From a virus: 64,000 nt of DNA. This document shows, in pieces, positions 1 to 64,000 of the stretch. The stretch is from positions 114,054-178,053 of the IMG/VR virus record IMGVR_UViG_3300020048_000018; one strand, written 5' to 3'. The notes under the pieces are model-generated. The model was not told where the DNA came from and searched no databases. It saw only the letters and a program-made list of their open reading frames with translations. How positions within the stretch are numbered: the stretch's first letter is position 1; every line of letters begins with the position of its first letter. The translations under genes and the position numbers were made by a program.

Positions 1-162
1 TTCGAATACGGCTTTTGTATCTTCCCACTGTTTATCTTTGCAAAATTCACTCACATACTCACAATTAATCCCTGCCATTTTAAGCTTAGAAAAAATATAG
101 GCTGACCCTGTACTTTTCCCTGCTCCCGGTTGTCCTGACAAATTCACAATTAATGTTTCCAT
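1..162 (-). CDS. P-loop NTPase/kinase, AAA_28/NadR-kinase-like (truncated by window edge; absent from ORF track)
   Basis: Manual translation METLIVNLSGQPGAGKSTGSAYIFSKLKMAGINCEYVSEFCKDKQWE; Walker A; SD GGAGG upstream. Confidence 0.65.
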   Translation of the reverse strand, partial: METLIVNLSGQPGAGKSTGSAYIFSKLKMAGINCEYVSEFCKDKQWEDTKAVFE

Positions 163-163
163 T

Positions 164-1114
164 CTACACCCTCCACATCTTTTCAATTATTTTTTCAAAC
201 TTATATATCTCAGATTTTGAGAAATTATATTTAGATACCACATTAGAATAAAAGAAGTCTAATGGTTCATTCCTATTTTCTTCACTCATTGCACAATAGT
301 CTGCACACATCTCTACAAGAGAGTAATCATCTATTGGTTCTGTCCTATCAGTAAACTTCCAATAATCAGGATGATGTTTATTCTCTATTCTATGAATAGA
401 AGTAGCTTGTTTTAAGATAACCGAAAGTTCATTTCTTGTTGCATCATCCATGTAAGGTAAAAATTGTTCTCTACCAAATTTGCATCGCATCTTTTCAGTA
501 AGCAAAGCATATTCTACGATTATTTCTCTACTAAACTTATGACTATCATGTTTTATTACGGTATTGTATAGTTCCTCAAAATCCATTTTCTCAACAAAAT
601 CTTTTCCGAAACCTGTTTCATCAAGTTTTATATCAGCAATAAACTTCTTGGTGAATTTGATAACTCGTTGAATATGATTAATTGTCCTATAGTAAAAGTA
701 TTCCCGCATATCGTCAGTTATGAGCTGTGTTAAAGGGTTTCTATTATTTCGAGGGTTTGAAAAGTTCCTGAGACTTACATAATAAGGAATGAATCTCCAA
801 TCAATATTAAGTAGGCAGTTATCATCAATGCAGGTATCTCCAAAAGCTTTTGGATAGGGCTTATATTCAAGGTAAGGACAATTCTCATTAATCTTATCAT
901 ACTTAACACCATTATTGGTTAGGAAGTTTTTCACATCTTCAATATGTTCGTCCATGAATCTTGCAGTCCAGATAATAATGTAGTATCCATCATCATGTAA
1001 TTTATTTATAGCTTCTTTTGCATAGGGCTTTAATTTCCCTGTTTCGCAGGAGAAGGGCCAACTTTCAGTTGCACAGGTATCGTCAAAGTCTATGAGTAAA
1101 ACTTGAGGTCTCAT
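164..1114 (-). CDS. HAD-family phosphatase fused to HD-like (DUF5662-like) domain
   Basis: LLIDFDDT, IIIWTAR and CIDD HAD motifs; C-half HDSHK..NKHHPDYW..EMCADYCAMS; start set at ATGA overlap with upstream stop. Confidence 0.7.
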   Translation of the reverse strand: MRPQVLLIDFDDTCATESWPFSCETGKLKPYAKEAINKLHDDGYYIIIWTARFMDEHIEDVKNFLTNNGVKYDKINENCPYLEYKPYPKAFGDTCIDDNCLLNIDWRFIPYYVSLRNFSNPRNNRNPLTQLITDDMREYFYYRTINHIQRVIKFTKKFIADIKLDETGFGKDFVEKMDFEELYNTVIKHDSHKFSREIIVEYALLTEKMRCKFGREQFLPYMDDATRNELSVILKQATSIHRIENKHHPDYWKFTDRTEPIDDYSLVEMCADYCAMSEENRNEPLDFFYSNVVSKYNFSKSEIYKFEKIIEKMWRV

Positions 1115-1482
1115 TTTGGTTTCCTTTTTGGTATAAACTTCTTTGTAGAAGTCTCTTTCAATTCCTTTATCCATTGAATCTTCTTTGACTCAAATACCCT
1201 ACTATTATACATTGTAATACAAGATTCTTCTCTTAACAAGAACAGATTAAAAGCACAAAGCATCTTGTAGTGGTTATCACCTTTTGCATGTATTTTACAC
1301 AATAAATAGTGAGCAAGGAAATGTTCTCTAGGGGTTAGTAAAACTAAGTTAGCCTTGGTGTTTTTCCCACCAAGACTTCTAGGCTTAATGTGATGTTCTT
1401 CGTAATAGACACCCTTATATTTTTCTCTTTTAAGGGTTTTAATAAACTTCACATAATCGGTATAATTTTTTTTATAATTCAT
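1111..1482 (-). CDS. HNH homing endonuclease
   Basis: EEHHIKPRSLGGKNTKANLVLLTPREHFLAH. Confidence 0.85.
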   Translation of the reverse strand: MNYKKNYTDYVKFIKTLKREKYKGVYYEEHHIKPRSLGGKNTKANLVLLTPREHFLAHYLLCKIHAKGDNHYKMLCAFNLFLLREESCITMYNSRVFESKKIQWIKELKETSTKKFIPKRKPK

Positions 1483-1500
1483 ATGTAAAGTTTAGTATTA

Positions 1501-1830
1501 CTATTCAGTTTTCACAATAATAGGAACTTCTGAGATTCCAACCTTATTGAAACGTCTAAACCATTTCATATAAATTTTCCAGTCTTCTTTAAGTTCCTCA
1601 GTAATTTCTCTTTTTGTTTCAACTTCTGGAACAACTGGCTGATCAGGTGTAGCAACCTCTGATTCTTTCAAAGCCTTTTTTTCAATGTAATACTTTTCGA
1701 GAAACTTTTTAATACCTTCCTGATCTGCGTCAGTAGCATTAGAAAAATCAATCCCCTCAATAAGTGTTCCATTTTCTGTTGTGATAAAAACTTTTCTCTT
1801 TTTACCTGTGTACATAAACTCTCTTAACAT
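1501..1830 (-). CDS. hypothetical protein
   Basis: SD GAGG; fits gene packing. Confidence 0.6.
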   Translation of the reverse strand: MLREFMYTGKKRKVFITTENGTLIEGIDFSNATDADQEGIKKFLEKYYIEKKALKESEVATPDQPVVPEVETKREITEELKEDWKIYMKWFRRFNKVGISEVPIIVKTE

Positions 1831-1851
1831 ATAAATACCTCCTATGTATTT

Positions 1852-2154
1852 TCATTTATACAAACTTTTCACTGTTACCTTTGGTTTTTTAATTTTCTTT
1901 GGTTCCACAAAATATTCTATTTTGCACTCTTTACATTTCCAAATATTTTTCTTCCTTGATAACTTAGAGGGTTTCTTTAAGTACAGAAAGCATTTAGGAC
2001 AAACCTTAAACTTAATTATAATAGCCTTGAAAATAAGTATAAGAACTGAGAAAAAAACCGAACTTAACCCTAATTCTAATAAAAACAATTCCATAACTAA
2101 CCCTCCCTGTAAGAGAGTTAGTAGAAGATTATATTGAATCGTAGGAAAAAACAA
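1852..2154 (-). CDS. small membrane protein with Zn ribbon
   Basis: Hydrophobic N-half; CPKC..CKEC. Confidence 0.5.
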   Translation of the reverse strand: MFFPTIQYNLLLTLLQGGLVMELFLLELGLSSVFFSVLILIFKAIIIKFKVCPKCFLYLKKPSKLSRKKNIWKCKECKIEYFVEPKKIKKPKVTVKSLYK

Positions 2155-3985
2155 GTTCCTTTAATACATCTTTTCTTAATTGGGAGTCCTTACCAAACCA
2201 AAGATTTAATGAACTCTCAGTATCATCATCCAATTCGAAAGTTTGAATCATTGTATCTAAACCGTCTTTTGCAATAATAAACTGCAAATCAGTTTTCTTC
2301 CAAGAACCTAAACCTTTTGAGTAGTATACCGGAGGTTTCAAATCCTTTCCATCTTTCATGGAGTAAACCCATTTGTCAGGTTTTCCATCCTTACCTTTCG
2401 TATTCATAATTGGGGTATTAAGAAATCGAATCTTACCTTCCCTTAAAAGAGTTTTTGCAAACCTGAAAAAGAAGGCTATAAGTAATCCACGAATATGAAG
2501 ACCATCCGTATCTTGGTCGGAAGCAATAAGAACATAATCAAATTCCATAGTGGTATTGTCATCTTTTGACATACTAATACCCATAATAGAACATACATTA
2601 ATAAGCTCTTCATTTGCAACTAGGTCTTTCATCTTTGCTTCATAAACACTTAAAGGTTTTCCTCTCAAGGGGAAGTACCCATAGTCCTGTCTCCCTAAAA
2701 TATCAGAAAGTGAGTTTGAAGCGGAATCCCCTTCAGTAAGTACAATGTACTTATTTTTATTAATACTTGGTAAATATTTTGGAATTATTTTTTTCTTATT
2801 TACTTTCTCTGCGGAACTAAGTTCTTTTCGTAAAGCAAACTCTTCTTTAATCTTAAAGTTTTCTTCAATAGAAAATAGAATATCTTTATTCTTCAATAAT
2901 TGGGAACCCAGTTTATCCAGATCAATCCCTGTTAAATAATCCTTAACTTCTGGTATTGAATTTGATAAAAATTCTTTTGTTTGTGAATCAAATCTCATAT
3001 TAATAAAATCATTAAAAAATGCAAATACAAAAAGTTTGTTTTTAATATCAGAAGGTTTTATTGTCTTATATTTCTTTTCCAACTTTACCTTCAAGAAGTT
3101 TACCACATAACTTGAAATGTAATCAAGATGTATTCCTCCTTTAGAAAGATAGAGTGCATTTACATAAGAAAGAAATTTAAACTCTTCGGCAGAACCTACT
3201 GCAATAGTTACCTTATCATTTGAGATAGTCTCAAAGTTTGACATGAAGTAAGATAGGAACTGTTTATCTTTACAGGAAGGAATCTTTTCTCCGTTGAAGG
3301 TAAAACTGATGCCCGGGTGTATAAAACTTAGAAATACTAATCTGCTATAAATAACATCTGAGTATATTGAAGAAAAGCCTTTAATCTTAAACCTTACAAA
3401 GTCTGGAGTAAAGGTAACAGTTGTACCCTTTTTTATAGAGGAGGTAACTTTAACTGTATGAGAAGAATTATTATCTTTAACTTTTAACTTAAGTTGATTC
3501 TCACCATCAGAGGTAGTTACCTCAAAAAGTTTTGACCATATGCATGTTAAAGATGCGCCTATTCCATTGACGCCAATTGAGTTTCTATCATCATCACTAA
3601 AATTACTTCCAGCTTTCAGCTCTGTAAACATAGCTTCTGGAATATACTTCTCAGAACCTTTAAGGATTTTAACTGGTATCCCTCTACCATTATCCTCAAT
3701 TGTTATTGAGGTTTGATCTATTGTAATTTTTATTTTATTTGAAAACTTCTTACCAGACTTTGTGTATTCATCAATAGAGTTATCTAAAACCTCATCAATC
3801 ATTTTTCTAAGTCCCGGTATATAAGAAACCTTCTTCATCTCAAACTTAGTTTCTTTTCTGTTAAAAAGATATTCTTCAATCTCATTGATATCTACAGAAC
3901 CTAAATAGGTATTAGGTCTGAGCAAAACATGTTCTACGTCAGACAATATTCTATAATCATCTTCTCTATTTTGTTCTTTTTTCAT
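2129..3985 (-). CDS. DNA topoisomerase II large subunit (T4 gp39+60 / GyrB-like)
   Basis: GHKL motifs EVLDNSIDE, EDNGRGIP, GVNGIGAS; TOPRIM LTEGDSA, PLRGK, DQDTDG, KGLGS; start moved to MKKEQ. Confidence 0.95.
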   Translation of the reverse strand: MKKEQNREDDYRILSDVEHVLLRPNTYLGSVDINEIEEYLFNRKETKFEMKKVSYIPGLRKMIDEVLDNSIDEYTKSGKKFSNKIKITIDQTSITIEDNGRGIPVKILKGSEKYIPEAMFTELKAGSNFSDDDRNSIGVNGIGASLTCIWSKLFEVTTSDGENQLKLKVKDNNSSHTVKVTSSIKKGTTVTFTPDFVRFKIKGFSSIYSDVIYSRLVFLSFIHPGISFTFNGEKIPSCKDKQFLSYFMSNFETISNDKVTIAVGSAEEFKFLSYVNALYLSKGGIHLDYISSYVVNFLKVKLEKKYKTIKPSDIKNKLFVFAFFNDFINMRFDSQTKEFLSNSIPEVKDYLTGIDLDKLGSQLLKNKDILFSIEENFKIKEEFALRKELSSAEKVNKKKIIPKYLPSINKNKYIVLTEGDSASNSLSDILGRQDYGYFPLRGKPLSVYEAKMKDLVANEELINVCSIMGISMSKDDNTTMEFDYVLIASDQDTDGLHIRGLLIAFFFRFAKTLLREGKIRFLNTPIMNTKGKDGKPDKWVYSMKDGKDLKPPVYYSKGLGSWKKTDLQFIIAKDGLDTMIQTFELDDDTESSLNLWFGKDSQLRKDVLKELVFSYDSI

Positions 3986-3992
3986 AACTAAC

Positions 3993-4418
3993 TCATCCCC
4001 AATTAGGTAATATTCCATGCTTAATTTGGAACTCAATATTATTGTCTTTCAAAGCAGTTATTATATCTTCAAGATCTACTTCACTTGCCCTATCAGGTAT
4101 ATCAAGAAACTTATCACAATCCCCTTCAATCCAAAAATGAAACTTATTCTTTTCATTGAATACAATATAGTTTGGTATATATTCATCGAGTGACGTGTAA
4201 GTATCCTCAAAATTATTTTCTTCTAGAAAATTGCTTATATCAAAATCTACGAAAACTTTCCTAGTTAGTGAACCTCTTCGTCCTCCACAAGAGGAGCAGA
4301 ACGGTGTATTTATTTTTTTCCCACAACCTTCACAAACACTTAATTCCTCTTCTGTCTCAATTTTTTTGGATACAATTTTTATGGCTGTTCCAACGTACAC
4401 ACTAAAATTACTTCCCAT
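3993..4418 (-). CDS. hypothetical protein with Zn ribbon
   Basis: CEGC..CSSC; SD AAGGA. Confidence 0.6.
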   Translation of the reverse strand: MGSNFSVYVGTAIKIVSKKIETEEELSVCEGCGKKINTPFCSSCGGRRGSLTRKVFVDFDISNFLEENNFEDTYTSLDEYIPNYIVFNEKNKFHFWIEGDCDKFLDIPDRASEVDLEDIITALKDNNIEFQIKHGILPNWG

Positions 4419-4442
4419 AGTATTTTCCTTCTTATCTTAGAT

Positions 4443-4451
4443 ATATTAACA
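4443..4451 (-). promoter_or_regulatory. TGTTAATAT extended -10-like promoter
   Basis: Directly after terminator, upstream of 4418 gene. Confidence 0.55.
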
Positions 4452-4479
4452 AAAAAATAGAAACCCTAAGGTTTCTATT
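4450..4479 (-). terminator. intrinsic terminator
   Basis: AATAGAAACC/GGTTTCTATT stem with T tract on minus strand. Confidence 0.75.
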
Positions 4480-4488
4480 CTTTTATTT

Positions 4489-4743
4489 TTAATCTAGGTC
4501 ATTACACCAGATTGGAGTTTGTTCTCCCATATAAGCATCACCAATATTAAAATCAAAGAACTCAAGAGCATCATCATAGGACATATCATCACGGGACATA
4601 AAAACATTTAATACTGCCTGTATAGAGTATATTATCCTTCTTGACCGAGTTTCTACTCCAAGAATCGCATCATCCAATCCCTCTGCAAATAAAGTTGTTT
4701 CATCTAAATCAAAGGATTCAAGAATCTTTTCTTTAGTTATCAT
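4489..4743 (-). CDS. conserved phage hypothetical protein
   Basis: GLDDAILG..YS..MSYDDALEFFDFNI..YMGEQTP pattern seen in phage proteins. Confidence 0.65.
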   Translation of the reverse strand: MITKEKILESFDLDETTLFAEGLDDAILGVETRSRRIIYSIQAVLNVFMSRDDMSYDDALEFFDFNIGDAYMGEQTPIWCNDLD

Positions 4744-5015
4744 AGCGGTTTTTCTTCATAGATAGGAATAATTTCTACTTTTCCAAACTCACCAGAGTCT
4801 TGAAACTTTTTAAGTAAATCATTAATGCACTGTAAGCAGTAGATATAATGAGTTTCATGAACTTTACCATCAGTGTGCTTTGTAGCAAAGTTTAGACACA
4901 CTGAACCGTTGGTTATATCTTCATGTTTTTGACATCTAAGTTTAAAGTTCTTAAACTCTTTTTTTCCATCCGAGATAGATTGTTCTGTTTCAATCCTAGT
5001 TACATTTTCATCCAT
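4740..5015 (-). CDS. hypothetical protein
   Basis: Start MDENV with SD AAGGA; CxxH and CxxC. Confidence 0.55.
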   Translation of the reverse strand: MDENVTRIETEQSISDGKKEFKNFKLRCQKHEDITNGSVCLNFATKHTDGKVHETHYIYCLQCINDLLKKFQDSGEFGKVEIIPIYEEKPL

Positions 5016-5016
5016 A

Positions 5017-5559
5017 TTATTTTCCTTTTTTAGTATCAAGATTTTTTCCAAAATCCTTACCGTATTTTTCCACGTAATCTGAAACTCTTTCACCCATATA
5101 ATCTTTATTCTCTTCCGTAATAATTGAACCATTAAGGGTACTTGTATCTTCCAATTTAATGTGTTTCATTTTATTACTCTTTTTATAACTGTCAGAAATT
5201 ACAGGGGAACCATCTTCTAAAAGGACATAGCCTTCCTTTATATAAGTTTCATATTGTTTTGGAGTTAAGTCAATTACCTTCTCATTTTCCCCTAATTCTG
5301 ACAGTCTAATTTTTGTGTTATTTTCTTCCACATACTTTTCCCATTTTTTATATTCAATAACAACAAGAGAAAAAATTCCCATACCAACAATATTTACAAC
5401 TGATAATATAATACCAAGTATCTTGAAATTAAATGCATATAAAATACAATTAATAGAAATAGTAAAAATGAGAATTGATACTACAATAAACTCAATCCTA
5501 CGACAAAAGAAGGTAATAAGATCCAGTTTTGTAAATTTCTTTTTTTTAAGGGTGATCAA
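5017..5559 (-). CDS. membrane protein (2 TM)
   Basis: Two hydrophobic segments. Confidence 0.55.
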   Translation of the reverse strand: MITLKKKKFTKLDLITFFCRRIEFIVVSILIFTISINCILYAFNFKILGIILSVVNIVGMGIFSLVVIEYKKWEKYVEENNTKIRLSELGENEKVIDLTPKQYETYIKEGYVLLEDGSPVISDSYKKSNKMKHIKLEDTSTLNGSIITEENKDYMGERVSDYVEKYGKDFGKNLDTKKGK

Positions 5560-5848
5560 ATTCTAACCTCGTAATAGTAAGAGTGACTACTGCGGTTTTT
5601 ACATAATCCTCATTAAGCATATTGTCATTAAGGAAAAGTTTTGCAGGGTCTAAAATCTTTTCTTTAACAAGCCTGTTTAAAAAAATAGGAAGGAAGTCCG
5701 TAGCTTCAGTAGGTGTTATAAACACTTCTTTTGAATCCAGAGGGTATACACTTTGGATTGTCTTAAACAATTTTTTCTCTGTACGAATCATCAAAACTCT
5801 TGGTTGATAAAGATTTGATGATTCAGGTTGCTTAAAAATATTTTTCAT
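5546..5848 (-). CDS. hypothetical protein
   Basis: SD AAGGAG before MKNIF. Confidence 0.55.
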   Translation of the reverse strand: MKNIFKQPESSNLYQPRVLMIRTEKKLFKTIQSVYPLDSKEVFITPTEATDFLPIFLNRLVKEKILDPAKLFLNDNMLNEDYVKTAVVTLTITRLEFDHP

Positions 5849-5864
5849 AAAAGTCTCCTTAATT

Positions 5865-7538
5865 TTAAAGCAATGCTTGCATATTAAACTCGTCCATAAC
5901 AGGGTCATTAGACTCTTGTCTAACATTTTTTGCTTCGTTGGTTACTACGCATTGAGTAGTCAATAAGGTTGATGCAATTGATACAGCATTTGAAAGAGCA
6001 GTCCTTGTTACCAAGATAGGGTCTATTACCCCTGCATCAAAAAGATTTTGAATCTTATCATCCTTGGCATTATAACCATATTCAAATTTTTTCTTTTGAA
6101 CCGATTCTACAATACCATCAATTGACTTAGATGCATTCTGAATAATTCTTTTAAGTGGTGCAAGTATTCCAATTTTAACCAGTTTATATCCTGCAAGAAT
6201 AGAAGACTTGGCTTCATCATTATAGGACTTATCAAGTTTAGGTTCTTTCATTGATTTAGATATATGTGCTAAAGCACATCCTCCACCAACTACTACACCC
6301 TCACTAACTGCCGCCCTGACTGAGTTAACAGCATCCTCATATCGATGCTTAAGTTCTATCATTTCAATTTCAGTTGTTGCACCTACAAGAATAGTAGCAA
6401 TACCACCATTGAGTTTAGCAAGTCTTTCTTTATATGAATCAATTTGTGATTGACTCATTGAATCTTTTTCTGTTTCCAATTCTGCAATAAGAATATTACA
6501 GTAAGCGTCAAGGGCATCATCATTTGTATTAGCTCCAGTTATTATTGTTCTTTGGGGCCACATACGAATTGATTCACAGGTTCCTAAATGTTTTACATCA
6601 AAGTTTTCTGGGTACAATCCGTCTTTGTATAAGGGTGATGCACTTGTAAGAATCGCAATGTCATCGGTGTAGTCCTCAATCTGAGTTATTGACCAACCGG
6701 GTGTTTTTACCATGCACAATTTTACAACACCTTTTTTTTGATTAGCAAGAAGGAATGCTTCAACTTCTTCCTCGAATTCAGGTGCAATAATAACTAGATT
6801 AATTTTCTGTTTAGAACAATAATCTACAACAGAAATAATATCCTTGTAGTCATTAATAGGTTTTAATGAAAGTAAAATTTTAGGATCTTTATATTCACAT
6901 GAGCCATCTTTGAGATTTGCAAAGGCAGAACTGATATACCCTTTGCTCAACTCAAGACCACTTGAAAACTTTACTTGAGTTTTTTCATTTAAGGAAGTTC
7001 CTATTGAAACAATTCCTAAATCTCCAATACCCTCAAAGGCTTCACGAATACTCTTTCCTACATTTGGGTCATTGTTTGCCGAAATCATTGCTACATTATA
7101 AATAGACTCGGCGTCTTTAATAACCCGTTTATTTTTTTCGAGCTTCTCAAGAATTTCTGTAAGTGCTAAGTTCATTCCGATTTTAATAAGGTGAGGGTCG
7201 TATCCACCAACACTTGAAACAAGTCTCATACCTTCTCTTGCAAATTGAGATGCAAGAACTGTAGCTGTAGTTGTACCATCCCCTGCAATATGATTTGTTT
7301 TAATGGCGGCATCTTTTACAACCTGACAACCTAAGTTCATATATTTATCTGAGAAATTAATTTCTCTTGCAACAGATACACCGTCTTTTGTAACAATAGG
7401 ATGAGTACCCTTGTCTAATAAAACATTCCTACCCTTTGGACCAAGCGTAGTTCCTACTGCTTCATCTAAAATATTAATGCCCTTCATCAAGCGTTCCCTA
7501 ACTGAATCTCCAAATAATACTTCTTTTGCTATTCCCAT
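5865..7538 (-). CDS. groEL: GroEL-like chaperonin
   Basis: TLGPKGRNV, TKDGVSVA, GDGTTTATVL, ERLAKLNGG, GVVVGGG, GVIDP. Confidence 0.97.
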   Translation of the reverse strand: MGIAKEVLFGDSVRERLMKGINILDEAVGTTLGPKGRNVLLDKGTHPIVTKDGVSVAREINFSDKYMNLGCQVVKDAAIKTNHIAGDGTTTATVLASQFAREGMRLVSSVGGYDPHLIKIGMNLALTEILEKLEKNKRVIKDAESIYNVAMISANNDPNVGKSIREAFEGIGDLGIVSIGTSLNEKTQVKFSSGLELSKGYISSAFANLKDGSCEYKDPKILLSLKPINDYKDIISVVDYCSKQKINLVIIAPEFEEEVEAFLLANQKKGVVKLCMVKTPGWSITQIEDYTDDIAILTSASPLYKDGLYPENFDVKHLGTCESIRMWPQRTIITGANTNDDALDAYCNILIAELETEKDSMSQSQIDSYKERLAKLNGGIATILVGATTEIEMIELKHRYEDAVNSVRAAVSEGVVVGGGCALAHISKSMKEPKLDKSYNDEAKSSILAGYKLVKIGILAPLKRIIQNASKSIDGIVESVQKKKFEYGYNAKDDKIQNLFDAGVIDPILVTRTALSNAVSIASTLLTTQCVVTNEAKNVRQESNDPVMDEFNMQALL

Positions 7539-7562
7539 TTTAATTTCCTCTACTATGATATT

Positions 7563-8882
7563 TTAGTTGTTGTTTGCTTTTTTCAAGAGTTTCAGGTCTT
7601 CTATCCAAAGGTCTTTTTCAGTTTTCAAAGTAAGAACTTCAAGTTCTTCTTTCGATTTTACAAGGTCTTCCTCAAGCTTTTTATATTTCTCTGTAGTAAA
7701 ACTATCAATCCTCATAGCCAAAAGAAAATCATAGGAGTCATATACCTTTTCATACTTACCTGCTACTAGAAGTTTTTCAATATCAGACTTTGATTTCTTA
7801 TACACTATGAGTTTGTCAGACATTATTTCTTTTAGAAATCTAATCTTGTTTTTTAATTCTATACTCTTCTCAGTAAGATTTTTTATAAGATATTTCTTTC
7901 TTAGATCATAATATTTGAGTCTGATTTTAATAAAGGCTTTCATTAATTCAATCTCATTCTTGAATACTACAATAGTATCCTTTTCAGAAATGCAGGAAAA
8001 GTTTTCGGTTTGCTTATCAACCAACTTCAAAGTCGATAGGATTTCTTCATCAGGAAGAGAACAAAACTCTCGGGTACATTTAATATCAAATCGGTATATT
8101 CCATGTTCTGACAAATCTTTATAAGATTTTATGAGGTCTTTTTCTACCAGATTTTCCAGTTCTTTAATATAAGCATCACGCTCATAAGAAAAAGGTAAAT
8201 CAGTTATAGTAAGCTTTGCATCACCCTTCTCGAATTTACCCACAATCTCAACTCTGTTATCACCCAAGATTATTACATTTCCATTAAAAGAATTTAAGGA
8301 GGGTGTAATATTTTTTACCTTCTTATCATTGAGAAGCTTTTCAAGAGCATCAATAACAAATTCAAGTTTTCTAGGTAAAATCTTCTGAGCATACCCAGAG
8401 CCAATTCCCGAGGAACCATTTACTAAAATAAGAGGTACTATAGGTACATAGAAAAAGGGTTCAATTGAATCACCCTCGAAAAACCGATAATTTATTATAT
8501 TCCTATCATCAGGATTAAGAATAAGGTCAAACCACTTCGATTTCTTGGTAAAAATATATCTTGAAGCGGAGGCATTATGTGCTAGTGAGTTCCCAAAATT
8601 TCCCTCAGGGTCTAATAAATTACAATTATTACAAAAGTCTTGTGCCAGACCAACAGTAGCACCTTCAAGTGATACGGCTCCATGTAAATAAGAAGTCAAC
8701 TCAGCCGCTGATGAAGCTAAATTGGCTACTTTCATATTTTGAGTAATGTTTCGCTTGTCAACAGTAAAAATTAATTTTCTTGTTGAGGGTTTTAATCCAT
8801 CTACAAAATTAGCAATACCTCGGAACGAAGAATAAAGACTAAAATCCTTAAACTGATTGAGAAAGAAATGTGATATTTTCAT
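7563..8882 (-). CDS. DNA topoisomerase II medium subunit (T4 gp52 / GyrA-like)
   Basis: DGLKPSTRK, YLHGAVSL, GNFG, ASASRYIF (catalytic RY), NGSSGIGSGY. Confidence 0.95.
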   Translation of the reverse strand: MKISHFFLNQFKDFSLYSSFRGIANFVDGLKPSTRKLIFTVDKRNITQNMKVANLASSAAELTSYLHGAVSLEGATVGLAQDFCNNCNLLDPEGNFGNSLAHNASASRYIFTKKSKWFDLILNPDDRNIINYRFFEGDSIEPFFYVPIVPLILVNGSSGIGSGYAQKILPRKLEFVIDALEKLLNDKKVKNITPSLNSFNGNVIILGDNRVEIVGKFEKGDAKLTITDLPFSYERDAYIKELENLVEKDLIKSYKDLSEHGIYRFDIKCTREFCSLPDEEILSTLKLVDKQTENFSCISEKDTIVVFKNEIELMKAFIKIRLKYYDLRKKYLIKNLTEKSIELKNKIRFLKEIMSDKLIVYKKSKSDIEKLLVAGKYEKVYDSYDFLLAMRIDSFTTEKYKKLEEDLVKSKEELEVLTLKTEKDLWIEDLKLLKKANNN

Positions 8883-8889
8883 ATAGTAT

Positions 8890-8898
8890 AGATTAACA
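8890..8898 (-). promoter_or_regulatory. TGTTAATCT extended -10-like promoter (leaderless candidate)
   Basis: 7 nt from ATG of gp52-like gene, no SD. Confidence 0.55.
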
Positions 8899-9474
8899 TA
8901 AAGGGCTTAATTTATTCTTCTGAAGGTGGTCACGACATTTCTTGCATAAAACCTTGTACACTGTATCACCCACTTCAATATCTGAGGTCTTAGTTCCTGT
9001 ATGAAAGGAATAATTACCTAATTGAGAACCACATTCCATACAAACCCCATTGAGTTTAATTATTGTCTCACAATATGGAAGGAGCTTTGCCACTTCTTCA
9101 AATACAATGTTATCTGAGGAAGCAAGAAGTCCTGCATAATAAACGTCCATCATATCTCCAAAGAGATCCGCAATTTTATATACGTCTTTAATCATGAAAC
9201 ATTCATCAATGAAGACTGAATCAATTTCATCTCTCACTAAAATATTTAGACCTTCTTCATCTCGTAAGTCCTCAAATTTATCAATTTTAATAACCTTGAT
9301 ATCGTAATTGTTGTATCCGATGTTTACTGCATCTGAATGTGAAAAATATGACCTATCATCTTTCACTGGTCTAATTAAAATAATTTTCTTTTTCGCAAAT
9401 AGATTCCTTTCTATATGCTTAAACAGCTCAGAACTCTTAAATGAAAACATGGGGCCTGTAATAAATGTAACCAT
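8893..9474 (-). CDS. tdk: thymidine kinase (TK1 type), atypical P-loop
   Basis: GPMFSFKSSEL, FIDEC, C-terminal CxxC..CxxC Zn site. Confidence 0.8.
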   Translation of the reverse strand: MVTFITGPMFSFKSSELFKHIERNLFAKKKIILIRPVKDDRSYFSHSDAVNIGYNNYDIKVIKIDKFEDLRDEEGLNILVRDEIDSVFIDECFMIKDVYKIADLFGDMMDVYYAGLLASSDNIVFEEVAKLLPYCETIIKLNGVCMECGSQLGNYSFHTGTKTSDIEVGDTVYKVLCKKCRDHLQKNKLSPLC

Positions 9475-9500
9475 AAACTCTCCTTTTCCTAATCAAAATT

Positions 9501-9509
9501 ATATTAACA
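9501..9509 (-). promoter_or_regulatory. TGTTAATAT promoter
   Basis: Upstream of TK SD AAGGAG. Confidence 0.55.
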
Positions 9510-9786
9510 TAAAATTGAAAACCTGTTAAAAACACAAGAATTTCCAAAGTGTGGAACATATGGGTAAGAAGATGATGTACCATGACTACCAAATATGTGA
9601 CGAGGTTACTTAAAGAGGCTATAAATAGGATTTTAGAGCTATAGAGCTTGTCTTACTGAATATAGAAAATAGCTTAACAAATCTGGAGGCGAAAAGTTTA
9701 AAATTTTTTTGAGTCCTGAAATTTTTATTTTTACTTTTTTTTAAAACTTTACAAACCTATTTTATTTGTCATTTTTTAGTGTCTAT

Positions 9787-9850
9787 ACTAATTAAAAATA
9801 AATGTTAATCTCTAGTAAAGGGAAACCTATTAAAGGCGAACAACTAATTA
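9787..9850 (+). promoter_or_regulatory. two ACTAATTA late-type motifs plus TGTTAATCT upstream of hsp20
   Basis: ACTAATTA 9787-9794 and 9843-9850; TGTTAATCT 9803-9811. Confidence 0.4.
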
Positions 9851-9944
9851 ATATAACCCACTACATAGTGGTAAACGACATATATGCTACGGTAAATCAA
9901 TATTTGATTGTTAGAACAAAATCTACTATTAAATATTTGAGATA

Positions 9945-9965
9945 GTTCTCTTCGTATGAAGGAAC
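9945..9965 (+). ncRNA. C(GUAU)G leader hairpin, copy 1
   Basis: GTTC-T-CTTC GTAT GAAG-GAAC. Confidence 0.5.
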
Positions 9966-9990
9966 ACATTTATTTTCTTGGAGTCTCATT

Positions 9991-10542
9991 ATGAAAAATG
10001 GACACAGCTACGATTCACCCTTTTCTTTCTTTGATGATGTAATGGATATTTTCAATTCATCAGTCGCAAGAACCCAACACACAGGTAACAATTCGTTCCC
10101 TCAACAAAGTCCAGATTGGGTTATCAAACAAGTATTTCCTATTGGAAATATTTTTGATACTGTAAGCAAGCTACCAAATTGTTTGGTTTCTTCTGCTTAC
10201 CCTCCCTCAAATGTTTTTATTGATAAGGATAAAAATTACCGAATTCAATGTGCTTGTGCAGGATATGATGAAAATTCGATTGGTCTTGATTTTGATAAAG
10301 ACCATTTGGTAATTACATTATTAGGGGATTCACCTTTTGAGGCTTCTGAAATAATGCTTCAATCTGGGGTAAAAAGTAAAACTAAGGATTACAAAGTAAA
10401 TTTCTTTATTGATACGAGAAATTTTGATGTAGAAAAACTAGAGTCTTCAATGGCTAATGGGCTTCTTGACATTAAGATTCCTGCGGTACCTACCAAGAAA
10501 TTCACCGTTGGTGTAGGAAAACCTCTCTCAAAAGCTGAGTAA
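9991..10542 (+). CDS. small heat-shock protein Hsp20
   Basis: YPPSNV, ACAGY, LESSMANGLLDIKIP alpha-crystallin motifs. Confidence 0.85.
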   Translation: MKNGHSYDSPFSFFDDVMDIFNSSVARTQHTGNNSFPQQSPDWVIKQVFPIGNIFDTVSKLPNCLVSSAYPPSNVFIDKDKNYRIQCACAGYDENSIGLDFDKDHLVITLLGDSPFEASEIMLQSGVKSKTKDYKVNFFIDTRNFDVEKLESSMANGLLDIKIPAVPTKKFTVGVGKPLSKAE

Positions 10543-10550
10543 TCAGGAAA

Positions 10551-10574
10551 GGGAACTACAGAAATGTGGTTCCC
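10551..10574 (+). terminator. GAAA-tetraloop hairpin after hsp20
   Basis: GGGAACTACA-GAAA-TGTGGTTCCC; weak U tract. Confidence 0.55.
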
Positions 10575-10646
10575 TATCATTTTAAAAGGTAACAACTAAT
10601 TACCTGAGCTTACCACAAAAAGCGAAAGCAGAGTAAAATCTGTAAT

Positions 10647-10669
10647 AGATTTCTCGTATGAGTAAATCT
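10647..10669 (+). ncRNA. C(GUAU)G leader hairpin, copy 2
   Basis: AGATTT-CTC GTAT GAG-T-AAATCT, downstream of ACTAATTA 10595-10602. Confidence 0.5.
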
Positions 10670-10716
10670 TAATGTGAGCAGAGATTAAGACCTAATCTCA
10701 AAAAGGAAAAAGAAAA

Positions 10717-11877
10717 ATGGTAGATTTTTCAAAATATGTAAAGATGTACGAGAGCTATAAAGATCGTAACGACTTAGGGACTGGCATTACTCGTTCTGAG
10801 ATTAAAGAACTTCGTGAGTCATATGCTACTGAGTCTAAGAAAGAACGTATCATGGAATCAAGACGTGGAACCGGTTATGCCAAGAGACTTGAGGAAAATG
10901 CTAAGGTAGATTCTGAACGCAAATCCCTTAAAGAAAAAGCTGATCTCAAAGATTCACGTATGGAAAGAATTAATGCTCTCCGTGAAGCTCGTGAGAACTC
11001 GGTTGTTGCTCCAGTAAAAGGTGTAGATAAAGTAGTTGCTACTCTTGATGAAAAGAAAGCCCAAGAAGCTCGTTCTGCAAGAATTCAATCAATCCGTGAA
11101 GCTCGTGTTGCAAAACCTGCAACCTCTTCTGTTGAAAAGAAACCTGTATCCAATGTAAATGAGAAAATCAATGAAGCTCGTTCTGCATACTTCAAAGCAA
11201 GAAAAGCTCTTCGTGAAGGTGACATGGGTATGGCAGGTGAACAAGCTGGAATCGCAACACAAGCTGTAGACGCTGTGAATGTAAACCAGACTGTAGTAAG
11301 CCCAGAAGTACTTGCAATTATCGAAGACCTTAAGAACAAAGTTGATAATCTTGCTACCACTGTAGGTATCGTACCTGCTGATACTGGCATGACCGCAGAA
11401 GCTGACCCGAACGCTGGAGTTCCTGCACAAGTAGGACAACCTCTTGACCAAGTTCAGGTTATGGAATCCGCTCAGTTGACTGCTGTAAAAGCAAGAATTG
11501 CTGAACGTAAAGCTATGATGGCTAAGACTTCTGCCGAAGTAGAAGCTCTTAATGAATCAGAAGCTGGACAAGCACAGATACTTGCAGTAATGAAAGCAAC
11601 AACCCCAAAGGATATGAGCTTGGCAACTGTTGACAAGAAAGAATCCGTTCTTCCTAAGATGCCCTCAGTAGCAGAAATCGTAAAAGGTACTGCAAAAGGT
11701 GTTGAAAGATGGCCCAACAAAGCAATTAAGAAAGACCCTTCTGCCGCTTTACTCGGAAAAGGTATCACGATTAATGAAGCTGAAAAACCATTAGACGAAC
11801 AAATGGTTGACAAAGTTCTGAATGAAGAAAAACTTAATTTCAGAGATATTTATAGAAATGGTGCTCTTACCAAATAA
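10717..11877 (+). CDS. probable prohead scaffold/core protein
   Basis: E/K/A/R-rich helical; more than 10 [LIVM]-x-E motifs (LRES, LREA, IREA, INEA, LNES, LNEE); MCP-like codon bias; strong terminator. Confidence 0.5.
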   Translation: MVDFSKYVKMYESYKDRNDLGTGITRSEIKELRESYATESKKERIMESRRGTGYAKRLEENAKVDSERKSLKEKADLKDSRMERINALREARENSVVAPVKGVDKVVATLDEKKAQEARSARIQSIREARVAKPATSSVEKKPVSNVNEKINEARSAYFKARKALREGDMGMAGEQAGIATQAVDAVNVNQTVVSPEVLAIIEDLKNKVDNLATTVGIVPADTGMTAEADPNAGVPAQVGQPLDQVQVMESAQLTAVKARIAERKAMMAKTSAEVEALNESEAGQAQILAVMKATTPKDMSLATVDKKESVLPKMPSVAEIVKGTAKGVERWPNKAIKKDPSAALLGKGITINEAEKPLDEQMVDKVLNEEKLNFRDIYRNGALTK

Positions 11878-11893
11878 GATGATGTAAAATTAT

Positions 11894-11924
11894 AGGGGTC
11901 TCTATTTTTGGAGACCCCTTTTTT
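11894..11924 (+). terminator. intrinsic terminator
   Basis: AGGGGTCTC/GAGACCCCT plus T tract. Confidence 0.85.
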
Positions 11925-11925
11925 A

Positions 11926-11934
11926 TGTTAATAT
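11926..11934 (+). promoter_or_regulatory. TGTTAATAT promoter (leaderless candidate)
   Basis: 7 nt before ATG 11942; no SD. Confidence 0.55.
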
Positions 11935-11941
11935 AATTGAT

Positions 11942-12691
11942 ATGAATATTAAAAATAAGTTTGGTTTTACTTCTTTCTCTATGGTAGATTCACCTAATGG
12001 TACAATTTCTTCTGTTATATATACACTAGGTTGTACAATGAGATGCAATTATTGTTACAATAATACTTTGGTTTTGCCAGAGCTTTTTTCCTCAAATGAC
12101 CCTCTATATTCAAAAGAAGAAATAAAGAGTTTAATACTTTCTAAAAGAACCTTAAACACTAAAAATAATACTTTTTTTAATAAATCAGATTATATTGTCC
12201 TTTCTGGTGGAGAACCTTTAATGCATTATGATGATGTAGTAGACTTCGCCATTTATGCAAAGTCTTTGGGATTTAAGGTTAAATTAAATACTAATTCATC
12301 TATTGATGTAACAAGACTTTTAGAAACAAAGTCGGTTGACTATGTTTCAATAGATTTTAAATTCCCCTTTCAGGATTACAATAATGAAAGTGTCCAACAA
12401 AATTTTAAGTATATACAACAGTCAAAAACTAAAAAACTTATTAATGAATTCGAAATTCATACTGTTATATTAAAAGGTTTTATTGATAAAGAAACCATTA
12501 TTAAAATGGCTGAGGAACTCAATACCTTAAGTATTTCTGCTTCTTGGTATCTGGTAGGTTACAAACATATGGACACGGTTCTTGATAAAACACTTTCCCC
12601 CAATAACCGATTTTTTGAGCCTGAAGCAAAAGAACTTTACCAAACTGCTCTTATGCATTATAATGGAAAAGTAATTCTTTCGGGATACTAA
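11942..12691 (+). CDS. radical SAM activase, anaerobic RNR-activating (NrdG-like)
   Basis: GCTMRCNYCYN, VLSGGEPL, KLNTN, YVSIDFK. Confidence 0.75.
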   Translation: MNIKNKFGFTSFSMVDSPNGTISSVIYTLGCTMRCNYCYNNTLVLPELFSSNDPLYSKEEIKSLILSKRTLNTKNNTFFNKSDYIVLSGGEPLMHYDDVVDFAIYAKSLGFKVKLNTNSSIDVTRLLETKSVDYVSIDFKFPFQDYNNESVQQNFKYIQQSKTKKLINEFEIHTVILKGFIDKETIIKMAEELNTLSISASWYLVGYKHMDTVLDKTLSPNNRFFEPEAKELYQTALMHYNGKVILSGY

Positions 12692-12710
12692 AACCCTTTG
12701 GAGGTTTATA

Positions 12711-13250
12711 ATGAGTAGATCACTTAAGAAAGTTGCTTCGGGCAATCGTCATGCAAGTGATAAATATACAAAACAAAAAGCCTCCCGAAAAGTAAGACGA
12801 AAAAATAATATCTGTTTAAATTCATTTGAATCCAGTAACGATGAAGACTTAATAGCCTTACGGGACTCTAAGGAACTTTGTTCTGTAGCATGGAGTGGAG
12901 AAAAAGAATCTTGCCATGGGGTATATACCGAGAAAGAATCTAGGAAATATATCTTAAAAGAAATTGAATATGCTAAGAGAGAAATCTCTATGGGCAGATG
13001 GGAAAAGATTCGTAAATATGTCCTTAATGTTGACGCAGAGGATTATTGGGATGGTCACTATTTACATTCTTGGAGACAATTACCTAAGAGACCTTGGGAC
13101 ACTATTAAAAAAAATATTTTCTATAATTGGAACAACAAACTCTTAGTAGTCTTAAAGATTAAAGTTCCAAGTGACCTCTGGAAAATAACTGATAAAGACA
13201 TAGAAAAAGCTGTTAAATTAACTCACAAATTTGAGTATTTAATGAAATAG
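12711..13250 (+). CDS. basic hypothetical protein
   Basis: SD GGAGG; K/R-rich N-terminus. Confidence 0.6.
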   Translation: MSRSLKKVASGNRHASDKYTKQKASRKVRRKNNICLNSFESSNDEDLIALRDSKELCSVAWSGEKESCHGVYTEKESRKYILKEIEYAKREISMGRWEKIRKYVLNVDAEDYWDGHYLHSWRQLPKRPWDTIKKNIFYNWNNKLLVVLKIKVPSDLWKITDKDIEKAVKLTHKFEYLMK

Positions 13251-13263
13251 TTTCAAGAGTTTA

Positions 13264-13272
13264 TGTTAATAT
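13264..13272 (+). promoter_or_regulatory. TGTTAATAT promoter
   Basis: Intergenic, upstream of dUTPase. Confidence 0.5.
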
Positions 13273-13302
13273 ATCCTTATCACGTTTAAGGATGTATTAA
13301 GT

Positions 13303-13926
13303 ATGAGTTCACTTGAGTTATTGAAAATTAGAAATGTAAAAAGTCCAAATAGGGGAACCTCTCATTCAGCAGGAATAGATTTTTATATGCCCGAGTTTGA
13401 TGAGGATTTCCTTATGGAAATGTTTATGAAAAATAAAAAAGTTTTTTATTTTATGGCATTAAACTCTTTATCAATCAAAGATTTTGAGACTTTTGTAGAA
13501 AGTGTTAGTTTGGATATAACTAAAGATGTTTTGATTGGAATAAAACTATTATGCAAACAAGATAATACTGAGTTTTATTTTGAGTTACCTGCTCTCAAGG
13601 ATTTCTTAATTCCTTCTGGAATTAAAACTAAGTTTCTCAATGGTGTCTTTATTGCCTTTAATAAAGGTGGAGTTGCCACAAAACAGAAGCTTACCGTTGG
13701 AGCCTGTGTTGATGATGAAGATTTTATGGGAGAACTCTTTATTCATGTCGTGAATAGCTCTGATGAACCTCAGAGAATTACCCTTGGAAATAAACTTGTA
13801 CAGTTCTTGTATATGCCAATAAACTATGATATTCCTGTAATCAAAGAAAATATTACCTCAGAGGAATTTTATGTAAAAGTAACAGACCGTGGAGAAGGTT
13901 GCTTAGGTTCCACCAGTATTAAATAG
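13303..13926 (+). CDS. dut: trimeric dUTPase with insertion
   Basis: SAGIDFY, IPSGIK, VDDEDFMGE, LVQFL, RGEGCLGST. Confidence 0.85.
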   Translation: MSSLELLKIRNVKSPNRGTSHSAGIDFYMPEFDEDFLMEMFMKNKKVFYFMALNSLSIKDFETFVESVSLDITKDVLIGIKLLCKQDNTEFYFELPALKDFLIPSGIKTKFLNGVFIAFNKGGVATKQKLTVGACVDDEDFMGELFIHVVNSSDEPQRITLGNKLVQFLYMPINYDIPVIKENITSEEFYVKVTDRGEGCLGSTSIK

Positions 13927-13933
13927 GTCTAAA

Positions 13934-13966
13934 ATTAAAGTCTGAGATTATTCCTCAGACTTTAAT
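13934..13966 (+). terminator. 13-bp hairpin terminator
   Basis: ATTAAAGTCTGAG/CTCAGACTTTAAT. Confidence 0.7.
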
Positions 13967-13971
13967 ATTTA

Positions 13972-14007
13972 AAAAGTTTTGAACTTTTCCAGAAATTTCT
14001 ATATATT
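13972..14007 (+). promoter_or_regulatory. sigma70-type early promoter with palindromic -35
   Basis: TTGAAC(13979)-N17-TATATT(14002); AAAAGTT-TTG-AACTTTT. Confidence 0.8.
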
Positions 14008-14081
14008 ATACAAGAAGATAATTTCGGATAATATCCTTTCCGTTAATAACTAAAGTCTTCTAAATTAAAGGATTTACTTTC

Positions 14082-14804
14082 ATGAATTTTACAAAAGTAC
14101 TGCTTTTAGCAGTAGGTTTATTTTTATTTTGTTCTACAATAACCTTAAATCTTATTATGTTTTCCAAAACAATTTCACCTATCAAACTAATAAGTGATTT
14201 AGGAGAACCTCAAAAAGCTTCCATGGAGGTATCCCCTTTTATTGGTCTAATTCCTGAGGTTGATGAGGTATATTCACCTTCCTTTGATGACATATACTTG
14301 TATATAAACTCAATTAGTAAAAAAAATCCTTCTAAGAATCAGCTCTCAAGAAAACAAATTTCGGATATAATACACTCTGTTGAGAAATATTGTGTTAAGT
14401 ATGGAATTAATAAACTAACTATTTTTTCAATGATTAAAGTAGAATCAAATTATATCCTCACTATCCCTTCTTGGAAGGGTTCTGAATATGGTAGAGGATT
14501 ACTTCAAGTAAGTAAAATAGCATTATTAGATTTTAATAACTGGACAGGTAATGAATACACCTCAGAAGATTTATATACTATAGAAAAAAATATTGAAGTA
14601 GGAATTTGGGCTTTTAATCAAAATTATCACTATGGTGTTGAAAATGGTTTTGAGGAAGGGGCTATAGTTGCCTATAATGTCGGGGTAGGTGATTATAAGA
14701 GACATAAAAAAGATTTATTATCAAATCAAATGTTTAAGGGTTTAACTTATGAATATTCAAGTAAAGTTCAGACTCAATATCAAATATTAATTTCATCCAA
14801 CTAA
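14082..14804 (+). CDS. membrane-anchored lytic transglycosylase (SLT domain)
   Basis: N-terminal TM; MIKVESNY catalytic Glu, GRGLLQV, NIEVG, AYNVG. Confidence 0.85.
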   Translation: MNFTKVLLLAVGLFLFCSTITLNLIMFSKTISPIKLISDLGEPQKASMEVSPFIGLIPEVDEVYSPSFDDIYLYINSISKKNPSKNQLSRKQISDIIHSVEKYCVKYGINKLTIFSMIKVESNYILTIPSWKGSEYGRGLLQVSKIALLDFNNWTGNEYTSEDLYTIEKNIEVGIWAFNQNYHYGVENGFEEGAIVAYNVGVGDYKRHKKDLLSNQMFKGLTYEYSSKVQTQYQILISSN

Positions 14805-14814
14805 GGGGTTACAA

Positions 14815-15135
14815 ATGGAAAACTTCACGAATCTTTGGTCTTATCAAAATGAACAGATAATAAAATTTCAGGGTTCAATAATTTCTCTCTCAAACTTTTC
14901 AGCTATACGTCCCATAATAATAAAAAATATGGGGTATGAGGTTCCTGCAATTAAGTTTTTTGGTAAGAAAGGTATAGAGTCTCAAGTATTTAGCTATGTT
15001 GACTTCCCTGATTTTACGGGATATTCCAAGGAAGCTTTGGACAAGTCGGTGGAAAAACTGATATCAGAAGCAAATACTCAATGTGATTCAGACATCGAAT
15101 GGCTTTGGGATAATTGCTTTAAGGGGGCTAAATGA
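14815..15135 (+). CDS. hypothetical protein
   Basis: SD AAGGGG; overlaps next gene by ATGA. Confidence 0.6.
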   Translation: MENFTNLWSYQNEQIIKFQGSIISLSNFSAIRPIIIKNMGYEVPAIKFFGKKGIESQVFSYVDFPDFTGYSKEALDKSVEKLISEANTQCDSDIEWLWDNCFKGAK

Positions 15136-16325
15136 ACTCAAAAGTAACACAAAAAGACTTAGAGGCTATCTTAGCAGGTCAATCACCTTTCTTGAAAAAT
15201 AAACCTCCTATTCCTCTTTCAGATGAAGAACTTCTGGCATTGGTAGATACAGATGAAAGTAGGGAGAAGACAAGGAATGCTAAAATTATAACCGAAGATT
15301 TTGTTCCTCCCCCACACAAGAGTACTACAGAGGTTCTCTCACAGGCTGAAGTTGATCAGCTTCTTGATGCCATCTCCTGTAGGGATGATGAATCAGATAA
15401 CCTCAGAAGTGAAAAAGAAAATAAGAAACTTCGTGTTAAAATTGTAGACTTTGGTAATTACTTGAGATACACTCAAAAAAATATGAGAAACTTATCCTCC
15501 CTTCATGACGATCTTGTTAGTCATGAAATGTATGCTTCCTTAAAAGAACTTTATGGTTTTGATAATAATTCTCATATGCACCTTGTCAGTGTTGATCAGA
15601 TGAGATTTTCAAACTTCCTTACCAGTCTTCCTTCCCCTTTCTTCATGGGAGTTGTTAAGTTTAATAAGTTTTCAAACCCTCTTATTATTGAAGCTGACTC
15701 AAATATAATCCTTCCCTTAATGAAAAAAGAAATCGTTAGTGTGATGTATCCTACTCTTTTTGAGAAAGATGAACAGAACTTTTTCTCAAAGGGGATTTTG
15801 TTAAGAGTAATAGACTCTCTTATTTCTCAAAATAATAAAGTGTTTAAGTCCCCACCTAAGAGTGTGGAGATTATTGATAATTTTTCCAGTTTTAATACAG
15901 ACCTTTTTAAGAAAACAGGGGTTTTACTTACCATTGAACTAGAAAGCCCTACTGACAAGGTAAGCGGTATGATAAATATCTGGTACTTTGAGGAATTTGT
16001 AAATGAGTTTATTAAAGCTTATGAGTCAAAAGAAATAAAAACTATTGGAGATACTGAAATGGAAATAACGTATAATAAACCTTTTGATGAGAAAGGGATT
16101 AAACTTGAAGTTCTTGCAGAACTTGGTAGATCCAAGCTAACTTTGGATGAACTTAGGGCTGTCGGAGAAGGGTCTATAATTAAACTAAATACTGTCATGG
16201 GAGAAGTAATAAAACTTACAATTGATGGAAAGCTCTTCGCTAAAGGTGAAGTTGTTGCAATAGGTGAAAATGAAAACTTTGGTATCAGAGTAATTGAATG
16301 TATTACTAACGGTGAAACTAACTAA
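15132..16325 (+). CDS. FliM-FliN-like flagellar motor switch chimera
   Basis: TEVLSQAEVDQLLDAIS; FliM-middle-like KIVDF..MRNLSSLHD..HLVSVDQMRFSNFLTSLPSP..IIEAD; FliN-like ELGRSKL..GEGSIIKL..FAKGEVVAIGENENFGIRV. Confidence 0.8.
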   Translation: MNSKVTQKDLEAILAGQSPFLKNKPPIPLSDEELLALVDTDESREKTRNAKIITEDFVPPPHKSTTEVLSQAEVDQLLDAISCRDDESDNLRSEKENKKLRVKIVDFGNYLRYTQKNMRNLSSLHDDLVSHEMYASLKELYGFDNNSHMHLVSVDQMRFSNFLTSLPSPFFMGVVKFNKFSNPLIIEADSNIILPLMKKEIVSVMYPTLFEKDEQNFFSKGILLRVIDSLISQNNKVFKSPPKSVEIIDNFSSFNTDLFKKTGVLLTIELESPTDKVSGMINIWYFEEFVNEFIKAYESKEIKTIGDTEMEITYNKPFDEKGIKLEVLAELGRSKLTLDELRAVGEGSIIKLNTVMGEVIKLTIDGKLFAKGEVVAIGENENFGIRVIECITNGETN

Positions 16326-16328
16326 TTA
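16321..16328 (+). promoter_or_regulatory. ACTAATTA late-type promoter
   Basis: Upstream of acidic-protein operon. Confidence 0.4.
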
Positions 16329-16349
16329 TATAATTAGGCAGGTTTCAAG

Positions 16350-16769
16350 ATGGGAAAGAATTTAGATATTGAAAAAGATTTTGGTATTGATATAGATGGT
16401 GTATATGATTTTTTTGATGACTTAATTGAAATAGAAATTGATTATTCAGGTAAACTTCCTTCCTTAAGCGACCTTCTTACAGCAGGTAAGAGAAATTGGA
16501 AGGATATACCCGTTGAAGCTTTTGAGCATTATGCTAAAACTTCACTTAAAGTTATGTCTGAAAAGCCCTCTACAAAACTTACTGAGTCAATATCTCCCTT
16601 AAAGAAAAAGACCTTTGATGAAAGCTCTATTAGAAGTGACGCAGAACAAATTATAAAATTAAGTGAAGCTTCCCTAAAAATCAGACCTAGTGCAAGTATT
16701 GCATTAAGGTCTGAATCCGTTTATTATTGTAAAATTAATGGTGTTAAAACTGCCATTATTAAAGATTAA
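16350..16769 (+). CDS. hypothetical, possible internal head protein
   Basis: KLTES motif; late motif upstream. Confidence 0.5.
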   Translation: MGKNLDIEKDFGIDIDGVYDFFDDLIEIEIDYSGKLPSLSDLLTAGKRNWKDIPVEAFEHYAKTSLKVMSEKPSTKLTESISPLKKKTFDESSIRSDAEQIIKLSEASLKIRPSASIALRSESVYYCKINGVKTAIIKD

Positions 16770-16791
16770 ATCTCTAAAGAAGGACATAAAA

Positions 16792-17565
16792 ATGAAGGTA
16801 CAATTACAAGAAGGAAAGTTGGTTAGATGCAGTAAGGGTCATAAATACCTTACGGAAAAAGGTGATTTCGTAGAGGTTAAATCTATCGAGAATAAAAACT
16901 CTAAGCTTAAAGAAAGCTATGATGACTATATCAGTGATAAAGTGTTACCTATGATAAAGGGTATCATGGAAGAGTTTAAAGATGGAATAATGTCAAAGTA
17001 TGAGTGCTATAATTATGATGGTGAACAAGTTGAAACCACTGATGGCAGGTCATATGATGGTTTCATGAGTTCTACAGAAGGAACTGTAACATTCTGTGGA
17101 TTTACTCTCCTTGACTATCTTGAAGGTTCTGGATCTTTCCCTTCTAACGAAAAAATTAATAAAGTTATTCAAGAGAAACTTGAATACTTACATAAATCTG
17201 CAAAAGAGGATTTTATCAGTGAGAATAAAGAAGAAATAGAATCTTTAGGTCTTGAGGATTCCCAAGTAAATTATCGTGACCTTGAAGAATTAGGTCATAG
17301 AGAGCTGGCTGAAAATCTTGATGAATATGAGAGAGGTTATATCAGTGAACAACTTTCTTTTGATGTTCATGTTTATTTTAGACAAGACCGACATGATGAA
17401 AACAGCTATAATTTTTACACCTTCTCCGAATTAATTTTTGGTGATTATGGTAGATATGGTAGTGGAACACAGGCATTTGAGGGTGAGTTCGACTTTAAGA
17501 AAGGTGAAGATATTTCTACTAAAGCAAGAGAACTAATCGAACAAGCTTTTAGTAGTTTGGAATAA
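16792..17565 (+). CDS. acidic protein with N-terminal intein-block-B-like segment
   Basis: SD AAGGA; KLVRCSKGHKYLTEKGDFVEVKSI then KLKES and acidic body. Confidence 0.55.
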   Translation: MKVQLQEGKLVRCSKGHKYLTEKGDFVEVKSIENKNSKLKESYDDYISDKVLPMIKGIMEEFKDGIMSKYECYNYDGEQVETTDGRSYDGFMSSTEGTVTFCGFTLLDYLEGSGSFPSNEKINKVIQEKLEYLHKSAKEDFISENKEEIESLGLEDSQVNYRDLEELGHRELAENLDEYERGYISEQLSFDVHVYFRQDRHDENSYNFYTFSELIFGDYGRYGSGTQAFEGEFDFKKGEDISTKARELIEQAFSSLE

Positions 17566-17577
17566 GGGGATATTAGC

Positions 17578-18528
17578 ATGAAGTTTATAAAGAAAGCAGG
17601 AAAGCTCAATGAAGCTTTTGAGGATGACCAATCAATTGAAGATGCATATAAGGATGAGTTTGAGGAAGGTGATGGCACCAATGTAGAGGAATCACATTGG
17701 GATGATGATGACCAACATATAGAAGACCATGATGATGATGATGATGATGATGAAAAGTCAACCAAGATTAAAGCCTTAATGAAGTTTCTTGATATCTCAG
17801 GAGAAGAATATGATTCTGTAGAACAATCTTCCTACAATGATAACCTTTTCACCTATGGTAGAACTGAGTTTCTTGTATGCACTGACTCTGAGGCAGATGA
17901 TGAGTTTCGTGAAAACCAAGAGTCTCTTTGGGATGATATGGGAATAGACTCCTATAGTGAATATATGCAGAATTGGATTTTAGATTTTGCAGTAGATGAA
18001 GAATCTTTCTGGAGTGATCATAGTTCAGATAATGAAGAAGCTATAAGGGAAAGTCCAGATAGCTATTCTCAATATTTTGATATTGAAAAAATGAAAGAAG
18101 ACATTATTCTTGATTTGGATGACAAAGGCTCTGACTCTAAGTATAAGGGGTCTGCTTACCTTTCAACCGACCGAGATGATTTTGATGATGAAGAGTCTTT
18201 CAAAAGTGCTATTGGTGAAGAAGTTGATGGTTTGGATGATGATGATATTCTTTCAATAATTAAAGAGGATGATGACATTGATAATTATGCCTCTGAAGCT
18301 AATGAAAAGTATATGCGTGATCAGGGAACCCCTGCTCAGTATCTTAGGAGTTTAGGTTATGATGGTAAACAACTTGGTTCACAACTAAGTCCTTATCTTA
18401 AAATGGAAGAAATCTTCGAAGAAGTAAAATCTGCTGACGGAAGAGGACACGCACTTGCAGGCTATGATGGTCATGAAAATGAAGTATCTTTTGAGGATGA
18501 AACCTACTATATTTACAGAATAAACTAA
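17578..18528 (+). CDS. highly acidic protein, possible internal head protein
   Basis: KLNE near N-terminus; D/E very abundant, with Asp run. Confidence 0.6.
   Translation: MKFIKKAGKLNEAFEDDQSIEDAYKDEFEEGDGTNVEESHWDDDDQHIEDHDDDDDDDEKSTKIKALMKFLDISGEEYDSVEQSSYNDNLFTYGRTEFLVCTDSEADDEFRENQESLWDDMGIDSYSEYMQNWILDFAVDEESFWSDHSSDNEEAIRESPDSYSQYFDIEKMKEDIILDLDDKGSDSKYKGSAYLSTDRDDFDDEESFKSAIGEEVDGLDDDDILSIIKEDDDIDNYASEANEKYMRDQGTPAQYLRSLGYDGKQLGSQLSPYLKMEEIFEEVKSADGRGHALAGYDGHENEVSFEDETYYIYRIN
17731..17751 (+). repeat. (GAT)7 poly-Asp microsatellite
   Basis: Seven GAT units, in frame. Confidence 0.8.
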
Positions 18529-18533
18529 TAAAA

Positions 18534-18560
18534 AGGTGATTAATTTCAAGATAATCACCT
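18534..18560 (+). terminator. hairpin terminator
   Basis: AGGTGATTA/TAATCACCT. Confidence 0.6.
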
Positions 18561-18596
18561 AAAAGTTTTGAACTTTTTAGATAACTCCTATATATT
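18561..18596 (+). promoter_or_regulatory. sigma70-type early promoter with palindromic -35
   Basis: TTGAAC(18568)-N17-TATATT(18591). Confidence 0.8.
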
Positions 18597-18641
18597 ATAT
18601 ATAGGATGTTATAACCTAAATAGAGGAAAGGTGGTAAGAAT

Positions 18642-19424
18642 ATGAAAAACAACTATAGCGAGGGTGTTTCTAACCGATTAAGGGAGAATAGAGATACTGC
18701 AAGGTTATATGCGCTTCTTACTGGATGGGATTATTCTCATATTTACTCTATGGGGATTATAACCTCTGACAATCCTCGGGGAGAAAAGACTTCAAGTGCA
18801 GAAAACCAGAAAAAATGGTCAGAGCTTAAGGTCTATCTTTCAAGGTCAAACTTTGTATATCTTCAAGTAAAAGGGAAATATGGTAACATGGAGAATAGTG
18901 TTATTATTCAGAATGTTACCCCTCAGTTTATGAGACAATTGAGTATTAAGTACAATCAAGCGGCTTTTATTTATGGTGAAGTATATGAACATAAAGAAGA
19001 GCGAGGTATGAAGTTTGAGTATTTCGTTCAGGAAACTGAGGAAAAGTCTCTGTTTAATCCAAACTATGGAAGGAAGGAACTGGTACAAACCCCGAATGGT
19101 GTTTACCGTTTAGGTTCTACTCGATTCACCTATCTTAAATTTGATAATCCCGATGATTATTATACGAGATTTAAAGGTTTTACCTTTCAGATACCTTTTT
19201 TCGATGATGATTATGACCCAAATAAATTAGGTGATGAAAAAGGTTTCACCCTAAAGTCTAAAGCTTTGGAATCTATTGATAAGGAAGAACTTTTTAGTAG
19301 GATTAAAGAGCAAAAAAGAAGTCATAATAAAACTGAAAGGTCAGTATGGGAAAACCGTGGAATGATAAAATTAATGCTAAATGGAGAATTCCAAGGCATG
19401 AAATATGCTAGAGTTTGTGAATAA
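18642..19424 (+). CDS. DUF3293-like conserved phage protein
   Basis: GIITSDNPRG..ENQ..G.YG..ENSVII..KYNQAAFIYG. Confidence 0.5.
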   Translation: MKNNYSEGVSNRLRENRDTARLYALLTGWDYSHIYSMGIITSDNPRGEKTSSAENQKKWSELKVYLSRSNFVYLQVKGKYGNMENSVIIQNVTPQFMRQLSIKYNQAAFIYGEVYEHKEERGMKFEYFVQETEEKSLFNPNYGRKELVQTPNGVYRLGSTRFTYLKFDNPDDYYTRFKGFTFQIPFFDDDYDPNKLGDEKGFTLKSKALESIDKEELFSRIKEQKRSHNKTERSVWENRGMIKLMLNGEFQGMKYARVCE

Positions 19425-19440
19425 GGAAAAGGAAGGAAAA

Positions 19441-20193
19441 ATGGAAAAATTAAATGAAAGCAGGGAAAATGATCTATTCTTCGAGTTTTTAAACTTCGAT
19501 GAAAGGGATTATTATCATATGGGAGACTCCTATGGAGAAGGTAGAAGTCTTGATACTTTTTTGGAAGATGTAAAAGATTTTTCTTGTGATCTTTACATAG
19601 TAGGTTTTGACAGTGGAAGTTATGATTTTATTCTTGCAACCGAAAGTAATTCTGAAAGAAACCCTTCGTATACCGAGAGTAAGGTTCTTGAAGATTTTTC
19701 AGAAATGTTAAGCGAATCTGAAAGATATGGTTATCAGAATCACAATGAAGAAGATGGAGAGGAATATGAAGGTGTTTCCCTTGATGTAATTACCAAATTG
19801 GACATGGGACAGTTTGTTGAAATTACTTTTGGGGAGATTGACAACCGAACATTTGAAACCGTAAAAAAGGACGTTTGGAATCTTGCAAGCCTTGAAAACG
19901 CTCTTGAGGATTCTGGGTATTACCGAGAACATAATTTCAAGACAAGCACCAAGACTTTTGGGGTAATTGAATTTATTCAGTGGTGTGAAAAGCTTGATAA
20001 TAAGTTTACTGAGAAAAGTACTATTACTCATAATGTACTTGATGATTGCCTAGAGTTTACCTTATCGGATGATTACGAAACTAAGTTTTATTCTATCGGC
20101 GCACCAGCAGGACAGTATCTTAAGCAGAAAATGTTCGAGAGGATTTTCAACTTTATTACCAAAGAAATAGAGTATTCAAGAAACAATAACTAA
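19441..20193 (+). CDS. acidic hypothetical protein
   Basis: SD AAGGA; MEKLNES start. Confidence 0.55.
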   Translation: MEKLNESRENDLFFEFLNFDERDYYHMGDSYGEGRSLDTFLEDVKDFSCDLYIVGFDSGSYDFILATESNSERNPSYTESKVLEDFSEMLSESERYGYQNHNEEDGEEYEGVSLDVITKLDMGQFVEITFGEIDNRTFETVKKDVWNLASLENALEDSGYYREHNFKTSTKTFGVIEFIQWCEKLDNKFTEKSTITHNVLDDCLEFTLSDDYETKFYSIGAPAGQYLKQKMFERIFNFITKEIEYSRNNN

Positions 20194-20219
20194 CAAACTT
20201 AGTTACTTGTGTTAAGAAG

Positions 20220-20245
20220 GGAGAAACCTAGTGTTTCTCCTTTTT
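20220..20245 (+). terminator. intrinsic terminator
   Basis: GGAGAAAC/GTTTCTCC plus TTTTT. Confidence 0.8.
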
Positions 20246-20279
20246 ATTTTAAAATATTTCAACCTGTACTCCTTTTTTT

Positions 20280-20288
20280 TGTTAATAT
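20280..20288 (+). promoter_or_regulatory. TGTTAATAT promoter (leaderless candidate)
   Basis: 6 nt before ATG 20295; no SD. Confidence 0.55.
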
Positions 20289-20294
20289 ATAATC

Positions 20295-20648
20295 ATGAGA
20301 TTCACTTTAAGTAAAAGGATGAAATCTTATGGGAGAACAAATATGAAATACTTTCCGATATTACAAGGATATAATCACTCGGCACCTAAGATAGAACTTA
20401 AAGTTCCTTGGGAATTAATCGCACTTCATGAAAAGCAAGCATATAGGAATCATGGTCAAACCTTAGAGCGTCTTGCTGAACGTGGAGGTCTTTGTTCATC
20501 TGAGATATTATCCGTAATATCGGATATTACATGGCAAGCCAACCTCGACGAAGATTGGTGTCTTAATATTCTTGATGGGATTGTATCCGCTTTCAATAAA
20601 CTTCAAGCAGTTAAAGACCTTCATAAAAAAATAGAGGAAATAATATAA
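20295..20648 (+). CDS. conserved phage hypothetical protein
   Basis: VPW..HEKQAYRNHGQTLERLAERGGL. Confidence 0.6.
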   Translation: MRFTLSKRMKSYGRTNMKYFPILQGYNHSAPKIELKVPWELIALHEKQAYRNHGQTLERLAERGGLCSSEILSVISDITWQANLDEDWCLNILDGIVSAFNKLQAVKDLHKKIEEII

Positions 20649-20968
20649 TGGCAATTATAATAAGTTTTATTCTCGGAGTAATATTCCTTACAATTACCAG
20701 TTTTAGACTTGGAGTTCAATTTTCTGGAAATGGTGTATATAATTCTTTAGCTCCATATGTTGCAGATTACACTATCTGTAAGGAACTCGAAAGACGATAC
20801 CCTTATCTCAGACTTCGAGAGAAGGTAAAAATGAAAAAAAGAGTACGATTAGGTTTAGACATGGTTAGAAACTTAGATTATAGGTTTGATACAGAAATAA
20901 ATATTGAAAGGTCTCTAAAAAATATAGAGGCTATACTAGAACAATATATAAAGGAAAGAGACGTATGA
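20648..20968 (+). CDS. membrane-anchored hypothetical protein
   Basis: N-terminal TM; coupled start. Confidence 0.55.
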   Translation: MAIIISFILGVIFLTITSFRLGVQFSGNGVYNSLAPYVADYTICKELERRYPYLRLREKVKMKKRVRLGLDMVRNLDYRFDTEINIERSLKNIEAILEQYIKERDV

Positions 20969-21195
20969 ATGAAAGAATTGTGAAAAGGTTTAATTCTATT
21001 ACCAAGAAATTTGATGTTATTGAATTTAGTGAATTAAAAGATGGAGATTTTTTTCTATTGAGTGACCAAGAAACTTTTGGGTATCTGGCTAAAGCTGATG
21101 CTTACAAAAATGCTGAGGGTGTGTTTGGTATACATTGTGAAGCATATAATCGAACCGAAATGCCTGAGTTTGTTAATGAAATACAGGATAAGTAA
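20965..21195 (+). CDS. hypothetical protein
   Basis: ATGA coupling. Confidence 0.5.
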   Translation: MNERIVKRFNSITKKFDVIEFSELKDGDFFLLSDQETFGYLAKADAYKNAEGVFGIHCEAYNRTEMPEFVNEIQDK

Positions 21196-21197
21196 TT

Positions 21198-21461
21198 ATG
21201 AAACCCGAGATTGATAGGTTAACCTCAGTGGATTTCCCTGAGGCAGTTGGTAATTTAATCGAGGAAAACATTCTAACAGAAGATGAAAAAGAACTTCTTT
21301 GGGATTTTCTTTCCTCCTCATACGTAAGAATGGCAAATGGAAGTTATGTTCCTAATCCTTATAAGAATATTGAATCCTTTACAAGTGACATCACTATGAT
21401 TAGGCTGGGGGATATTTTTAATACGAGTTTTCCTTGTGATATTCTTTATGTGTATTGGTGA
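21198..21461 (+). CDS. hypothetical protein
   Basis: Operon packing. Confidence 0.5.
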   Translation: MKPEIDRLTSVDFPEAVGNLIEENILTEDEKELLWDFLSSSYVRMANGSYVPNPYKNIESFTSDITMIRLGDIFNTSFPCDILYVYW

Positions 21462-21465
21462 ATAG

Positions 21466-21723
21466 ATGGGATATCATATTACTAAAATAGAAAAAGGTGA
21501 GTTGGGTTGGATTTCTAAAGTTCAAGAAGAAGTTGACGAGTTTAAGGATGCACAAAAACAAAAATGTAAAATAATGGAAGACTTAGAACTTTCAGATATT
21601 TATGGTGCATTGGAAGCAGTTGCTGTTCAACGGGGTCTTACTATGGAAGACCTGAGGGTAATGAGTGATATTACTAAAAGAGCATTTTTAGATGGTACAA
21701 GAAAAAGTGAGATAAAATTATGA
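21466..21723 (+). CDS. MazG-like all-alpha NTP pyrophosphohydrolase
   Basis: SKVQEEVDEFKDA..ELSDIYGALE (EExxE..ExxD). Confidence 0.6.
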   Translation: MGYHITKIEKGELGWISKVQEEVDEFKDAQKQKCKIMEDLELSDIYGALEAVAVQRGLTMEDLRVMSDITKRAFLDGTRKSEIKL

Positions 21724-21992
21724 ATGATTTAGCCCAAAGTAATCCAACAATAAAAGATATTGTTACAGCAGACTCTCCAACTTTAGATATTAACTCAAAC
21801 CTTAGAAGTTCAACTTTAATTTCTGTTAGACTTGAAAGTACTGTCCCCTCAGCATATAGGCTAGTTAGATATCATCACAACTCTGAGCCTATTCTTCAAG
21901 GACAATATTTCTGGAATCAAGGATTTAATCAAGGATTTGAATGGAGAGATATCCCCACAATAAACCTTAATGAAGAGGTGAATAAGAAATGA
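21720..21992 (+). CDS. hypothetical protein
   Basis: Coupled ORF. Confidence 0.5.
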   Translation: MNDLAQSNPTIKDIVTADSPTLDINSNLRSSTLISVRLESTVPSAYRLVRYHHNSEPILQGQYFWNQGFNQGFEWRDIPTINLNEEVNKK

Positions 21993-22486
21993 ACAGGACT
22001 AGAAAAAATAAAACAGTTATTGATGCTTTTCAAAAAGCCTTTATAGAAGCACAGAAGTTTAAATCCCGAGGCGAAGATGTTTCACTTTTAAGATCCTTAA
22101 TGTCTACACCTTTTCGCTCAAAGGTTAATACTTTTTGCGAAGAATTAATTTTAGAAGCAAAAGAAACAGGAAGAGTTGGTCAACAAACTTTTTGTATCTC
22201 AATAAATTTGGATGAAGAATTTTCTTCTGAGAAAATAAAGTATTATGATAAGAAAGATATAGATTTATTAATTCAAGTTTTTCTTCAAGCAAGGATATTT
22301 GATTTAGCAAACTCTCCATCCTTAGGAAGCTATGAGTCTTATGCGTTCAGTATTATTAATGATGTCTGTGAATTATTGGCAAATGATACTTATGAAGGTG
22401 TTAGCTTTGGGAGCATACATTTTAGTGGTAGTGAAAATACATTAAATATTGTGCTATGTCTCAAGGAGTATAACTTTGTGGTATAG
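21989..22486 (+). CDS. hypothetical protein
   Basis: Coupled ORF. Confidence 0.5.
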   Translation: MNRTRKNKTVIDAFQKAFIEAQKFKSRGEDVSLLRSLMSTPFRSKVNTFCEELILEAKETGRVGQQTFCISINLDEEFSSEKIKYYDKKDIDLLIQVFLQARIFDLANSPSLGSYESYAFSIINDVCELLANDTYEGVSFGSIHFSGSENTLNIVLCLKEYNFVV

Positions 22487-23009
22487 AACTGGAAAAAAAG
22501 AGTTTCCTCAAGTAGGGGAAGAGTGTTTAGTATATTTTGCCTATACAGGTTATAGCATAGAAACCTTCTCATATGAAACAGATGAGTTCGGAACTTCCTT
22601 TTGTTTTAGTGGAGCTAAAGGTTGGCTCAGTGATGAAGATTTACTTTGGATTCCTATCTCAAGTATAGAAGGTTTCAAAGATTTAAATAAATCAATTATT
22701 GCTTTATACCCCATTCCAGAATCTTATTGTAAAGACCCTAAGTTTATGAAGTGGGATAATCCAGATAAAATATTTAAAGCTGTTATGCTTAATGAAGAGT
22801 ATGTCCATCCAACAGTAGAAGAACCAATCTTCTTAAAACAAGGTGCAGTATTTGGTGTAACTGGAGACTGGAATGATACCTATAATTGTGTTCAAACCAT
22901 TGAAGGTGATACGACCGGATATCAAATTCCAAAAGCACTTTGCTCTGAGATAGAATTATCAGTTTATAAGGCTATTGGTGAACTGGGAAAAGAATATGGT
23001 AGATTATAA
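22476..23009 (+). CDS. hypothetical protein (DUF551-like N-terminus)
   Basis: TTG start 7 nt after AAGGAG; W..G..EFPQVGEECLVY. Confidence 0.5.
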   Translation: MWYRTGKKEFPQVGEECLVYFAYTGYSIETFSYETDEFGTSFCFSGAKGWLSDEDLLWIPISSIEGFKDLNKSIIALYPIPESYCKDPKFMKWDNPDKIFKAVMLNEEYVHPTVEEPIFLKQGAVFGVTGDWNDTYNCVQTIEGDTTGYQIPKALCSEIELSVYKAIGELGKEYGRL

Positions 23010-23580
23010 ACTCTTAGGTGAATCTGTAGACTTTTATAAAAAGGAAGGTTTCAATTATATTGAAGCTCCTTGGTATGTGTCAGATGAAATAAAGTCTATC
23101 ACCCGACCAGAGAACTGTTCTAAAGAGTTTGATTACTATTTACCCTTAAATAATAAGTTTCTGGTTGCAAGTGGTGAACAATCCTTTTTGTATCTTTATT
23201 CAAAGGGTTTTATATCTGAGGGGACATACCAAACAATAACTCCTTGTTTTAGGTTTGAGGAAATAAATATTCTTCATAAAAAAGTTTTTATGAAAAATGA
23301 ACTAATAAAACTTTTCAATGTTAGACTATTAGATTCTGAAATAAAGTCTACCGTTTTGGAACAGCTTGATATTGCAAATGCTTTCTTTAGTGTTATTGGA
23401 ATTAAAAACATTGAAGTACGAGAAGTTAAACAAAGTAATTCAATAATGAATTATGATATTGAAGCGGATGGTATTGAATTAGGTTCATATGGTTACAGAG
23501 AATATAAAGACATGTATTGGATTTATTCAACAGGATGTGCAGAACCTAGAACAAGTATTGTCTTAAGGATGCAAAAATGA
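22996..23580 (+). CDS. class II aminoacyl-tRNA-synthetase-like catalytic core
   Basis: YIEAPW, LVASGEQSFL, TPCFRFE (motif 2), ELGSYG, STGCAEPR (motif 3). Confidence 0.7.
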   Translation: MVDYKLLGESVDFYKKEGFNYIEAPWYVSDEIKSITRPENCSKEFDYYLPLNNKFLVASGEQSFLYLYSKGFISEGTYQTITPCFRFEEINILHKKVFMKNELIKLFNVRLLDSEIKSTVLEQLDIANAFFSVIGIKNIEVREVKQSNSIMNYDIEADGIELGSYGYREYKDMYWIYSTGCAEPRTSIVLRMQK

Positions 23581-23783
23581 TTAACAGTATTATTTTTATT
23601 GTTTTGTTTGGTTGTTTAATTGGGATTTATTTTTTCTTAAACTTGTTATGGAAAAGACATCTTTCTATTCTTGAAGGTAACTGCTACAAAGATGGGACAA
23701 AGCTTGAGCATTGTCTTCTTGGATTTTCAGTTTGTCCTAAGTGTGGAAAAATCTATAATTTTTCATTGGAAAAAATGTTGTGA
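23577..23783 (+). CDS. small membrane protein with Zn ribbon
   Basis: TM plus CPKCG. Confidence 0.5.
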   Translation: MINSIIFIVLFGCLIGIYFFLNLLWKRHLSILEGNCYKDGTKLEHCLLGFSVCPKCGKIYNFSLEKML

Positions 23784-24175
23784 TAGTATCCTCAGCAGTA
23801 CAATTAAATGATGGAAGAGTTTTTGTGGGACGAAGACATGGAGATGCATATAAAGCTATAAAGGAAATATATGACCCATCTGATATAAACAAAATTGAGG
23901 TTCTTTCTTTACTCCGAGGGAATATTCAGGGATTTTTAACAGATACTTTAGTATTCCTCACTCGGGAAGAAGCTTACATTGAAGCAAAAAAATGTGGACA
24001 GCTTCGAGGTCTTTGTGAAGAACATCCCCTTTATTCTGAGGATCTCTGGACAAACCAAGTAGAAACAAAAGAATTATTAGACCTTCATGTGAAAAATTTA
24101 AGTAAGTCATTATTAGACTCAATAGATTTTTGTGAGTTAGTTTCTACAAATCTTAAAAAAGCTCAGGAGAGGTGA
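23780..24175 (+). CDS. conserved phage hypothetical protein
   Basis: GRRHGDA..QGFLT..FLTREEA..GQL..LYSEDLW. Confidence 0.6.
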   Translation: MIVSSAVQLNDGRVFVGRRHGDAYKAIKEIYDPSDINKIEVLSLLRGNIQGFLTDTLVFLTREEAYIEAKKCGQLRGLCEEHPLYSEDLWTNQVETKELLDLHVKNLSKSLLDSIDFCELVSTNLKKAQER

Positions 24176-24176
24176 A

Positions 24177-24368
24177 ATGGGACACAAATCTAAACTACAT
24201 CCTTTTATTACTACGATATCCAGAGAAGTTTTATTTGGACGTTATGAGGAAAGGGATTATACAACCTTTCCCTTAAAGATTATTAGGTTAGCTAAACCTA
24301 TATGTGTTAGAGATCGGATATATTCCGAGTATGCTTTAGAAGAACCTGTTGGAATACTTCCCCAGTGA
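24177..24368 (+). CDS. hypothetical protein
   Basis: SD GGAG. Confidence 0.4.
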   Translation: MGHKSKLHPFITTISREVLFGRYEERDYTTFPLKIIRLAKPICVRDRIYSEYALEEPVGILPQ

Positions 24369-24381
24369 AATCTTAAAAGAT

Positions 24382-24390
24382 TGTTAATCT
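24382..24390 (+). promoter_or_regulatory. TGTTAATCT promoter
   Basis: Intergenic. Confidence 0.45.
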
Positions 24391-24434
24391 AACTAATAAG
24401 AATTAAAAGTATAAAACTTACATGGAGGTTTAAT

Positions 24435-24611
24435 ATGATGAAAATGGTTGACCTTGTTAAAGGTACAAAAGTAGTAGATATTTTCTATCGAGAAAATGGA
24501 ATAGGTGAAATTACCAGTATTAAGAGAACTGTTCTTAGAGTTAAATTTGATAATAAAACTGTAGCATATGATATTAATAAAGCTCTAAAAGATTTAGAGG
24601 TTTCAGTATGA
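24435..24611 (+). CDS. 58-aa SH3-like protein (not in ORF track)
   Basis: SD GGAGG; MMKMVDLVKGTKVVDIFYRENGIGEITSIKRTVLRVKFDNK; ATGA overlap with next gene. Confidence 0.6.
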   Translation: MMKMVDLVKGTKVVDIFYRENGIGEITSIKRTVLRVKFDNKTVAYDINKALKDLEVSV

Positions 24612-25165
24612 AATACTGGTTTATTTCCGATTGGCATTTCGGGCATGACAGAGACTTCATCTGGGGTAAACGAGGGTATTCCTCTGTACAAGAACATGAT
24701 GAAGATTTAATCTCTAAGTTTAATTCAAAAGTTGGAACAAAGGATATCACCTATTTTCTTGGAGATTTTTGTTTTAACAAAGAGTTTGATAAATACCTTA
24801 GTAGACTTAATGGTAATTTTATTATCCTTTGTGGAAATCATGACAAGGACTTTTTCAGGCATCTTAGCAGTATTAGCTGTAAAACAAAACAGAAAATTAT
24901 TAAGTTTACCACAGGTTTTATTGATATTTCTCTTCAAGGAAAGCCTATAACTCTTTGTCATTTTGCTATGCACTCTTGGAACAAATCTCACTTTAATGCA
25001 GGACATTTGTATGGGCATCATCATTATGCTACAGATTTTGGAGGGAAAACCTTAAATGTTACTGTAGATGGTCATAATGGATACCCTTATTCTGAGGAAG
25101 AGATTACAAGTATTCTGGAAAGTCTCCCAAACAATTGGGATTATATCGAAAAGAAACGAGATTAA
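24608..25165 (+). CDS. calcineurin-like metallophosphoesterase
   Basis: SDWHFGH, LGDF, GNHD, YGHHH. Confidence 0.9.
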   Translation: MKYWFISDWHFGHDRDFIWGKRGYSSVQEHDEDLISKFNSKVGTKDITYFLGDFCFNKEFDKYLSRLNGNFIILCGNHDKDFFRHLSSISCKTKQKIIKFTTGFIDISLQGKPITLCHFAMHSWNKSHFNAGHLYGHHHYATDFGGKTLNVTVDGHNGYPYSEEEITSILESLPNNWDYIEKKRD

Positions 25166-25308
25166 GTTTGTTTTAATTTGACCTTCCCTTTTTTGTGTTT
25201 TAGAAATATTTAGAATTTCACAATCTGAAAAACAAAGTCATTTTAATTTCAACAACTAAATACCCTATCAGGCATTGTACCTGAAAATTAAATGTATAGG
25301 TGGTTATT

Positions 25309-25512
25309 ATGAGTCAAGAATTGTTCCTTATCAATTCACAAATTTCCGAGATTGAAAAGAATCTATCGGAACCCGAAAAGCTAGGTTCAGAAACGGAGGT
25401 ATACTCCAGAATTTCGGGTTACTATCGTTCAGTTAAAAATTGGAACAAAGGCAAGTTTGCCGAGCTTCTTGAGCGTAAAGATTACAATGTTGCAGTAGGA
25501 TGTTGTAATTAA
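25309..25512 (+). CDS. stand-alone NrdD C-terminal glycyl-radical-domain protein
   Basis: ETEVYSRISGYYRSVKNWNKGK..E...R. Confidence 0.75.
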   Translation: MSQELFLINSQISEIEKNLSEPEKLGSETEVYSRISGYYRSVKNWNKGKFAELLERKDYNVAVGCCN

Positions 25513-25561
25513 CAAAGATTTAGTGAGAGATTTTTAGAGTCTCTCACTATGGAGGTAAATA

Positions 25562-26017
25562 ATGTCAGCTTCTCTCTTAGATGAAGCCATTCGTGGTCTC
25601 ACAATAAAAAAACAATTAGCAGAACCAGAATCAATTCTTCAACAACTTGTCTCCCGTGATAAATTAGGTAGGACTGGATGGGATTTAATTGTTTCACAAA
25701 TAGAAAACTTGGAATTATATTATTATTATTTTTCTTCCTTCATCTTCTTAGATGTCCCGTTTAAGGATACTAACGTGTGGATTAAACTATCACATGGGAT
25801 TCCTCAAGTTATGAGGGTCTCCTTTGACAAGGAATTAATCAGTGACATGTATTCAAGTGATTATAATCCATTAATGTGTGAGGTTAGGTGTCCCGTGAAA
25901 CATGACCAAATATGGGGAAACCTCTCAAGACTTATCGTCTCCTATGGCGAGAGTCCACAGTCTTGTACTTGGAAAAACTTGAAAGAAGTTTATCTTAAAC
26001 ATAAAAAGGGAGAATAA
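25562..26017 (+). CDS. hypothetical protein
   Basis: SD GGAGG. Confidence 0.55.
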   Translation: MSASLLDEAIRGLTIKKQLAEPESILQQLVSRDKLGRTGWDLIVSQIENLELYYYYFSSFIFLDVPFKDTNVWIKLSHGIPQVMRVSFDKELISDMYSSDYNPLMCEVRCPVKHDQIWGNLSRLIVSYGESPQSCTWKNLKEVYLKHKKGE

Positions 26018-26020
26018 CAA

Positions 26021-26650
26021 ATGATCTTTACTGATGAACAGTATGATAACCTGTTGGAATATACTCAGGAATTAAGTAAAAACTCCGGTACGTCTGTCTC
26101 AGATTATCACTATTCCAGAACTTATAAGCATAAGAATGACGTTAAAGATTATTACAATTACCTTTTAAGCGTACTTCCTCCTTCCACAAAGTTGGTTAAG
26201 ATAGATGAACATGATTTCGATAAGGTTAGTCTTATCTATCAAATTCTTCCCTACTGTTTAACTAACTGGAAATATAAATGCTTCCTTGAAAATATTACTT
26301 ATGATATACCGGAAAAATATAAGGACATGTGCCATGAAGCAACTGTAAACCATGTTAAGTTTGGTAAGCATCATCCTGAGTATTGGGATTTTGACCAAGA
26401 AAATCTTATCTCAAAAGATAATAGAGATGGGGTTTCACGAGTTATTGATGGTACCCAAATGCCCTTAGACTTCATTGAGGAAATGGCGGCTGATATTTGT
26501 GCAGTGGCTAAGGAAAGAGGAAACTCACCTGAAAGTTGGCTCGATAAAAATATTGGAACTCGATGGAAACTTAAGTCTAATCAGGAATCTCATCTTCGAG
26601 AATGTGTAGAAATAATTAAAGGATCACCTAAATGGAAGGATTTGCTTTAG
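26021..26650 (+). CDS. HD-like (DUF5662-like) protein
   Basis: HDFDK..KHHPEYW..EEMAADICA; paralogous to C-half of 164-1114. Confidence 0.65.
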   Translation: MIFTDEQYDNLLEYTQELSKNSGTSVSDYHYSRTYKHKNDVKDYYNYLLSVLPPSTKLVKIDEHDFDKVSLIYQILPYCLTNWKYKCFLENITYDIPEKYKDMCHEATVNHVKFGKHHPEYWDFDQENLISKDNRDGVSRVIDGTQMPLDFIEEMAADICAVAKERGNSPESWLDKNIGTRWKLKSNQESHLRECVEIIKGSPKWKDLL

Positions 26651-27375
26651 GACCACGTTCTGATGTTGAAGAAAAGTGTGTAGCTCTCTATGCGAGTTAC
26701 TATAAAATACCTTGCAGAAAGTTTGTTAAGCCCAGTGAAGTACCTCCAAATTGGATTCCAGTTGGAACAGTAGATTGGTTTTTGAACTCTACCAATTGGA
26801 ATGTAGAGGCAGACAATTATCCCGAGTTTCTTTCGTCTTGGCTAAAGAGAAAGGTTTGGAAAACAAATGATTGGCCCCTTGGACAAAAGGTTTTCATCAA
26901 GCCCTCTGACAAATTAAAAAGATTTAATGGTAGAGTTACTGATGGTTCCTATAAGGGAAAGAAAAAAGGTCCGTATTATTGTTCAGACATTGTACACTTC
27001 ACTAATGAATGGCGGTATTATATTTCTCATGGAAAAGTTGTAAGTGCCTGTTGGTATGCAGGTCAGGACGAAGATAAACCTGCACCAGTTTTAGACGTAG
27101 TATATCTTGATTGGTGGGTAGGTAGTGCAGACTTTGGGGAAACATCCGATAGAGGAATTTGTCTTGTCGAAGCGCATGAGCCATTTTCGGTGGGGGCATA
27201 TATGGGACTTAAGGACTTTAAAATTTATGGTCAATGGATTGTTGAGGGTTATGAATATTTAGAAAATAAATATAGTACGCATTGTACACATTGTATTCAT
27301 GAGTTTGACTGTCCGATTGGATATAATACTGATGTGAGAAGATGTAAGACGTTTAAGGGGGTTGTTAATGGATAA
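26632..27375 (+). CDS. ATP-grasp protein (DUF4343/R2K-like)
   Basis: VGTVDW, VFIKP..KRFNG, EWRYY, DFG..LVEAH. Confidence 0.7.
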   Translation: MEGFALGPRSDVEEKCVALYASYYKIPCRKFVKPSEVPPNWIPVGTVDWFLNSTNWNVEADNYPEFLSSWLKRKVWKTNDWPLGQKVFIKPSDKLKRFNGRVTDGSYKGKKKGPYYCSDIVHFTNEWRYYISHGKVVSACWYAGQDEDKPAPVLDVVYLDWWVGSADFGETSDRGICLVEAHEPFSVGAYMGLKDFKIYGQWIVEGYEYLENKYSTHCTHCIHEFDCPIGYNTDVRRCKTFKGVVNG

Positions 27376-27592
27376 AATGTCATTTTATGACTATCTTTCA
27401 ACTTGGGATTCCGAGGATGGAAGTGTTGATGATAAATGGAAACAACACTGGATAAAATCTGTTCCTAGTCTTCTTTCAGACAAAAATACCCAAGTCCATG
27501 TAGGGGATTGTACAAACCAATGTTGCTCCTGTTGCTTATGTACCGTAGAAACAATGCTTAGAGAATATAGAGAATACTTTTTTGAGAAATAA
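27368..27592 (+). CDS. Cys-rich hypothetical protein
   Basis: HVGDCT..CSCCLC. Confidence 0.5.
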   Translation: MDKMSFYDYLSTWDSEDGSVDDKWKQHWIKSVPSLLSDKNTQVHVGDCTNQCCSCCLCTVETMLREYREYFFEK

Positions 27593-27595
27593 TTT

Positions 27596-27621
27596 GAGCT
27601 ACTCCTAGGAGTAGCTCTTTT
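27596..27621. terminator. terminator between convergent genes
   Basis: GAGCTACTCC-TA-GGAGTAGCTC plus TTTT. Confidence 0.8.
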
Positions 27622-27624
27622 AAT

Positions 27625-27867
27625 TTAAAGATTTTTAATTTCTAAATATTCTATAGTTAGATCAGGATAATCTGCATCTTCAACCAGTTGATCGGTGAAA
27701 CGGGTTAGCCTTGCCAACTTTTCTTTATAGTGTTTCACTTCCTTGTCATACTCTGCAATAAGTGTTGAAAGGGCAATATACGTTTGATGTTCTGATAGAT
27801 TACTTGCTGACATAACTGTATGAAAGGCAGGGTCTAACTTTGGCAAGATGAAATTATTTGTAGTCAT
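27625..27867 (-). CDS. hypothetical coiled-coil protein
   Basis: SD AAGGA before MTTNN. Confidence 0.5.
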   Translation of the reverse strand: MTTNNFILPKLDPAFHTVMSASNLSEHQTYIALSTLIAEYDKEVKHYKEKLARLTRFTDQLVEDADYPDLTIEYLEIKNL

Positions 27868-27878
27868 TTTATTTTCCT

Positions 27879-28676
27879 TCACATTGCTTTCAATGTTTCA
27901 TTGTCTACCATATCAAATTCTTCTAAGAAGAACCAGAAGGTAAAACCATCATTAAATCTAATAACATATTGATCTGGGTCATTAGAATCTCTACTTACTA
28001 CACGTCCAATTTTACCTAAGTGATTTTTTAGTTTCTCATAAAGTTCTTTTGAACATTCACCTAAATCAGAAATTTGTACAAACCTTATATCATCTCCAAT
28101 AAAAGTATTTTCCTCAGAACAATCCCCCTTGTGACCTAGTGTTTTGAAAGTATAATCTTTGTCATCTGGGTCGAAAGATGAAAACCCTTCATAGACTCTA
28201 TCCACTATTTTTTCAATTTTTTTATAAGCTTCTAAAATCATTTCAGTAAAAAAATTCTCTGAAACAGAACTTATATTCTGAGAAGGTTTTACTTTGGATT
28301 TTCCCGTTGAAACACTATAATGTTTTTCATATTTCTGAGTAGTATGGTCTAACTCCACATAGAAGTTCCCACCTTTCTCTATAAGTTTAATTATAAAAGC
28401 ACCTGAGTCTTGGTATACGTCAAGTTCCCGTGGACTTCGTTTTATAGTTTCTAAGACTATGCCATTATTAGGATTACCAAAGATACCGGGCAAGGCTATC
28501 TTAACATTATTAGCAAAGATTTTATTTATATTTTCAACCTCAAATATTGAGTTTACTTCTATATTATCAGGATCTCTTCGGGATTTAAGGTCAGCGTTTC
28601 TTTGTACCCAATCAGGTTGTTTTGTAAGTCCCACAGTCCGTAAGGCTTCTTTTATGTTTTTCTTATAGATTTCCAT
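27879..28676 (-). CDS. hypothetical protein with C-terminal KOW/SH3-like segment
   Basis: SD CAGGAG; ACTAATTA upstream; IGDDIRF..GKIGRVV..YVIRF. Confidence 0.55.
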   Translation of the reverse strand: MEIYKKNIKEALRTVGLTKQPDWVQRNADLKSRRDPDNIEVNSIFEVENINKIFANNVKIALPGIFGNPNNGIVLETIKRSPRELDVYQDSGAFIIKLIEKGGNFYVELDHTTQKYEKHYSVSTGKSKVKPSQNISSVSENFFTEMILEAYKKIEKIVDRVYEGFSSFDPDDKDYTFKTLGHKGDCSEENTFIGDDIRFVQISDLGECSKELYEKLKNHLGKIGRVVSRDSNDPDQYVIRFNDGFTFWFFLEEFDMVDNETLKAM

Positions 28677-28695
28677 TTTAATTCTCCTGTTTAAT

Positions 28696-28703
28696 TAATT
28701 AGT
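28696..28703 (-). promoter_or_regulatory. ACTAATTA late-type promoter
   Basis: Upstream of 28676 start. Confidence 0.4.
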
Positions 28704-28734
28704 AGCGTTTTCATAAAATGTTCTAAATTAGTGA

Positions 28735-28770
28735 AAAAGTTTTGAACTTTTCCTGAAAGTCCTATATATT
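28735..28770 (+). promoter_or_regulatory. sigma70-type early promoter with palindromic -35
   Basis: TTGAAC(28742)-N17-TATATT(28765). Confidence 0.8.
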
Positions 28771-28797
28771 ATATATGTAAGGATAAAGGAGAATACT

Positions 28798-29082
28798 ATG
28801 GCAAATGCCACTATTTTTGATGTTATTACCCCCAAATGGGACTCACTTCAGGCAATGTATGGTCTGCGAGACAAAGATAAAGAACGTATCATAGAAGCCT
28901 GTCAGCTTACCGAGGAAGCTATCAGCGACCTTGATATTTTCACTGACACGGAATCCATCATTTATGAAACCGTCAGTGAATTGTGCTATAAAAAACACTG
29001 GAAGATGAATCAGGAACAGTGGGACAACTTCCTTGCCTGTGTCAAGGCAATTTTCTCCGACATGAAAAAGATGGATGAATAG
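28798..29082 (+). CDS. early hypothetical protein
   Basis: SD AAGGAG. Confidence 0.6.
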   Translation: MANATIFDVITPKWDSLQAMYGLRDKDKERIIEACQLTEEAISDLDIFTDTESIIYETVSELCYKKHWKMNQEQWDNFLACVKAIFSDMKKMDE

Positions 29083-29506
29083 TATGGAAAACATACCTAT
29101 TGAGTCCGTCCCTTTCGAGGAAGACCAGATTGCTAAGTTTGATAAACTTGGAAAACATGCCAAGATAATGGTACTTTGCATGGCAGATAATATGGAAACA
29201 ATCAAAAAACAGAATAGAGAGATTCTAGACTGTTTTCATGACAAAGGGAAGGGTCTGTATGTTATCGGGGTTATCGAGGGGGTAGCAGTCCTTGAGTATA
29301 CCTATAATGCCCCATTTGAAAACGCCGTATACACTTCCGCATTCAAGAATGAAAAAGGTGAATGGCAAAAAACACACAACTGTTGTGCCACTGGTGAAGA
29401 AGCCCTTTTGTATGCTCTGGGAGAAAAGCATTTGGGTAGTAATTCCCAATTCCCTTTCTTTGCCACAAGAATGCTTGATTTGGATAAAGTATATGATAAA
29501 AAATAA
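29075..29506 (+). CDS. hypothetical protein
   Basis: Coupled ORF. Confidence 0.55.
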   Translation: MNSMENIPIESVPFEEDQIAKFDKLGKHAKIMVLCMADNMETIKKQNREILDCFHDKGKGLYVIGVIEGVAVLEYTYNAPFENAVYTSAFKNEKGEWQKTHNCCATGEEALLYALGEKHLGSNSQFPFFATRMLDLDKVYDKK

Positions 29507-29711
29507 GGTAAAGCCAAAGTTTTTTATCTACTACACCGACCTTGAGGGTACACATCCTGCATCTCATTTACGGGAGTGTACCAGTTTTATGTTTATACAT
29601 CTTAAACCCGCACTGGATGAAAAACTTAAGCTGGAGATACTTTATCCAAACTTTAAGATTAAAGTAATAGAGGAAGTATTTAATGCAGAAAATGAGTTTT
29701 CATTCACTTGA
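29493..29711 (+). CDS. hypothetical protein
   Basis: Start moved to MIKNK to remove long overlap. Confidence 0.4.
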   Translation: MIKNKVKPKFFIYYTDLEGTHPASHLRECTSFMFIHLKPALDEKLKLEILYPNFKIKVIEEVFNAENEFSFT

Positions 29712-29922
29712 GGATTTAATTGATTATGAGTTTAGTGAAGCCTTAAAACATCCTATACCTTCTTTTGATGCCCCGTTTTTGGATAGGGAGTCAAGAGTTC
29801 ATAACTGGCATAATCATATTGTTACCAGATATAAAGAGTTTTGGAATGAACTCACTGAACGAGAAAGAAAGATGCTGTTCATCCAAGCTGTGGAAGATGC
29901 CTCTAATGAAGAATGGGATTAA
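29683..29922 (+). CDS. hypothetical protein
   Basis: SD GAGGA; HNW..W..L..RER motif. Confidence 0.5.
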   Translation: MQKMSFHSLEDLIDYEFSEALKHPIPSFDAPFLDRESRVHNWHNHIVTRYKEFWNELTERERKMLFIQAVEDASNEEWD

Positions 29923-29934
29923 TAAGGAAGACTC

Positions 29935-30357
29935 ATGAAAAATATTTTATTCTCTCTTTTTCTTGTTGTTATTTTTACGTCTTGTCAAGAAAAGACTACG
30001 TATATTCCAATGACCGTTTGGGACAAAGGCTCCTATCAAATAATTAAGGTAGAGAAAACAAAGGACTATCCTGAGATATATTCCGTTGTTCTTAAAACCT
30101 CAATTGCTTCAGTTCCCGAGACAAGTAATGAAATACTTCCTGACTCAGAGGATAATTTTATACTTGACTATTCCCTTATAAAGGAAGAACATTCCAGTCT
30201 TTATAACAGGGTAATGGAACTAAGAAGTAAAAAACTTTCCAAGGAAGAAAGATATAGGCTTGTGTATCTCCTTGCTGACGAAACTGATAAATTAAATTCT
30301 TTGGCATTTAATCTTAAACAGGAAATCGAAAAACAATTCATGGAGGAAGGTAGATGA
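29935..30357 (+). CDS. lipoprotein
   Basis: MKNILFSLFLVVIFTS-C lipobox. Confidence 0.65.
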   Translation: MKNILFSLFLVVIFTSCQEKTTYIPMTVWDKGSYQIIKVEKTKDYPEIYSVVLKTSIASVPETSNEILPDSEDNFILDYSLIKEEHSSLYNRVMELRSKKLSKEERYRLVYLLADETDKLNSLAFNLKQEIEKQFMEEGR

Positions 30358-30632
30358 ATCTATCCCAGATAACAATTGGTAAAATAGTAATGACTAGTAA
30401 TTCCGATTGGGAATCCTTTGATAAAAATATGACACCCATAAAGCGTAGAAGGGTGGGTTTTATAAAAGGTCTCACCCTCAATGCTTGCAATGAGCCTATC
30501 TGTCTTGTTGAGTTTGCAGATTACGATTACAATTTTAAAATAATGGATGGAATAGTAAAGGTTTGCTCTATGCACCCGTCCAACCTTGAAGACTATAATG
30601 AAAAACTGTATTTCAATTGGGTGTATCCCTGA
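30354..30632 (+). CDS. hypothetical protein
   Basis: Coupled ORF. Confidence 0.5.
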   Translation: MNLSQITIGKIVMTSNSDWESFDKNMTPIKRRRVGFIKGLTLNACNEPICLVEFADYDYNFKIMDGIVKVCSMHPSNLEDYNEKLYFNWVYP

Positions 30633-30871
30633 TGAAAAAAATACTTATAGTTTTAAGTTTCTATTTAATAGTTACCCTTGGGGGATGTAAAGACTTAGTG
30701 GTTGAGAAATCTACCGGACTATATCAAACCTCTTATGATGTGATATTCCCTCCAGACTCAATTCATATTAAAAAAGAAAAAGACAGTTGGTATTCCTTTG
30801 AGAGAAAGGGAAAAAAATATCTGGTATATTATCGTAACTCTCTGGATAATGTAACTATAATGGATTACTAA
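30632..30871 (+). CDS. small lipoprotein
   Basis: MKKILIVLSFYLIVTLGG-C. Confidence 0.55.
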   Translation: MKKILIVLSFYLIVTLGGCKDLVVEKSTGLYQTSYDVIFPPDSIHIKKEKDSWYSFERKGKKYLVYYRNSLDNVTIMDY

Positions 30872-31110
30872 TGAAAGTAACTATCAAGGGTAGACATGTA
30901 AATCTGGGTTGTCATTTATTCAAGCATAAATGGAAATATGTATTTAGCTCCATCGTATCTATCCCTTTTCCTGTTCGGGTGTGTACTCGGTGTAGTGAAG
31001 TTCAACAACATCTAACCCTCCCTGCTTATGGTACAAGTTGGTTTACCTTGTGTAGCTACACTGACAAGGGAGCTAAAGACTGGGCTGATAAAAGTGGTAT
31101 TAAACTCTAG
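30871..31110 (+). CDS. hypothetical Zn-binding protein
   Basis: CHLFKHKW..CTRC. Confidence 0.5.
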   Translation: MKVTIKGRHVNLGCHLFKHKWKYVFSSIVSIPFPVRVCTRCSEVQQHLTLPAYGTSWFTLCSYTDKGAKDWADKSGIKL

Positions 31111-31123
31111 TAAGGGGATATAA

Positions 31124-31399
31124 ATGGGACGCAGTATTGTAGTACAGCCTAATGGGTTATTTGGATGTTTTTCTTCTATGGTGGATGATTTTATTACTCT
31201 TGACCGTACTGAGGAAGAATACATAGAAGGGATGGCAAAAGAAGCTTATGACGACATGAAAGATAAATTGAAAAAAATATTTCTTACAAGAAGGGATATT
31301 TATTTCTTGGATTGGGAACGGTCTCTTGAGATAATGGGAAATGTTCATGGCAAAAAAGCAGTAACAAAAATGTTAAAAACATTAAAGGTAGTAAAATGA
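31124..31399 (+). CDS. conserved phage hypothetical protein
   Basis: QPNGLFGCFSSMVD. Confidence 0.55.
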   Translation: MGRSIVVQPNGLFGCFSSMVDDFITLDRTEEEYIEGMAKEAYDDMKDKLKKIFLTRRDIYFLDWERSLEIMGNVHGKKAVTKMLKTLKVVK

Positions 31400-31893
31400 A
31401 AAATATTATTTATGCAATCGGTCTTATTCTCGCAATCAGTTTGTTTATTTCCTGTAAGGATGTTCCGGTAACTGCCACACCTACCGCTACAAGTGTAAAT
31501 ATTGAAGGGGAAGTTTTCAATATTGTAAAAATCTCAGGTACAGGAGTTCCTGACATTTGGGTATTAAAATCTGCTGAGGGGGTTTCTACAACTACCCAGA
31601 GGTATAATAACTCTACGGAAACAACAGAGACAATCTACTCTATCCTGAAGGCAGAGTCCAATTTTGAAGAGCTTCAATTGGATAGATTGGAATCTCTTGC
31701 AGATGTAATTAATTCCAAGACCACACAGATAACAAAGCTTCTAAAGCTTCTGGAAGAAAATAAGAACTTGACTTCTCTTGAGAAGTACAAAATTTCAAAA
31801 CAGTTTGATGACAATCTCTATGCTGTGTACAGAGCTTCCAATCAATTAAATGATAAGTTCAAATTGGGAGCATTGGAAGAGATTGAAAAGTGA
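31396..31893 (+). CDS. lipoprotein
   Basis: MKNIIYAIGLILAISLFIS-C. Confidence 0.65.
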   Translation: MKNIIYAIGLILAISLFISCKDVPVTATPTATSVNIEGEVFNIVKISGTGVPDIWVLKSAEGVSTTTQRYNNSTETTETIYSILKAESNFEELQLDRLESLADVINSKTTQITKLLKLLEENKNLTSLEKYKISKQFDDNLYAVYRASNQLNDKFKLGALEEIEK

Positions 31894-32387
31894 ACGCACT
31901 ATATGCAGGAAGCTTTGACCCCTTCACAAAAGGTCATGAAGATGTTTTGAAACAGGCTATTCTACTGTTCGATAAAGTAAAATTAGTTGTATGTGAAAAT
32001 TCCTCTAAACACGCCTTTCTTACAATGAATGAAAGATATGATTCCCTGTGTAAATATGTTCTGGACAATAGTCTGTCAGACAAGGTAGAGATACTTTGGT
32101 TGGATGCAGGTAAAGCTGTAGTAGATATTTCTGCTGAACATGATGCACAGTTTCTTATTCGGGGAATTCGAACGGTAACAGATTTTGAGTATGAATTGCA
32201 AATTTCTTCAATGAATAAGGTGTTAAACAATTCTGTTCATACCATTTATTTTACACCATCGAGCGAGAATCAATTCACAAGTTCCTCTATGGCAAGAGAA
32301 TTTATTCGGTTAAAGAAAACCCAACTAAGTTTCCTTCTTCCTGAATCAATAATTAACTTTATAAATAACAAGGGATATATATGGTAA
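31890..32387 (+). CDS. coaD: phosphopantetheine adenylyltransferase
   Basis: YAGSFDPFTKGH, IRGIRTVTDFEYE, SSSMARE. Confidence 0.9.
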   Translation: MNALYAGSFDPFTKGHEDVLKQAILLFDKVKLVVCENSSKHAFLTMNERYDSLCKYVLDNSLSDKVEILWLDAGKAVVDISAEHDAQFLIRGIRTVTDFEYELQISSMNKVLNNSVHTIYFTPSSENQFTSSSMAREFIRLKKTQLSFLLPESIINFINNKGYIW

Positions 32388-32908
32388 TCGGAGTAACTGG
32401 TAAATCGGGATCTGGTAAATCAGAGTTCAGTAGACGCTTGGCAAATCTCTTAAATGCAAAACATATAGACATTGATAAAGTTGTACATAAGGAAATAGAA
32501 AAAAACCATTCTAAGATATGTGAATTGTTGGATATTCCTAAAACATCTATGGTAACAGATATTGGTGAAATTATTTTCACTAATAGGGAGAAATATAATC
32601 TTGTGGTAGGCTTAGTATGGACTCCCACTTTGTACGAAATAGAAAAATTGATGGGAGAACATGATCGGGTTGTTCTTGATCACATCCTTCTTCCTCATAT
32701 GGGCAGTCTTTGGGAACGGTGCGAATTAAAGTATCTTATTGAATGTGAGCGTACATTACGCTACAAGAGAATTTTTAAGAGAGATGGGATTTCACTCCGT
32801 ACTCTCAAATTGAGAGAAAGTGCTTCTATTGAATATCAGGAAAATATGTTTGATAGAATACTTACTGAGGAAAGGATTGCAGATATTTTTAAAGTAACCT
32901 ATCCATAA
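32381..32908 (+). CDS. coaE: dephospho-CoA kinase-like
   Basis: IGVTGKSGSGKS, IDIDKVVH, GEIIF, RIFKRDG; overlaps coaD stop. Confidence 0.75.
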   Translation: MVIGVTGKSGSGKSEFSRRLANLLNAKHIDIDKVVHKEIEKNHSKICELLDIPKTSMVTDIGEIIFTNREKYNLVVGLVWTPTLYEIEKLMGEHDRVVLDHILLPHMGSLWERCELKYLIECERTLRYKRIFKRDGISLRTLKLRESASIEYQENMFDRILTEERIADIFKVTYP

Positions 32909-32945
32909 AATAGAGTAATTACCGAGAGTAGTTTTAAGGAAAAAA

Positions 32946-33956
32946 TTGATGAGTGATTTTTATAATATTATCTATGACCTTGATGAAGTTAAAAACTTCT
33001 ATGATAAAGTATTGGCTGTCAAACCCTTGCTTCCTAATGAAGTTCGTTACGTGAGTTTATCCGTTAGGAACAAGTATTTGAATGAGGAAGAACGCAAATA
33101 TTATAATTGCGGCAGGTCAGAAATGTTTGGTAAGCAGGTTGTTCGCCACGATACTTGGGAAGCTTACAAACAAGCCTTATATCGCTATGAATGTAATAAG
33201 CTTGGTTACTTAACAAAGAATGGCATCCCTTACCCAGAGAAAGCAATGGTATGTTATGCCAATATAAATCCCTGTGACTCTTTGGAAACAGTTAATGAGA
33301 TGATGAAATCTATAACTGAGAATAAGGATGCACTGGTATATGCCGCTCTCAAAAACTCCAAGTACGGTATTAGTGAAGCGTTTCATAAAATAAGAAAGAT
33401 TGAAGATACCATGATTTCCCTGTATGCTAGAAATGTTGGTTCGAGAAATTGGATTGATATGGATTTAGATATTGGAAAAGATAATGTTATGGACATTATT
33501 TCTTTCGTAGAACCTTTACTTACCTTTATGGGTTTCACTGACCACTACTGGGTAGACACTAAAGGTGGAGTTCACCTTCTCTTAAAAAAAGACGAGATGA
33601 AGTTCAATCCTGCTTTGGTATGTGATGTATGTTATATTGCTTACTGGTTGTATTCAGGGTATTACCTGAAAGGGTCAAGGATTCTTTTCGATATGAACAA
33701 TGAGGCTCACAGAGATAGTATGCTTACCCTTTTTAAGGAAGTGGAAATCATTCAAAACAAGAATCAAATGGTACCCCTAAGTGGCACATTGCAAGGTGGA
33801 CATCAAGTGCGGATTCTTAACTTGGAAGGTTTGACTCTACACTCTGTAGATTCCCTAGTATATGAAATGCAAAATTTCTGTGAAGAGATGTTTAAGAAAA
33901 AGAATGAGTTGCTTCGGGTGATTAATTTTAAGAATAATAAGGTGGCGGTGAAATGA
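32946..33956 (+). CDS. hypothetical, possible AEP/primase-polymerase-fold protein
   Basis: WIDMDLD (DxD) and TKGGVHLLL. Confidence 0.4.
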   Translation: MMSDFYNIIYDLDEVKNFYDKVLAVKPLLPNEVRYVSLSVRNKYLNEEERKYYNCGRSEMFGKQVVRHDTWEAYKQALYRYECNKLGYLTKNGIPYPEKAMVCYANINPCDSLETVNEMMKSITENKDALVYAALKNSKYGISEAFHKIRKIEDTMISLYARNVGSRNWIDMDLDIGKDNVMDIISFVEPLLTFMGFTDHYWVDTKGGVHLLLKKDEMKFNPALVCDVCYIAYWLYSGYYLKGSRILFDMNNEAHRDSMLTLFKEVEIIQNKNQMVPLSGTLQGGHQVRILNLEGLTLHSVDSLVYEMQNFCEEMFKKKNELLRVINFKNNKVAVK

Positions 33957-34462
33957 AAAAGATTTTAATACTTCTGTTTTTGCTTTCAGTGGTTTTGGTT
34001 TCCTGTGAACAAAAAAGAGAACGAGGGGATTCGGTTGAATCTGACCCTTATGAAAATGTAGATAAATATTTTCTAGGGGAGAATAGTGGAAAACATTATC
34101 TACAGAAGTTGAATCTGTCTGATATTAGTCGAGGAGTAACCTCTGTTTATTTTTTTACTGACACCGTGAACAATAAGAAACTTGTTTTCTTCCTTTGGGA
34201 TGTTGAGGGTTATGAAAAAACATATTCGCTTTCTTCCCTCCCTTATACAAATCTCAAGTTTGAATTTGTAGAAGATGAAAGTCAGAGACCTTATATAAAG
34301 TTTAAGTATAAGTCTCAAGTCACTATTGGGTCTTTTTCTAACACACAAGAGGTATTGGATAAAACAGTTATCTTTGCAGTAGTTGTGTGCAATTATAAAG
34401 ATTATATCAACCAAGAAGTTTCAATCAATGAAAATTCTATCAATTTTATAAAGGCAAATTAA
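33953..34462 (+). CDS. lipoprotein
   Basis: MKKILILLFLLSVVLVS-C. Confidence 0.65.
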   Translation: MKKILILLFLLSVVLVSCEQKRERGDSVESDPYENVDKYFLGENSGKHYLQKLNLSDISRGVTSVYFFTDTVNNKKLVFFLWDVEGYEKTYSLSSLPYTNLKFEFVEDESQRPYIKFKYKSQVTIGSFSNTQEVLDKTVIFAVVVCNYKDYINQEVSINENSINFIKAN

Positions 34463-35776
34463 ATGAGAGATACCTTGAAAGAATGCGAGTTTCTGTACAA
34501 TGAAAACAAAGAATTAATTGGGGTTGATTTAGGTGCTGACTATGCCGCAGAACATGAATGTGGAATTAAGGAATTAAGAGAGCTGTTTGGATGCAATCCT
34601 AAGAAAATGGGTCTTAATTCCGCTAAGATAGAGAATCTCTCAAACTTTTATTCTGGTAAACTCTCCTTGAAAGAAGCTGTGTGGTATTATCTCTCATCCT
34701 CAAATGTTGAAGATAACCCCTATCAATTGGATTGGAAAACCCAAACAGAGAAAACTACCTGTACCTTAATAAAAGCAGGGTGGGATAAAAAAGGATTTGC
34801 AGTTATCAGTACAAACAAGGAAGCTATTGAAACAATAAGATCTTTCTTCGATAAGAAGGATGTTCTCTTAGGGGTAGGTAATTCTTCAACTCCTTTTGGT
34901 AACGGAGGATTTATTATATTAAAGTTTTCTGCTGTCCCAAAAGAGACTATGCAAAAATCAATTGATGCTCAGAAAGCTTATTCTAAAAATAAGAACTCCC
35001 TTGAAGAATCAAAAGCTTTTAAAAAACTAAAAGCCAAAGATGCAGAGTGGAGAGAGAAATATCCTTTCTGTAGTAACAGCCCTTGGTCCTATATGTATCT
35101 GGGTGCTGATAGTAATTCCGATAAGTATTGGATGAACCCTGAAAATCAACAACACATCAATTCTGGTTGGCTTTCACTAAAAGATATTGAAGACTGGGCT
35201 GATGAGAAAGTTGGCAAATGTATCATGTCTGCTGAGAAGTTTGACGAACTTAAATACATGTGTTCTATGCCTTTTTATATGTACTCGTTTTCCCCTGAAT
35301 CCTCTAGTGGTAGAAAACATTTTGGAGGAGTAAGTCACCTTCTGTACTGTAAGAGTTCCAGAGTAAATCCTATTAAGCAGGGAAAGAAACTTAAGGGTGA
35401 CAGATTCCTCACACTCCCGTTGGAATCAGAACAGATGTTCGAGTCATTCATTAAATACAGTATTTTGGACGACCTTTTTTCCCAGATAGGTGCGTACAAT
35501 TTCACTTCAATGTCTACCGAGGAACTAAAGTACTATTTTGTTAGGTATATTGACAGTAAGCCAAAAGATAAGCTCACAATAAGAAAATCTACTGAAAACG
35601 AGATGTATGGATTTTTCAGAATGTTAAACCTTCTTGGATATGGAGAATATGGTGCCTGTAATACAGATCAGGGAATGGGAAAACATAACATTGCTTGGTG
35701 GAAGGATTTGCTCAGTACTGAAGCAGATTTTGATTTTATTAATCTTTGTGGGATGCTTAGAGAGGACTGGAAATGA
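34463..35776 (+). CDS. hypothetical protein (437 aa)
   Basis: Long ORF; no recognised motif. Confidence 0.6.
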   Translation: MRDTLKECEFLYNENKELIGVDLGADYAAEHECGIKELRELFGCNPKKMGLNSAKIENLSNFYSGKLSLKEAVWYYLSSSNVEDNPYQLDWKTQTEKTTCTLIKAGWDKKGFAVISTNKEAIETIRSFFDKKDVLLGVGNSSTPFGNGGFIILKFSAVPKETMQKSIDAQKAYSKNKNSLEESKAFKKLKAKDAEWREKYPFCSNSPWSYMYLGADSNSDKYWMNPENQQHINSGWLSLKDIEDWADEKVGKCIMSAEKFDELKYMCSMPFYMYSFSPESSSGRKHFGGVSHLLYCKSSRVNPIKQGKKLKGDRFLTLPLESEQMFESFIKYSILDDLFSQIGAYNFTSMSTEELKYYFVRYIDSKPKDKLTIRKSTENEMYGFFRMLNLLGYGEYGACNTDQGMGKHNIAWWKDLLSTEADFDFINLCGMLREDWK

Positions 35777-36006
35777 AAGAGTACTATATTCAGGGACAAG
35801 GTGATAGGGACTGGTTGTTTATTCTAATGATTATTCCTACTATTCACTCAGACTATGCGTATACCCTGAAGAAAAAGTTTATTGAAATGGAAGCGTACCA
35901 GTTTATCAAGTACATCCAAAAAGAAATAAACGAAAAAAGAATTATTAGTTCAAATTACGAGAATGGTGTATATCATCTATCTTTAAGCAATTCAATTCTC
36001 AAGTAG
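35773..36006 (+). CDS. hypothetical protein
   Basis: ATGA coupling. Confidence 0.45.
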   Translation: MKEYYIQGQGDRDWLFILMIIPTIHSDYAYTLKKKFIEMEAYQFIKYIQKEINEKRIISSNYENGVYHLSLSNSILK

Positions 36007-36067
36007 TTTCTGTGAACTAGTTCGACCTTTCCTATGAATACATTGAATAGCTAACCCAATCACTAAA

Positions 36068-36128
36068 TAGCTATGAGTTATTTCAATCCTTTTTTAAAGG
36101 CTTAAAAATAACTCAAGCTACTTTTTTT
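36068..36128 (+). terminator. long interrupted hairpin with T tract
   Basis: TAGCT-A-TGAGTTATTT ... AAATAACTCA-AGCTA then T7. Confidence 0.6.
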
Positions 36129-36136
36129 GTTAATAT
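36128..36136 (+). promoter_or_regulatory. TGTTAATAT promoter
   Basis: Fused to terminator T tract. Confidence 0.55.
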
Positions 36137-36166
36137 ATTACATATAACTTTAATAGGGGTATCTCA

Positions 36167-36457
36167 ATGGAAAACGAATCTTCTGATATTCAAAATTACG
36201 TTTCATTTAAAATGCCGGTATGGAAGGATAGATTCAATCTGTCCAGTAAAGTATCCCCGAAATTAATATCTTCAATAATAGAAGATACAAGACTTGGATT
36301 AGAAGAATGTGAAATTTTCTCTGTTAGAGAAGAACTTTCTAATATTCTAGATATAAGTGATGAGTATCAGAAAGATAAAGTAAACCTTACAGATTCTGAT
36401 GTTAGGTCTATTCGCTCAATTCTTATAGAGTCATCAACATGTAGCTTAAAAGCTTAA
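36167..36457 (+). CDS. hypothetical protein
   Basis: SD AGGGG. Confidence 0.5.
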   Translation: MENESSDIQNYVSFKMPVWKDRFNLSSKVSPKLISSIIEDTRLGLEECEIFSVREELSNILDISDEYQKDKVNLTDSDVRSIRSILIESSTCSLKA

Positions 36458-36466
36458 AAGGTTAAA

Positions 36467-37387
36467 ATGAAAATATTACAAGCATGGTCGTCAGGTTTTG
36501 ATTCTACCTGTCTCTTATATAAAAACTTGAGAGAGGGTAACGAAGTATATCCAATCTACATAGACTCAAAAAGAATTGATAAAGTAAAGAGAGAATGTGA
36601 ACTTAGAGCTATTAAGGAAATTACAGAAACCCTTGGTAAACAATTTAATAATTATTATACAAAGTTATATTATCATGAAAATGTAGAGGTTTTCGTAGGA
36701 TCAGAAGGAGTAGGGAACGGATATTCGTATCAACCATTTTTATGGATAATGGGATTATTCAACCATGTAATATCCAACCCTCATATTGATTTTGACGAAG
36801 TTCATATTGGATATATTATGAACGATGACGCCCTCTCCTTTATTGAAGACCTTAAGATTTTGTGGAATCATTTGTTTAAGTTTAATAGAACTACAATCTT
36901 AGGTAATAAAAAAATACCAAGGCTTGAGTTTCCTCTTAAATATTTTTGTAAGCAAGATGTTCTAACTTCTCTTAAAGAAGCAAACTTACTTAATAGTTGT
37001 TGGACATGTGAAAACCCTGAGTTTATTAATGGGCAATTTTATCACTGTGCTACCTGTACTCCTTGTACACATCTTAAACCTTTTATTTACTTGTTGGACA
37101 AGTCCCATAAAAACAATGTTAGATTTGCTAAGTTTGAAAGAGATATCCCTAAAGATAAGAACAGTAAGTCATATGGAGAATGTGCATTAGATATTAAGAT
37201 TATGACCGCACCAGAAAGAAAAATTGATAGTTATGAAACGGTAGATAAAGATATAGTTAGAGAATTGTACGCTTATGATTCCCAATTAAATCTAGGATTC
37301 TTACCTGAGGAATTATACTCGGTATTTCCTTCTGATTCAAAAAAATGTTGTGATGATGAAGGACCTCTTTTTAACAAACAACCATAA
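36467..37387 (+). CDS. QueC-like PP-loop ATPase
   Basis: WSSGFDST PP-loop; WTCENP..HCATCTPC Zn cluster. Confidence 0.7.
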   Translation: MKILQAWSSGFDSTCLLYKNLREGNEVYPIYIDSKRIDKVKRECELRAIKEITETLGKQFNNYYTKLYYHENVEVFVGSEGVGNGYSYQPFLWIMGLFNHVISNPHIDFDEVHIGYIMNDDALSFIEDLKILWNHLFKFNRTTILGNKKIPRLEFPLKYFCKQDVLTSLKEANLLNSCWTCENPEFINGQFYHCATCTPCTHLKPFIYLLDKSHKNNVRFAKFERDIPKDKNSKSYGECALDIKIMTAPERKIDSYETVDKDIVRELYAYDSQLNLGFLPEELYSVFPSDSKKCCDDEGPLFNKQP

Positions 37388-37403
37388 GAGGATAAGAATT
37401 AAT

Positions 37404-37652
37404 ATGAGAAAAGAAAAGAAAGATGAAATGTATAGATACCCTAAGGACGAATCTAAGGTTGATAATGTAAACTTTAAGATTATAGTTCCTACAGAAGAAG
37501 ATAAGCAAAAACTTATTAAAGCTTTTAGGTATTTACATTATTGTGATATAGATACTGAATACGTTTGGGTTAATCAGCTCGTACATTCCTACTTAGAAGA
37601 TTCAAGGGCTATTATTGTAGAGGATGAACTATTCGAGGTTCTTAATGAGTAA
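37404..37652 (+). CDS. hypothetical protein
   Basis: SD GAGGA. Confidence 0.5.
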   Translation: MRKEKKDEMYRYPKDESKVDNVNFKIIVPTEEDKQKLIKAFRYLHYCDIDTEYVWVNQLVHSYLEDSRAIIVEDELFEVLNE

Positions 37653-38280
37653 AAGTATTTGTGGAGCATTTAAACCAAATAGAAATGATGAGTTATATAC
37701 TCCAAAAAGTTTGGTTGAAATTTTAGATCCCTATATAAACGTATTCATAAAAGACTATGTATATCGTACAGAATCAATTAATCGTATGATAAAACCCGAG
37801 TGTCAAAGAAGTTTTACTCCTACAGTTTGGCTCCCATTTGATTTAGAGTCTAGTGAGTACGTTCATTACTTTAAGTCACGAGGGGATTTTAATATTGAGT
37901 TCTCTCATATATCTACTGGACAAGACTTCTTTACTTATGAGCCAAAGAATTGGGATATAGCTATATCAAATCCCCCCTTCTCACGAAAGTTGGATGTATT
38001 CAAAAGACTTAATTCTCTTGGGAAACCGTGGGCAATGTTAGGAAATTTAATGTCTCTGAATTACCAAGAAATTGGAAATTATTTTGCAGATAACCCTGTT
38101 CAAATGCTTATTCCTGATAAGAGAGTTTCCTTTGATGGAAATCCCTCTAGTTTTTGTTCTGGATATTTTTGTAAAAGGTTTTTATCAAGTGACTTAGTTT
38201 TTTGTCATATAGAAAATAATAATGCAAAACAGTATTATATTCCTTCAAGAATGTATTCGGGAGAAAATAATGATAAGTGA
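37645..38280 (+). CDS. DNA adenine methyltransferase-like
   Basis: NDELYTP, VWLPFD, QDFF, ISNPPFS. Confidence 0.75.
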   Translation: MSKSICGAFKPNRNDELYTPKSLVEILDPYINVFIKDYVYRTESINRMIKPECQRSFTPTVWLPFDLESSEYVHYFKSRGDFNIEFSHISTGQDFFTYEPKNWDIAISNPPFSRKLDVFKRLNSLGKPWAMLGNLMSLNYQEIGNYFADNPVQMLIPDKRVSFDGNPSSFCSGYFCKRFLSSDLVFCHIENNNAKQYYIPSRMYSGENNDK

Positions 38281-38605
38281 AAAAGAGTTTTCTGATAATG
38301 TTGGTGAAGACATAACCAACCTTCTTAAAAATTGTATTCTAACAGGAGAAAATATATCCTTAGAAAAATACACTAACCTACCTATGAATTCCTATGAGGT
38401 TAAATTTATAGAACCATTGATTAGTAATGAAGCACTGATATGGAAATTAGAAAAATCTATTAAGCAAACTAGGCAGTTAGGTAGGTACCAAGTTCCTCCA
38501 ACTTACCCAGAGTATCTTGCAACAGACGGAATTAACGAATTGCTAAAAAGATTTAAATTGTTAATTTTAGAAAATAAAATGTACAAAGACTCGATATCTC
38601 TATGA
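38270..38605 (+). CDS. hypothetical protein
   Basis: SD GGGAG. Confidence 0.5.
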   Translation: MISEKEFSDNVGEDITNLLKNCILTGENISLEKYTNLPMNSYEVKFIEPLISNEALIWKLEKSIKQTRQLGRYQVPPTYPEYLATDGINELLKRFKLLILENKMYKDSISL

Positions 38606-38637
38606 AAAAAGTTAATATATAACAGAGGTTAAATGAT

Positions 38638-38832
38638 ATGAATAGTACCGTAATGAATGAAAATGATGTAAGCACTGAATATGAAATTAAGCATGATGCT
38701 GAAACAATTAAAGAGATATATAACTTAAATAATTCCACCGTTGATGCAACTAATAAGTCAACAACCATAACATTAAATAATCGTCATGATAGACGAAGAC
38801 TCAATGCCATTCTTAGAAAGAAAAGGAAATAA
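38638..38832 (+). CDS. small protein with basic C-terminus
   Basis: GTTAATAT and SD GAGG upstream; NRHDRRRLNA. Confidence 0.5.
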   Translation: MNSTVMNENDVSTEYEIKHDAETIKEIYNLNNSTVDATNKSTTITLNNRHDRRRLNAILRKKRK

Positions 38833-38833
38833 T

Positions 38834-39328
38834 ATGTCAACTGAATGCAAGTTCCCTCAATACATAAATCCAAAATTGGATACCTTCTATGATTGTTTTT
38901 GGTATTTGGAGAGTACTGCATTTTTTTCTGACCCTGAGTTTATTGGAAAAGATGGAGTATCAGAGGTATCGGTTTTCTCAAAGAACTTAAATCTCAATGT
39001 ATGGAAAGTTAATCGAATAACTGGGGAAATCGAAAATGACTCTACAGTAAATACTGAATTAGCTTTTGTTGCCGAGGTGGGCGGTAAAGTTTTCGATAAT
39101 ATGTTTGATAGGTACATTGGGTGTCATTACTCAAATCTAGATTGTTCTGCTAAAACCTATGAAAAAATGATAATTAAAATTGCTAATCTAGTGGAGGATA
39201 ATTACCCCCTTAGAGACTATGGTAAAATTAGTCACTTCATGATTGATGATGACTATGAAGATATGAAAACTAAATTTGGTGAATATGAAGCACTTATACT
39301 TTTTACCAAAAAATATAATATCAAGTAA
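38834..39328 (+). CDS. hypothetical protein
   Basis: SD AAGGA. Confidence 0.55.
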   Translation: MSTECKFPQYINPKLDTFYDCFWYLESTAFFSDPEFIGKDGVSEVSVFSKNLNLNVWKVNRITGEIENDSTVNTELAFVAEVGGKVFDNMFDRYIGCHYSNLDCSAKTYEKMIIKIANLVEDNYPLRDYGKISHFMIDDDYEDMKTKFGEYEALILFTKKYNIK

Positions 39329-39346
39329 TATGATAGGAGAACAACT

Positions 39347-39631
39347 ATGAAACTTTTTGAACAACTAAAAAACCTGTGTGATGCTCTTGGTGGAGCACTT
39401 TTTGGTGACGGTAGTCACTCTAAGGATAGGTACCCTTCGGAAGCTCTTGGAACTGATTGTAAAATTATTAAGGGCGAACATCATTGCACCTATACCAGTG
39501 CAGTAGTATGTAAAATCTGTGGAATGGAATTAGGGTGTCATAAGAAATCAACTTATAATTGCCCTAACATGAATGAAACAAATGCAAGTGATGTTTGGTT
39601 GAAAACAAAATTCACTTTTATGGAGAAATAA
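39347..39631 (+). CDS. Cys/His-rich hypothetical protein
   Basis: HHC..CKICG..CP. Confidence 0.5.
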   Translation: MKLFEQLKNLCDALGGALFGDGSHSKDRYPSEALGTDCKIIKGEHHCTYTSAVVCKICGMELGCHKKSTYNCPNMNETNASDVWLKTKFTFMEK

Positions 39632-39895
39632 ATGTCTAAGAAAATACTAATCCCCATTCCAGATGAAGAATGGATTTGTCCTGAATGTGGTTCACATGAT
39701 ATATTTGTTGACCCAACCGAAGAACATGACGCAGATGATGAAAGTGGTGATATCTTTTGGGATACTGATGCAGTAATATGCCCGTCCTGTAATAGAGATT
39801 GGAACTTGGCATCCTTTATCAGAAGATGGCTTAAGAAGAAAAATATGGTGAAGTGCCAGTGCTGTAATGGTACAGGATTGGTGAGATCAGAATGA
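39632..39895 (+). CDS. Zn-ribbon protein
   Basis: CPECG, CPSC, CQCCNGTG. Confidence 0.55.
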   Translation: MSKKILIPIPDEEWICPECGSHDIFVDPTEEHDADDESGDIFWDTDAVICPSCNRDWNLASFIRRWLKKKNMVKCQCCNGTGLVRSE

Positions 39896-40221
39896 AAGAA
39901 ATATTTACCTTGAGAGTTCAAGGGGATGATGATGTTATTATCAATTACCAAAACTGTCCTGTTGATTGTCTTAATTTGTATTTTACTTCTTTTGATGTGG
40001 CTAAATTTATTGAAATAATTAAGTCAATTTCCTTTACTCCCGTACCCAATAAAACAGGGTATGTTACTATCATGGAAAACTATATTAAGTTAATGATAGA
40101 GTTCCTTAACAATTATAATATAGAAAATATTCAATTCTTCTATGAGAAGTCATTTGGTGGAAACCAATACATTACACTTTCTTCTTCTTATATTCCAGAA
40201 GAAGCTGATTACGTTTTTTAA
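39892..40221 (+). CDS. hypothetical protein
   Basis: ATGA coupling. Confidence 0.5.
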   Translation: MKEIFTLRVQGDDDVIINYQNCPVDCLNLYFTSFDVAKFIEIIKSISFTPVPNKTGYVTIMENYIKLMIEFLNNYNIENIQFFYEKSFGGNQYITLSSSYIPEEADYVF

Positions 40222-40233
40222 AAGGGATTATAA

Positions 40234-41064
40234 GTGATTTTAGATAAATGTAAAAAAGAACATTTCTATGAATATGTAGATATCTGTGGAAAATTTGTGG
40301 ATATTGATAAAGATAATTCGTATGAATTATCCGAAGTAATGATTAAGCATTGTAAAAATAATAAAGAACAGAGATGTTTGGATTTTATTGAGCTTGAAAA
40401 TGTTTGGTATGAATCTTTCAAAACAGGAAATCCCGATTTTTCGGTATATGATAACCCTCTATTTGTAAGTGATCTTTGGGCATGTTGGGTTATGTATAGT
40501 AGAGATTATCTTAAAAGAATATCTTCCCCTAAGGGAATCTTAAACTCTCTTGAGGAAACTATAGTTTCTACAAGAAGTATTGTTGAAGATATGGGAGAGG
40601 TAAATGGGGTTGTAGACCTTGGTTGTGGTTTTGGTTATACTACTGCCGGTCTTAAGGAGATGTTTCCTAACTCGGATGTGTATGGTACAAATATCGAGAC
40701 ATCCTTTCAATATAAAATAGCTACATACTTTGGTAAAAAATATAACTTTTCAATCATACCTGATTGTTCTCATATAGGGAAAAAATTAGATGTTGTTTTT
40801 GCATCAGAATATTTTGAGCATATTGAAGATCCTATTAAACATCTTCTTGGGATATTAGATACTCTTAATCCAAAGTTTCTTATAATTGCAAATGCGTTTA
40901 ATGCTAGAGCATTAGGACACTTTGATAGATATCTTTTCAATGGAGAATATTTTGATGGTAAGACCATCAGTAGAATGTTTAATAAAACATTGCGAGATAA
41001 GGGATATAAAAAGGTACAAACCAACCTTTGGAATGATAGACCCTCCTATTGGAAAAAAGTTTAA
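40234..41064 (+). CDS. class I SAM-dependent methyltransferase
   Basis: VVDLGCGFG, YGTN, ASEYFEHI. Confidence 0.8.
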   Translation: MILDKCKKEHFYEYVDICGKFVDIDKDNSYELSEVMIKHCKNNKEQRCLDFIELENVWYESFKTGNPDFSVYDNPLFVSDLWACWVMYSRDYLKRISSPKGILNSLEETIVSTRSIVEDMGEVNGVVDLGCGFGYTTAGLKEMFPNSDVYGTNIETSFQYKIATYFGKKYNFSIIPDCSHIGKKLDVVFASEYFEHIEDPIKHLLGILDTLNPKFLIIANAFNARALGHFDRYLFNGEYFDGKTISRMFNKTLRDKGYKKVQTNLWNDRPSYWKKV

Positions 41065-41103
41065 AACTTAAAGTTAATATATTTAATAGATAAGGATTAA
41101 ATA

Positions 41104-41382
41104 ATGAAAGAAAATGATAAACCTAAGTTTAAGTGGGGTGTTGAAAAACCAGTTCAAACCAATGAACCTACTTGGAAGGATTCTTGGGGCGGTATGCCAG
41201 AGTTTGTTCAAGAACAACAAAAGCCTTATTCTCAGATAATGTTTAGATTTAATAGTGAAGAAGAACTTCAGGAGTTCGCTGTTTTGATAGGTCAACCTCT
41301 TACAAATAAAACAAAGTCTGCATGGTATCCCCAACTTGTTAGGGGGCTACATTCAGGTAAGAGGTATGTAGATGAATCCTAA
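41104..41382 (+). CDS. small partner of GREB1/TAGT-like glycosyltransferase
   Basis: WGGMPEFVQE..FRFNSEEELQEFA..IGQ..TKSAWYP; overlaps GT start. Confidence 0.6.
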   Translation: MKENDKPKFKWGVEKPVQTNEPTWKDSWGGMPEFVQEQQKPYSQIMFRFNSEEELQEFAVLIGQPLTNKTKSAWYPQLVRGLHSGKRYVDES

Positions 41383-42253
41383 GTATCCAATCTACATTGT
41401 TTCAAAAGGTAGATGGCTTACAAGACTCACCAGTAAATCCTTAGAAAGAATGGGTGTACCCTATCACATTGTGGTTGAATCTCAAGAGTTCGAGGAATAT
41501 TCCAAAGTAATTGACCCTAAGAAAATACTTATTCTCCCTAATGAATACCTAGAAAAGTATGATACCTGCGACTCGTTAGGTAGCTCCCTTAGTAAAGGAC
41601 CTGGTGCGGCACGTAATTTTTGTTTAGCACACTCAAGAAGTTTAGGTGCAAAGTATCATTGGGTTATGGATGACAACCTTGACGCATTTCATAGATTAAA
41701 CAACAATCTTAAAGTTGTATTAGAATGTGGTTCTGCTTTCCTTTGCATGGAAGACTTCGTTGAAAGATATACAAATGTTTTAATTGCAGGACCAAATTAT
41801 TATTCTTTTTGTAAAACTACTGACCCTGTTCCTCCTTACACAATAAATACCAGAATTTATTCGTGTCTTCTTATTAGGAACGACATTCCCTACGAGTGGA
41901 GAGGTAGATATAATGAGGACACTGATCTATGTTTAAGAGTTCTTAAAGATGGTTTTTGTACAATTCAATTTAATGCCTTTTTACAAGGAAAGGTAACTAC
42001 ACAAAGAATGTCTGGTGGAAACACTAAAGAGTTTTATAAAGAGGGTGGAACCTTGAATAAGTCTCAAATGATTGTTGATCTTCACCCTGATGTATCCTCT
42101 GTTGTCTATAGATTTAATCGTTGGCATCATCTTGTAGACTATAAGCCTTTCAAGAAAAATGTCTTGATACGCAATACGAATATACCGGTAGCTTCCCAAA
42201 TAAATAATTATGGAATGAAGCTTATTTCAACAAATAAAAGGGGCAAAGATTAA
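41372..42253 (+). CDS. GREB1-like / TET-associated GT-A glycosyltransferase
   Basis: YPIYIVSKGR, GPGAARN, WVMDDN, YNEDTD, GGNT, RWHH. Confidence 0.8.
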   Translation: MNPKYPIYIVSKGRWLTRLTSKSLERMGVPYHIVVESQEFEEYSKVIDPKKILILPNEYLEKYDTCDSLGSSLSKGPGAARNFCLAHSRSLGAKYHWVMDDNLDAFHRLNNNLKVVLECGSAFLCMEDFVERYTNVLIAGPNYYSFCKTTDPVPPYTINTRIYSCLLIRNDIPYEWRGRYNEDTDLCLRVLKDGFCTIQFNAFLQGKVTTQRMSGGNTKEFYKEGGTLNKSQMIVDLHPDVSSVVYRFNRWHHLVDYKPFKKNVLIRNTNIPVASQINNYGMKLISTNKRGKD

Positions 42254-42254
42254 T

Positions 42255-42500
42255 ATGAACATTCAATGTAATGGGGACTTAACTATTAATGGCGGTTCGG
42301 TGACAACTACCGGTCTAACTGTTATGTGCGATAGTAATCATGTATTTATTAATGGGGAAGAAATACCAATTCCCCGAGGAATGAAAACAAATAACATTTC
42401 AACGGTTAATAATAAAGTATTTATTGGTGGATTTGAGTTTTTTGAAAAGGACAAGAGGTTTAAAAGAACCCTCGAAGCTTTCATTCATTCCGTAACCTAA
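42255..42500 (+). CDS. hypothetical protein
   Basis: Beta-rich; operon packing. Confidence 0.5.
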   Translation: MNIQCNGDLTINGGSVTTTGLTVMCDSNHVFINGEEIPIPRGMKTNNISTVNNKVFIGGFEFFEKDKRFKRTLEAFIHSVT

Positions 42501-42779
42501 ATGATAGAATCTATTTTCCCAACAAAAGCTGAACTTTTTCCTATAGATACTGAAGTATCAAAAAAGGAACTTAAGAAAAAATATGTACTAAATTTCTCAT
42601 GTGGTTCATACAAAACTTACTGTCATGATTGTGGCTGTTTTGAATATGGGTGTGATATCACAGAAGAGTTTAATACTGATGTGTTATGTGAGGAATGTGT
42701 TTGCTCGGGTCTTGGCAACTTAGATCCACACACAGGTAAACGAATCTATAGGAGAAAAGAATGTGGAGAAAAGCACTAG
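42501..42779 (+). CDS. Cys-rich hypothetical protein
   Basis: CHDCGC..C..CEEC. Confidence 0.45.
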   Translation: MIESIFPTKAELFPIDTEVSKKELKKKYVLNFSCGSYKTYCHDCGCFEYGCDITEEFNTDVLCEECVCSGLGNLDPHTGKRIYRRKECGEKH

Positions 42780-43357
42780 TTGCAGTTATAAGTACCAGTT
42801 TGCTTATTTCATGTACAAACAAAAAAATTGTTGAGGTAATACCAGAAACCAAAACAATAATCATTTATGAAACTGTTTATGAAACTGTTTTCAAAGAAGT
42901 TATCATAGAAAAAATAAAGTATACAGATGAGTATTCTCTGCCTACCGATTTTTGTGAACCAATGAAGGATTATTTCATATCAAGTAAATTTGGATTTCGT
43001 CAAAGCCCGATGGGTGGAGTTGAAGGGGAATTTAATATGCACAAAGGTCTTGATTTAGTTGGTAAGAAAAACTCCCCTGTCTACGCAGTTAAAGAGGGTG
43101 TGGTAGCAATAAACTTTCCTCCCCCTAATGGTCATTATAAGGGTCATCCTATCTATGGTGGATTAATTATTATTGATCATGGAAAAGGTCTTTATACTTT
43201 ATATGCACACCTAAGTAAGGGATTTGTTACCGAAAAACAGGTTGTTAAAAAAGGTCAACAAATTGGTGTTCAGGGAAATACCGGACAATCTACAGGACCC
43301 CATTTGCATTTTGAGATATTAGTTGACCCCAAGTACGCATTAAGTTATACTAATTAA
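42761..43357 (+). CDS. M23 family peptidase lipoprotein
   Basis: LLIS-C lipobox; HKGLD, YAHL, GQSTGPHLHFE. Confidence 0.9.
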   Translation: MWRKALVAVISTSLLISCTNKKIVEVIPETKTIIIYETVYETVFKEVIIEKIKYTDEYSLPTDFCEPMKDYFISSKFGFRQSPMGGVEGEFNMHKGLDLVGKKNSPVYAVKEGVVAINFPPPNGHYKGHPIYGGLIIIDHGKGLYTLYAHLSKGFVTEKQVVKKGQQIGVQGNTGQSTGPHLHFEILVDPKYALSYTN

Positions 43358-43375
43358 GCTAAGGAAACTTTATTT

Positions 43376-43720
43376 ATGAAAAGATTAATTCTAGTACTGT
43401 TTGTTTCGCTGTTAGCTGTATCAAGTTCTTTCTCACATAAAAAAATACTCGATGAAGAATCAGTAGAGTATTATGATGAGACTCCCGAATCAGGTGAGCA
43501 TCTTAGACTTATATATAATAGTGTTTCAAGAAACCTAACCGTAGTTTATACTTTGTCAGATGACTTTTATTTTGAGGGTGACGCATTTGTCTTAATTCGA
43601 GATAGAATTATTAAGTTTAAACTTGATAAAGGTTTTAAATATTATAAAACTATTAGTGAAGATATTATTAAATGGCATAATGATCAGGTAGAATATACAA
43701 GGTTTTTAATTTTATATTAA
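43376..43720 (+). CDS. secreted hypothetical protein
   Basis: Sec-type signal peptide. Confidence 0.55.
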   Translation: MKRLILVLFVSLLAVSSSFSHKKILDEESVEYYDETPESGEHLRLIYNSVSRNLTVVYTLSDDFYFEGDAFVLIRDRIIKFKLDKGFKYYKTISEDIIKWHNDQVEYTRFLILY

Positions 43721-43722
43721 TT

Positions 43723-43914
43723 ATGAAAAAATTAATTATAAACCCTGAAGAAATTGATATACGGGAAAGTATCTTCCTTAATGGAGGGTACTGTATATCC
43801 TCTAAGATTAAAAATTCTACAACAAAATGTATGTGCGATTATGCAAAGAAATATCATGTTTGTAAGTGCGGTTTATTCTTAACAATCGAGGTTCCTGATG
43901 AACAACCTAAATAG
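43723..43914 (+). CDS. ferredoxin-thioredoxin reductase catalytic-chain-like
   Basis: NGGYC..TKCMC..CKCGLF. Confidence 0.5.
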   Translation: MKKLIINPEEIDIRESIFLNGGYCISSKIKNSTTKCMCDYAKKYHVCKCGLFLTIEVPDEQPK

Positions 43915-44188
43915 TATCGGGAAATTTTCCCTTCAGTTTTATTTTGAGGATGAAATATTCCAGATAACTGATTCCTCAACCAACAGAATATTCAGAGAAG
44001 AAGCTTTAATGCTTTCTGCTAATTATGCGGTTTACTTTGACCTTAAATCTCAAGATGATACTTTATATACCTTAAAATCAAACTTTAAAGATTCAATATT
44101 ATCCTACTTGTTAAACTTCTATGAAATAAACTCTGATAAATTTAGATATTGGAAATCTAGAATAAAGGAAGAACCGTTTTTATGTTAA
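43898..44188 (+). CDS. hypothetical protein
   Basis: SD GAGG. Confidence 0.45.
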   Translation: MNNLNSIGKFSLQFYFEDEIFQITDSSTNRIFREEALMLSANYAVYFDLKSQDDTLYTLKSNFKDSILSYLLNFYEINSDKFRYWKSRIKEEPFLC

Positions 44189-44198
44189 GGAGAAAATT

Positions 44199-44639
44199 TT
44201 GAAAATATTTTTAGGAGGGACATGCCCCTCATTTGATGGAGATTTTGACTATAGAAAAATACTTATTCCAATCTTAAATGAATTGGACATTGAATATTTT
44301 AACCCTGTTGTAGAAGATTGGACAGAAGAATGTATAAAAATTGAAGAAGATGAAAAGGAATTATGTGATATCCATTTATATCTTATAGCTCCAAATATGA
44401 AAGGGGTATATTCAGTAGCTGAAGCTTTCGGTTCATTAATGATTTATGATGAAGAAAAAATGTCAATTCTTCTGGTATTAAAATCTATTTCAGATAAAAC
44501 TTTTGAAAAATCTCAGTTGAAAAGTCTCTATGCTACTTTAGACTTGTTCGAGAGTTGTGGAGGAAGTTCTTGGAATGCCGAGGATATCAATTCCTTAAAT
44601 GAAGACTTCTTACTAGAAATTCTAGAGGGTTATTATTGA
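44199..44639 (+). CDS. nucleoside 2-deoxyribosyltransferase-like
   Basis: KIFLGGTC, YFNPVVEDW, GVYSVAE; TTG start with AAGGAG. Confidence 0.7.
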   Translation: MKIFLGGTCPSFDGDFDYRKILIPILNELDIEYFNPVVEDWTEECIKIEEDEKELCDIHLYLIAPNMKGVYSVAEAFGSLMIYDEEKMSILLVLKSISDKTFEKSQLKSLYATLDLFESCGGSSWNAEDINSLNEDFLLEILEGYY

Positions 44640-44654
44640 AAACTAAATAAAGGT

Positions 44655-44679
44655 AAAGCACTCTATTGAGTGCTTTTTT
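44655..44679 (+). terminator. intrinsic terminator
   Basis: AAAGCACTC-TATT-GAGTGCTTT plus T tract. Confidence 0.85.
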
Positions 44680-44716
44680 GTTTTTAACCCTTTGTAATTC
44701 TCTCAACTAACTTTTT

Positions 44717-45094
44717 ATGAGCAACATTGAGTACGCAATTAAAGATACCGTCTGGGTTCTGTCAGCATTGGAAACACACTATTATAAGTTACCTATAGAA
44801 GCAGTTCTCTTAGGTATTAGCAAAACAGATAAAATTAATAAGTTTAAGGTTAAAGCTAACGGTCAAACCTTTTATGTTAAGCAGTTGTTTGATAAAGACT
44901 CTTGCATCGATACCTCATTGCTTGCTTTGAAAACTGCATTAAATGTCTTAAATGTTCTCAGATCAATGTATGGAAACTTAAAAGGTAAAGAAATTCTTAG
45001 AGTCTTAGATACCATTGATACCGAATCAAAAATAATTAAATCCCATATCTTAAAAATTGAAGGCAATGATTTCATTTGGAGTGATATCGGTTAA
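44717..45094 (+). CDS. hypothetical protein
   Basis: ACTAAC 6 nt upstream; no SD. Confidence 0.45.
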   Translation: MSNIEYAIKDTVWVLSALETHYYKLPIEAVLLGISKTDKINKFKVKANGQTFYVKQLFDKDSCIDTSLLALKTALNVLNVLRSMYGNLKGKEILRVLDTIDTESKIIKSHILKIEGNDFIWSDIG

Positions 45095-46167
45095 ATTCTG
45101 GATAAAAGTTTTTCTAAAAGTTTCTCAATATCTTCATCATATTTTATTCTTATCAACTCTAAATTATTGTCTATACAATATTTAGTTTTTATTGTGTCAT
45201 TAATCTGTCTTTTCTTGAAACCCTCAATTCCTCCAAACCATTTAACGGGAACATAATGCTGTTTTCCATCATATTCAATTAAGTGAGATAGCTTTCCATT
45301 TTCAAATATAGCAAAATCAAACGGAAGGGGTCTCTTGTTTTTGCAGTCTTTAATCTTGTACTGTTCTACAAAAGTAAGATTAGTTTTTTGCAGAATATTT
45401 CTAATCCCTTTTTCACCATGAGAGGATTGGCATCTCGGACAACCTGCCCCTGCTAAATGATGACTAGCTCTTTGGGAAAATCTCCCATGTTCTATGCAAA
45501 TAATATCTATTTCAACCTTAGAGTTCACATAGTCAACTAAGGAATAATCATATTTATCTCCATGAACTTTCTTAGCACCAAATATGTAATCTTCTGTATT
45601 TGATTTCTTGTTACCAAAACATTGAGGACACCCTTTTCCATTTAGGTGACTATTAGCCACTTGTGAAAAAACCCCATGCATTGAACAAATAATATCTATT
45701 TTGGATTCCTTCCCTACATAAGTAACAAGAGAATAGTCATAGGTATTTCCATGAACCTCTTTAGCTTTTTCAATGAATTCCACAGTTGTAGATTTCTTGT
45801 TTCTTGAACATACCGGACACCCTTTTCCCATTAAATGACTTGATGCATTTTGAAAAAACTTCCCATGATTAGGACAGATAATCTCAATCTTTAAACTTGA
45901 ATTAATATAATTCACTATCGAATAATCATACTTATTTCCATGAACATCTTTAGCTTTTTCTATATACTCCTCAGTGGTTATCTTTTGGTTTCCAGAACAT
46001 TTTGGACATCCTTGTCCCAATAAGTGCTTATTAACCATTTGAAAGAACTTCCCATGTTCTTTACATACAATCTCAACTTTAACCTTAGAGTTCACATAGC
46101 ATACCTTTGAGTAATCATATTTATCACCATGAACTTTCTTAGCTTTTTCTAGAAAAATGTTTTTCAT
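45091..46167 (-). mobile_element. homing endonuclease-like: 4 x 63-aa Zn-finger repeats plus DUF559/Vsr-like nuclease
   Basis: (HGxKYDY..IICxxHG.F.Q..H..G.GCPxC)x4; SHGE..PFDF..IEYDGKQHY. Confidence 0.8.
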
Positions 46168-46176
46168 ATCTTAGTA

Positions 46177-46185
46177 ATATTAACA
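46177..46185 (-). promoter_or_regulatory. TGTTAATAT promoter
   Basis: 9 nt before ATG 46167. Confidence 0.5.
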
Positions 46186-46189
46186 AAAA

Positions 46190-47182
46190 TCATTTTATTT
46201 TTATCTTAAAACTTTTTAGGTAGCTTTTACCATAAACTTTTTCAATGTATTTAAGAATTGGAAATAAATCATTATACTTTAATAATTTTACTTTATTTTC
46301 TTGTATAAAATTATATTTTTCCTTCCACCAGCTCTTTGTAATTGCACAGTATGGCTCACCTTCTTTATTAAAAAACTGATTTCCTTTAATTTCTTGATAC
46401 TCACCCTCTACCAGAAAATCAGGATGATACTTATGAGATATTCCATCAGAACCAAGATATGTGAAATCAGTAATTGGCTGATATGTGAAGTTTTGTTTAT
46501 TATCTGTTAGCCAAATATAATAGGCAAGTTCCCAAGAACTGTCAAAACAGACCTCATTATACACATAAGTTCTACTATATATCATTCTTCCATATTTTTT
46601 TATTATTATTTCATTTGCTTCTCTCCTCCATTCCTTTGACTTGAAGTTATGATCTACCCCATAGTGTTTCATATAAGTTCCCTTTGAGTTTTCCATTCTA
46701 ATTTTATATGATGCTTCTACTGTTCCATATCTTTTCAATAAAGTTTCATGAGACTTTTCTTTAGACTCTTCTGTTTGAGCAGGGTTCGTAACACCATATT
46801 TAATAATACACGATTTTTGAGTGTTTATGTTTCTCTCTGTCCAGTCTCTTTCTGAACTCATCCTTTTAACTTTTTCTAATTGCCAAGTGTTTTCTATCCC
46901 ATATTTTTCTAAATTTGTTTTTGACCTCTTCTCAGTAATAAGCTTAGTATCTTCTTTTGTGTATTTTCCTTTTTCATATGAGATTGAACATCCCTTGCAT
47001 AATAACTTATCTTTCTTCAATTTTCTTCTGATAGACCATATCTTAAGGGATAGTGATTTTCCGCAAATCTCACAAATACCTTGAATATCGTCTAAAGAAC
47101 CTGAGTTCCTAAATTCTTTTAATTCTTTCACATTCCTAATTTCTATCATATTTCCATGCCTTAAATAAGTTAGTTTATTCAC
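46190..47182 (-). mobile_element. homing endonuclease-like: KYG repeats plus TnsA-like PD-(D/E)xK nuclease (alt start 47149)
   Basis: CEICG..CKGC; EKYGIEN, IKYGVTN, KHYGVDH; FDSSWE..YHPDF..EIKG. Confidence 0.75.
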
Positions 47183-47211
47183 TTAAAAAGCAGGAAAGTT
47201 TGATTAAGAAA

Positions 47212-47316
47212 TTTAAGAAAAAAGTCTTTCTAAAGTACTCATACTAATTAAAGGATTAGTTATTACTACTTTAAAATTTTAAGAAAAAGTCTTTTTAAAG
47301 TACTCATACTAATTAA
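47212..47316 (+). repeat. ~40-bp direct repeat x2, each ending in ACTAATTAA (tandem late promoters)
   Basis: TTTAAGAAAAA(A)GTCTTT[C/T]TAAAGTACTCATACTAATTAA at 47212-47251 and 47278-47316. Confidence 0.8.
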
Positions 47317-47320
47317 TGTA

Positions 47321-47342
47321 TATAGCTTCGTATGAAGTTATA
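47321..47342 (+). ncRNA. C(GUAU)G leader hairpin, copy 3
   Basis: TATAGCTTC GTAT GAAGTTATA, 9 bp with one G.U. Confidence 0.55.
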
Positions 47343-47467
47343 AAGTTTTAAGTTCTACTATGTTTTAATTAAGTTAGTAAATCGGATAAAAATGCCGAGT
47401 AACTAGGTGATAAATACCTAAATGATTAAATACTACAAAAGAACAAATTGAATTAAAGGTGAAATAA

Positions 47468-49153
47468 ATGAGTTTACAAGCTAGGATGCAAGCCCGGAAA
47501 GATGCGGCTAACACAAGACAAAAAGTGAAGGAAACACTTTATAAAAACGAAAGATCTTATCGTGCAGACCGTCTTATTGAAGCATGGTCAAAAGTACCTG
47601 AAGTTGGAGCCGGTCTTAAACAACTCTCCCTTACAGAAGCACGTAACGTAGCAATCAACCTTGACCGCCAAGCATCCTTCATGGGAAAACTTAATGAAAC
47701 ACAGACCTCAAGTGCTCTTAATGGTTTTACTCCTGAAAATATGTTGAGATTGGTTAGATTAGCTATGCCTAACGTGGTACGTAACAAAATCTTCACAGAG
47801 TTTGCTATGGAAACCGCTCGTGACAGCATCAAGTACATCGAACCCGTTGTAGGCAAGTCACAGAATGGTAAGAATGATTTCTCAGGTCGCCACACTTCAA
47901 GTGAAGCAGACCCATGGGGAACTGACACTGGTTATGATGAAGAAGAAAAAAATCAAAGACGTGCTCTTTATGAAACAACTGAAGACCGTATCGTACAGGA
48001 ACTTGAAAATGCCGAAATCATTGAAGCCGCTGACATTGCAACTCCAGTGTTCATCAAAGGTGTTTCAACTGCAATCGTAGCTCATGACTTCGGTGGTATC
48101 GTTGGTATTGCTGATGCTTATATCGTTCTTGGTAAAACTGATGCAACGAGAGTTTGCGGATTCGACGAAGGTTTCATTGATGGTTACTTGACTGTTTACA
48201 AAGCAGGAAATGAAAACGATCCTATCGTTCTTCAGAACAAGAATACATTCTTCTTTGCTGGTGCAAATGAAGCCGGTCTAAGTTATGTAACAAGTATTGC
48301 TAAAACCGTTGTTGGTGGTGTTTATGCTGTTAAGTTTGGTACAGGTCTTACTGCTGGAGATATCTCTGGTCTTAAAGCTTATGCTCGTTTCGATTCTGAA
48401 ACAGACTTTGATGGCGACTACCTTGGTGAAGTAGAACTTCGTATGCATGATTATCAGTTCGTTCCACGCCCTACCTCAATCGGTATCACATGGTCACAAC
48501 TTTCTGAAATCAATCTTGATGCTTCTTTCTCAGTATCTGCTGAAGAACTTCTTGTTAGCTACGCTTCACAGGAAATCCGTGTTGCTCTTGACTATCGTGC
48601 AATTAAACTTGCATGGCAAGCCGCAAAAACTACTAAGAAATCTTCTGTAATCTTCGACGCTGGTTATTCCAGTTCAGGAGTTGGTGCAAAAGATGGTTAC
48701 TACCAGAACGCTCAGACTCTCATGACTGCTATCGAAACTGTTGGTGACAACATGTTAAATGATATCAACCGTGGTGGTGTAAGTCGCTTGGTTGCTGGTC
48801 CTTCTGCTGGTTCTTACATGAGACTTAACGCAGGATTCGCTGCTAAGGGTGCTATGAGAACTCTCGGTTGTCACCAAGTTGGTGAAATTGAAGGTATTCC
48901 GCTTTTCAAGGTTCCTTCAAAGATTATTCCTTCAAACGAGATACTTACTGTTTGGAAGAACGATGATAACGATGCAGACGTAAGTATTGCTTTCGGTACA
49001 TTGGTACCCTTCTTCAGTTCGGGAATTATCCAGAGAAAAAATTTCTATAAGGAAGCAAGTTTGGCTACTTATGGGGATTATAAGATTCTTCAACCAAAGT
49101 ATCTTAGCTCGATTAAAATCATCGGACTTAAAGATAAGACCTCAGACCTTTAA
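47468..49153 (+). CDS. major capsid protein (T4 gp23-like)
   Basis: LIEAWS, KLNE/TQTS..FTP..LVRLAMPN, QEIR..DYR, RGGVSRLVAGP, TYGD; highly biased codons; strong terminator. Confidence 0.9.
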   Translation: MSLQARMQARKDAANTRQKVKETLYKNERSYRADRLIEAWSKVPEVGAGLKQLSLTEARNVAINLDRQASFMGKLNETQTSSALNGFTPENMLRLVRLAMPNVVRNKIFTEFAMETARDSIKYIEPVVGKSQNGKNDFSGRHTSSEADPWGTDTGYDEEEKNQRRALYETTEDRIVQELENAEIIEAADIATPVFIKGVSTAIVAHDFGGIVGIADAYIVLGKTDATRVCGFDEGFIDGYLTVYKAGNENDPIVLQNKNTFFFAGANEAGLSYVTSIAKTVVGGVYAVKFGTGLTAGDISGLKAYARFDSETDFDGDYLGEVELRMHDYQFVPRPTSIGITWSQLSEINLDASFSVSAEELLVSYASQEIRVALDYRAIKLAWQAAKTTKKSSVIFDAGYSSSGVGAKDGYYQNAQTLMTAIETVGDNMLNDINRGGVSRLVAGPSAGSYMRLNAGFAAKGAMRTLGCHQVGEIEGIPLFKVPSKIIPSNEILTVWKNDDNDADVSIAFGTLVPFFSSGIIQRKNFYKEASLATYGDYKILQPKYLSSIKIIGLKDKTSDL

Positions 49154-49176
49154 TCTTATGGTAGAATAGACTTTAC

Positions 49177-49204
49177 AGGAGCACCTTTTTGGTGCTCCTT
49201 TTTT
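49177..49204 (+). terminator. intrinsic terminator
   Basis: AGGAGCACC-TTTTT-GGTGCTCCT plus T tract. Confidence 0.9.
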
Positions 49205-49210
49205 ATTTTT

Positions 49211-49219
49211 TGTTAATCT
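49211..49219 (+). promoter_or_regulatory. TGTTAATCT promoter
   Basis: 9 nt before ATG 49229. Confidence 0.5.
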
Positions 49220-49228
49220 AATATCAAG

Positions 49229-51103
49229 ATGAAAATAGAAATTAAGAACTTATATACCAAGGAAAATCCTTTAGAAATATTCTCAATAGAAGAGGCTAAG
49301 CTTCAATCCTATTCACAAAAAATATATGTGAAGTTTATTTGTGAAGATTGTGGTAAGATATCACAAAAACTTGCAATCAGTGTTGTGAATACAAAAAGTT
49401 TAACTTGTTCAGGTTGTGCAAGAAAGAGAACATATATTGAGAGATTTGGGGTAGATAATCCTGCTAAATTACAATCCTCAAAAGACAAAGTAATTAAAAC
49501 CTGTCAAGATAAATATGGGACTGATAGTCCTTTACAAAATACAGAAGTAAAAGATAAAATAGTGAAAACTAATCTGGAGAGAAGAGGGGTAGCTTGTTCT
49601 CTTCAAGACCCTAAGGTAAGAGCATTAGGGTCTAAAACTAAACTAAAAATTTATGGGGATGCTAACTATAATAACCCTAAAAAAGCCTCTGAAACAAATC
49701 TTGATAGATTTGGAACAACCTCTCCGTCTAAAAACTTAGAGATAAAAGAAAGAGGTATAGAAACTAGTATTAAGCTCTATGGAAATAGGTGTCCTTTGAT
49801 GAATGTAGACATTAGGAATAAGGCAAACTTCACTATGCGAAAAAATTATGGAGAGAATATTTTAAATGTTTTTCAAGCAGAACCTATTAAAGCTCAGTGT
49901 AGAGCAACACTAAAAGAAAAAACTGGTTATGAATATACAATGCAAGATCCTGCTACACGAAAAAAAGCTAGACGGTCAAGCGGTCAATCTTTTCCTGAGA
50001 AGAAAACGAGTGAATTACTAATAAGTGAAGGGTTTATATTTGAGTCTGAATACTATGTGAATGGAAAATGTTTTGATTTTGCTATATTCAATAAAGAAGG
50101 TACCTTAAACACATTGATAGAAATTGATGGAGAGTACTTTCATGGATTACTAAATGACTATGATGGATATCATGTACATGGCGAGAAAGACTGTGAAAGG
50201 TTTGAAAAAGTTCCCGAGGGTGTGAAGTTTATAGTTTGTGATTCCAAACATATTGAAAAAGCTTTTAGTCTGCTCTGTGAAAATTTTGAGATTAGTTATG
50301 AAAACTGGATTCAAACAATAATAGACAGTTGCAATAGTATTAGTTTTCCCTATCCAACCTATGAGCCTAAAAGATTGCTCGATGATTGGAAAAAGCTTTG
50401 TGGAAATGTAACATATAACAAAAACTCTCATGTTGGACAATCCATAATAAGTAACTATCACAAATCAATATTCACCTCAAGGGTAGGTAATTTTCCTACT
50501 CCAGTTGAAGCATGGAATAATCCTGAGTTATTAGCGAAAAACATTAGGAACAGATTTATTTATTCTAATGAACTGAGCACTCAAAAAATTGCAGATGGAT
50601 TTAATGTCTCAAGGATATCCCCTAAAGTTTCTGTTTTTCGTGCTATACTTGCTAAACACTTGATTTCAAAATACTTATCAAATTCAAAAGAAGTTTTCGA
50701 CCCTTTCAGTGGATTTAGTGGTAGAATGCTTGGAACCTGTTCCCTCAATAAAAGGTATATCGGACAAGATATTAATGCAGAGCATATCACTGAGTCAAAC
50801 GGTATTATTAGTTTCTTAAACCTAGACGCTAGAGTTGAACAAAAGAGTTTAGTTGAGTCTACTGGTAACTATGAAACTTTATTCACTTCTCCACCTTATA
50901 ACTTAACAGAAACTTGGAGCAATGATAATCAAAAAAACTTTTCTTGTGACGAGTGGATTGATGAATGCTTAAAAAGATTTAAGTGTGAAAAATATTTATT
51001 TGTAGTGGATAATACAGAAAAGTATAAAGGGAATATAGTTGAAGAACTACCATTACGATCCAATTTTGGAGATAGAATTGAATATGTAATCCTTCTATCC
51101 TAG
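49229..51103 (+). CDS. homing-endonuclease / DNA methyltransferase fusion
   Basis: CxxC..CxxC; ~8 (K/R)xYG repeats; FDFAI..IEIDGEYFH nuclease; FDPFSGFSGR..QDIN..TSPPY MTase. Confidence 0.75.
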   Translation: MKIEIKNLYTKENPLEIFSIEEAKLQSYSQKIYVKFICEDCGKISQKLAISVVNTKSLTCSGCARKRTYIERFGVDNPAKLQSSKDKVIKTCQDKYGTDSPLQNTEVKDKIVKTNLERRGVACSLQDPKVRALGSKTKLKIYGDANYNNPKKASETNLDRFGTTSPSKNLEIKERGIETSIKLYGNRCPLMNVDIRNKANFTMRKNYGENILNVFQAEPIKAQCRATLKEKTGYEYTMQDPATRKKARRSSGQSFPEKKTSELLISEGFIFESEYYVNGKCFDFAIFNKEGTLNTLIEIDGEYFHGLLNDYDGYHVHGEKDCERFEKVPEGVKFIVCDSKHIEKAFSLLCENFEISYENWIQTIIDSCNSISFPYPTYEPKRLLDDWKKLCGNVTYNKNSHVGQSIISNYHKSIFTSRVGNFPTPVEAWNNPELLAKNIRNRFIYSNELSTQKIADGFNVSRISPKVSVFRAILAKHLISKYLSNSKEVFDPFSGFSGRMLGTCSLNKRYIGQDINAEHITESNGIISFLNLDARVEQKSLVESTGNYETLFTSPPYNLTETWSNDNQKNFSCDEWIDECLKRFKCEKYLFVVDNTEKYKGNIVEELPLRSNFGDRIEYVILLS

Positions 51104-51113
51104 TCAAATTTTT

Positions 51114-51122
51114 TGTTAATAT
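51114..51122 (+). promoter_or_regulatory. TGTTAATAT promoter (leaderless candidate)
   Basis: 7 nt before ATG 51130. Confidence 0.55.
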
Positions 51123-51129
51123 ATAATAC

Positions 51130-52029
51130 ATGTCTATCACAAAGGAACTCTTCATTGAGAGGGCTAAATTATTTCATGGTGAAAAGTATGATTATTCTCA
51201 GGTAGACTATGTTGGTTCGAGAGGAAAAGTTAAAATTATATGTCCCTCACATGGAGTATTTTTTCAGAGGTCTGATAGTCATTTATCGGGGTCAGGTTGC
51301 AACAAATGTGGGAGAGAAACTACTTCCTTAACAGAAGAAGCGTTTGTGAAGAAAGCAAGAATGGTTCATGGTGAAAGATATGACTATTCCTCTTTATTCT
51401 ACAATGGGTCAGGACTAAAGGTTGATATTATTTGCCCCCAACATGGAGTTTTTTCACAAGTAGCAAATAGTCATCTGATGGGCGAAGGATGTCCCAGTTG
51501 TTCAGGGAACAAGAAATCAACAACGGAAGAATTTAAGCAAAAAGCAACGATAGTACACAAGGGTAGATATGATTACACACTTCTTGAATATATTAATTCA
51601 AGGATTAAGGTGAAAATTATTTGTACTGAACATGGAAGTTTTCTTCAATCAACTGGAGACCACCTAAATGGGGTAGGATGTCCACGATGTTGTTATTCTC
51701 ATGGAGAACTTGAGATTAGGTCAATATTACAAAAAAATAACTTAAAGTTTGTTGAACAATATAGAATTAAGGCTTGTAGAAATAAGAAACCCCTTCCGTT
51801 TGATTTTGCAATATTTGAAAATGAAAATCTCAAGTATCTGATAGAGTATGATGGGATACAACACTTTGTTCCTGTGAAATGGTTTGGTGGACTCAATGGC
51901 TTTAATAGAATTCACAATAATGATTTAATAAAAACGCAGTATTGTATAGACAATAATATAGAGTTGATAAGAATAAAATATGATGAGGAGGATATTGAAA
52001 CAAAAATAAATAAGTTGAAACTTATTTAA
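51130..52029 (+). mobile_element. homing endonuclease-like: 3 Zn-finger repeats plus DUF559/Vsr-like nuclease
   Basis: Paralog of 45091-46167; SHGE..PFDF..IEYDGIQHF. Confidence 0.8.
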
Positions 52030-52049
52030 AATTGTGATATATTAGAGAT

Positions 52050-52247
52050 ATGAATGAAGAAACAACACTTTTAAAGATAGACGCAGATTATTACCGAGAA
52101 TTATTGCTCCGTGGGGTGGTATCTTATGATACTGCAAGGGAACATATAATGCCTTATATAGATGCAATAAACAAAAAATCAAAAGAATTGGCAAAAAAAT
52201 ATAAAGTAACTGCAAAAATAATAAGTTTTTCCAGTTTTGTTAGGTGA
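52050..52247 (+). CDS. small hypothetical protein
   Basis: TGnTATATT 6 nt upstream. Confidence 0.5.
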   Translation: MNEETTLLKIDADYYRELLLRGVVSYDTAREHIMPYIDAINKKSKELAKKYKVTAKIISFSSFVR

Positions 52248-52252
52248 AAAAA

Positions 52253-53020
52253 ATGGAAATCTCGGAAAGTGATAAAACTGGAATAAAGTATTGGACAAAG
52301 CATGGTAAAATAGGGATGATGGGAAAGTTTGGTAATTTGTCCCCAGACCCCAGATGGTATTATAAAAATAGTAGTAATGCAGTATGTTTTGATGTTTCGT
52401 TAACCCCTCTCCCGAAAACTTCTTATGCCTATATAACAGAGTCCGATTTCTTAACAATCCCTAAAAAAGAAATTAAGTCTAAGTATATATTAAACCAGAT
52501 TGTCAGTAATATTGATGATAAGTTTTTATCTGTCAGGGGAAATAAATACAAAGAGTTTCGCAATGTAATAAACCGATACAAGGGTCTTGATATTAAGGAA
52601 TCCCCAGAATCACTTGATGAGGTACTAACCTTTATTAATGAATGGGAAGAATATCGGGGAGACGCTAAGTATGGTTGGCAAATGCATACTGGTTATGACA
52701 AATCATTTTTTGAGAGATTCTATGGAAAGGAGACAGACATTCAATGTTTATTTTTTTATCAAGTAGAACGATTGGTAGGATTTTCAGTTATTTCTATTGA
52801 TAATCCGAAAGAGCCATTAGTGTATATGTTAGGAAAGAATGATACTAGGCTTAAGGGATTATCACTGTATATTGATTTTATTTCATTTAAGAAGTTGTAT
52901 GAAAAGTTTGGAAAGGTGTTGATAAATTGGGGTGCATCCTCTGGAAGTCTTTTATCCTATAAGAGAAAGTTTCCTATTTACACGGAAGATAAATTATATT
53001 TTTTTAGGAAGGTTTTATGA
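52253..53020 (+). CDS. DUF2156/MprF-C-like GNAT-fold protein
   Basis: LSVRGNKYKEFRN, LVGFS, INWGASSG..YKRKFP. Confidence 0.55.
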   Translation: MEISESDKTGIKYWTKHGKIGMMGKFGNLSPDPRWYYKNSSNAVCFDVSLTPLPKTSYAYITESDFLTIPKKEIKSKYILNQIVSNIDDKFLSVRGNKYKEFRNVINRYKGLDIKESPESLDEVLTFINEWEEYRGDAKYGWQMHTGYDKSFFERFYGKETDIQCLFFYQVERLVGFSVISIDNPKEPLVYMLGKNDTRLKGLSLYIDFISFKKLYEKFGKVLINWGASSGSLLSYKRKFPIYTEDKLYFFRKVL

Positions 53021-54135
53021 ACGAAGTTCCCTTTGATGAAGACAACCATGACTTCCCTGATTTTATGAGTGTTAATGAGGATCAGTCTATAATTGGTCCA
53101 GAAGGAATTCCTTTAAGTTCTAAATATATTTGGTCTAAGAAGGGCGAAGACCGTGTTTCACTTATGGAATGGGTTTTTAATTATTATCGAACAAAAGGAT
53201 TATCTGCGGGTAATTTTACCGATGAAGAACTATTAAAAGACTTTCAACAATTAAAAAATAACAATGTGGAAGTTGTTGATGGAAAGGTTAGTCATTCTGC
53301 ATCCTGTGGATTAAAGATTGTTAAGAAGTTTACTTCAGAGCTTTACTTAAATGCTAAGGGTGGACCGAAAACTCTATCCTGCCTTGATGTTTTTCTAAAT
53401 GATGAAAAGTTTAAGAAAGTGTTGAAAAATAGAATGGGGTGGGTTTTAAATTTTGAGGATGGGTATGGTAGACCACTTATTTGGAATATTACCGATAAGA
53501 TGATATTCCAAGGTATGAGGTCTTCTGGTGTAGCTTATACGGTAAGTCAGTTTAAACCTGCTGTTGCAAAAATGTTGTATAAAAGATACAACGTAAAAAA
53601 AACATTTGACCCTTCTGCGGGTTGGGGTGCAAGAGCTATTGCGGCAGTTGCTTGTGGAGTAGAATATTATGCAACAGACCCTTTAACTTCCAGTAAGGTA
53701 AACAATCTTATTACTTTTTTTAATGGGAAAGGTACTGTATTTAACTCTGGTTCTGAGATTCAAGAAACTTACAAAGATATACCTACGGTAGATTTTATCT
53801 TTACTTCTCCCCCTTATTTTAATTTAGAAGTTTACTCAGATAATTCTTCACAATCAATAGAATCTTTTCCTAATTATTCCGAGTGGTTGGATAAATATTG
53901 GTCTCAAACTGTTGATAACTGTTTATCAATATTAGAAGGAAAGTTTGCTTTTACTATGATTGAAACTATTGGAAAGAATGAAATTTCTAAGGATATGATA
54001 AATATATGTTTATCAAAAAACTTAAAACTTATAGAAACAATAGACTTAATTACGCAAAAGTCTCATCTTTCAAATAAGAAAACTACCAAGTTGGTTTCTA
54101 AGAATACGGAACATATTTACATCTTTGAGAGATAA
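53017..54135 (+). CDS. DNA methyltransferase (N4C/N6A type)
   Basis: FDPSAGWGAR..ATDP..FTSPPYF. Confidence 0.8.
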   Translation: MNEVPFDEDNHDFPDFMSVNEDQSIIGPEGIPLSSKYIWSKKGEDRVSLMEWVFNYYRTKGLSAGNFTDEELLKDFQQLKNNNVEVVDGKVSHSASCGLKIVKKFTSELYLNAKGGPKTLSCLDVFLNDEKFKKVLKNRMGWVLNFEDGYGRPLIWNITDKMIFQGMRSSGVAYTVSQFKPAVAKMLYKRYNVKKTFDPSAGWGARAIAAVACGVEYYATDPLTSSKVNNLITFFNGKGTVFNSGSEIQETYKDIPTVDFIFTSPPYFNLEVYSDNSSQSIESFPNYSEWLDKYWSQTVDNCLSILEGKFAFTMIETIGKNEISKDMINICLSKNLKLIETIDLITQKSHLSNKKTTKLVSKNTEHIYIFER

Positions 54136-54155
54136 TTATTAAATTAAGAATAAAT

Positions 54156-54187
54156 GAGTACCTTTAACAGGGGTACTCCTTTTTTTT
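54156..54187 (+). terminator. intrinsic terminator
   Basis: GAGTACC/GGTACTC plus T tract. Confidence 0.75.
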
Positions 54188-54195
54188 GTTAATAT
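54187..54195 (+). promoter_or_regulatory. TGTTAATAT promoter (leaderless candidate)
   Basis: 7 nt before ATG 54203. Confidence 0.55.
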
Positions 54196-54202
54196 ATTAA
54201 TG

Positions 54203-54607
54203 ATGGATATAATATTTGAGCGAAATTCCTTCAATGAAACAGGGGAAGAAACAACTAGAACCTCTTTTGATTGTTATTTTAATGGCAATATAGTTGGTAG
54301 AATTGAAATATATGTGAATAAATATTTCCTAAGAAAACAGGAAATATATATAGAAGTTGAGCGAGAGTTTAGAAGACAAGGCTTTGCCAAATTAATCTAT
54401 TCAAACTTTCTTGAAAAATCTGTAAAATTAGGCTTTAAGAAAAAAACTTTTTATGCAGTTGTGAACCTGAATAATAAAGCATCCCTTAAACTTCATACCA
54501 GTCTTTTTCCTGTATGTGAAATTACCCATTTGTGTAAAGTTTTCCTCATTAAAAAGAAAAATATTGTTAATATACCATCTTATGAGGGAACCCATGGAAT
54601 TAAATAA
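54203..54607 (+). CDS. GNAT acetyltransferase
   Basis: VEREFRRQGFAK, NKASLKLH. Confidence 0.75.
   Translation: MDIIFERNSFNETGEETTRTSFDCYFNGNIVGRIEIYVNKYFLRKQEIYIEVEREFRRQGFAKLIYSNFLEKSVKLGFKKKTFYAVVNLNNKASLKLHTSLFPVCEITHLCKVFLIKKKNIVNIPSYEGTHGIK
54565..54573 (+). promoter_or_regulatory. internal TGTTAATAT promoter
   Basis: Upstream of SD GAGGG of MTase. Confidence 0.4.
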
Positions 54608-55406
54608 ATGCTACAATGAAAATTGCTTAGAAACTATGGGCAAAATGCCTGATAAATACATTGATCTTACTGTTACCTCGCCTCCCTACGACAACTTAAG
54701 AAATTACAAGGGCTATAGTTTTGATTTTGAGTCCGTAGCAAAAGAGCTGTATAGGGTAACAAAAGAGGGTGGAGTAGTTGTTTGGGTTGTAGGAGATTCC
54801 ACTATAAAAGGTAGTGAGTCAGGTACAAGTTTTAAACAAGCCCTGTATTTCAAAGAAATTGGATTCAACTTACACGATACAATGATATATCAAAAAAATG
54901 CTTTACCTAAAAATCATAATAGATATGAACAGGATTTTGAATACATGTTTGTCCTCAGTAAGGGAAAACCTAAAACATTTAATCCGATTCGTATACCCTG
55001 TCTTTATCCTGAGAAAGAAGATTCAAGAAAGAATAGTTATTTTTCAGAGACTACCGAAATTAATAGGGTTGCAAGATCCGGTAAAAAAAGAAGTCCTGTA
55101 GGACTGGATAAAATTAAAGGAAATATTTGGAAAATAAATACAGGGTCTGGACACAGCACCTTGGATAAGTTTGCCTTTGACCACCCTGCAATTTTTCCAG
55201 AAACTCTCGCTAATGACCATATCACTTCATGGTCAAATGAAAATGACCTTGTGTATGACCCCTTTAGTGGTTCAGGTACAACCTTAAAAATGGCAATTCT
55301 AAATAAACGAAACTGGATTGGTTCTGAAATAAGTGTAGAGTATTGTGAAATAATTAAAAAAAGAACAACTGGATTAGGATTCACCTTTTCCAAAAAGGAA
55401 TTCTAA
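54594..55406 (+). CDS. DNA methyltransferase (beta-class N4C/N6A)
   Basis: VTSPPY..HPAIFP..YDPFSGSGTT. Confidence 0.9.
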   Translation: MELNKCYNENCLETMGKMPDKYIDLTVTSPPYDNLRNYKGYSFDFESVAKELYRVTKEGGVVVWVVGDSTIKGSESGTSFKQALYFKEIGFNLHDTMIYQKNALPKNHNRYEQDFEYMFVLSKGKPKTFNPIRIPCLYPEKEDSRKNSYFSETTEINRVARSGKKRSPVGLDKIKGNIWKINTGSGHSTLDKFAFDHPAIFPETLANDHITSWSNENDLVYDPFSGSGTTLKMAILNKRNWIGSEISVEYCEIIKKRTTGLGFTFSKKEF

Positions 55407-56432
55407 ATGAACCTTGAAGAATTAAAAAATCAATACGATGTATCTGAACATATTGAAGAATCTATTGACATACCCGAGATGCCAAAAGAGGGAATAGTTC
55501 TCTTAGTGGGTTCCAGTGGAAGTGGTAAATCTACAATACTTAGAAGTTGGATGGGAGAAATCCCCGCTGTTGAATTTGATACTACTAAATCCGTTATTGA
55601 AAACTTTTCTTCTATAGACTCTGGGGATAGATTGCTCAGAGACTTTGGCTTGAAAAGTATACCTACATGGTTTCGCAGTTCTGCAACTTTATCGAATGGG
55701 GAATTTCATAGAGCACATTGCGCCCTCTTGGTTGATAAAGGTATTTGGTGTATAGATGAATTCACTTCTGTTGTAGATAGAAATACGGCTAAGTCATTAG
55801 CAAGTTCTATACGAAAACATCATAAAGGAGGTTTGTTAGTTCTTGCTTCCTGTCATAGGGATATCGCAGAATGGCTTCAGCCTGATTGGATATATGACAC
55901 TGATTCAAAAGAATTAACAAGGGGGTTACTTCAACGACCCTCAATCAACCTCGAAATTATTTCCAGCACCGTCAAAGATTGGGTTTATTTCAAGAAGCAT
56001 CACTATTTAAGTTCAAGCATATCAAAGAGTGTACATTGCTATACTGCTTACATAGAAAATAAACCTGTAGCGTTTCTTGCTATAATTCATAGATGTGGTC
56101 GGGACATTCATTCTTATTGGGGTGAATGTAGACTTGTAGTAATTCCAGAGTTTCAGGGATTAGGTATCGGTATACGTTTATCCGAAGCAATAGCCGAGGA
56201 ATATGTCTCAAGAGGTCTGAGGTATTTTGCAAAAACTTCCCACCCCTCTCTTGGAGAATATCGTAATAGTTCTGATAAGTGGAGACCTACAAGTACAAAT
56301 CAAGTAAGAAGATCAAGTTACTTAAAAGATGGAGAAGCTAGAATGCAAAAGGGTTTTGGAAAATCAAAAGAATCCATTATCAGAGATTCTAGAAGACTTT
56401 GCTACTCTCATGAGTTTAGAAAAAAGGTGTAG
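55407..56432 (+). CDS. ABC-ATPase / GNAT fusion
   Basis: GSSGSGKS, LSNGE, IDEFTS, SCH; RLVVIPEFQGLGIG. Confidence 0.85.
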   Translation: MNLEELKNQYDVSEHIEESIDIPEMPKEGIVLLVGSSGSGKSTILRSWMGEIPAVEFDTTKSVIENFSSIDSGDRLLRDFGLKSIPTWFRSSATLSNGEFHRAHCALLVDKGIWCIDEFTSVVDRNTAKSLASSIRKHHKGGLLVLASCHRDIAEWLQPDWIYDTDSKELTRGLLQRPSINLEIISSTVKDWVYFKKHHYLSSSISKSVHCYTAYIENKPVAFLAIIHRCGRDIHSYWGECRLVVIPEFQGLGIGIRLSEAIAEEYVSRGLRYFAKTSHPSLGEYRNSSDKWRPTSTNQVRRSSYLKDGEARMQKGFGKSKESIIRDSRRLCYSHEFRKKV

Positions 56433-56436
56433 TAAT

Positions 56437-56574
56437 ATGGAAGCTTGGAAATGGTGGTTTGTAATAAGTGTTTGGTTTATAGCTCCTGCTTTTTGTTCAG
56501 TAGGGATAATAGTTTCTTATTATTATCAGAAATTTAAAAAAAGGTATCCAGATAATGCAATTGATACATGGTGA
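56437..56574 (+). CDS. small membrane protein
   Basis: SD AAGGTG; single TM. Confidence 0.45.
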   Translation: MEAWKWWFVISVWFIAPAFCSVGIIVSYYYQKFKKRYPDNAIDTW

Positions 56575-57327
56575 TTGTTTAGAAAAAATGAAAGATATTC
56601 CCGAAGGAAGTATTGATCTTTGTGTTACCAGTCCACCTTATAATATGAATCTTAGAATTAGGAAGGGTAAACATTGTTCAAGACAAATTGTTAAAGAACT
56701 TTCTACAAAATATGAAAACTTTTCTGACAACCTTACAATGGAAGAACTTTATTGTTTTAATGAAAAAGTAATTTTAGAGTTGCTTAGAGTTTCAAAGTTA
56801 TCATTTTATAATATCCAATTTTTGACGGGTAACAAGTCTGCATTCTTTAAGTTGATAGGTAGATTCTCTGAGAATATCAAAGAGTTTATTATCTGGGATA
56901 AAGTGAATGCAGAACCCGCAATAGGTTCTGGTGTTCTCAACTCAAGGTTTGAAGTTCTACTTGTTCTATCTTCAAAAGAAGATGCCCTCTCAAGAAGTTT
57001 TAAACAATCAACTTGGGAAAGAGGTACACTTCAAAATCTCTGGTCAATACGCAGAGGGAAAAACAATCATTTAATCATGGAGCAGTTTTTCCATTAGAGC
57101 TGATAGACACTATTATTAAAAACTTTTCACTTGAAGGTGATTCTGTTTTAGACCCTTTTTTAGGTACAGGAACTACGGGAGTTATTTGTAAGAATCTTAA
57201 TAGAAACTTTATAGGTATTGAAAAAGATAAAAAGTATTTTGAGATAGCTAGGAATAGAATTGATGGAACTAAACTAAGCAAAGAAGATATTACATCAAAA
57301 ACTTTTAAGTTTGGTATAACGGGTTAG
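56555..57327 (+). pseudogene. beta-class DNA methyltransferase split by -1 frameshift near 57059-57063
   Basis: TSPPY in frame 1; HGAVFP..LDPFLGTGTT in -1 frame; break at GGGAAAAAC. Confidence 0.75.
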
Positions 57328-57352
57328 AAAAATATAATTTAAGGACTATAAA

Positions 57353-57520
57353 ATGGAAACTAATGAGGAAAAAGAACCAACAATCTATTGTGTTGGTGTT
57401 GATGAAAAGATTCATAGATGTAAACCCTATGAAAAGAAAACTTTGTGTGGTATATCAATAAAGTCAAAGAAAGAACAAGATACTCATGGAAGATTTTCTT
57501 GCTATGAATGTACATTTTAA
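57353..57520 (+). CDS. 55-aa Cys-containing protein (not in ORF track)
   Basis: SD AAGGA; HRC..LCG..SCYEC. Confidence 0.5.
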   Translation: METNEEKEPTIYCVGVDEKIHRCKPYEKKTLCGISIKSKKEQDTHGRFSCYECTF

Positions 57521-57532
57521 GGTGAGGCAGAA

Positions 57533-58171
57533 ATGAAGAATGATATAGAAGTGTATAGAAACAAACTTATTGTATTTGAAGGTGGCGACCAGTCAGGTAA
57601 AACAAGTGTAGGGAAATTGTTTAATAAATATTTAAATGATAATGGAATTGAATCCGTTTTCACTTATCAACCGGGGGATACTGAATATGGAACTCATGCA
57701 GTATTAATGCGTTCCTTATGTAAAGATAAAAGATTTGAACTTCACCCTTTAGCAAACTTTTTTGCATTTCAGTTGGACAGAGTTGAACAAACCTCAAAAG
57801 TAATTCAACCTGCTCTTAATGAAGGTAAGACAGTGATTTCAGATAGGTGGAATTACTCTACTTATGCATATCAACTCTATGGTCAAGAATTACTTAAAAC
57901 AACTAATATGCCAATTGATGTAGCTGAGTGGCTTCTAACTACTGCTACTGTTTGTAGAGAACCTGAAATTGTTTTTTATTTTCCTCACAAAATAAATGTA
58001 GTTAGAGATGATGACCCAAATGATAATTTTGATGGAAAAGAATCTACTTTTTTTAATAGGGTACATGAAGCATATGAATCCTTAGCTAAAAGATATAATT
58101 GGATTAGAGTTTTACCCGGTAATTCTGCTGAGGATACTCTTTTGAAAATGTTGGAAATAAAAATAACATAG
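57533..58171 (+). CDS. tmk: thymidylate kinase
   Basis: VFEGGDQSGKT, ISDRW..STYAYQ. Confidence 0.9.
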   Translation: MKNDIEVYRNKLIVFEGGDQSGKTSVGKLFNKYLNDNGIESVFTYQPGDTEYGTHAVLMRSLCKDKRFELHPLANFFAFQLDRVEQTSKVIQPALNEGKTVISDRWNYSTYAYQLYGQELLKTTNMPIDVAEWLLTTATVCREPEIVFYFPHKINVVRDDDPNDNFDGKESTFFNRVHEAYESLAKRYNWIRVLPGNSAEDTLLKMLEIKIT

Positions 58172-58411
58172 GAATAAAATAATTAATAAATATAATGTAT
58201 GGAAAACTGATAGAGACTGTAATCCTATATCAGGAACAGACCGTATTCTATTAGGTACAAGCAAAAGAAAAATAATTCAACACCTCGCAGATGAGTCTGG
58301 GATAAAACTTTCCTATGGTTCTATGATTGTTAGATTATTGGATGGTACAATGTGGTGTGTACAAAAGGCAGGTAAATGATGTGTGATAGTTATAAAGTCT
58401 TTATGAGAAAA

Positions 58412-58434
58412 CTCAGAGGTCTTCAGCCTCTGAG
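58412..58434 (+). terminator. hairpin
   Basis: CTCAGAGG/CCTCTGAG. Confidence 0.45.
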
Positions 58435-58522
58435 ATGAATCACCTAAAATACTGTTTATCCTTAATATACCCTTCAGGGTATTTTTACACCATATCCCTT
58501 ATAGGGTATAATAATTCGTAAG

Positions 58523-58557
58523 AAAGTTTTGAACTTTTCTGGAAATTTCTATATATT
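58523..58557 (+). promoter_or_regulatory. sigma70-type early promoter with palindromic -35
   Basis: TTGAAC(58529)-N17-TATATT(58552). Confidence 0.8.
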
Positions 58558-58595
58558 ATATAGGTAAGTAACATAAAAATTAAAAGGATTAAAAT

Positions 58596-59021
58596 TTGAC
58601 TCACCGAGCAAAACGATGTAAACATTGTCAAACAAAATATTATTATCAAGCTTCAGGAGACGGGTGTTTTAACCCAACTAATGACTCAAGCTATTGTCCA
58701 TCCTGTAAAGAGCTTATTAATGAAGCTCTTAAAGACGTTACTGTAAAGTTTAAGAAAATATGTTTACCCGTTCCAATAGATCATGGGGTAACTATTGAAA
58801 TTTTTAATCAGAAATATAAAGAGTGGGAAGACTCAGTAATTCTAAAGTTTTACCGATGTAGGTATGGAACACCTGAAAACTTTAAGTATAAAGATTGTAC
58901 AATAAATGGATATGATTATTGTTTAACTACCAATACAGATACCGGAGAACAGCTCCTTGAAATAGAATATGAGCAAAACACAATTACAAAGGAATTAAAA
59001 GGTTTTTGGGACAATGTATAA
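58596..59021 (+). CDS. early Zn-binding hypothetical protein
   Basis: TTG start with AAGGA; CKHC..CPSC. Confidence 0.55.
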   Translation: MTHRAKRCKHCQTKYYYQASGDGCFNPTNDSSYCPSCKELINEALKDVTVKFKKICLPVPIDHGVTIEIFNQKYKEWEDSVILKFYRCRYGTPENFKYKDCTINGYDYCLTTNTDTGEQLLEIEYEQNTITKELKGFWDNV

Positions 59022-59256
59022 TATTGAAAGTTTAGAAAAGGAACGAGAAGCTTTTTATACAAAAGCAAAATACAGGAAGTTGTCCGTGAACTGGTCTAAG
59101 GCTAATGAGGAACTTATGAAAGAAGCCATGACAACTCCAAGTGATAAACTTTTTTATATGACTCCTTCCTTTGGTAAATATGAAAGGGAATATGAGAATC
59201 CTCCTGATGGTACTGACTATCAGGAAAAGACTATAGCTGAAATTAAGCTACCTTAA
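59014..59256 (+). CDS. hypothetical protein
   Basis: Coupled ORF. Confidence 0.5.
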   Translation: MYNIESLEKEREAFYTKAKYRKLSVNWSKANEELMKEAMTTPSDKLFYMTPSFGKYEREYENPPDGTDYQEKTIAEIKLP

Positions 59257-59273
59257 AATAAATCGAGGAATAT

Positions 59274-59489
59274 ATGGAAAAACTTATTGAAGCTCTGAAC
59301 ATTTTTTTGAAGTATGGTAATGATAAGTGCCCTACCTGTTGTGTGCATGACGTACTTATTGTTTCTATTGACCCCTCCTTGGTTTCTGAGGAAGATTGTG
59401 AAACTTTAAGAACTCTTAGTTTCTACCCTGACTCTGATGGAGAATATGGTGGAGAAGGTTTTTATTCATTTAAGTATGGTTCATGCTAA
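59274..59489 (+). CDS. conserved phage hypothetical protein
   Basis: LIEALNIFLKY..PT.C.HD.L..F.SF.YGSC. Confidence 0.6.
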   Translation: MEKLIEALNIFLKYGNDKCPTCCVHDVLIVSIDPSLVSEEDCETLRTLSFYPDSDGEYGGEGFYSFKYGSC

Positions 59490-59863
59490 TGAGTAAAATT
59501 AATATTGAGTATGAAGACAGAAAATTGTTTGACATATGCCAGAAGTGGGGTATGAGTATTTCAAACAATGAGCATATCACACAACTCTCAATAATGGATA
59601 TGTACGATGAACTTTTAAGTCATATGAAGATTGTAAACAGAATACCTTTTGAGAAAGATTTAAAAACTCTTTGCCTTCAGGTTAGTAAGTCTGGTGGAGT
59701 ACATGGTGCTACCGATGACCATGACCACTATTATTGTGAATGTGATTTCTGTGGAAATACAGATCGAGGATATCCAAGTGAGCTTGTACATAAAGCAGAC
59801 TGTGCAGTTAGAATAGTTAAGAGGATAGAGAAAGAATATGAAGAACTTTTTGGATGCCCCTAA
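59483..59863 (+). CDS. hypothetical protein
   Basis: CDFC..HKADC. Confidence 0.5.
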   Translation: MLMSKINIEYEDRKLFDICQKWGMSISNNEHITQLSIMDMYDELLSHMKIVNRIPFEKDLKTLCLQVSKSGGVHGATDDHDHYYCECDFCGNTDRGYPSELVHKADCAVRIVKRIEKEYEELFGCP

Positions 59864-60236
59864 GATAAAAAGAACCCATTGTTATGGACAATCTCCTATT
59901 GTCTATGATATTGAATGTCCTTTTTGCAAAGACCACAGAACAACGTGGTCTGAGTTCGAAAAGCATATTTGGTGTTTCGATTGTGAGAAAGATATTTATA
60001 TCTACTTAAATCATAGTGGAATATTCAGCGGTCCAATTCCTTGGGGAGTAGCTCATGTTTTGGGTGTACGGTTCGACAGAATAAATGTAGATACTCAAGA
60101 GATTTTTCTTGATGATGACCCAGACTACTTTGAAAAGTTGGATAAGTCATTTGTAATTTCCGAGGAGCTTAATGCGTATGAGACGAAAGAGGATACACGA
60201 GAAAACAGCACAGGAACTATATCAGGAACAACATGA
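59838..60236 (+). CDS. Zn-ribbon hypothetical protein
   Basis: CPFC..WSEF..HIWCFDCE. Confidence 0.55.
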   Translation: MKNFLDAPKIKRTHCYGQSPIVYDIECPFCKDHRTTWSEFEKHIWCFDCEKDIYIYLNHSGIFSGPIPWGVAHVLGVRFDRINVDTQEIFLDDDPDYFEKLDKSFVISEELNAYETKEDTRENSTGTISGTT

Positions 60237-60387
60237 CAGATGGTGGAAAGAGTTTCACATAGAATACTACGGAACACCAGAGGAAAAGTTATTTCTGTTT
60301 CTAAAAAGGTCAAGAGAAGTAGTTCTAAGAGTTTTATTTATTTTTGGAATTATTCTTATAAGTTGGCTTTTCAGTTTACTATTTTAA
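60172..60387 (+). CDS. small membrane protein
   Basis: C-terminal TM. Confidence 0.4.
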   Translation: MRMRRKRIHEKTAQELYQEQHDRWWKEFHIEYYGTPEEKLFLFLKRSREVVLRVLFIFGIILISWLFSLLF

Positions 60388-60403
60388 TTATAAAGGACAT
60401 GCA

Positions 60404-61372
60404 ATGAAATTAGAAGATATCGGTTTTTATACTCTCTCTGATAAAAGAGCTAAAGAGGTCTCTTGGAAGAGTGACCTCCAAAGATGTGAACTAATCGTTA
60501 CAGACAAATGTAACTTCAAATGTCCTTACTGCCGAGGGATTGTCCCTGAATTACAGGGAGACCTTACCCTTGAGCAAGCAAAAAATGTTATAGACATTTG
60601 GGCAAGCGGTAACATACAGAACGTAAGATTCTCTGGTGGAGAACCCACTGTTTGGAAACCGTTGCTTGAATTGGTTAGATACACTAAATCAAAACCTTCT
60701 ATAAAACACATTGCTCTTTCTACCAATGGAAGTGCCCGTTTTATTGACTATGTAGATTTGTTTGAAGCAGGAGTAAATGACTTTTCAATTTCTCTTGATG
60801 CCTGTTGTGCTTCTACTGCTGATGCTATGGCAGGAACTACAAGCCGATTTGAGCATATAAGTAAAATGATTCTCGAATTAAGTAAGCTGACTTATGTATC
60901 AGTAGGCGTTGTCCTTGACCAACAGAACAATGTAGAGCTAAATAAAATAATTGATTATGCAACTTCCTTGGGAGTTTCCGATATTCGAATTATTCCCTCT
61001 GCCCAGTCCAATCATAGATTGGAAGTCGATGTTAAAACTGAATATAAGATATTGAACTACCGAATTAATAATATTAAGAACGGGGTTCATGTTCGAGGAA
61101 TAAAAGATTCCGATTGCAGTAAATGTCACTTGGTTAAAGACGATATGATTGCTCTCCATGGAAAACATTTCCCTTGTGTAATTTACATGAGAGAACAAGG
61201 CGACCCTATTGGAGATATCTATGGTAAAACACTTGAACAAATTCGTGCTGAAAGAAAAGAGTGGTTTGATAACACCGATACAAAGAACGACAAAATCTGC
61301 AAACAGAATTGTCTTGATGTTTGTATCTCACATAATAATAAGGTAGAAGAATATGAAACCGAGAATTCCTAA
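60404..61372 (+). CDS. radical SAM protein (MoaA/PqqE-like)
   Basis: CNFKCPYC, FSGGEPT, STNG, SISLD; C-terminal Cys cluster. Confidence 0.85.
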   Translation: MKLEDIGFYTLSDKRAKEVSWKSDLQRCELIVTDKCNFKCPYCRGIVPELQGDLTLEQAKNVIDIWASGNIQNVRFSGGEPTVWKPLLELVRYTKSKPSIKHIALSTNGSARFIDYVDLFEAGVNDFSISLDACCASTADAMAGTTSRFEHISKMILELSKLTYVSVGVVLDQQNNVELNKIIDYATSLGVSDIRIIPSAQSNHRLEVDVKTEYKILNYRINNIKNGVHVRGIKDSDCSKCHLVKDDMIALHGKHFPCVIYMREQGDPIGDIYGKTLEQIRAERKEWFDNTDTKNDKICKQNCLDVCISHNNKVEEYETENS

Positions 61373-61634
61373 GTCTGACTCAAGCCTATTCACTTATTTT
61401 CTCTGGGAAGGTGGAAGCGTCTCAACCATTTTCGGATGGAAGCATCGGTACGAATCCTTAGTAGCCCATAAAGACGAACTGTGTCTTTATGCCAGAGGCT
61501 ATTGTTTAGGTGAAGAACTTTCAGTAAGACCTAAGATTGGTTGGTATGCAGTAATGTTGGAATATGAGGACACCATTTGGTGGAACCATTTTACGGAAAA
61601 AGAGTTTTTAGAAATCTTTTGTGAGGTATCATGA
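61353..61634 (+). CDS. hypothetical protein
   Basis: Coupled ORF. Confidence 0.5.
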   Translation: MKPRIPKSDSSLFTYFLWEGGSVSTIFGWKHRYESLVAHKDELCLYARGYCLGEELSVRPKIGWYAVMLEYEDTIWWNHFTEKEFLEIFCEVS

Positions 61635-63571
61635 ATTACGAGAAGTTTGGTTTTATTAAAACATGTGCAGTATCTCCAAGGCTCCATCTTGGAGATGTAC
61701 AGGCTAATGTACAAGAGCATATCAAATATCTGGAAAGCGCAAAAAATGAACAGGCATCAATAGTATTATTCCCCGAATTGTCTCTTACTGGATATACCTG
61801 TGGAGATTTGTTTCAACAGGATATTCTTATTCAGGATGCTTGGAAGGGACTAAAGGAACTTGTTAAATACACTGAGGGGATAGTTGCTATAATTGGACTT
61901 CCAATTTACTTTAATTCCCGACTTTGGAATTGTGTAGCAGTAATTGCTAACGAAGATATAATGTGTATCATTCCTAAATCATACCTTCCAAACTATAAAG
62001 AATATTATGAAGCCCGTTGGTTTCATTCCGGTGTAACGGTAAATGATACTATCAAGGGAATTCCTTTTGGAACAGACTTTTTGTTTGATGTCTATTCGAA
62101 TAATAAAAAGCGTGTAACCTTTGGCATTGAAATTTGTGAAGACCTTTGGGTTCCCCTTCCTCCCTCAACCCTCATGGCATTGGGTGGTGCTACTCTTATC
62201 TTAAATCCTTCCGCATCAACTGAAACTGTAGGTAAAAGTGAATACCGAAGGGAGCTTGTTTCTCAGCAATCTTCCAGATGTGTTTTAGCCTATTTGTATG
62301 CTTCGAGCGGTTGTACCGAATCTACTACCGATGTAGTATTCTCAGGTCACTGTATCTCTGCCGAGTATGGTACTATCTTGAAAGAGAACTCTCTGTATGA
62401 AAGAGAAGGTTCCTGTATCTATCCTGACTTCGATATTAATAAGATTGAAAACGAAAGACGTAAACTTACTACTTTCGGTGATCAAGTAAATCTTTTTGAG
62501 TCTGGTCAGTTTGGAAATAAGAAATTTGAGCATATTGCATTAAATACTTTTGTTATTTCGGAAACAGAGTTTACTCGAACTATTGATGCACACCCTTTTG
62601 TACCTTCAAGAACTCATACGAAAGATGTGAGATGTATGGATATTTTTAATATTCAGACAGAAGCCCTTATCACCAGACTCGAAGCTTGTAAGTCTCAGAA
62701 AATTGTAATTGGGGTTTCCGGTGGGCTTGATTCCACTCTTGCACTTCTCGTAGCAGTAAATGCTTTCAAGAAAATGGGTAGACCAATGACGGATATTATT
62801 GGAATTACCCTGCCGGGCTTTGGAACATCAGAAAGAACTCTTAACAATTCTATACGTTTAATGAGTGAGTTTTCTATTACCCAAAAGAAAATAGATATCA
62901 CTTATTCTTGTGTACAGCATTTTGCAGACATTAAACATGATATGTCAGATAAAAGTGTTGTTTTTGAAAATGGACAAGCTCGTGAAAGAACTCAGATTCT
63001 AATGGATGTGGCAAATAAGTATAATGGTATTGTTCTGGGTACAGGAGATTTATCAGAATCTGCTTTAGGTTGGTCTACTTATAATGGTGATCATATGTCA
63101 ATGTATGCAATAAATTGTTCCATACCGAAAACTTTGGTGGCTACATTGGTTGACTGGATTTCTCATTATGTCTTTCCAAAAAGTCGAGACACCCTTCAAG
63201 AGATTTGTGCAACACCTATTAGTCCAGAACTTCTTCCTCTTAATGATAAAGGAGAAATAGACCAGAAGACCGAAGATATAATTGGTCCTTATGAACTTCA
63301 TGATTTTTTCCTGTATAACCATGTTCGTTGGAACTTTACACCCGAGAAAATCCTGTTTCTTGCAATGCAAGCAAATGAGTCCTTCAATGCTAAATATACT
63401 GAGGAAGTAATTAAGAAATGGTTGAACTTGTTTTACAAGAGATTCTTTACTCAGCAGTTTAAAAGAAGCTGTGTACCCGATGGTCCAAAAGTGGGGAGCC
63501 TCTCTTTGTCACCTAGGGGTGATTGGAGAATGCCCAGTGATGCTTCGATGAATAGTTGGATATTGAAATGA
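61631..63571 (+). CDS. nadE: glutamine-dependent NAD+ synthetase
   Basis: Nitrilase domain FPELSLTGY, EICEDLW; synthetase GVSGGLDST, ENGQARER, GTGDLSE, QQFKRSC, SPRGDWRMPSDA. Confidence 0.97.
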   Translation: MNYEKFGFIKTCAVSPRLHLGDVQANVQEHIKYLESAKNEQASIVLFPELSLTGYTCGDLFQQDILIQDAWKGLKELVKYTEGIVAIIGLPIYFNSRLWNCVAVIANEDIMCIIPKSYLPNYKEYYEARWFHSGVTVNDTIKGIPFGTDFLFDVYSNNKKRVTFGIEICEDLWVPLPPSTLMALGGATLILNPSASTETVGKSEYRRELVSQQSSRCVLAYLYASSGCTESTTDVVFSGHCISAEYGTILKENSLYEREGSCIYPDFDINKIENERRKLTTFGDQVNLFESGQFGNKKFEHIALNTFVISETEFTRTIDAHPFVPSRTHTKDVRCMDIFNIQTEALITRLEACKSQKIVIGVSGGLDSTLALLVAVNAFKKMGRPMTDIIGITLPGFGTSERTLNNSIRLMSEFSITQKKIDITYSCVQHFADIKHDMSDKSVVFENGQARERTQILMDVANKYNGIVLGTGDLSESALGWSTYNGDHMSMYAINCSIPKTLVATLVDWISHYVFPKSRDTLQEICATPISPELLPLNDKGEIDQKTEDIIGPYELHDFFLYNHVRWNFTPEKILFLAMQANESFNAKYTEEVIKKWLNLFYKRFFTQQFKRSCVPDGPKVGSLSLSPRGDWRMPSDASMNSWILK

Positions 63572-63580
63572 AAAAGAGAG

Positions 63581-63610
63581 AGGGGATAACATTTAAGTTA
63601 TCCCCTTTTT
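63581..63610. terminator. terminator between convergent genes
   Basis: AGGGGATAAC/GTTATCCCCT plus T tract. Confidence 0.85.
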
Positions 63611-63612
63611 AT

Positions 63613-64000
63613 TTATCCAACAATCGTCCAGCCCTTATCAGTTGCAATTAATCTGTCCTCAGAAATTAATAAAGATGCCCCAAAATTTCCTGTAATCGTA
63701 ATAGTTTGTCCAGTTACTGTTGCTAAATTGTTAAAAATATCAACCAAGGCTGATTTACTCAAATTACAACTTGCATATGAAATTGTTGTTTTTGTCCCGT
63801 AAAAAGATGCTTTTCCTAAAAATAAACAACTATCAAACAAATATAAAAAGTTCGATACTAAACTCGTATTTAGAAGTGGAATCGTTTTTAATGTTGTACA
63901 ATAATAAAACATCTGATAAAAACTTGTACCTAAACTTGTATCAATAAGTGGAATCGTTTGTAATGTAGTACAAGTATTAAACATATAAGCAAAGTTTGTA
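63613..64000 (-). CDS. C-terminus of BspA/DUF285-like repeat protein (truncated by window)
   Basis: MFxxCTTLxTIPLxxTS repeats; frame stays open to 64000. Confidence 0.7.
   Translation of the reverse strand, partial: TNFAYMFNTCTTLQTIPLIDTSLGTSFYQMFYYCTTLKTIPLLNTSLVSNFLYLFDSCLFLGKASFYGTKTTISYASCNLSKSALVDIFNNLATVTGQTITITGNFGASLLISEDRLIATDKGWTIVG

Follow-up and report, generated by a model that had tools for sequence, protein, structure and literature searches.

A conserved bulged GUAU hairpin in the hsp20 leader of T4-like jumbo phages, with properties of a putative RNA operator

Hairpins that bind a protein through a loop combined with a bulge include the coat-protein translational operators of MS2 and PP7 and the iron-responsive element. 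The 5′ UTR of E. coli ompA carries a 5′-terminal stem-loop that acts as a stabiliser, and stabilisers need no particular loop. To our knowledge GUAU falls in no known stable tetraloop class, and a literature search found no paper on a GUAU tetraloop. T4 mRNAs carry C(UUCG)G hairpins, whose UUCG loop is hyperstable by itself, is bound by no protein and works whatever its context (PMC4371310). In ROSE elements the Shine-Dalgarno sequence (SD) lies in the 3′-proximal hairpin, imperfectly paired with U(U/C)GCU, as in Pseudomonas ibpA (PMC3669281). The T4 late promoter is TATAAAT(A) (PMC3037559). The GUAU hairpin found here before hsp20 is a conserved, uncatalogued RNA motif of a T4-like jumbo-phage family.

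The source phage is a large uncultured T4-like member of this family, with a 178-kb genome (G000) that is 69% complete; the window, i.e., the whole stretch analysed, spans 64,000 nucleotides. The initial annotation had noticed three hairpins with a C-GTAT-G loop before probable Hsp20, scaffold and major capsid genes. All three are present at the positions it gave, and the pattern exceeds chance. The GUAU hairpins of the window are:

9945–9965, + strand: hsp20-leader hairpin; two 4-bp stems separated by a 1-nt 5′ bulge (T), GUAU loop closed by C-G
10647–10669, + strand: leader of the scaffold-like gene (386 aa); GUAU hairpin with a 3′ bulge between 3 bp and 6 bp
40311–40330, + strand: fourth GUAU hairpin, GATAATTC-GTAT-GAATTATC; perfect 8-bp stem, z −4.4
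47321–47342, + strand: capsid-gene leader; GUAU hairpin with an unbulged 9-bp stem that includes one G.U pair

The hsp20 hairpin reads GTTC[T]CTTC-GTAT-GAAGGAAC (−7.8 kcal/mol, z −2.6), the scaffold-like one AGATTTCTC-GTAT-GAG[T]AAATCT (−6.4 kcal/mol, z −3.0), and the capsid one TATAGCTTC-GTAT-GAAGTTATA (−8.4 kcal/mol, z −4.6); the whole-leader MFE folds contain all three. Their stems had been described as different and compensating, which is true of the distal stem only: CTTC/GAAG is common to the hsp20 and capsid sites, and TC..GA to all. TCGTATGA has 6 copies in the window against 1.0 expected, a number reached in 0 of 100 shuffles. A genome-wide search, also proposed in the initial annotation, showed that 5 of the 28 CGTATG copies of the 178-kb genome form a hairpin, every one on the + strand, and that the energies of the 28 copies are clearly bimodal. 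Of the closing-pair hexamers on the + strand, CGTATG is the one most associated with hairpins: 4 of its 21 copies are at least as stable as −6 kcal/mol (binomial p 3.4e-6; ~0.005 once corrected for 1452 hexamers). The three GUAU hairpins are real and beyond chance. Two further copies had been missed: that at 40311–40330, which has no 5′ bulge and forms codons 26–33 of a methyltransferase-like ORF (40234–41064), and, beyond the window, a weaker one at 56288–56315 of the genome, again within an ORF. A leader-operator model does not account for these two.

The surroundings of the first two hairpins comprise the following features:

9787–9794, + strand: ACTAATTA, promoter-like motif, distal copy in the hsp20 leader
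9843–9850, + strand: ACTAATTA, proximal copy in the hsp20 leader, 94 nt 5′ of the hairpin
9991–10542, + strand: hsp20 gene, alpha-crystallin family, 183 aa (PF00011 in Pfam, phrog_432)
10550–10575, + strand: intrinsic terminator 3′ of hsp20; 11-bp stem, −17.7 kcal/mol, T-run
10595–10602, + strand: ACTAATTA of the scaffold-like gene, promoter-like, 44 nt 5′ of the hairpin
10717–11877, + strand: putative scaffold-like gene, 386 aa; low-complexity, helical, K/E/A-rich

The Hsp20 assignment of the initial annotation is correct, given the PF00011 and phrog_432 matches. The hairpin ends 12 nt 5′ of the SD (GGAG) and 25 nt 5′ of the ATG; it folds independently, with both SD and AUG outside it and not paired to it. 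The terminator at 10550–10575 divides the hsp20 and scaffold-like transcription units.

An identical 4+1+4 architecture is found in the hsp20 leaders of seven lineages (G000, G001, G017/G022, G018, G013, G021 and L245, the last found independently by a DNA pattern scan), whose Hsp20 proteins share 23–35% identity. In the common motif a C-G pair closes a GUAU tetraloop that never varies; the 4 bp of the upper stem pair 5′ pyrimidines with 3′ purines, a single G or U bulges out on the 5′ side, and four further pairs make up the lower stem. Most lineages have its end 12–17 nt 5′ of the hsp20 SD, and in most it follows the promoter motif by 28–94 nt; the distance to the SD varies, and G001 and G018 have a second hairpin in between. 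Its stability ranges from −7 to −14 kcal/mol, and among the CGTATG hairpins of each relative's genome it ranks first or second. In an alignment of eight sequences, a small sample, 98.4% of cells are paired versus 45–53% in slid controls, a paired fraction matched by 0 of 500 shuffles; double changes occur in 6 of 8 pairs and compensatory changes in 22 cells. RNAalifold, left unguided, arrives at the same structure. One position has three U.G pairs, and these, together with the G.U pair of the capsid site, are compatible with the sense strand only. Covariance model R1, for which 9945–9965 is a training sequence, scores this site at 34.6 bits. Because seven divergent lineages keep the architecture while the stem sequences change, the hsp20 hairpin is best regarded as a cis-acting RNA element and a real control element; the initial proposal of such an element thus holds here, with loop, closing pair, bulge position and pairing kept and stem sequences varying.

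The motif was seen in none of ~72 other phage hsp20 loci examined. Five or six related lineages place different hairpins, with GUU, UUUAU or 10-nt loops, at the hsp20 slot, and GUAU is therefore not obligatory. In G013 the 4+1+4 architecture recurs, with GUAC as its loop, 12 nt 5′ of the SD of an 82-aa ORF. Membership of the hyperstable UNCG/GNRA class was rejected on the loop sequence, which is GUAU (GUAC in this one paralogue), although C-G closes it. No Rfam family matches the hsp20 hairpin in the scan that had been suggested; all families of Rfam 15, run on the three leaders, gave sub-threshold chance matches only (Moco, snoZ118).

We read the motif as a sense-strand RNA stem-loop of the hsp20 leader that borders the ribosome-binding region on its 5′ side. 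Since loop, closing pair and bulge position are fixed while both stems covary freely, we infer a factor that reads the hairpin sequence-specifically, most likely a phage or host RNA-binding protein. Our best reading, held with about as much doubt as belief, is that the hairpin is a putative operator read by such a trans-acting factor, which may set translation or lifetime of the hsp20 mRNA. The hsp20 copy combines an invariant loop and bulge position with a covarying stem, as do operators of the MS2/PP7 type; it does not overlap the SD or start codon, ending 12–17 nt before the SD. A search for RegA (phrog_242) gave no match, and its control likewise matched nowhere.

The transcripts that would carry these hairpins probably start at ACTAATTA, which behaves like a late promoter judging from its sequence and placement; starts at this motif would imply read-through of the hairpins. 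As in T4-type late promoters, the element is short, AT-rich and close upstream of many genes: ACTAATT occurs upstream of 24 genes (8.4-fold enriched), mostly 15–35 nt from the ATG, and ACTAATTA is kept before the capsid genes of relatives. All three hairpins lie downstream of it, as initially described, with motifs at 9787 and 9843, at 10595, and at 47243 and 47308. Their leaders are unusually long, with 114–217 nt from ACTAATTA to ATG versus 15–35 nt for most ACTAATTA genes. Weak sigma70-like sites adjoin the first two hairpins and could start transcripts there. Searches for gp55 (T4 gp55, phrog_234 and phrog_12791 in G000, G001, G003, G005 and G008) gave no match, nor did the control match anywhere, and G000 is an incomplete genome.

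The capsid region, where the third hairpin lies, contains the following:

47243–47250, + strand: ACTAATTA of the capsid gene, copy 1 of a ~65 bp duplicated promoter segment
47308–47315, + strand: ACTAATTA of the capsid gene, copy 2, directly 5′ of the GUAU hairpin; conserved in L130
47382–47398, + strand: capsid-leader hairpin TCGG-ATAAAAATG-CCGA; conserved in relatives
47404–47420, + strand: capsid-leader hairpin TAGGT-GATAAAT-ACCTA; stem kept in L130
47468–49153, + strand: major capsid protein gene, T4 gp23 type, 561 aa; ~50%-identity relatives carry PF07068

The capsid label of the initial annotation is correct by way of those relatives; a direct Pfam scan of the 561-aa protein found no match, and BLASTP against T4 gp23 was weak (E 0.019). 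Tandem ACTAATTA motifs also precede the capsid gene of G001. The GUAU hairpin begins 5 nt 3′ of the second motif and is scored by R1 at 16.6 bits (E 0.12). No GUAU hairpin occurs in 27 other distinct capsid-gene leaders of relatives (45–85% capsid identity). The closest relative compared, L130 (85% over the first 159 capsid residues), retains the promoter, and a hairpin stands in the equivalent position, but its stem differs and its loop is ATTTAA; hairpins with varied, unrelated loops fill this promoter-proximal slot in 11 of 21 capsid leaders. Because so many relatives fill the slot with unrelated hairpins, the capsid copy is probably mainly a 5′-end stabiliser. The conserved element of the capsid leader is the 47382–47398 hairpin, not the GUAU copy: its L130 counterpart, TTGG-ATAAAAATG-CCAA, is a compensatory change, G001 has GGG-ATTAAAAATG-CCC, and the class occurs in 11 of 28 capsid leaders versus 2 of 28 coding controls. 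The additional stems pointed out initially do exist, both here (TCGG/CCGA and TAGGT/ACCTA) and before the scaffold-like gene (GCAGA/TCTGT, 10628–10643; GAGATTA/TAATCTC, 10682–10699).

The scaffold-like copy sits in a multi-hairpin leader (leader z −3.56) and has a 3′ bulge in place of the 5′ bulge; R1, an hsp20-type model, did not report it, and the motif is absent from the orthologous leader in G001. The name "scaffold" agrees with the composition of the 386-aa protein, helical and K/E/A-rich, and with nothing further: the protein has no Pfam or PHROG match and no sequence or profile similarity to T4 gp22, its predicted structure model is of low confidence, and its G001 orthologue is 27% identical.

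These comparisons bear on the suggestion that one motif coordinates capsid, scaffold and chaperone output. Conservation across related phages holds for the hsp20 leaders and fails for the capsid and scaffold-like ones. The capsid and scaffold-like look-alikes are found only in G000 and are not conserved, being absent in relatives even at 85% capsid identity, and like the 40311 copy they lack the 5′ bulge. Coordination across the three genes is not supported as suggested, and their co-regulation across 37 kb is putative and at most specific to G000. More weakly, the top of the hairpin (TC-GUAU-GA) may have been copied into the two other leaders in G000, and the copies might put the capsid and scaffold-like genes under the same putative factor. 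That a putative dedicated RNA-binding protein of the family has its operator here, and that this operator spread in G000 from hsp20 to the capsid and scaffold-like mRNAs, we consider doubtful; if true, the spread would make a small post-transcriptional regulon in which chaperone supply is matched to the synthesis of head proteins.

It is possible, although rather unlikely, that the hairpins are passive structures without a specific ligand, serving as 5′ stabilisers, ompA-type barriers to 5′-end-dependent decay or folding nucleation sites. The capsid leaders speak for this explanation, in that the GUAU copy lies 5 nt from the promoter-like motif in a slot occupied by unrelated stable hairpins in 11 of 21 capsid leaders of the family. 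In L245 a perfect TTGACA-17-TATAAT promoter predicts a start ~7 nt from the hsp20 hairpin, and every hairpin precedes a presumably abundant late protein. The distance from ACTAATTA, 5 nt at the capsid site, is 94 nt at the hsp20 site and 44 nt at the scaffold-like site. However, the hsp20 hairpin lies 28–94 nt from the promoter motif in most lineages. Moreover, a passive structure has no need for an invariant loop, closing pair, bulge position and pyrimidine:purine upper stem at such Hsp20 divergence.

An RNA thermometer of hsp20, ROSE-like or other, is improbable. The hairpin does belong to the 5′ UTR of a gene for a small heat-shock protein (PF00011), its bulged G facing a purine-rich strand recalls ROSE, and a weak CUCU/AGAG mini-hairpin touches the SD in L245, G002 and the G013 82-aa ORF copy. 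ROSE membership was nevertheless rejected, as the SD lies 12–17 nt downstream, the U(U/C)GCU anti-SD motif is absent (PMC3669281), and Rfam ROSE, ROSE_2 and ROSE_3 have no match in the window at gathering score, in 9480–10730 (E up to 5) or in nine related hsp20 loci (E up to 1). The SD/AUG region is not more structured than shuffles (z −1.9 to +0.9), and stability that differs by lineage between −7 and −14 kcal/mol is unlike a tuned melting element.

We give similarly little credence to a transcription-level signal, either a leaky attenuator or a nut/boxB-like loading site for an antitermination factor. A conserved small hairpin 3′ of a promoter is reminiscent of lambda boxB, and a moderately U-rich stretch follows in several lineages (AUUUUCU in G000, G013 and the G013 82-aa ORF copy). 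However, the U-rich run begins 1–4 nt past a weak AT-rich stem, and no terminator lies between hairpin and gene. Intrinsic termination, which calls for a G+C-rich stem with a T-run 0–2 nt behind it, was rejected for all three hairpins, none of which is flagged by a terminator scan that does flag 10550–10575.

An element that acts as DNA is very improbable, be it an inverted repeat bound by a protein, a promoter or origin formed by an extruded hairpin, or a scar left by recombination or a mobile element. The 12-mer CTTCGTATGAAG is present three times in the phage genome, a hint of copying, homing endonucleases are numerous there, and one G001 copy is antisense within an endonuclease-like ORF; yet the stems covary rather than staying the same, the opposite strand would have A.C mismatches in place of the G.U pairs, the G000 copies are all on the transcribed strand, and similarity stops at the hairpin edges. 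Least probable of all, the conserved AUG (loop A and U plus closing G) might start a regulatory upstream mini-ORF translationally coupled to hsp20, as its 12 codons and a TGA overlapping the hsp20 ATG in G000 would allow, but length (3–15 codons), frame and stop position are not conserved, no SD precedes it, and the G013 82-aa ORF copy has ACG.

The putative operator can finally be set beside known systems. ACTAATTA, like the T4 late promoter, is an AT-rich 8-mer on the coding strand, 15–35 nt before many start codons and family-wide before capsid genes, whereas its sequence differs. The ompA stabiliser resembles the capsid copy, next to a promoter-like motif in a slot often hairpin-filled in relatives, but not the hsp20 hairpin, which as a rule stands tens of nucleotides away from that motif and has an invariant loop. 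With ROSE, the hsp20 hairpin shares a structured 5′ leader of an hsp20/ibpA gene and an unpaired G opposite a purine-rich strand; unlike ROSE, it leaves the SD outside and has neither U(U/C)GCU nor an Rfam match. The C(UUCG)G hairpins of T4 are likewise recurrent C-G-closed tetraloops in non-coding stretches of a T4-type phage, although the GUAU hairpin is bulged and tied to one orthologous leader. With MS2, PP7 and the iron-responsive element it has in common an invariant loop, a single 5′ bulge a fixed number of pairs below the loop, a covarying stem and a position adjoining the translation start region. It differs from them in lying in a DNA-phage mRNA, in its GUAU loop, in a bulged G or U rather than A or C, in standing 12–17 nt upstream of an SD that it leaves uncovered together with the AUG, and in having no sequence relation to them.

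Each of the three hairpins with a GUAU loop lies exactly where the initial annotation placed it, in the leaders of hsp20, a 386-aa gene and the capsid gene, and persists in the minimum-free-energy fold of its whole leader (fold z-scores of −2.6, −3.0 and −4.6, respectively). The genome-wide search for CGTATG gives 28 copies that split cleanly into five forming hairpins, all on the plus strand, and 23 that do not fold. Among closing-pair hexamers it shows the strongest link to stable tetraloop hairpins (4 of 21; p = 3.4e-6, or about 0.005 once corrected), and TCGTATGA occurs six times in the window for 1.0 expected. Two of the folding copies had been overlooked; they lie within reading frames and both encode Ser-Tyr-Glu (TCG TAT GAA) in the identical frame.

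Features discussed in the text (window numbering unless stated otherwise)
9945-9965, plus strand: GUAU hairpin, hsp20 leader
9991-10542: ORF, Hsp20 gene
10550-10575: strong terminator separating hsp20 from the following unit
10647-10669, plus strand: GUAU hairpin, leader of the 386-aa gene
10717-11877: ORF, 386-aa gene, low-complexity helical protein
19525-19609: tRNA-Pro (UGG) gene
40311-40330, plus strand: perfect 8-bp GUAU hairpin within a methyltransferase-like ORF
47321-47342, plus strand: GUAU hairpin, capsid-gene leader
47404-47420: capsid-leader hairpin
47468-49153: ORF, 561 aa, capsid gene
Genome position 56288-56315, plus strand: weaker GUAU hairpin within a 150-aa ORF

These elements belong to G000, an uncultured T4-like jumbo phage from an aquatic habitat; its 178,053-bp IMG/VR record, of which the window spans bases 114054–178053, has 34% G+C, an estimated completeness of 69% and 226 of its 277 crude ORFs on the plus strand. 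The 561-aa ORF has hundreds of relatives, many from contigs of 260–440 kb. Pfam PF07068, the T4 gp23 capsid family, is present in relatives about 50% identical to it; the ORF itself is weak in a direct Pfam scan and in BLASTP against T4 gp23. Other genes encode a topoisomerase II, a thymidine kinase, a GroEL-type chaperonin and many homing endonucleases, and Hsp20 is thought to serve head assembly in T4-like phages (PMC3037559). The 386-aa protein had been called a scaffold. This label must be regarded as a mere guess from composition, since the family search matched none and comparison with T4 gp22 revealed no similarity; relatives sought among viral contigs were not found, and its neighbours in a protein-atlas look-up were uninformative. 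GenBank phages searched with the leaders, the capsid gene and the 386-aa gene gave neither a DNA nor a protein match.

Evidence that the GUAU hairpin is conserved comes from the hsp20 leader. Relatives were gathered through the capsid protein and their Hsp20 genes were then located; an alignment of 11 Hsp20 sequences proved too divergent for scanning. CGTATG is present in the hsp20 leaders of the relatives' genomes G001, G017/G022, G018, G013 and G021, all of which fold as does the window at 9945-9965, and an independent lineage, L245, emerged from a pattern scan of IMG/VR DNA (GTTC[G]CTTC-GTAT-GAAGGAAC, 16 nt before the Shine-Dalgarno sequence (SD) of an Hsp20 homologue). The hairpin-bearing lineages share only 23–35% identity in Hsp20 and about 44–50% in the capsid protein. 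Their common structure has a lower and an upper stem of 4 bp each, separated on the 5′ side by a single bulged base, which is G in six copies and U in two, and is capped by a GUAU loop closed by C-G, the sole invariant pair. Of the cells in the 8-sequence alignment, 98.4% are paired, versus 45–53% with slid partners; both sides change in six of the eight pairs (22 cells), and none of 500 shuffles reached the observed covariation. Unguided RNAalifold returns the same structure. Pyrimidines always predominate on the 5′ side of the upper stem and purines on its 3′ side, and U·G pairs are confined to the sense orientation. The comparison across related phages called for by the initial annotation hence bears it out for this leader: the loop, its closing pair and the place of the bulge persist while the stems covary, a pattern that shows selection on a predicted sense-strand RNA hairpin with these fixed features. 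In G000, G017, G013, G021 and L245, GGAG begins 12–17 nt after the hairpin end; a second hairpin intervenes in G001 and G018. Other hairpins occupy the corresponding place in G002, G003, G005/G025 and G008, and the complete genomes G003, G005, G008 and G012 lack the motif.

A covariance model of the hsp20-type hairpin (R1) had no match among about 72 further hsp20 loci of phages, and the hairpin matches no Rfam family. R1 yields one further copy with the 4+1+4 architecture, in G013 (L120:1501-1530, minus strand; G013:63302-63331); its loop is GUAC, and it precedes the SD of an 82-aa ORF by 12 nt. This ORF begins MAYNAKVTHK..., and its homologue is absent from G000, G001, G018, G021 and G022. 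Matches in G005, G023, G025 and at G013 63582 were rejected as ordinary GC-rich terminators, and further CGTATG hairpins of G018 and G013 were set aside as lying within ORFs or antisense. Besides L245 and the G017/G022 loci L218 and L257, pattern-scan matches fell mostly inside long ORFs; that in L244 is terminator-like. A perfect 9-bp GUAU hairpin (CTCCCCTTC-GTAT-GAAGGGGAG) at L215:2687-2760, on a contig from the same sample as G003, stands 12 nt ahead of the SD of an ORF, 60 aa or longer, with an extremely acidic product, and may be another leader copy. In G001, a 12-bp GUAU hairpin (ATATTCTATTT[T]C-GTAT-GAAATAGAATAT; L119, G001:94502-94531, minus strand; R1 E 9e-4) lies antisense within an ORF resembling an endonuclease, some 1 kb ahead of the 386-aa gene's orthologue. 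Downstream of hsp20, in L017:3720-5464 and beyond, G001 continues with a 365-aa endonuclease-like ORF and a DnaK-like gene (KILGVDLGTGNS...).

The initial annotation had proposed a motif coordinating capsid, scaffold and chaperone output across 37 kb. Its hsp20 arm is conserved in relatives, but the GUAU hairpin was found in 0 of 27 other distinct capsid leaders, and in G001 the 386-aa gene's orthologue keeps the promoter motif but lacks the hairpin. R1 gives the capsid copy just 16.6 bits and leaves the 386-aa copy and that at 40311 unreported. YTCGTATGAR is not enriched across 27 relatives' genomes (21 matches versus 44 for the reversed control), and most of its matches there do not fold. 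CTTCGTATGAAG occurs three times in the G000 genome, and this shared 10–12-nt hairpin top suggests copying or convergent recruitment within G000. The hsp20 and 386-aa copies are without variants in metagenome DNA contigs (three runs of one aquatic study). The repeat-rich divergent promoter region in the tk/hsp20 interval does vary in metagenome contigs: at 9539-9751 a variant form has a joint going back 213 nt, 28 inserted letters, and small indels and SNPs.

Capsid leaders follow a different pattern. Among the close capsid relatives, which include P0004–P0008 at 79–85% identity, the leader comparison covered L130, a 1200-bp contig that is 85% identical over the first 159 capsid residues and keeps the promoter segment; its hairpin begins a few nucleotides after that segment but reads GATCAC-ATTTAA-GTGATC. 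The promoter-proximal capsid hairpin of G001 is also different. A significantly stable hairpin (z below −1.5) starts 1–8 nt after ACTAA[AT]T[ACT] in 11 of 21 capsid leaders (loci L023, L037, L038, L042, L125, L126, L129, L130 and window 47321-47342), with unrelated loops and sequences, which suggests a conserved 5′-terminal stem-loop on capsid mRNAs. The capsid-leader element actually conserved is TCGG-ATAAAAATG-CCGA at 47382-47398, with counterparts in L130 (TTGG..CCAA, 600-660; a compensatory change) and G001 (GGG-ATTAAAAATG-CCC, L009 about 2870-2890). Hairpins with GC stems and AU-rich loops ending in AUG occur in 11 of 28 capsid leaders versus 2 of 28 coding controls, and this class may represent a second leader motif with a wider distribution. 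In L045 and L047 the capsid match does not begin until residue 88–118, and the highly structured sequence ahead of it (GTTCAACGACTAT..CCGAAAGG..) may be an intron interrupting the gene.

The promoter-like motif ACTAATTA is not enriched in raw count; its placement relative to genes is. ACTAATT is 8.4-fold over-represented within 80 nt upstream of ORFs and precedes 24 genes, most ACTAATTA copies have a start codon 15–35 nt downstream on the coding strand, and k-mer analysis identifies both ACTAATTA and TGTTAAT as gene-upstream motifs. ACTAATTA thus behaves like the T4-type late promoter, likewise a short distance before many genes, whose T4 sequence is TATAAAT (PMC3037559). Long leaders, with 114–217 nt from motif to ATG, set the hsp20, 386-aa and capsid genes apart, and most relatives have ACTAA[AT]T[AT] 136–260 nt upstream of the capsid gene. 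Searches for homologues of gp55 and RegA gave no match; their controls matched nowhere either. The capsid-gene upstream region (47205-47315) contains a tandem duplication of a segment of about 65 bp bearing the motif (..AAGTCTTT.TAAAGTACTCATACTAATTAA), and G001 likewise has two ACTAATTA copies before its capsid gene. The hsp20 leader carries a further promoter-like motif, TGTTAATCT, at 9803-9811. Weak sigma70-like sites at 9905-9933 (TTGATT-17-TATTAA) and 10610-10639 (TTACCA-18-TAAAAT) would begin transcripts 1–5 nt ahead of the first two hairpins, and L245 has a perfect TTGACA-17-TATAAT about 7 nt ahead of its hsp20 hairpin.

Based on these comparisons, we propose, at about even chances, that the hsp20 hairpin is an operator: placed at the 5′ edge of the ribosome-binding region and read by a putative protein, it would tune hsp20 translation or mRNA lifetime. 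The main rival is a ligand-free stabiliser, and the capsid copy probably acts primarily as one. We consider this rival unlikely for hsp20, and favour the operator because a loop and bulge that stay constant while the stems covary are the signature of a protein-read hairpin. A ROSE-type thermometer is rejected, since the SD lies outside the hairpin and no U(U/C)GCU motif occurs, and is further disfavoured by a two-fold difference in hairpin stability across lineages; structure over the SD/AUG, where a thermometer hairpin was sought, is not above shuffles. The AUG formed by loop and closing G starts mini-ORFs of 3–15 codons (12 in G000, 9956-9994, with a TGA overlapping the hsp20 ATG as ATGA), and a regulatory role for them is rejected because they are unconserved in relatives. 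A terminator scan rejected the terminator reading.

Post-transcriptional control in large DNA phages has been documented in a handful of T4 cases (RegA, gp32, gp43), and to our knowledge it is almost wholly undescribed in uncultured aquatic jumbo T4-like phages. The present motif is well defined, strongly covarying and tied to a single gene, hsp20, and its compact 21 nt permit direct testing by reporter, pull-down and structure work, which could yield a new phage RNA-binding regulator. The G000 capsid and 386-aa leader copies offer a natural experiment on operator spread. We found neither a GUAU tetraloop nor this hsp20 leader hairpin described in the literature. Hairpins read by proteins, such as the MS2 and PP7 operators, the IRE and boxB, classically keep loop and bulge constant while their stems covary, and it is these that the predicted hsp20 hairpin, with its fixed loop and bulge, appears to resemble.

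Follow-up and report, generated by a model that had tools for sequence, protein, structure and literature searches.

A phage-borne FliM/FliN hybrid switch protein without the FliG-binding loop and its putative role in host swimming

The window analysed here, a 64,000-nucleotide stretch of the IMG/VR record IMGVR_UViG_3300020048_000018 (positions 114,054 to 178,053), carries a gene for a hybrid flagellar switch protein within a unit bounded by hairpins and by copies of a recurring promoter. The features of this unit, and the evidence on which each was identified, are the following:

13939-13961, + strand: hairpin AGTCTGAG / CTCAGACT 3' of the dUTPase gene, probably terminating the preceding unit (sequence)
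13972-14010, + strand: sigma70-like promoter AAAGTTTTGAACTTTT-N10-CTATATATTATA, with -35 TTGAAC and -10 TATATT (recurring motif)
14082-14804, + strand: SLT lytic transglycosylase with N-terminal hydrophobic anchor (Pfam SLT, motifs)
14815-15135, + strand: 106-aa ORF, coupled to the switch gene through an ATGA overlap (sequence)
15132-16325, + strand: FliM(N+M)-FliN(C) hybrid switch protein, 397 aa (Pfam, PDB, TIGR, HMM and Foldseek matches)
15144-15173, + strand: degenerate CheY-binding-like motif 1, VTQKDLEAIL, residues 5-14 (score 19; model helix 7-14)
15216-15245, + strand: degenerate CheY-binding-like motif 2, LSDEELLALV, residues 29-38 (motif scoring; model helix 31-38)
15336-15365, + strand: canonical FliM N-terminal CheY-P-binding motif, LSQAEVDQLL, residues 69-78 (motif scoring, profile alignment)
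15447-15980, + strand: FliM middle domain, CheC-like fold, residues 106-283 (Pfam FliM above cut-off, Foldseek, HMM)
15735-15746, + strand: site of the GGxG FliG-binding loop, reading VSVM, residues 202-205 (alignment to cellular FliMs)
16095-16310, + strand: FliN/FliY-type SpoA domain, residues 322-393 (Pfam, PDB matches, phmmer, HMM)
16350-18528, + strand: three downstream ORFs of 139, 275 and 316 aa, the last very acidic, up to the next terminator (sequence)
18535-18596, + strand: hairpin GGTGATTA / TAATCACC, then the next promoter copy, ending the unit (sequence)

The carrier record spans 178 kb at 32% G+C and is 69% complete, which bounds every genome-wide absence given below. It encodes an rIIA homologue, a DnaB-like helicase, a T4-type topoisomerase II, GroEL and homing endonucleases, as well as a protein of REC-PAS-PAS type whose receiver domain is intact. 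Its phage identity was based on the rIIA, helicase, topoisomerase II and GroEL genes together with PHROG-only families, while the profile search of the record gave no match to Terminase_6C; the carrier is a jumbo phage, and the switch gene an accessory gene. Within this 69% complete record, neither a flagellar operon nor any further motor or chemotaxis gene was found around 15132-16325, and the 178 kb yielded no FliG_C, FliG_M, CheX, MotA or second FliMN_C match. An intact wild-type FliM from a host fli operon, which the first-pass annotation had named as the sign of bacterial contamination, is refuted in practice by this context. Contaminating bacterial DNA, or the misassembly of a flagellar operon of the host with viral sequence, is a negligible explanation, as the gene is flanked by phage backbone genes with the same phage promoter on either side of the unit, no second flagellar gene occurs in the 178 kb, and the protein has a non-canonical architecture.

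The promoter core, TTGAAC-17-TATATT at 13979-14007, belongs to a motif present in 4 copies in the window against 0.04 expected and in about 27 copies genome-wide, one of them directly upstream of the rIIA homologue. Since this sigma70-like promoter is common to the unit and to the rIIA homologue, early expression of the switch-gene unit, as proposed when the promoter was first noticed, is plausible. A separate start signal, ACTAATTA at 16321, may serve the downstream ORFs; taken as an internal late promoter, this sequence was counted 8 times against 7.5 expected, which is not above chance. The 106-, 139-, 275- and 316-aa ORFs had no family match in Pfam, PHROG or NCBIfam, and the 139-aa ORF resembles neither the ORFs located 3' of FliM-like genes in other phages nor the ORF at the corresponding place in L112, the closest related phage.

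The first ORF of the unit had been described as a membrane-anchored lytic transglycosylase, an identification borne out by a Pfam SLT (PF01464) match above cut-off (E 3e-7, 30.4 bits vs 21.3), by the catalytic VES (Glu-Ser), GLLQ and AYNVG motifs of its translation, and by its N-terminal hydrophobic segment. The peptidoglycan-remodelling module in which the same annotation had tentatively joined it to the switch gene was not supported. Homologues of the SLT gene with 55-63% identity follow the dUTPase gene in the same order in L112 and L113, making it part of a conserved dUTPase-SLT backbone; L112 has this backbone with a mere remnant of the switch gene, and the FliM-like genes of seven other phage loci have different neighbours; the transglycosylase was thus excluded as a partner of the switch gene.

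The ORF at 15132-16325 is uninterrupted over its 397 codons, is preceded by a strong Shine-Dalgarno sequence (AAGGGGG), and begins with a start codon that shares the sequence ATGA with the stop codon of the 106-aa ORF, an arrangement of translational coupling. It encodes a genuine FliM/FliN hybrid, FliM-type over residues 1-310 and FliN/FliY-type in its one SpoA domain, at the C-terminus. The profile searches suggested as a check on this chimera returned Pfam FliM over residues 106-283 (E 7.7e-11, 42.7 bits, cut-off 27) and Pfam FliMN_C over residues 322-391 (E 1.4e-14, 54.2 bits, cut-off 23.8), confirming that no intact host FliM lies here. Positions 1-301 of the TIGR01397 profile align with residues 67-371, with a score of 82.5 bits that is under the equivalog cut-off of 219.6 and denotes a strongly diverged protein, placed on a long branch in the tree. 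The N-terminal motif and the SpoA domain are its best-conserved parts, the middle domain having a far lower score per residue, and the invariant columns of our alignment (A1) include E67, L69, S70, E73, L77, L78 and G372-V375. The AF2 model of the hybrid has a mean pLDDT of 57.6 and thus a low confidence. Among cellular proteins, the best matches have 22-27% identity and come mostly from Spirochaetota, in searches whose patterns favoured spirochaetes. We infer from this FliM similarity that the hybrid derives from a spirochaete-type flagellar switch gene and that the host may belong to Spirochaetota.

Three CheY-P-binding-like peptides had been reported at the N-terminus. LSQAEVDQLL is solid and canonical, reaching 30.3 bits with the PSSM, matched by 0/5000 shuffles, and a motif score matched by 0/3000; the two others are degenerate and modestly significant. 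VTQKDLEAIL and LSDEELLALV rank second and third among the sites of the hybrid, equalled in 14/3000 and 16/3000 shuffles, respectively, and jointly within the first 66 aa in 2/3000. None of 79 cellular FliMs carries a second motif site within its first 100 aa, and the AF2 model places helices on all three motifs with low pLDDT. Added N-terminal motif copies are also found in the relatives P0002, P0005, P0006, P0126, P0141, P0142, P0151 and P0156.

The middle domain is FliM-type, as first proposed, with a FliM HMM score of 81 bits vs 7.7 bits for the FliY HMM over residues 1-310, and Foldseek aligned it, from the low-confidence AF2 model, with FliM-M crystal structures at TM 0.65-0.77. A plain FliY was ruled out as the identity of the hybrid on these same scores. 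In FliM, the GGxG loop contacts the EHPQ motif of FliG-M. The loss of this loop, already suspected, is complete in the alignment: 79/79 cellular FliMs have G-G-x-G at the loop column, where the hybrid reads VSVM inside LMKKEIVSVMYPTL. The CheC/CheX phosphatase motif (D/S-x3-E-x2-N-x22-P) is likewise absent from the hybrid sequence.

At the other end of the protein, the assignment of the C-terminus to FliN rather than FliM was upheld. The FliN/FliY-C HMM gave 54.5 bits vs 17.0 bits for the FliM-C HMM, a phmmer search with the C-domain matched 74 FliN/FliY proteins and 0/79 FliMs, and the best PDB matches of the SpoA domain are the FliN proteins of T. maritima and Salmonella. The domain scores 53 bits against TIGR02480 (FliN), under its cut-off of 84, and keeps the conserved GEVV core.

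The first-pass annotation had recommended looking for homologues in other jumbo phages; relatives with 23-33% identity occur in other phage-like contigs, in each case outside flagellar operons. When the surroundings of the FliM-like genes in L002, L003, L008, L009 and L010 were compared, the switch gene alone was common at E < 1e-3. The relatives that retain the GG are accompanied by FliG-type genes, namely FliG itself in L002 and, in L094, L095 and L096, an adjoining short protein in which an EHPQ-like FliG-M motif occurs (FliG_M in Pfam at E 0.0024; hhalign 76%, E 2e-5), whereas the present phage has neither the GG loop nor, in the 178 kb of its 69% complete record, a FliG. The P0002 contig also encodes CheY-like, CheX and HATPase genes, and short GG-less forms are many and form a diverse clade. 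As the first-pass annotation had supposed, no characterised counterpart of this system was found in the literature or in 50,697 GenBank phage records, and our searches on phage FliM, on phage-encoded flagellar motor switches and on FliM/FliG in phage genomes returned no study of such a protein.

In L112, the closest relative, all that is left of the switch gene at this position is a remnant of 43 residues; because only this remnant is retained, the gene is dispensable. In the complete phage L010 it is split into 225 + 155 aa. Together with the two canonical features lost by the hybrid and its long branch, these observations are what would be expected of a captured host switch gene that is shedding parts (FliM-C, GGxG) before it is deleted, and that has no function at present. 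Such a decaying passenger nonetheless appears improbable, as an open frame of 397 codons at 32% G+C has a likelihood of about 1e-14 by chance (base-composition estimate), the gene has a strong ribosome-binding sequence and translational coupling, key motifs are kept at both ends while motif copies were gained, and the GG-less short forms have diversified.

The strong divergence of the middle domain also leaves room for a role outside motility, in which the CheC-like and SpoA folds would serve as an adaptor or regulator of a phage process or of counter-defence, the LSQxEID peptide docking another receiver protein, possibly the REC-PAS-PAS protein whose intact receiver is encoded by the phage itself. 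FliM-SpoA proteins do exist in non-flagellar bacterial settings, one (P0167) as an HTH fusion beside a PemK toxin pair and CRISPR genes, and another (P0094) near LRR-AAA, TPR and type I R-M genes. Against this repurposing, which we consider doubtful, the N-terminal motif is of the same type as that of motor FliMs, and sister phages have FliG, a CheY-like protein and CheX next to their hybrids, pointing to the motor and to chemotaxis.

Our preferred reading, held at a probability of about 0.45, is that the hybrid acts as a CheY-P sink or a mimic of the C-ring base that uncouples the motor from chemotaxis. Its N-terminal peptides would bind host CheY-P during infection, and its SpoA domain would self-associate or pair with FliN/FliY, FliM-C or FliH of the host at the C-ring base. 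Because the hybrid without GGxG would be unable to relay a signal to FliG, it would soak up CheY-P at or near the motor and decouple rotation bias from chemotaxis. The sequence data establish the architecture, the missing loop, the phage setting, the class of promoter and the recurrence of such genes in other phages; that the hybrid binds CheY-P, docks in the ring and affects swimming is inferred, and with these domains it probably alters the swimming of the infected cell. The FliN-type SpoA domain with its GEVV core, the vanished GGxG loop that would make FliG binding impossible and the early-class promoter would equally suit a dominant-negative poison, which would use its FliN-type domain to enter the base of the C-ring, or else sequester FliH-FliI, destabilising the ring or blocking flagellar type III export until motility or assembly halts. 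A review (PMC7355467) cites studies on rotor-component exchange in working motors and on FliN turnover, with which such an entry into the ring would be compatible. This poisoning, which overlaps the CheY-P sink to the point that sequence does not separate them, leaves unexplained the perfect retention and the multiplication of the CheY-binding peptide, and we regard it as rather unlikely. The CheY-P sink can itself be carried further, with comparably low likelihood, to a multivalent CheY-P trap occupying the FliN/FliY position at the C-ring base, which would lock the motors of a spirochaete-like host early in one rotational state; this stripped, FliG-independent form would stand at one end of a series that starts from phages with a whole switch (FliG, FliM-FliN and CheY/CheX).

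Flagella serve phages as receptors. A remodelled piece of the motor switch carried by a phage would, if this reading is true, represent another kind of host takeover, of behaviour (swimming and chemotaxis) and not of metabolism, and the multivalent trap would amount to viral control of host swimming. The family amounts to a set of natural 'domain-deletion experiments' on FliM, as its members have kept or lost GGxG, kept or lost FliM-C, and carry between one and three CheY peptides, and its variants could inform C-ring assembly and the reading of CheY-P. It also calls for caution in annotation, as a 'FliM' on a viral contig is not necessarily a contamination, nor a canonical FliM.

Compared with known systems, the hybrid resembles the FliM of Spirochaetota (TIGR01397 / PF02154), for which the reference arrangement is fliM followed by fliY/fliN as in the Treponema loci L018, L043 and L083, in its (T)EVLSQxEIDQLL peptide, its VASVDQ...P.P middle core and its C-terminal SpoA fold. 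It differs from it by the absence of GGxG, by a FliN-type in place of a FliM-type C-domain, by a 66-residue N-terminal extension with the two extra degenerate motifs, and by being phage-borne, outside a flagellar operon and far under the equivalog cut-off. PhiMa05/MaAM05 (MW495066; PMC13623518), a Microcystis 'phage' also deposited as a jumbo phage and also a switch-gene carrier, has a MotA-MotB-FliL-FliM-FliY cluster whose FliN-type domain is 40% identical to that of the hybrid. Unlike the remodelled single gene described here, this cluster is a canonical bacterial operon amid fabI, engB and acyl-CoA dehydrogenase genes, and the phage nature of the entity is disputed (PMC13623518); with its canonical pomA-motB-fliM cluster among housekeeping genes, it illustrates that contamination is a real concern elsewhere. 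The phage fusions of P0002/L002 and L094-L096 belong to the same family as the hybrid, with which they share a jumbo-phage setting (GroEL, Hsp20, dUTPase), a terminal FliN-type SpoA domain and an N-terminal motif that is often doubled; they keep FliM-C, (G)GxG and a FliG-type partner, whereas the hybrid is stripped and partnerless. Finally, the hybrid matches the three-part plan of the FliY of T. maritima and B. subtilis (PDB 4HYN; Sircar et al. 2013, summarised in PMC7355467), in which an N-peptide that binds CheY precedes a middle domain with a CheC fold, which does not bind FliG, and a C-domain resembling FliN; 4hyn is among the Foldseek matches of its low-confidence AF2 model. As its middle domain is FliM-type (81 vs 7.7 bits) and devoid of the CheC phosphatase motif, unlike that of FliY, the hybrid could bind CheY-P yet not dephosphorylate it.

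The switch gene of the window phage is preceded by AAGGGGG, and its start codon ATG shares bases with the stop codon of the 106-aa ORF before it:

15132-16325, + strand, hybrid switch gene, open frame of 397 residues

Pfam assigned FliM to residues 106-283 and FliMN_C to residues 322-391, each exceeding its gathering score, and the NCBIfam FliM equivalog aligned residues 67-371 with profile positions 1-301 at 82.5 bits, for a cut-off of 219.6. With a low-confidence AlphaFold model (mean pLDDT 57.6; alignment of 14 relatives), Foldseek ranked first Salmonella FliM from the C-ring cryo-EM structures and FliM middle-domain crystal structures (TM 0.65-0.77), followed by T. maritima FliY and FliN. 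This protein is a diverged FliM/FliN hybrid outside the FliM equivalog, best conserved at its two ends, the CheY peptide and the SpoA core.

FliM ordinarily ends in a FliN-like fold, and the chimera proposed by the first-pass annotation goes beyond that. Using profiles built from the C-domains of 79 cellular FliMs and of the FliN/FliY genes following them, the hybrid C-domain (residues 323-393) scored 54.5 bits as FliN-type versus 17.0 bits as FliM-type. As a query it matched 74 FliN/FliY proteins and no FliM, and its closest solved structures were T. maritima FliN and Salmonella FliN; the chimera call is correct because this domain scores and matches as FliN/FliY-type. By contrast, residues 1-310 scored 81 bits with the FliM profile versus 7.7 bits with that of neighbouring FliY proteins, and no CheC-type phosphatase motif was found in them. 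The absence of the FliG-binding loop was likewise borne out: at the profile column where all 79 fetched cellular FliMs keep G-G-x-G (consensus IIDRLFGGTGEG), the hybrid reads LMKKEIVSVMYP.

The canonical FliM peptide LSQAEVDQLL lies at residues 69-78, away from the extreme N-terminus, and its score against the consensus of the 79 cellular FliMs was never attained by shuffled sequences. The second and third best sites across the whole protein, VTQKDLEAIL (residue 5) and LSDEELLALV (residue 29), were each equalled by ~0.5% of shuffles, and 2 of 3000 equalled the pair inside the first 66 residues. Among the 79 cellular FliMs, no sequence has a second site up to residue 100. Of the three CheY-type motifs initially annotated, one is thus solid and two are degenerate. 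Clear motif doubling in eight relatives (P0002, P0005, P0006, P0126, P0141, P0142, P0151 and P0156) makes CheY-peptide multiplication a trait of the hybrid family.

The window spans bases 114054-178053 of its source record. The phage nature of this record (linear, 178 kb, IMG/VR; 69% complete by CheckV) is not in doubt, despite a Terminase_6C search without match. Its genes are small, densely packed and largely on one strand, with a G+C content of ~32%, and include both subunits of a T4-type topoisomerase II, GroEL, HNH and homing endonucleases, dUTPase and radical-SAM proteins; beyond the window, the record encodes an rIIA homologue (E 3e-91), a DnaB-like helicase and several phage-only families. 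The record also encodes, outside the window, a response regulator of 396 aa whose receiver domain is intact and precedes PAS-like regions (G000:C1:66362-67552; L006:1468-2658). This is the sole receiver domain in the 178-kb record (69% complete). A tRNA-Pro(UGG) is predicted at window positions 19525-19609, inside the mechanical ORF 19405-20193, which may therefore be spurious.

A word-indexed search recovered only 13 full-length relatives (23-33% identity); an exhaustive one gave 88 representatives at E <= 1e-10, the majority combining the FliM N-terminal and middle part with a FliN-type SpoA domain. Long forms (~410-470 aa) retain a weak FliM-C and add the FliN-type domain, as FliM-FliN fusions, and short forms (~310-400 aa, including the hybrid, P0007 and P0013) have lost FliM-C; the strict GGxG is missing from most FliN-ended forms. 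All readable contexts lie outside flagellar operons and the majority are phage-like, among them L003, L008, L096, L101, L094 (Hsp20, Cpn60, dUTPase) and L095 (DnaJ). L010 is a complete phage of 305.8 kb bearing terminal repeats; its FliM-like gene is read as overlapping 225- and 155-aa ORFs (L010:9998-11136), 1.5 kb past GroEL, a split that could reflect a frameshift, a sequencing error or a programmed shift. On an IMG/VR contig (L009:9998-12577) the gene order is M-N-G: near-canonical fliM and fliN come before the gene for a 404-aa FliG that has a hydrophobic segment at its N-terminus, and methyltransferase-like ORFs lie beyond. Two relatives occupy bacterial-looking, non-flagellar islands: P0094 (L097:5489-6511), a FliM-SpoA protein between an LRR-AAA protein, a TPR protein and a type I R-M system, and P0167 (L100:4246-5559), a FliM-SpoA protein fused to an HTH domain and adjoining a PemK toxin pair and cas1-cas2. 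The hybrid, too, may have a role unrelated to motility. Across 50,697 GenBank phage records, the sole match was a FliN-type domain in MaAM05, a record with a canonical pomA-motB-fliM cluster surrounded by housekeeping genes. It is disputed whether PhiMa05, a relative of MaAM05, is a phage. Our literature search returned no study of any phage FliM-like protein, and the hybrid represents a known protein family that turns up here in a carrier where it was not expected.

The GGXG motif of the FliM middle domain is tied to the EHPQ motif of the FliG middle domain by coevolved interface pairs (PMC7355467). The phage-like 173.8-kb ENA contig of P0002 (locus L002) has a full FliG directly upstream of the FliM-FliN fusion; its other genes include those for CheX, a 122-aa CheY-like receiver, a HATPase protein of 637 aa, primase, a Mre11-like protein and RecA. 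Three long, GG-bearing fusions (L094, L095 and L096) are directly followed by mutually homologous ORFs of 132-155 aa:

L094:9132-9530, mini-FliG-like ORF
L095:5776-6243, mini-FliG-like ORF
L096:11156-11593, mini-FliG-like ORF

These small proteins look like "mini-FliG" partners because their sequences include an EHPQ-like motif of the FliG middle domain (NELPQTIAFILSF and variants); they match Pfam FliG_M at E 0.0024, short of the cut-off, and phage FliGs by hhalign (probability 76%, E 2e-5). The window phage lacks the GG loop, the ORF 3' of its hybrid is unrelated to these three, and neither FliG domain was found in the 178-kb record (69% complete). It therefore appears that loop and partner are retained together and lost together, in agreement with a role of the stripped hybrid that does not depend on FliG.

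Spirochaetota (Treponema, Spirochaetaceae) supply the great majority of the best cellular matches (22-27% identity), but the search patterns favour this phylum. In a FastTree phylogeny of the N-terminal and middle region, the long GG-bearing hybrids adjoin spirochaete FliMs and the window hybrid falls within a long-branched GG-less clade. Because this tree is midpoint-rooted and long-branch effects are likely, we infer a spirochaete-type origin and host only tentatively.

The hybrid unit is bounded by copies of a 40-nt promoter, each with a hairpin ahead of it:

13972-14010, promoter AAAGTTTTGAACTTTT-N10-CTATATATTATA, conserved almost to the base
18561 (or 18568, at the far end of the unit), 28735 and 58522, further copies in the window

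The four window copies compare with 0.04 expected, and ~27 occur across the genome, usually just 3' of a hairpin. On the basis of these flanking elements, the lytic transglycosylase gene (SLT, 14082-14804, + strand), the 106-aa ORF, the hybrid and three more ORFs are predicted to form a single promoter-to-terminator unit. Its last gene (17578-18528) encodes an extremely acidic 316-aa protein with runs of D and E, matching no family. T4 rIIA is an early gene, and one promoter copy stands immediately 5' of the rIIA homologue; by transfer to the window phage, the promoter class of the hybrid unit is plausibly early.

The proposed operon with the SLT stands as such a unit, but the SLT shows no fixed association with the switch gene: contigs L112 and L113 carry its two homologues (55-63% identity), within a shared backbone (GroEL, topoisomerase II, TK, Hsp20, a 386-aa protein, radical SAM, dUTPase, SLT) whose proteins are 48-69% identical to those of the window phage. 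Peptidoglycan remodelling around the motor, also suggested earlier, is unsupported, since none of the other phages compared has an SLT beside its FliM-like gene; the SLT resembles a common phage lysin with a membrane anchor. Directly 3' of the L112 SLT, only a 43-residue stretch is left, 47% identical to hybrid SpoA residues 347-387 (E 2e-7):

L112:10801-10944, SpoA remnant, callable as a 34-42-aa ORF, perhaps expressed

Past the remnant come unrelated genes, until homology returns at window position 24608. The switch gene thus occupied the SLT-adjacent site before the lineages diverged and was deleted in one of them; it is an accessory gene of a variable region. Despite synteny and protein identity between the whole L112 locus and window 5865-14804, G+C is ~57% in L112 versus 32% in the window phage, a very large gap for related phages. 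The hybrid itself may be in slow decay, against which argue its intact 397-codon frame in an AT-rich genome, its strong ribosome-binding site and its gain of motif copies.

Through its conserved N-terminal peptide the hybrid would still bind CheY-P, and its SpoA domain would still pair with itself, FliN/FliY, FliM-C and perhaps FliH, but it could not signal to FliG, the coupling loop being gone. With CheY peptide and SpoA core conserved and no phosphatase site, its simplest reading from sequence is a sink for CheY-P at the motor or close to it. The closest rival, a poison of the ring or of export, is compatible with the same sequence, which cannot separate the two. In overall plan the hybrid matches FliY, which comprises a CheY peptide, a CheC-fold domain without FliG binding and a FliN-like domain (PMC7355467), and it differs from FliY in being without phosphatase sites.

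Follow-up and report, generated by a model that had tools for sequence, protein, structure and literature searches.

How a genome that carries a free-standing homing endonuclease escapes being cut by its own enzyme is an old question, to which the usual answer is chance polymorphism of the target. The question is raised again by a gene lying in a 64,000-nucleotide stretch of viral DNA (the window, to which all coordinates refer), whose product combines two known kinds of enzyme, a homing endonuclease and an amino-methyltransferase. The fused methyltransferase may allow this selfish enzyme to leave its own carrier uncut. If protective, such a fusion would give the carrier an active and heritable form of immunity and, if this is true, two classes of selfish nucleases, homing endonucleases and restriction-modification (R-M) systems, would be mechanistically tied. 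No description of a homing endonuclease–methyltransferase fusion of such build was found in the literature searched, and a term search of one review of phage homing endonuclease genes (PMC2988022) brought up no explanation of why the carrier's own DNA is not cut.

The fusion ORF (49229–51103, plus strand) encodes 624 aa from an ATG start, has no internal stop, shares the GC content of its surroundings and is present as a single copy in the 178-kb genome. Five parts can be distinguished in a whole-protein AlphaFold2 model built with 56 homologues (mean pLDDT 85), all on the plus strand: (i) a zinc ribbon with four Cys, delimited by conservation and by the model (aa 33–64, 49325–49420), (ii) an array of eight helical (K/R)xYG repeats of the DUF7487 type, which vary between homologues (aa 65–250, 49421–49978), (iii) a nuclease core of the Vsr/DUF559/EDxHD type of PD-(D/E)XK enzymes (aa 251–365, 49979–50323), (iv) a conserved, all-helical domain preceding the methyltransferase core (aa 366–485, 50324–50683) and (v) a minimal class I amino-methyltransferase core with a Rossmann fold (aa 486–624, 50684–51100). 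Profiles and models thus recover every element that the initial annotation had read in this one ORF, namely a zinc knuckle, some eight repeats, a DUF559/Vsr-like nuclease and an amino-methyltransferase. In an alignment of 56 sequences, residues 255–624 are strongly conserved and the repeats are not.

The repeats are the presumed DNA-addressing array. The zinc ribbon ahead of them forms a beta-hairpin at residues 33–48 in the model, and its four cysteines (C38, C41, C60 and C63) are at least 90% conserved in the 56 homologues. The array itself consists of eight (K/R)x(Y/F/R/T)G turns, whose glycines lie at residues 74, 97, 120, 143, 162, 185, 208 and 233, which are spaced 19–25 residues apart and match nine regularly spaced helices in the model. 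Pfam DUF7487 (PF24308) scores 78 bits against a gathering cut-off of 27 (E 1.3e-21), and the protein also matches PHROGs annotated as homing endonucleases. Paralogues encoded in the same genome are only 20–33% identical in their repeats, as against 57–72% in the nuclease, helical and methyltransferase domains, which points to a variable address joined to a constant effector cassette and hints at a modular DNA-recognition system, possibly of practical use.

On the model, the nuclease is of the Vsr/DUF559/I-Bth0305I (EDxHD) type. When modelled on its own (pLDDT 77), the domain shows the Vsr-like variant of the PD-(D/E)XK fold, with an alpha-beta-beta-beta-alpha-beta core in the whole-protein model, and its fold was searched in two independent ways. 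The best VIA match is the catalytic domain of I-Bth0305I (3r3p; Z 8.8, rmsd 3.6, 91 residues aligned), followed by the DUF559 protein NGO0050 (3hrl, Z 8.6) and Escherichia coli Vsr (1cw0, Z 7.9), these being the top three among 48,161 chains, and 3r3p also comes first in Foldseek (probability 0.99). Searching the PDB by sequence, whether with the single sequence or with a 27-sequence profile of the nuclease domain, returned chance matches only and did not reach 3r3p, so that the assignment to the Vsr/EDxHD type rests on structure. The signature FDFAIF...EIDGEYFH lies at residues 282–305, E257, D283, F284, D300 and G301 are invariant in the 56-sequence alignment, and at E298, H305, D310 and D321 conservation reaches 90% or more or the replacements are conservative. 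Among these residues may be the counterparts of the conserved catalytic Asp and His of I-Bth0305I (D196, H213) and of the acidic residues near them.

The C-terminal part is modelled as a seven-stranded class I Rossmann fold with a core of about 140 aa, preceded in the helical domain by a motif-X-like stretch (PKVSVF..LAK..I). Motif I (FDPFSG, aa 490–495, 50696–50713) comes before motif IV (SPPY, aa 554–557, 50888–50899), which is not the order of the beta class, where motif IV precedes motif I. D491-P-F-S-G495, S497-G-R499, D514, E522, P556 and Y557 are invariant in the 56 sequences, and the family consensus for motif IV is CPPY, a Cys replacing the D/N/S before PPY in most members. Pfam N6_N4_Mtase (PF01555) scores just above its cut-off of 26.7 bits (28.5 with the whole protein, 31.2 with the C-terminal part) and aligns in two permuted stretches; NCBIfam gave nothing informative. 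A profile of the family matches the DNA N4-cytosine methyltransferase 8s9m over motifs X–I and aligns with Trm11 in collinear order through motifs I and IV, and fold matches include Trm11, METTL5, RsmD-like proteins, the Type IIG enzyme BpuSI and PacII. These profile, structure and motif-order matches argue for a minimal domain that is related to the beta-class DNA amino-methyltransferases by circular permutation and has the motif order of gamma-class and Trm11-like enzymes. Its resemblance to a free methyltransferase gene nearby (53017–54135, plus strand; FDPSAG...TSPPY), which had been noticed initially, is real and distant: at a pairwise E of 7e-12 the two share 24% identity across 231 aa, and each matches phrog_12517, the free-standing protein being a distant paralogue of the fused module.

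The genomic setting is that of a mobile gene. As first annotated, the fusion gene lies next to the major capsid gene, a gp23-like gene (47468–49153, plus strand) recognised by its fold (Atlas feature score 0.97, TM 0.76–0.80) and by weak tblastn matches to annotated capsid proteins. The 76 nt that separate the capsid stop codon from the fusion ATG contain a strong hairpin that resembles an intrinsic terminator (49177–49209, plus strand; hairpin 49177–49199, followed by a T-run), and no obvious Shine-Dalgarno sequence precedes the fusion gene. Both features are consistent with low expression, which reviews describe for phage homing endonuclease genes (PMC2988022). Four homing endonuclease genes, the fusion included, crowd the capsid gene. 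On the minus strand upstream are a 330-aa DUF7487 endonuclease whose nuclease is of the ExK type and which lacks a methyltransferase (46190–47182) and a 358-aa endonuclease with DUF4379/DUF723 zinc-finger repeats (45091–46167), the nuclease of which aligns with that of the fusion; downstream, on the plus strand, is a 299-aa paralogue of the 358-aa endonuclease (51130–52029), so that the outer two genes form an inverted pair of 62% identical paralogues. Rfam finds no group I intron between 43000 and 57000 in the window, and the fusion copy there is therefore free-standing.

What occupies the slot downstream of the capsid gene differs from relative to relative, being empty, filled by a plain endonuclease or filled by a fusion. 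No endonuclease match is found there in L077 and L078, whose capsid proteins are about 50% identical to that of the window, while L004/L079 (50%) have a 308-aa DUF7487 endonuclease without methyltransferase, L081 (49%) has a 514-aa ORF with an N-terminus of DUF7487 repeats and no methyltransferase match, L083 (63%) has a fusion with an ExK-type nuclease and L002 (about 38–60%) has a 624-aa Vsr-type fusion that is 41.5% identical to the one studied here. The search for relatives turned up none that is close to this phage: the nearest, L082, is 85% identical in capsid on a 1.2-kb fragment (other capsid matches reach at most 63%), and both upstream endonuclease genes are missing from it. L002 has a second copy, of 686 aa, inserted between capsid segments that match residues 113–476 and 477–551 of the window's capsid protein; this copy adjoins a group-I-intron-like core (43.9 bits, below the Rfam cut-off of 50), the capsid gene of L002 has three clear group I introns (86–110 bits), and its polA is split by another DUF7487 endonuclease. 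Two unrelated loci, L023 and L024, also have a capsid-like gene directly upstream of a fusion gene, and at L005/L006 such a gene follows a fusion gene at a distance of about 2.6 kb. Several genomes have two to four or more fusion copies each, most of them with no intron nearby, introns being seen at L002 and L037 only among 27 loci scanned (L001–L003 and 24 viral-contig loci). Homing endonuclease genes of other families are known to cluster in the same way at essential genes, the capsid gene among them (PMC10055350; PMC2988022). With a free-standing or intron-borne gene, a polymorphic slot, a copy that splits the capsid gene in L002 and multiple copies per genome, the selfish, homing part of the original proposal holds well, and it is near-certain from these sequence comparisons that the fusion gene is a mobile homing element.

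The fusion also has a large family. A database search with the whole protein returned 773 homologues, many of the best-scoring of which are 570–900 aa long and 41–51% identical over 88–99% of the query, the closest relative of the window's fusion being 51% identical; short proteins that are related to its first 365 aa and have no methyltransferase are 28–39% identical only. When the helical and methyltransferase part was searched against 1.84 billion cluster representatives, 1,201 representatives of clusters at 50% identity were found at E<=1e-3 (259 at E<=1e-30), almost all of them long proteins that carry the module at their extreme C-terminus. This puts the size of the family at 1,201 such clusters or more. 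A local HMM classification of the nuclease in the best 150 of the 1,201 found the Vsr type in 108 and a second, ExK type of PD-(D/E)XK nuclease, like that of the neighbouring 330-aa endonuclease, in 21. At least 86% of these 150 are fused to a nuclease and about five (about 3%) are stand-alone methyltransferases shorter than 340 aa, which suggests that the module is almost dedicated to homing nucleases. Two-gene forms exist too, in which an 809-aa endonuclease is followed by a 299-aa methyltransferase (L070/L071) or, in a phage that reads TGA as W, 320-aa and 275-aa genes overlap behind a capsid-like gene (L056); another is found at L040/L041.

The fusion can be compared with several known systems. 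I-Bth0305I is the prototype of the EDxHD homing endonucleases, which also include the phage Hef type (PMC3239194). With these Vsr-like enzymes (I-Bth0305I, the Hef type and F-Lim of Dickeya phage LIMEstone1) the fusion shares, on the model, the nuclease fold, and it shares a bipartite design with a modular N-terminal DNA-binding region and a phage context in which genes are intron-borne or free-standing. It is about 25% identical to F-LimVIII-type proteins over aa 33–335. It differs from the characterised members in the additional 260-aa helical and methyltransferase module, which these lack, and in having an array of DUF7487 repeats where they have NUMOD/HTH motifs.

As in the Type IIG/IIC enzymes MmeI, BpuSI and Eco57I, a nuclease of PD-(D/E)XK fold lies upstream of an amino-methyltransferase on one chain, motif I precedes motif IV and the same logic of cutting and marking would apply. 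The likeness to BpuSI (3s1s) is at the level of fold only (TM 0.21/0.16, Z 5.1), and Pfam and NCBIfam show no match of the fusion to the MmeI/BpuSI/Eco57I lineage. The C-terminal target-recognition domain of Type IIG/IIC enzymes is absent from the fusion, in which the methyltransferase core extends to the last residue, aa 624, and, unlike in those enzymes, recognition presumably comes from the N-terminal repeat array. The nuclease is moreover Vsr-type and the gene a mobile phage gene beside or inside essential genes, whereas Type IIG/IIC enzymes belong to cellular defence loci. To the beta-class N6_N4_Mtase enzymes, including 8s9m, the fusion is linked by its motif X–I region (..LA..I....DPF.G) and by (S/C)PPY, but its motif order is circularly permuted as in Trm11 and gamma-class enzymes. 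By sequence, then, the methyltransferase is a permuted offshoot of N6_N4_Mtase and not a canonical beta-class enzyme. As for genomic location, the T4 seg/mob genes (PMC2988022) and the homing endonuclease islands near capsid genes (PMC10055350) are likewise intergenic and beside a conserved structural gene, with endonuclease genes clustered round the capsid gene and presence or absence varying among relatives; a term search of PMC10055350, on such islands, finds no mention of methylation. A pairing of the Dcm-Vsr kind, that is, a methylase plus a mismatch-repair nickase, was also considered and rejected, on account of the repeat array, of the mobile and intron context and of a predicted chemistry that is that of an amino- and not of a C5-methyltransferase.

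How might such a protein work? The reading that we prefer, in which we place about even confidence on the strength of sequence and models, is that of a free-standing homing endonuclease with coupled methylation, in other words a single-chain, R-M-like cut-and-mark unit. The homing gene would be one that has settled just past the terminator of the capsid gene, the zinc ribbon and the eight-repeat helical array would address a long DNA site, the Vsr-like nuclease would cut a nearby allele in related phages without the gene, and repair of the cut by recombination would copy the gene in. The SAM-dependent amino-methyltransferase would most likely methylate a base at or near the nuclease site, so that the carrier genome is spared. 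Catalytic methylation coupled to each nuclease is favoured by (i) the near-obligate fusion of the module with a nuclease, (ii) the invariance of P556 and Y557 in the PPY motif, besides that of the SAM-binding residues, and (iii) the multiple copies per genome. The pattern seen in paralogues of the same genome, with divergent repeats and conserved catalytic domains, likewise fits methylation that is tied to the action of each nuclease. Against cutting and marking speak the RNA amino-methyltransferases Trm11 and METTL5 among the structural neighbours of the methyltransferase, the CPPY consensus of the family and the isolation of the window's copy, which at 51% identity or less has no close relative.

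A more specific version, in which the variable repeat array steers the constant nuclease and methyltransferase to one and the same long site, naive rivals being cut and the carrier marked, is tentative, and we lean somewhat against it. If true, it would make these proteins a living intermediate between homing endonucleases and R-M systems, and they might serve as a scaffold on which cutting or methylation could be programmed. Two further considerations weigh against the preferred cut-and-mark reading. Self-protection at the insertion site cannot explain everything, because the L002 copy that interrupts the capsid gene keeps its methyltransferase although such an insertion would by itself destroy the target. 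In addition, the helical and methyltransferase part may have a fixed or low specificity of its own and not share the site of the nuclease, since it is conserved across differing repeats and two types of nuclease.

That same conservation, whatever the repeat array or nuclease, also suits an alternative that we consider unlikely, yet the best of those weighed here, namely that the methyltransferase serves against restriction in general: it would recognise a short motif of its own and methylate the whole phage genome against host restriction, the endonuclease providing mobility only. The stand-alone and split forms would fit, as would the abundance of other DNA-modification genes in the window, and homing endonuclease islands that carry cargo genes are a published idea (PMC10055350). 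A general methylase would, however, be redundant in the two to four or more copies that some genomes have, neither the order of the domains nor their junction varies within the family, and the ratio of nuclease-fused to stand-alone forms among the best 150 relatives runs the other way.

Rather improbable, too, is a regulatory role, in which the methyltransferase binds SAM and flips a base so as to position or license the nuclease, methyl transfer having no protective role. Such a clamp has a model in the Type IIG enzymes BpuSI and MmeI, where nuclease and methyltransferase are joined and where SAM is described as stimulating cleavage (PMC3817140, PMC2582602), and BpuSI is among the fold matches for both domains of the fusion. 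A licensing function would nevertheless not account for the invariant P556 and Y557 of motif IV, which go beyond the SAM-binding motif I and D514, and intramolecular licensing would be broken in the split, two-gene forms.

We think it very doubtful that the fusion is a domesticated weapon, an R-M enzyme on one chain that has lost homing, breaks down the DNA of the host or of competitors at large and marks that of the phage, even if nuclease and methyltransferase do share a chain, the GC content is that of the surroundings and the divergence of the fusion from its relatives (about 41–50%) is similar to that of the capsid gene. The long, variable array is typical of rare-cutting homing endonucleases, the slot is polymorphic for presence, absence and replacement, one copy is associated with an intron, and the gene sits behind a terminator with no clear ribosome-binding site, all of which suit a homing element better.

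There is very little likelihood that the C-terminal domain methylates RNA or serves as an intron maturase instead of methylating DNA: the RNA amino-methyltransferases Trm11, METTL5 and RsmD-like proteins are its top PDB fold matches, the motif order is collinear with Trm11 and some copies adjoin group I introns, but most copies are free-standing without an intron, the matches at sequence level are to Pfam N6_N4_Mtase and to the structure of a DNA N4-cytosine methyltransferase, and the domain is joined to a DNA nuclease and to DNA-binding repeats. It is scarcely credible, finally, that an assembly error or frameshift artificially fused two genes, the adjacent or overlapping split versions in other phages (L070/L071, L040/L041 and L056) notwithstanding, since hundreds of independently assembled single-chain homologues have the same junction and the ORF has no internal stop.

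Members of the family come essentially all from large uncultured phages and from contigs that resemble those of giant viruses. In BFVD, viral proteins with this architecture are unnamed or called endonuclease-like, and they occur there together with structurally similar giant-virus proteins that are automatically annotated as N4-cytosine methyltransferases.

Around the capsid gene, the window carries two zinc-finger-repeat (DUF4379/DUF723) homing endonucleases, at 45091-46167 (-) and 51130-52029 (+), which share 62% identity and sit inverted to each other on either side of the capsid block. Their nuclease domains can both be aligned to that of the fusion protein. In L082 (125-1198), the closest relative (85% capsid identity), a homologue of the window gene at 44717-45094 is followed by approximately 240 nt and then by the capsid gene, and both of the endonuclease genes found upstream in the window are missing from this stretch. 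Between the capsid and fusion genes of the window lies a terminator-like hairpin (49177-49209), made of a GC-rich 9-bp stem and a T-run, and the start of the fusion gene displays no obvious ribosome-binding site.

In some other phages, the nuclease and methyltransferase parts are encoded by separate genes. In the L070/L071 loci (3491-6828), the fusion exists in split form, that is, an 809-aa endonuclease (DUF7487 and Vsr-type) whose end is separated by 8 nt from a 299-aa methyltransferase gene. In the phage of L056 (3597-6819; also L055 and L057-L059), a capsid-like gene precedes a 320-aa endonuclease-like gene, which overlaps a 275-aa gene for the methyltransferase module on its own. Since in-frame TGA in this phage coincides with conserved Trp positions, TGA is read there as Trp.

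Within the fusion protein, motif IV is SPPY, whereas the consensus of both family alignments (A1 and A3) is CPPY, with Cys in >90% of members at the position of window aa 554. We know of no characterised amino-methyltransferase with CPPY. In the nuclease, the loop GEYFHGLLNDYDGYHVHGEKD (window 50126-50188, aa 300-320) is modelled with very low confidence (pLDDT below 50) and contains the invariant residues G301, H305, G306, L307 and D310; it may be an active-site loop ordered by DNA or metal.

Introns and multiple copies are also seen among relatives. In L002 (5600-11100 and 13360-18061), the capsid gene has three strong group I introns and a weaker one, which adjoins an endonuclease-methyltransferase gene, and polA is interrupted by a 402-aa DUF7487 endonuclease. 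The 240-kb phage contig IMGVR_UViG_3300028591_000076 (L004, L048, L067 and L074) encodes at least four diverged endonuclease-methyltransferase genes. Finally, a cow-rumen-2 RNA (Rfam, 104 bits) at L021:10156-10261, on a viral contig bearing a family member, gives a hint that some members of the family come from the rumen or gut.
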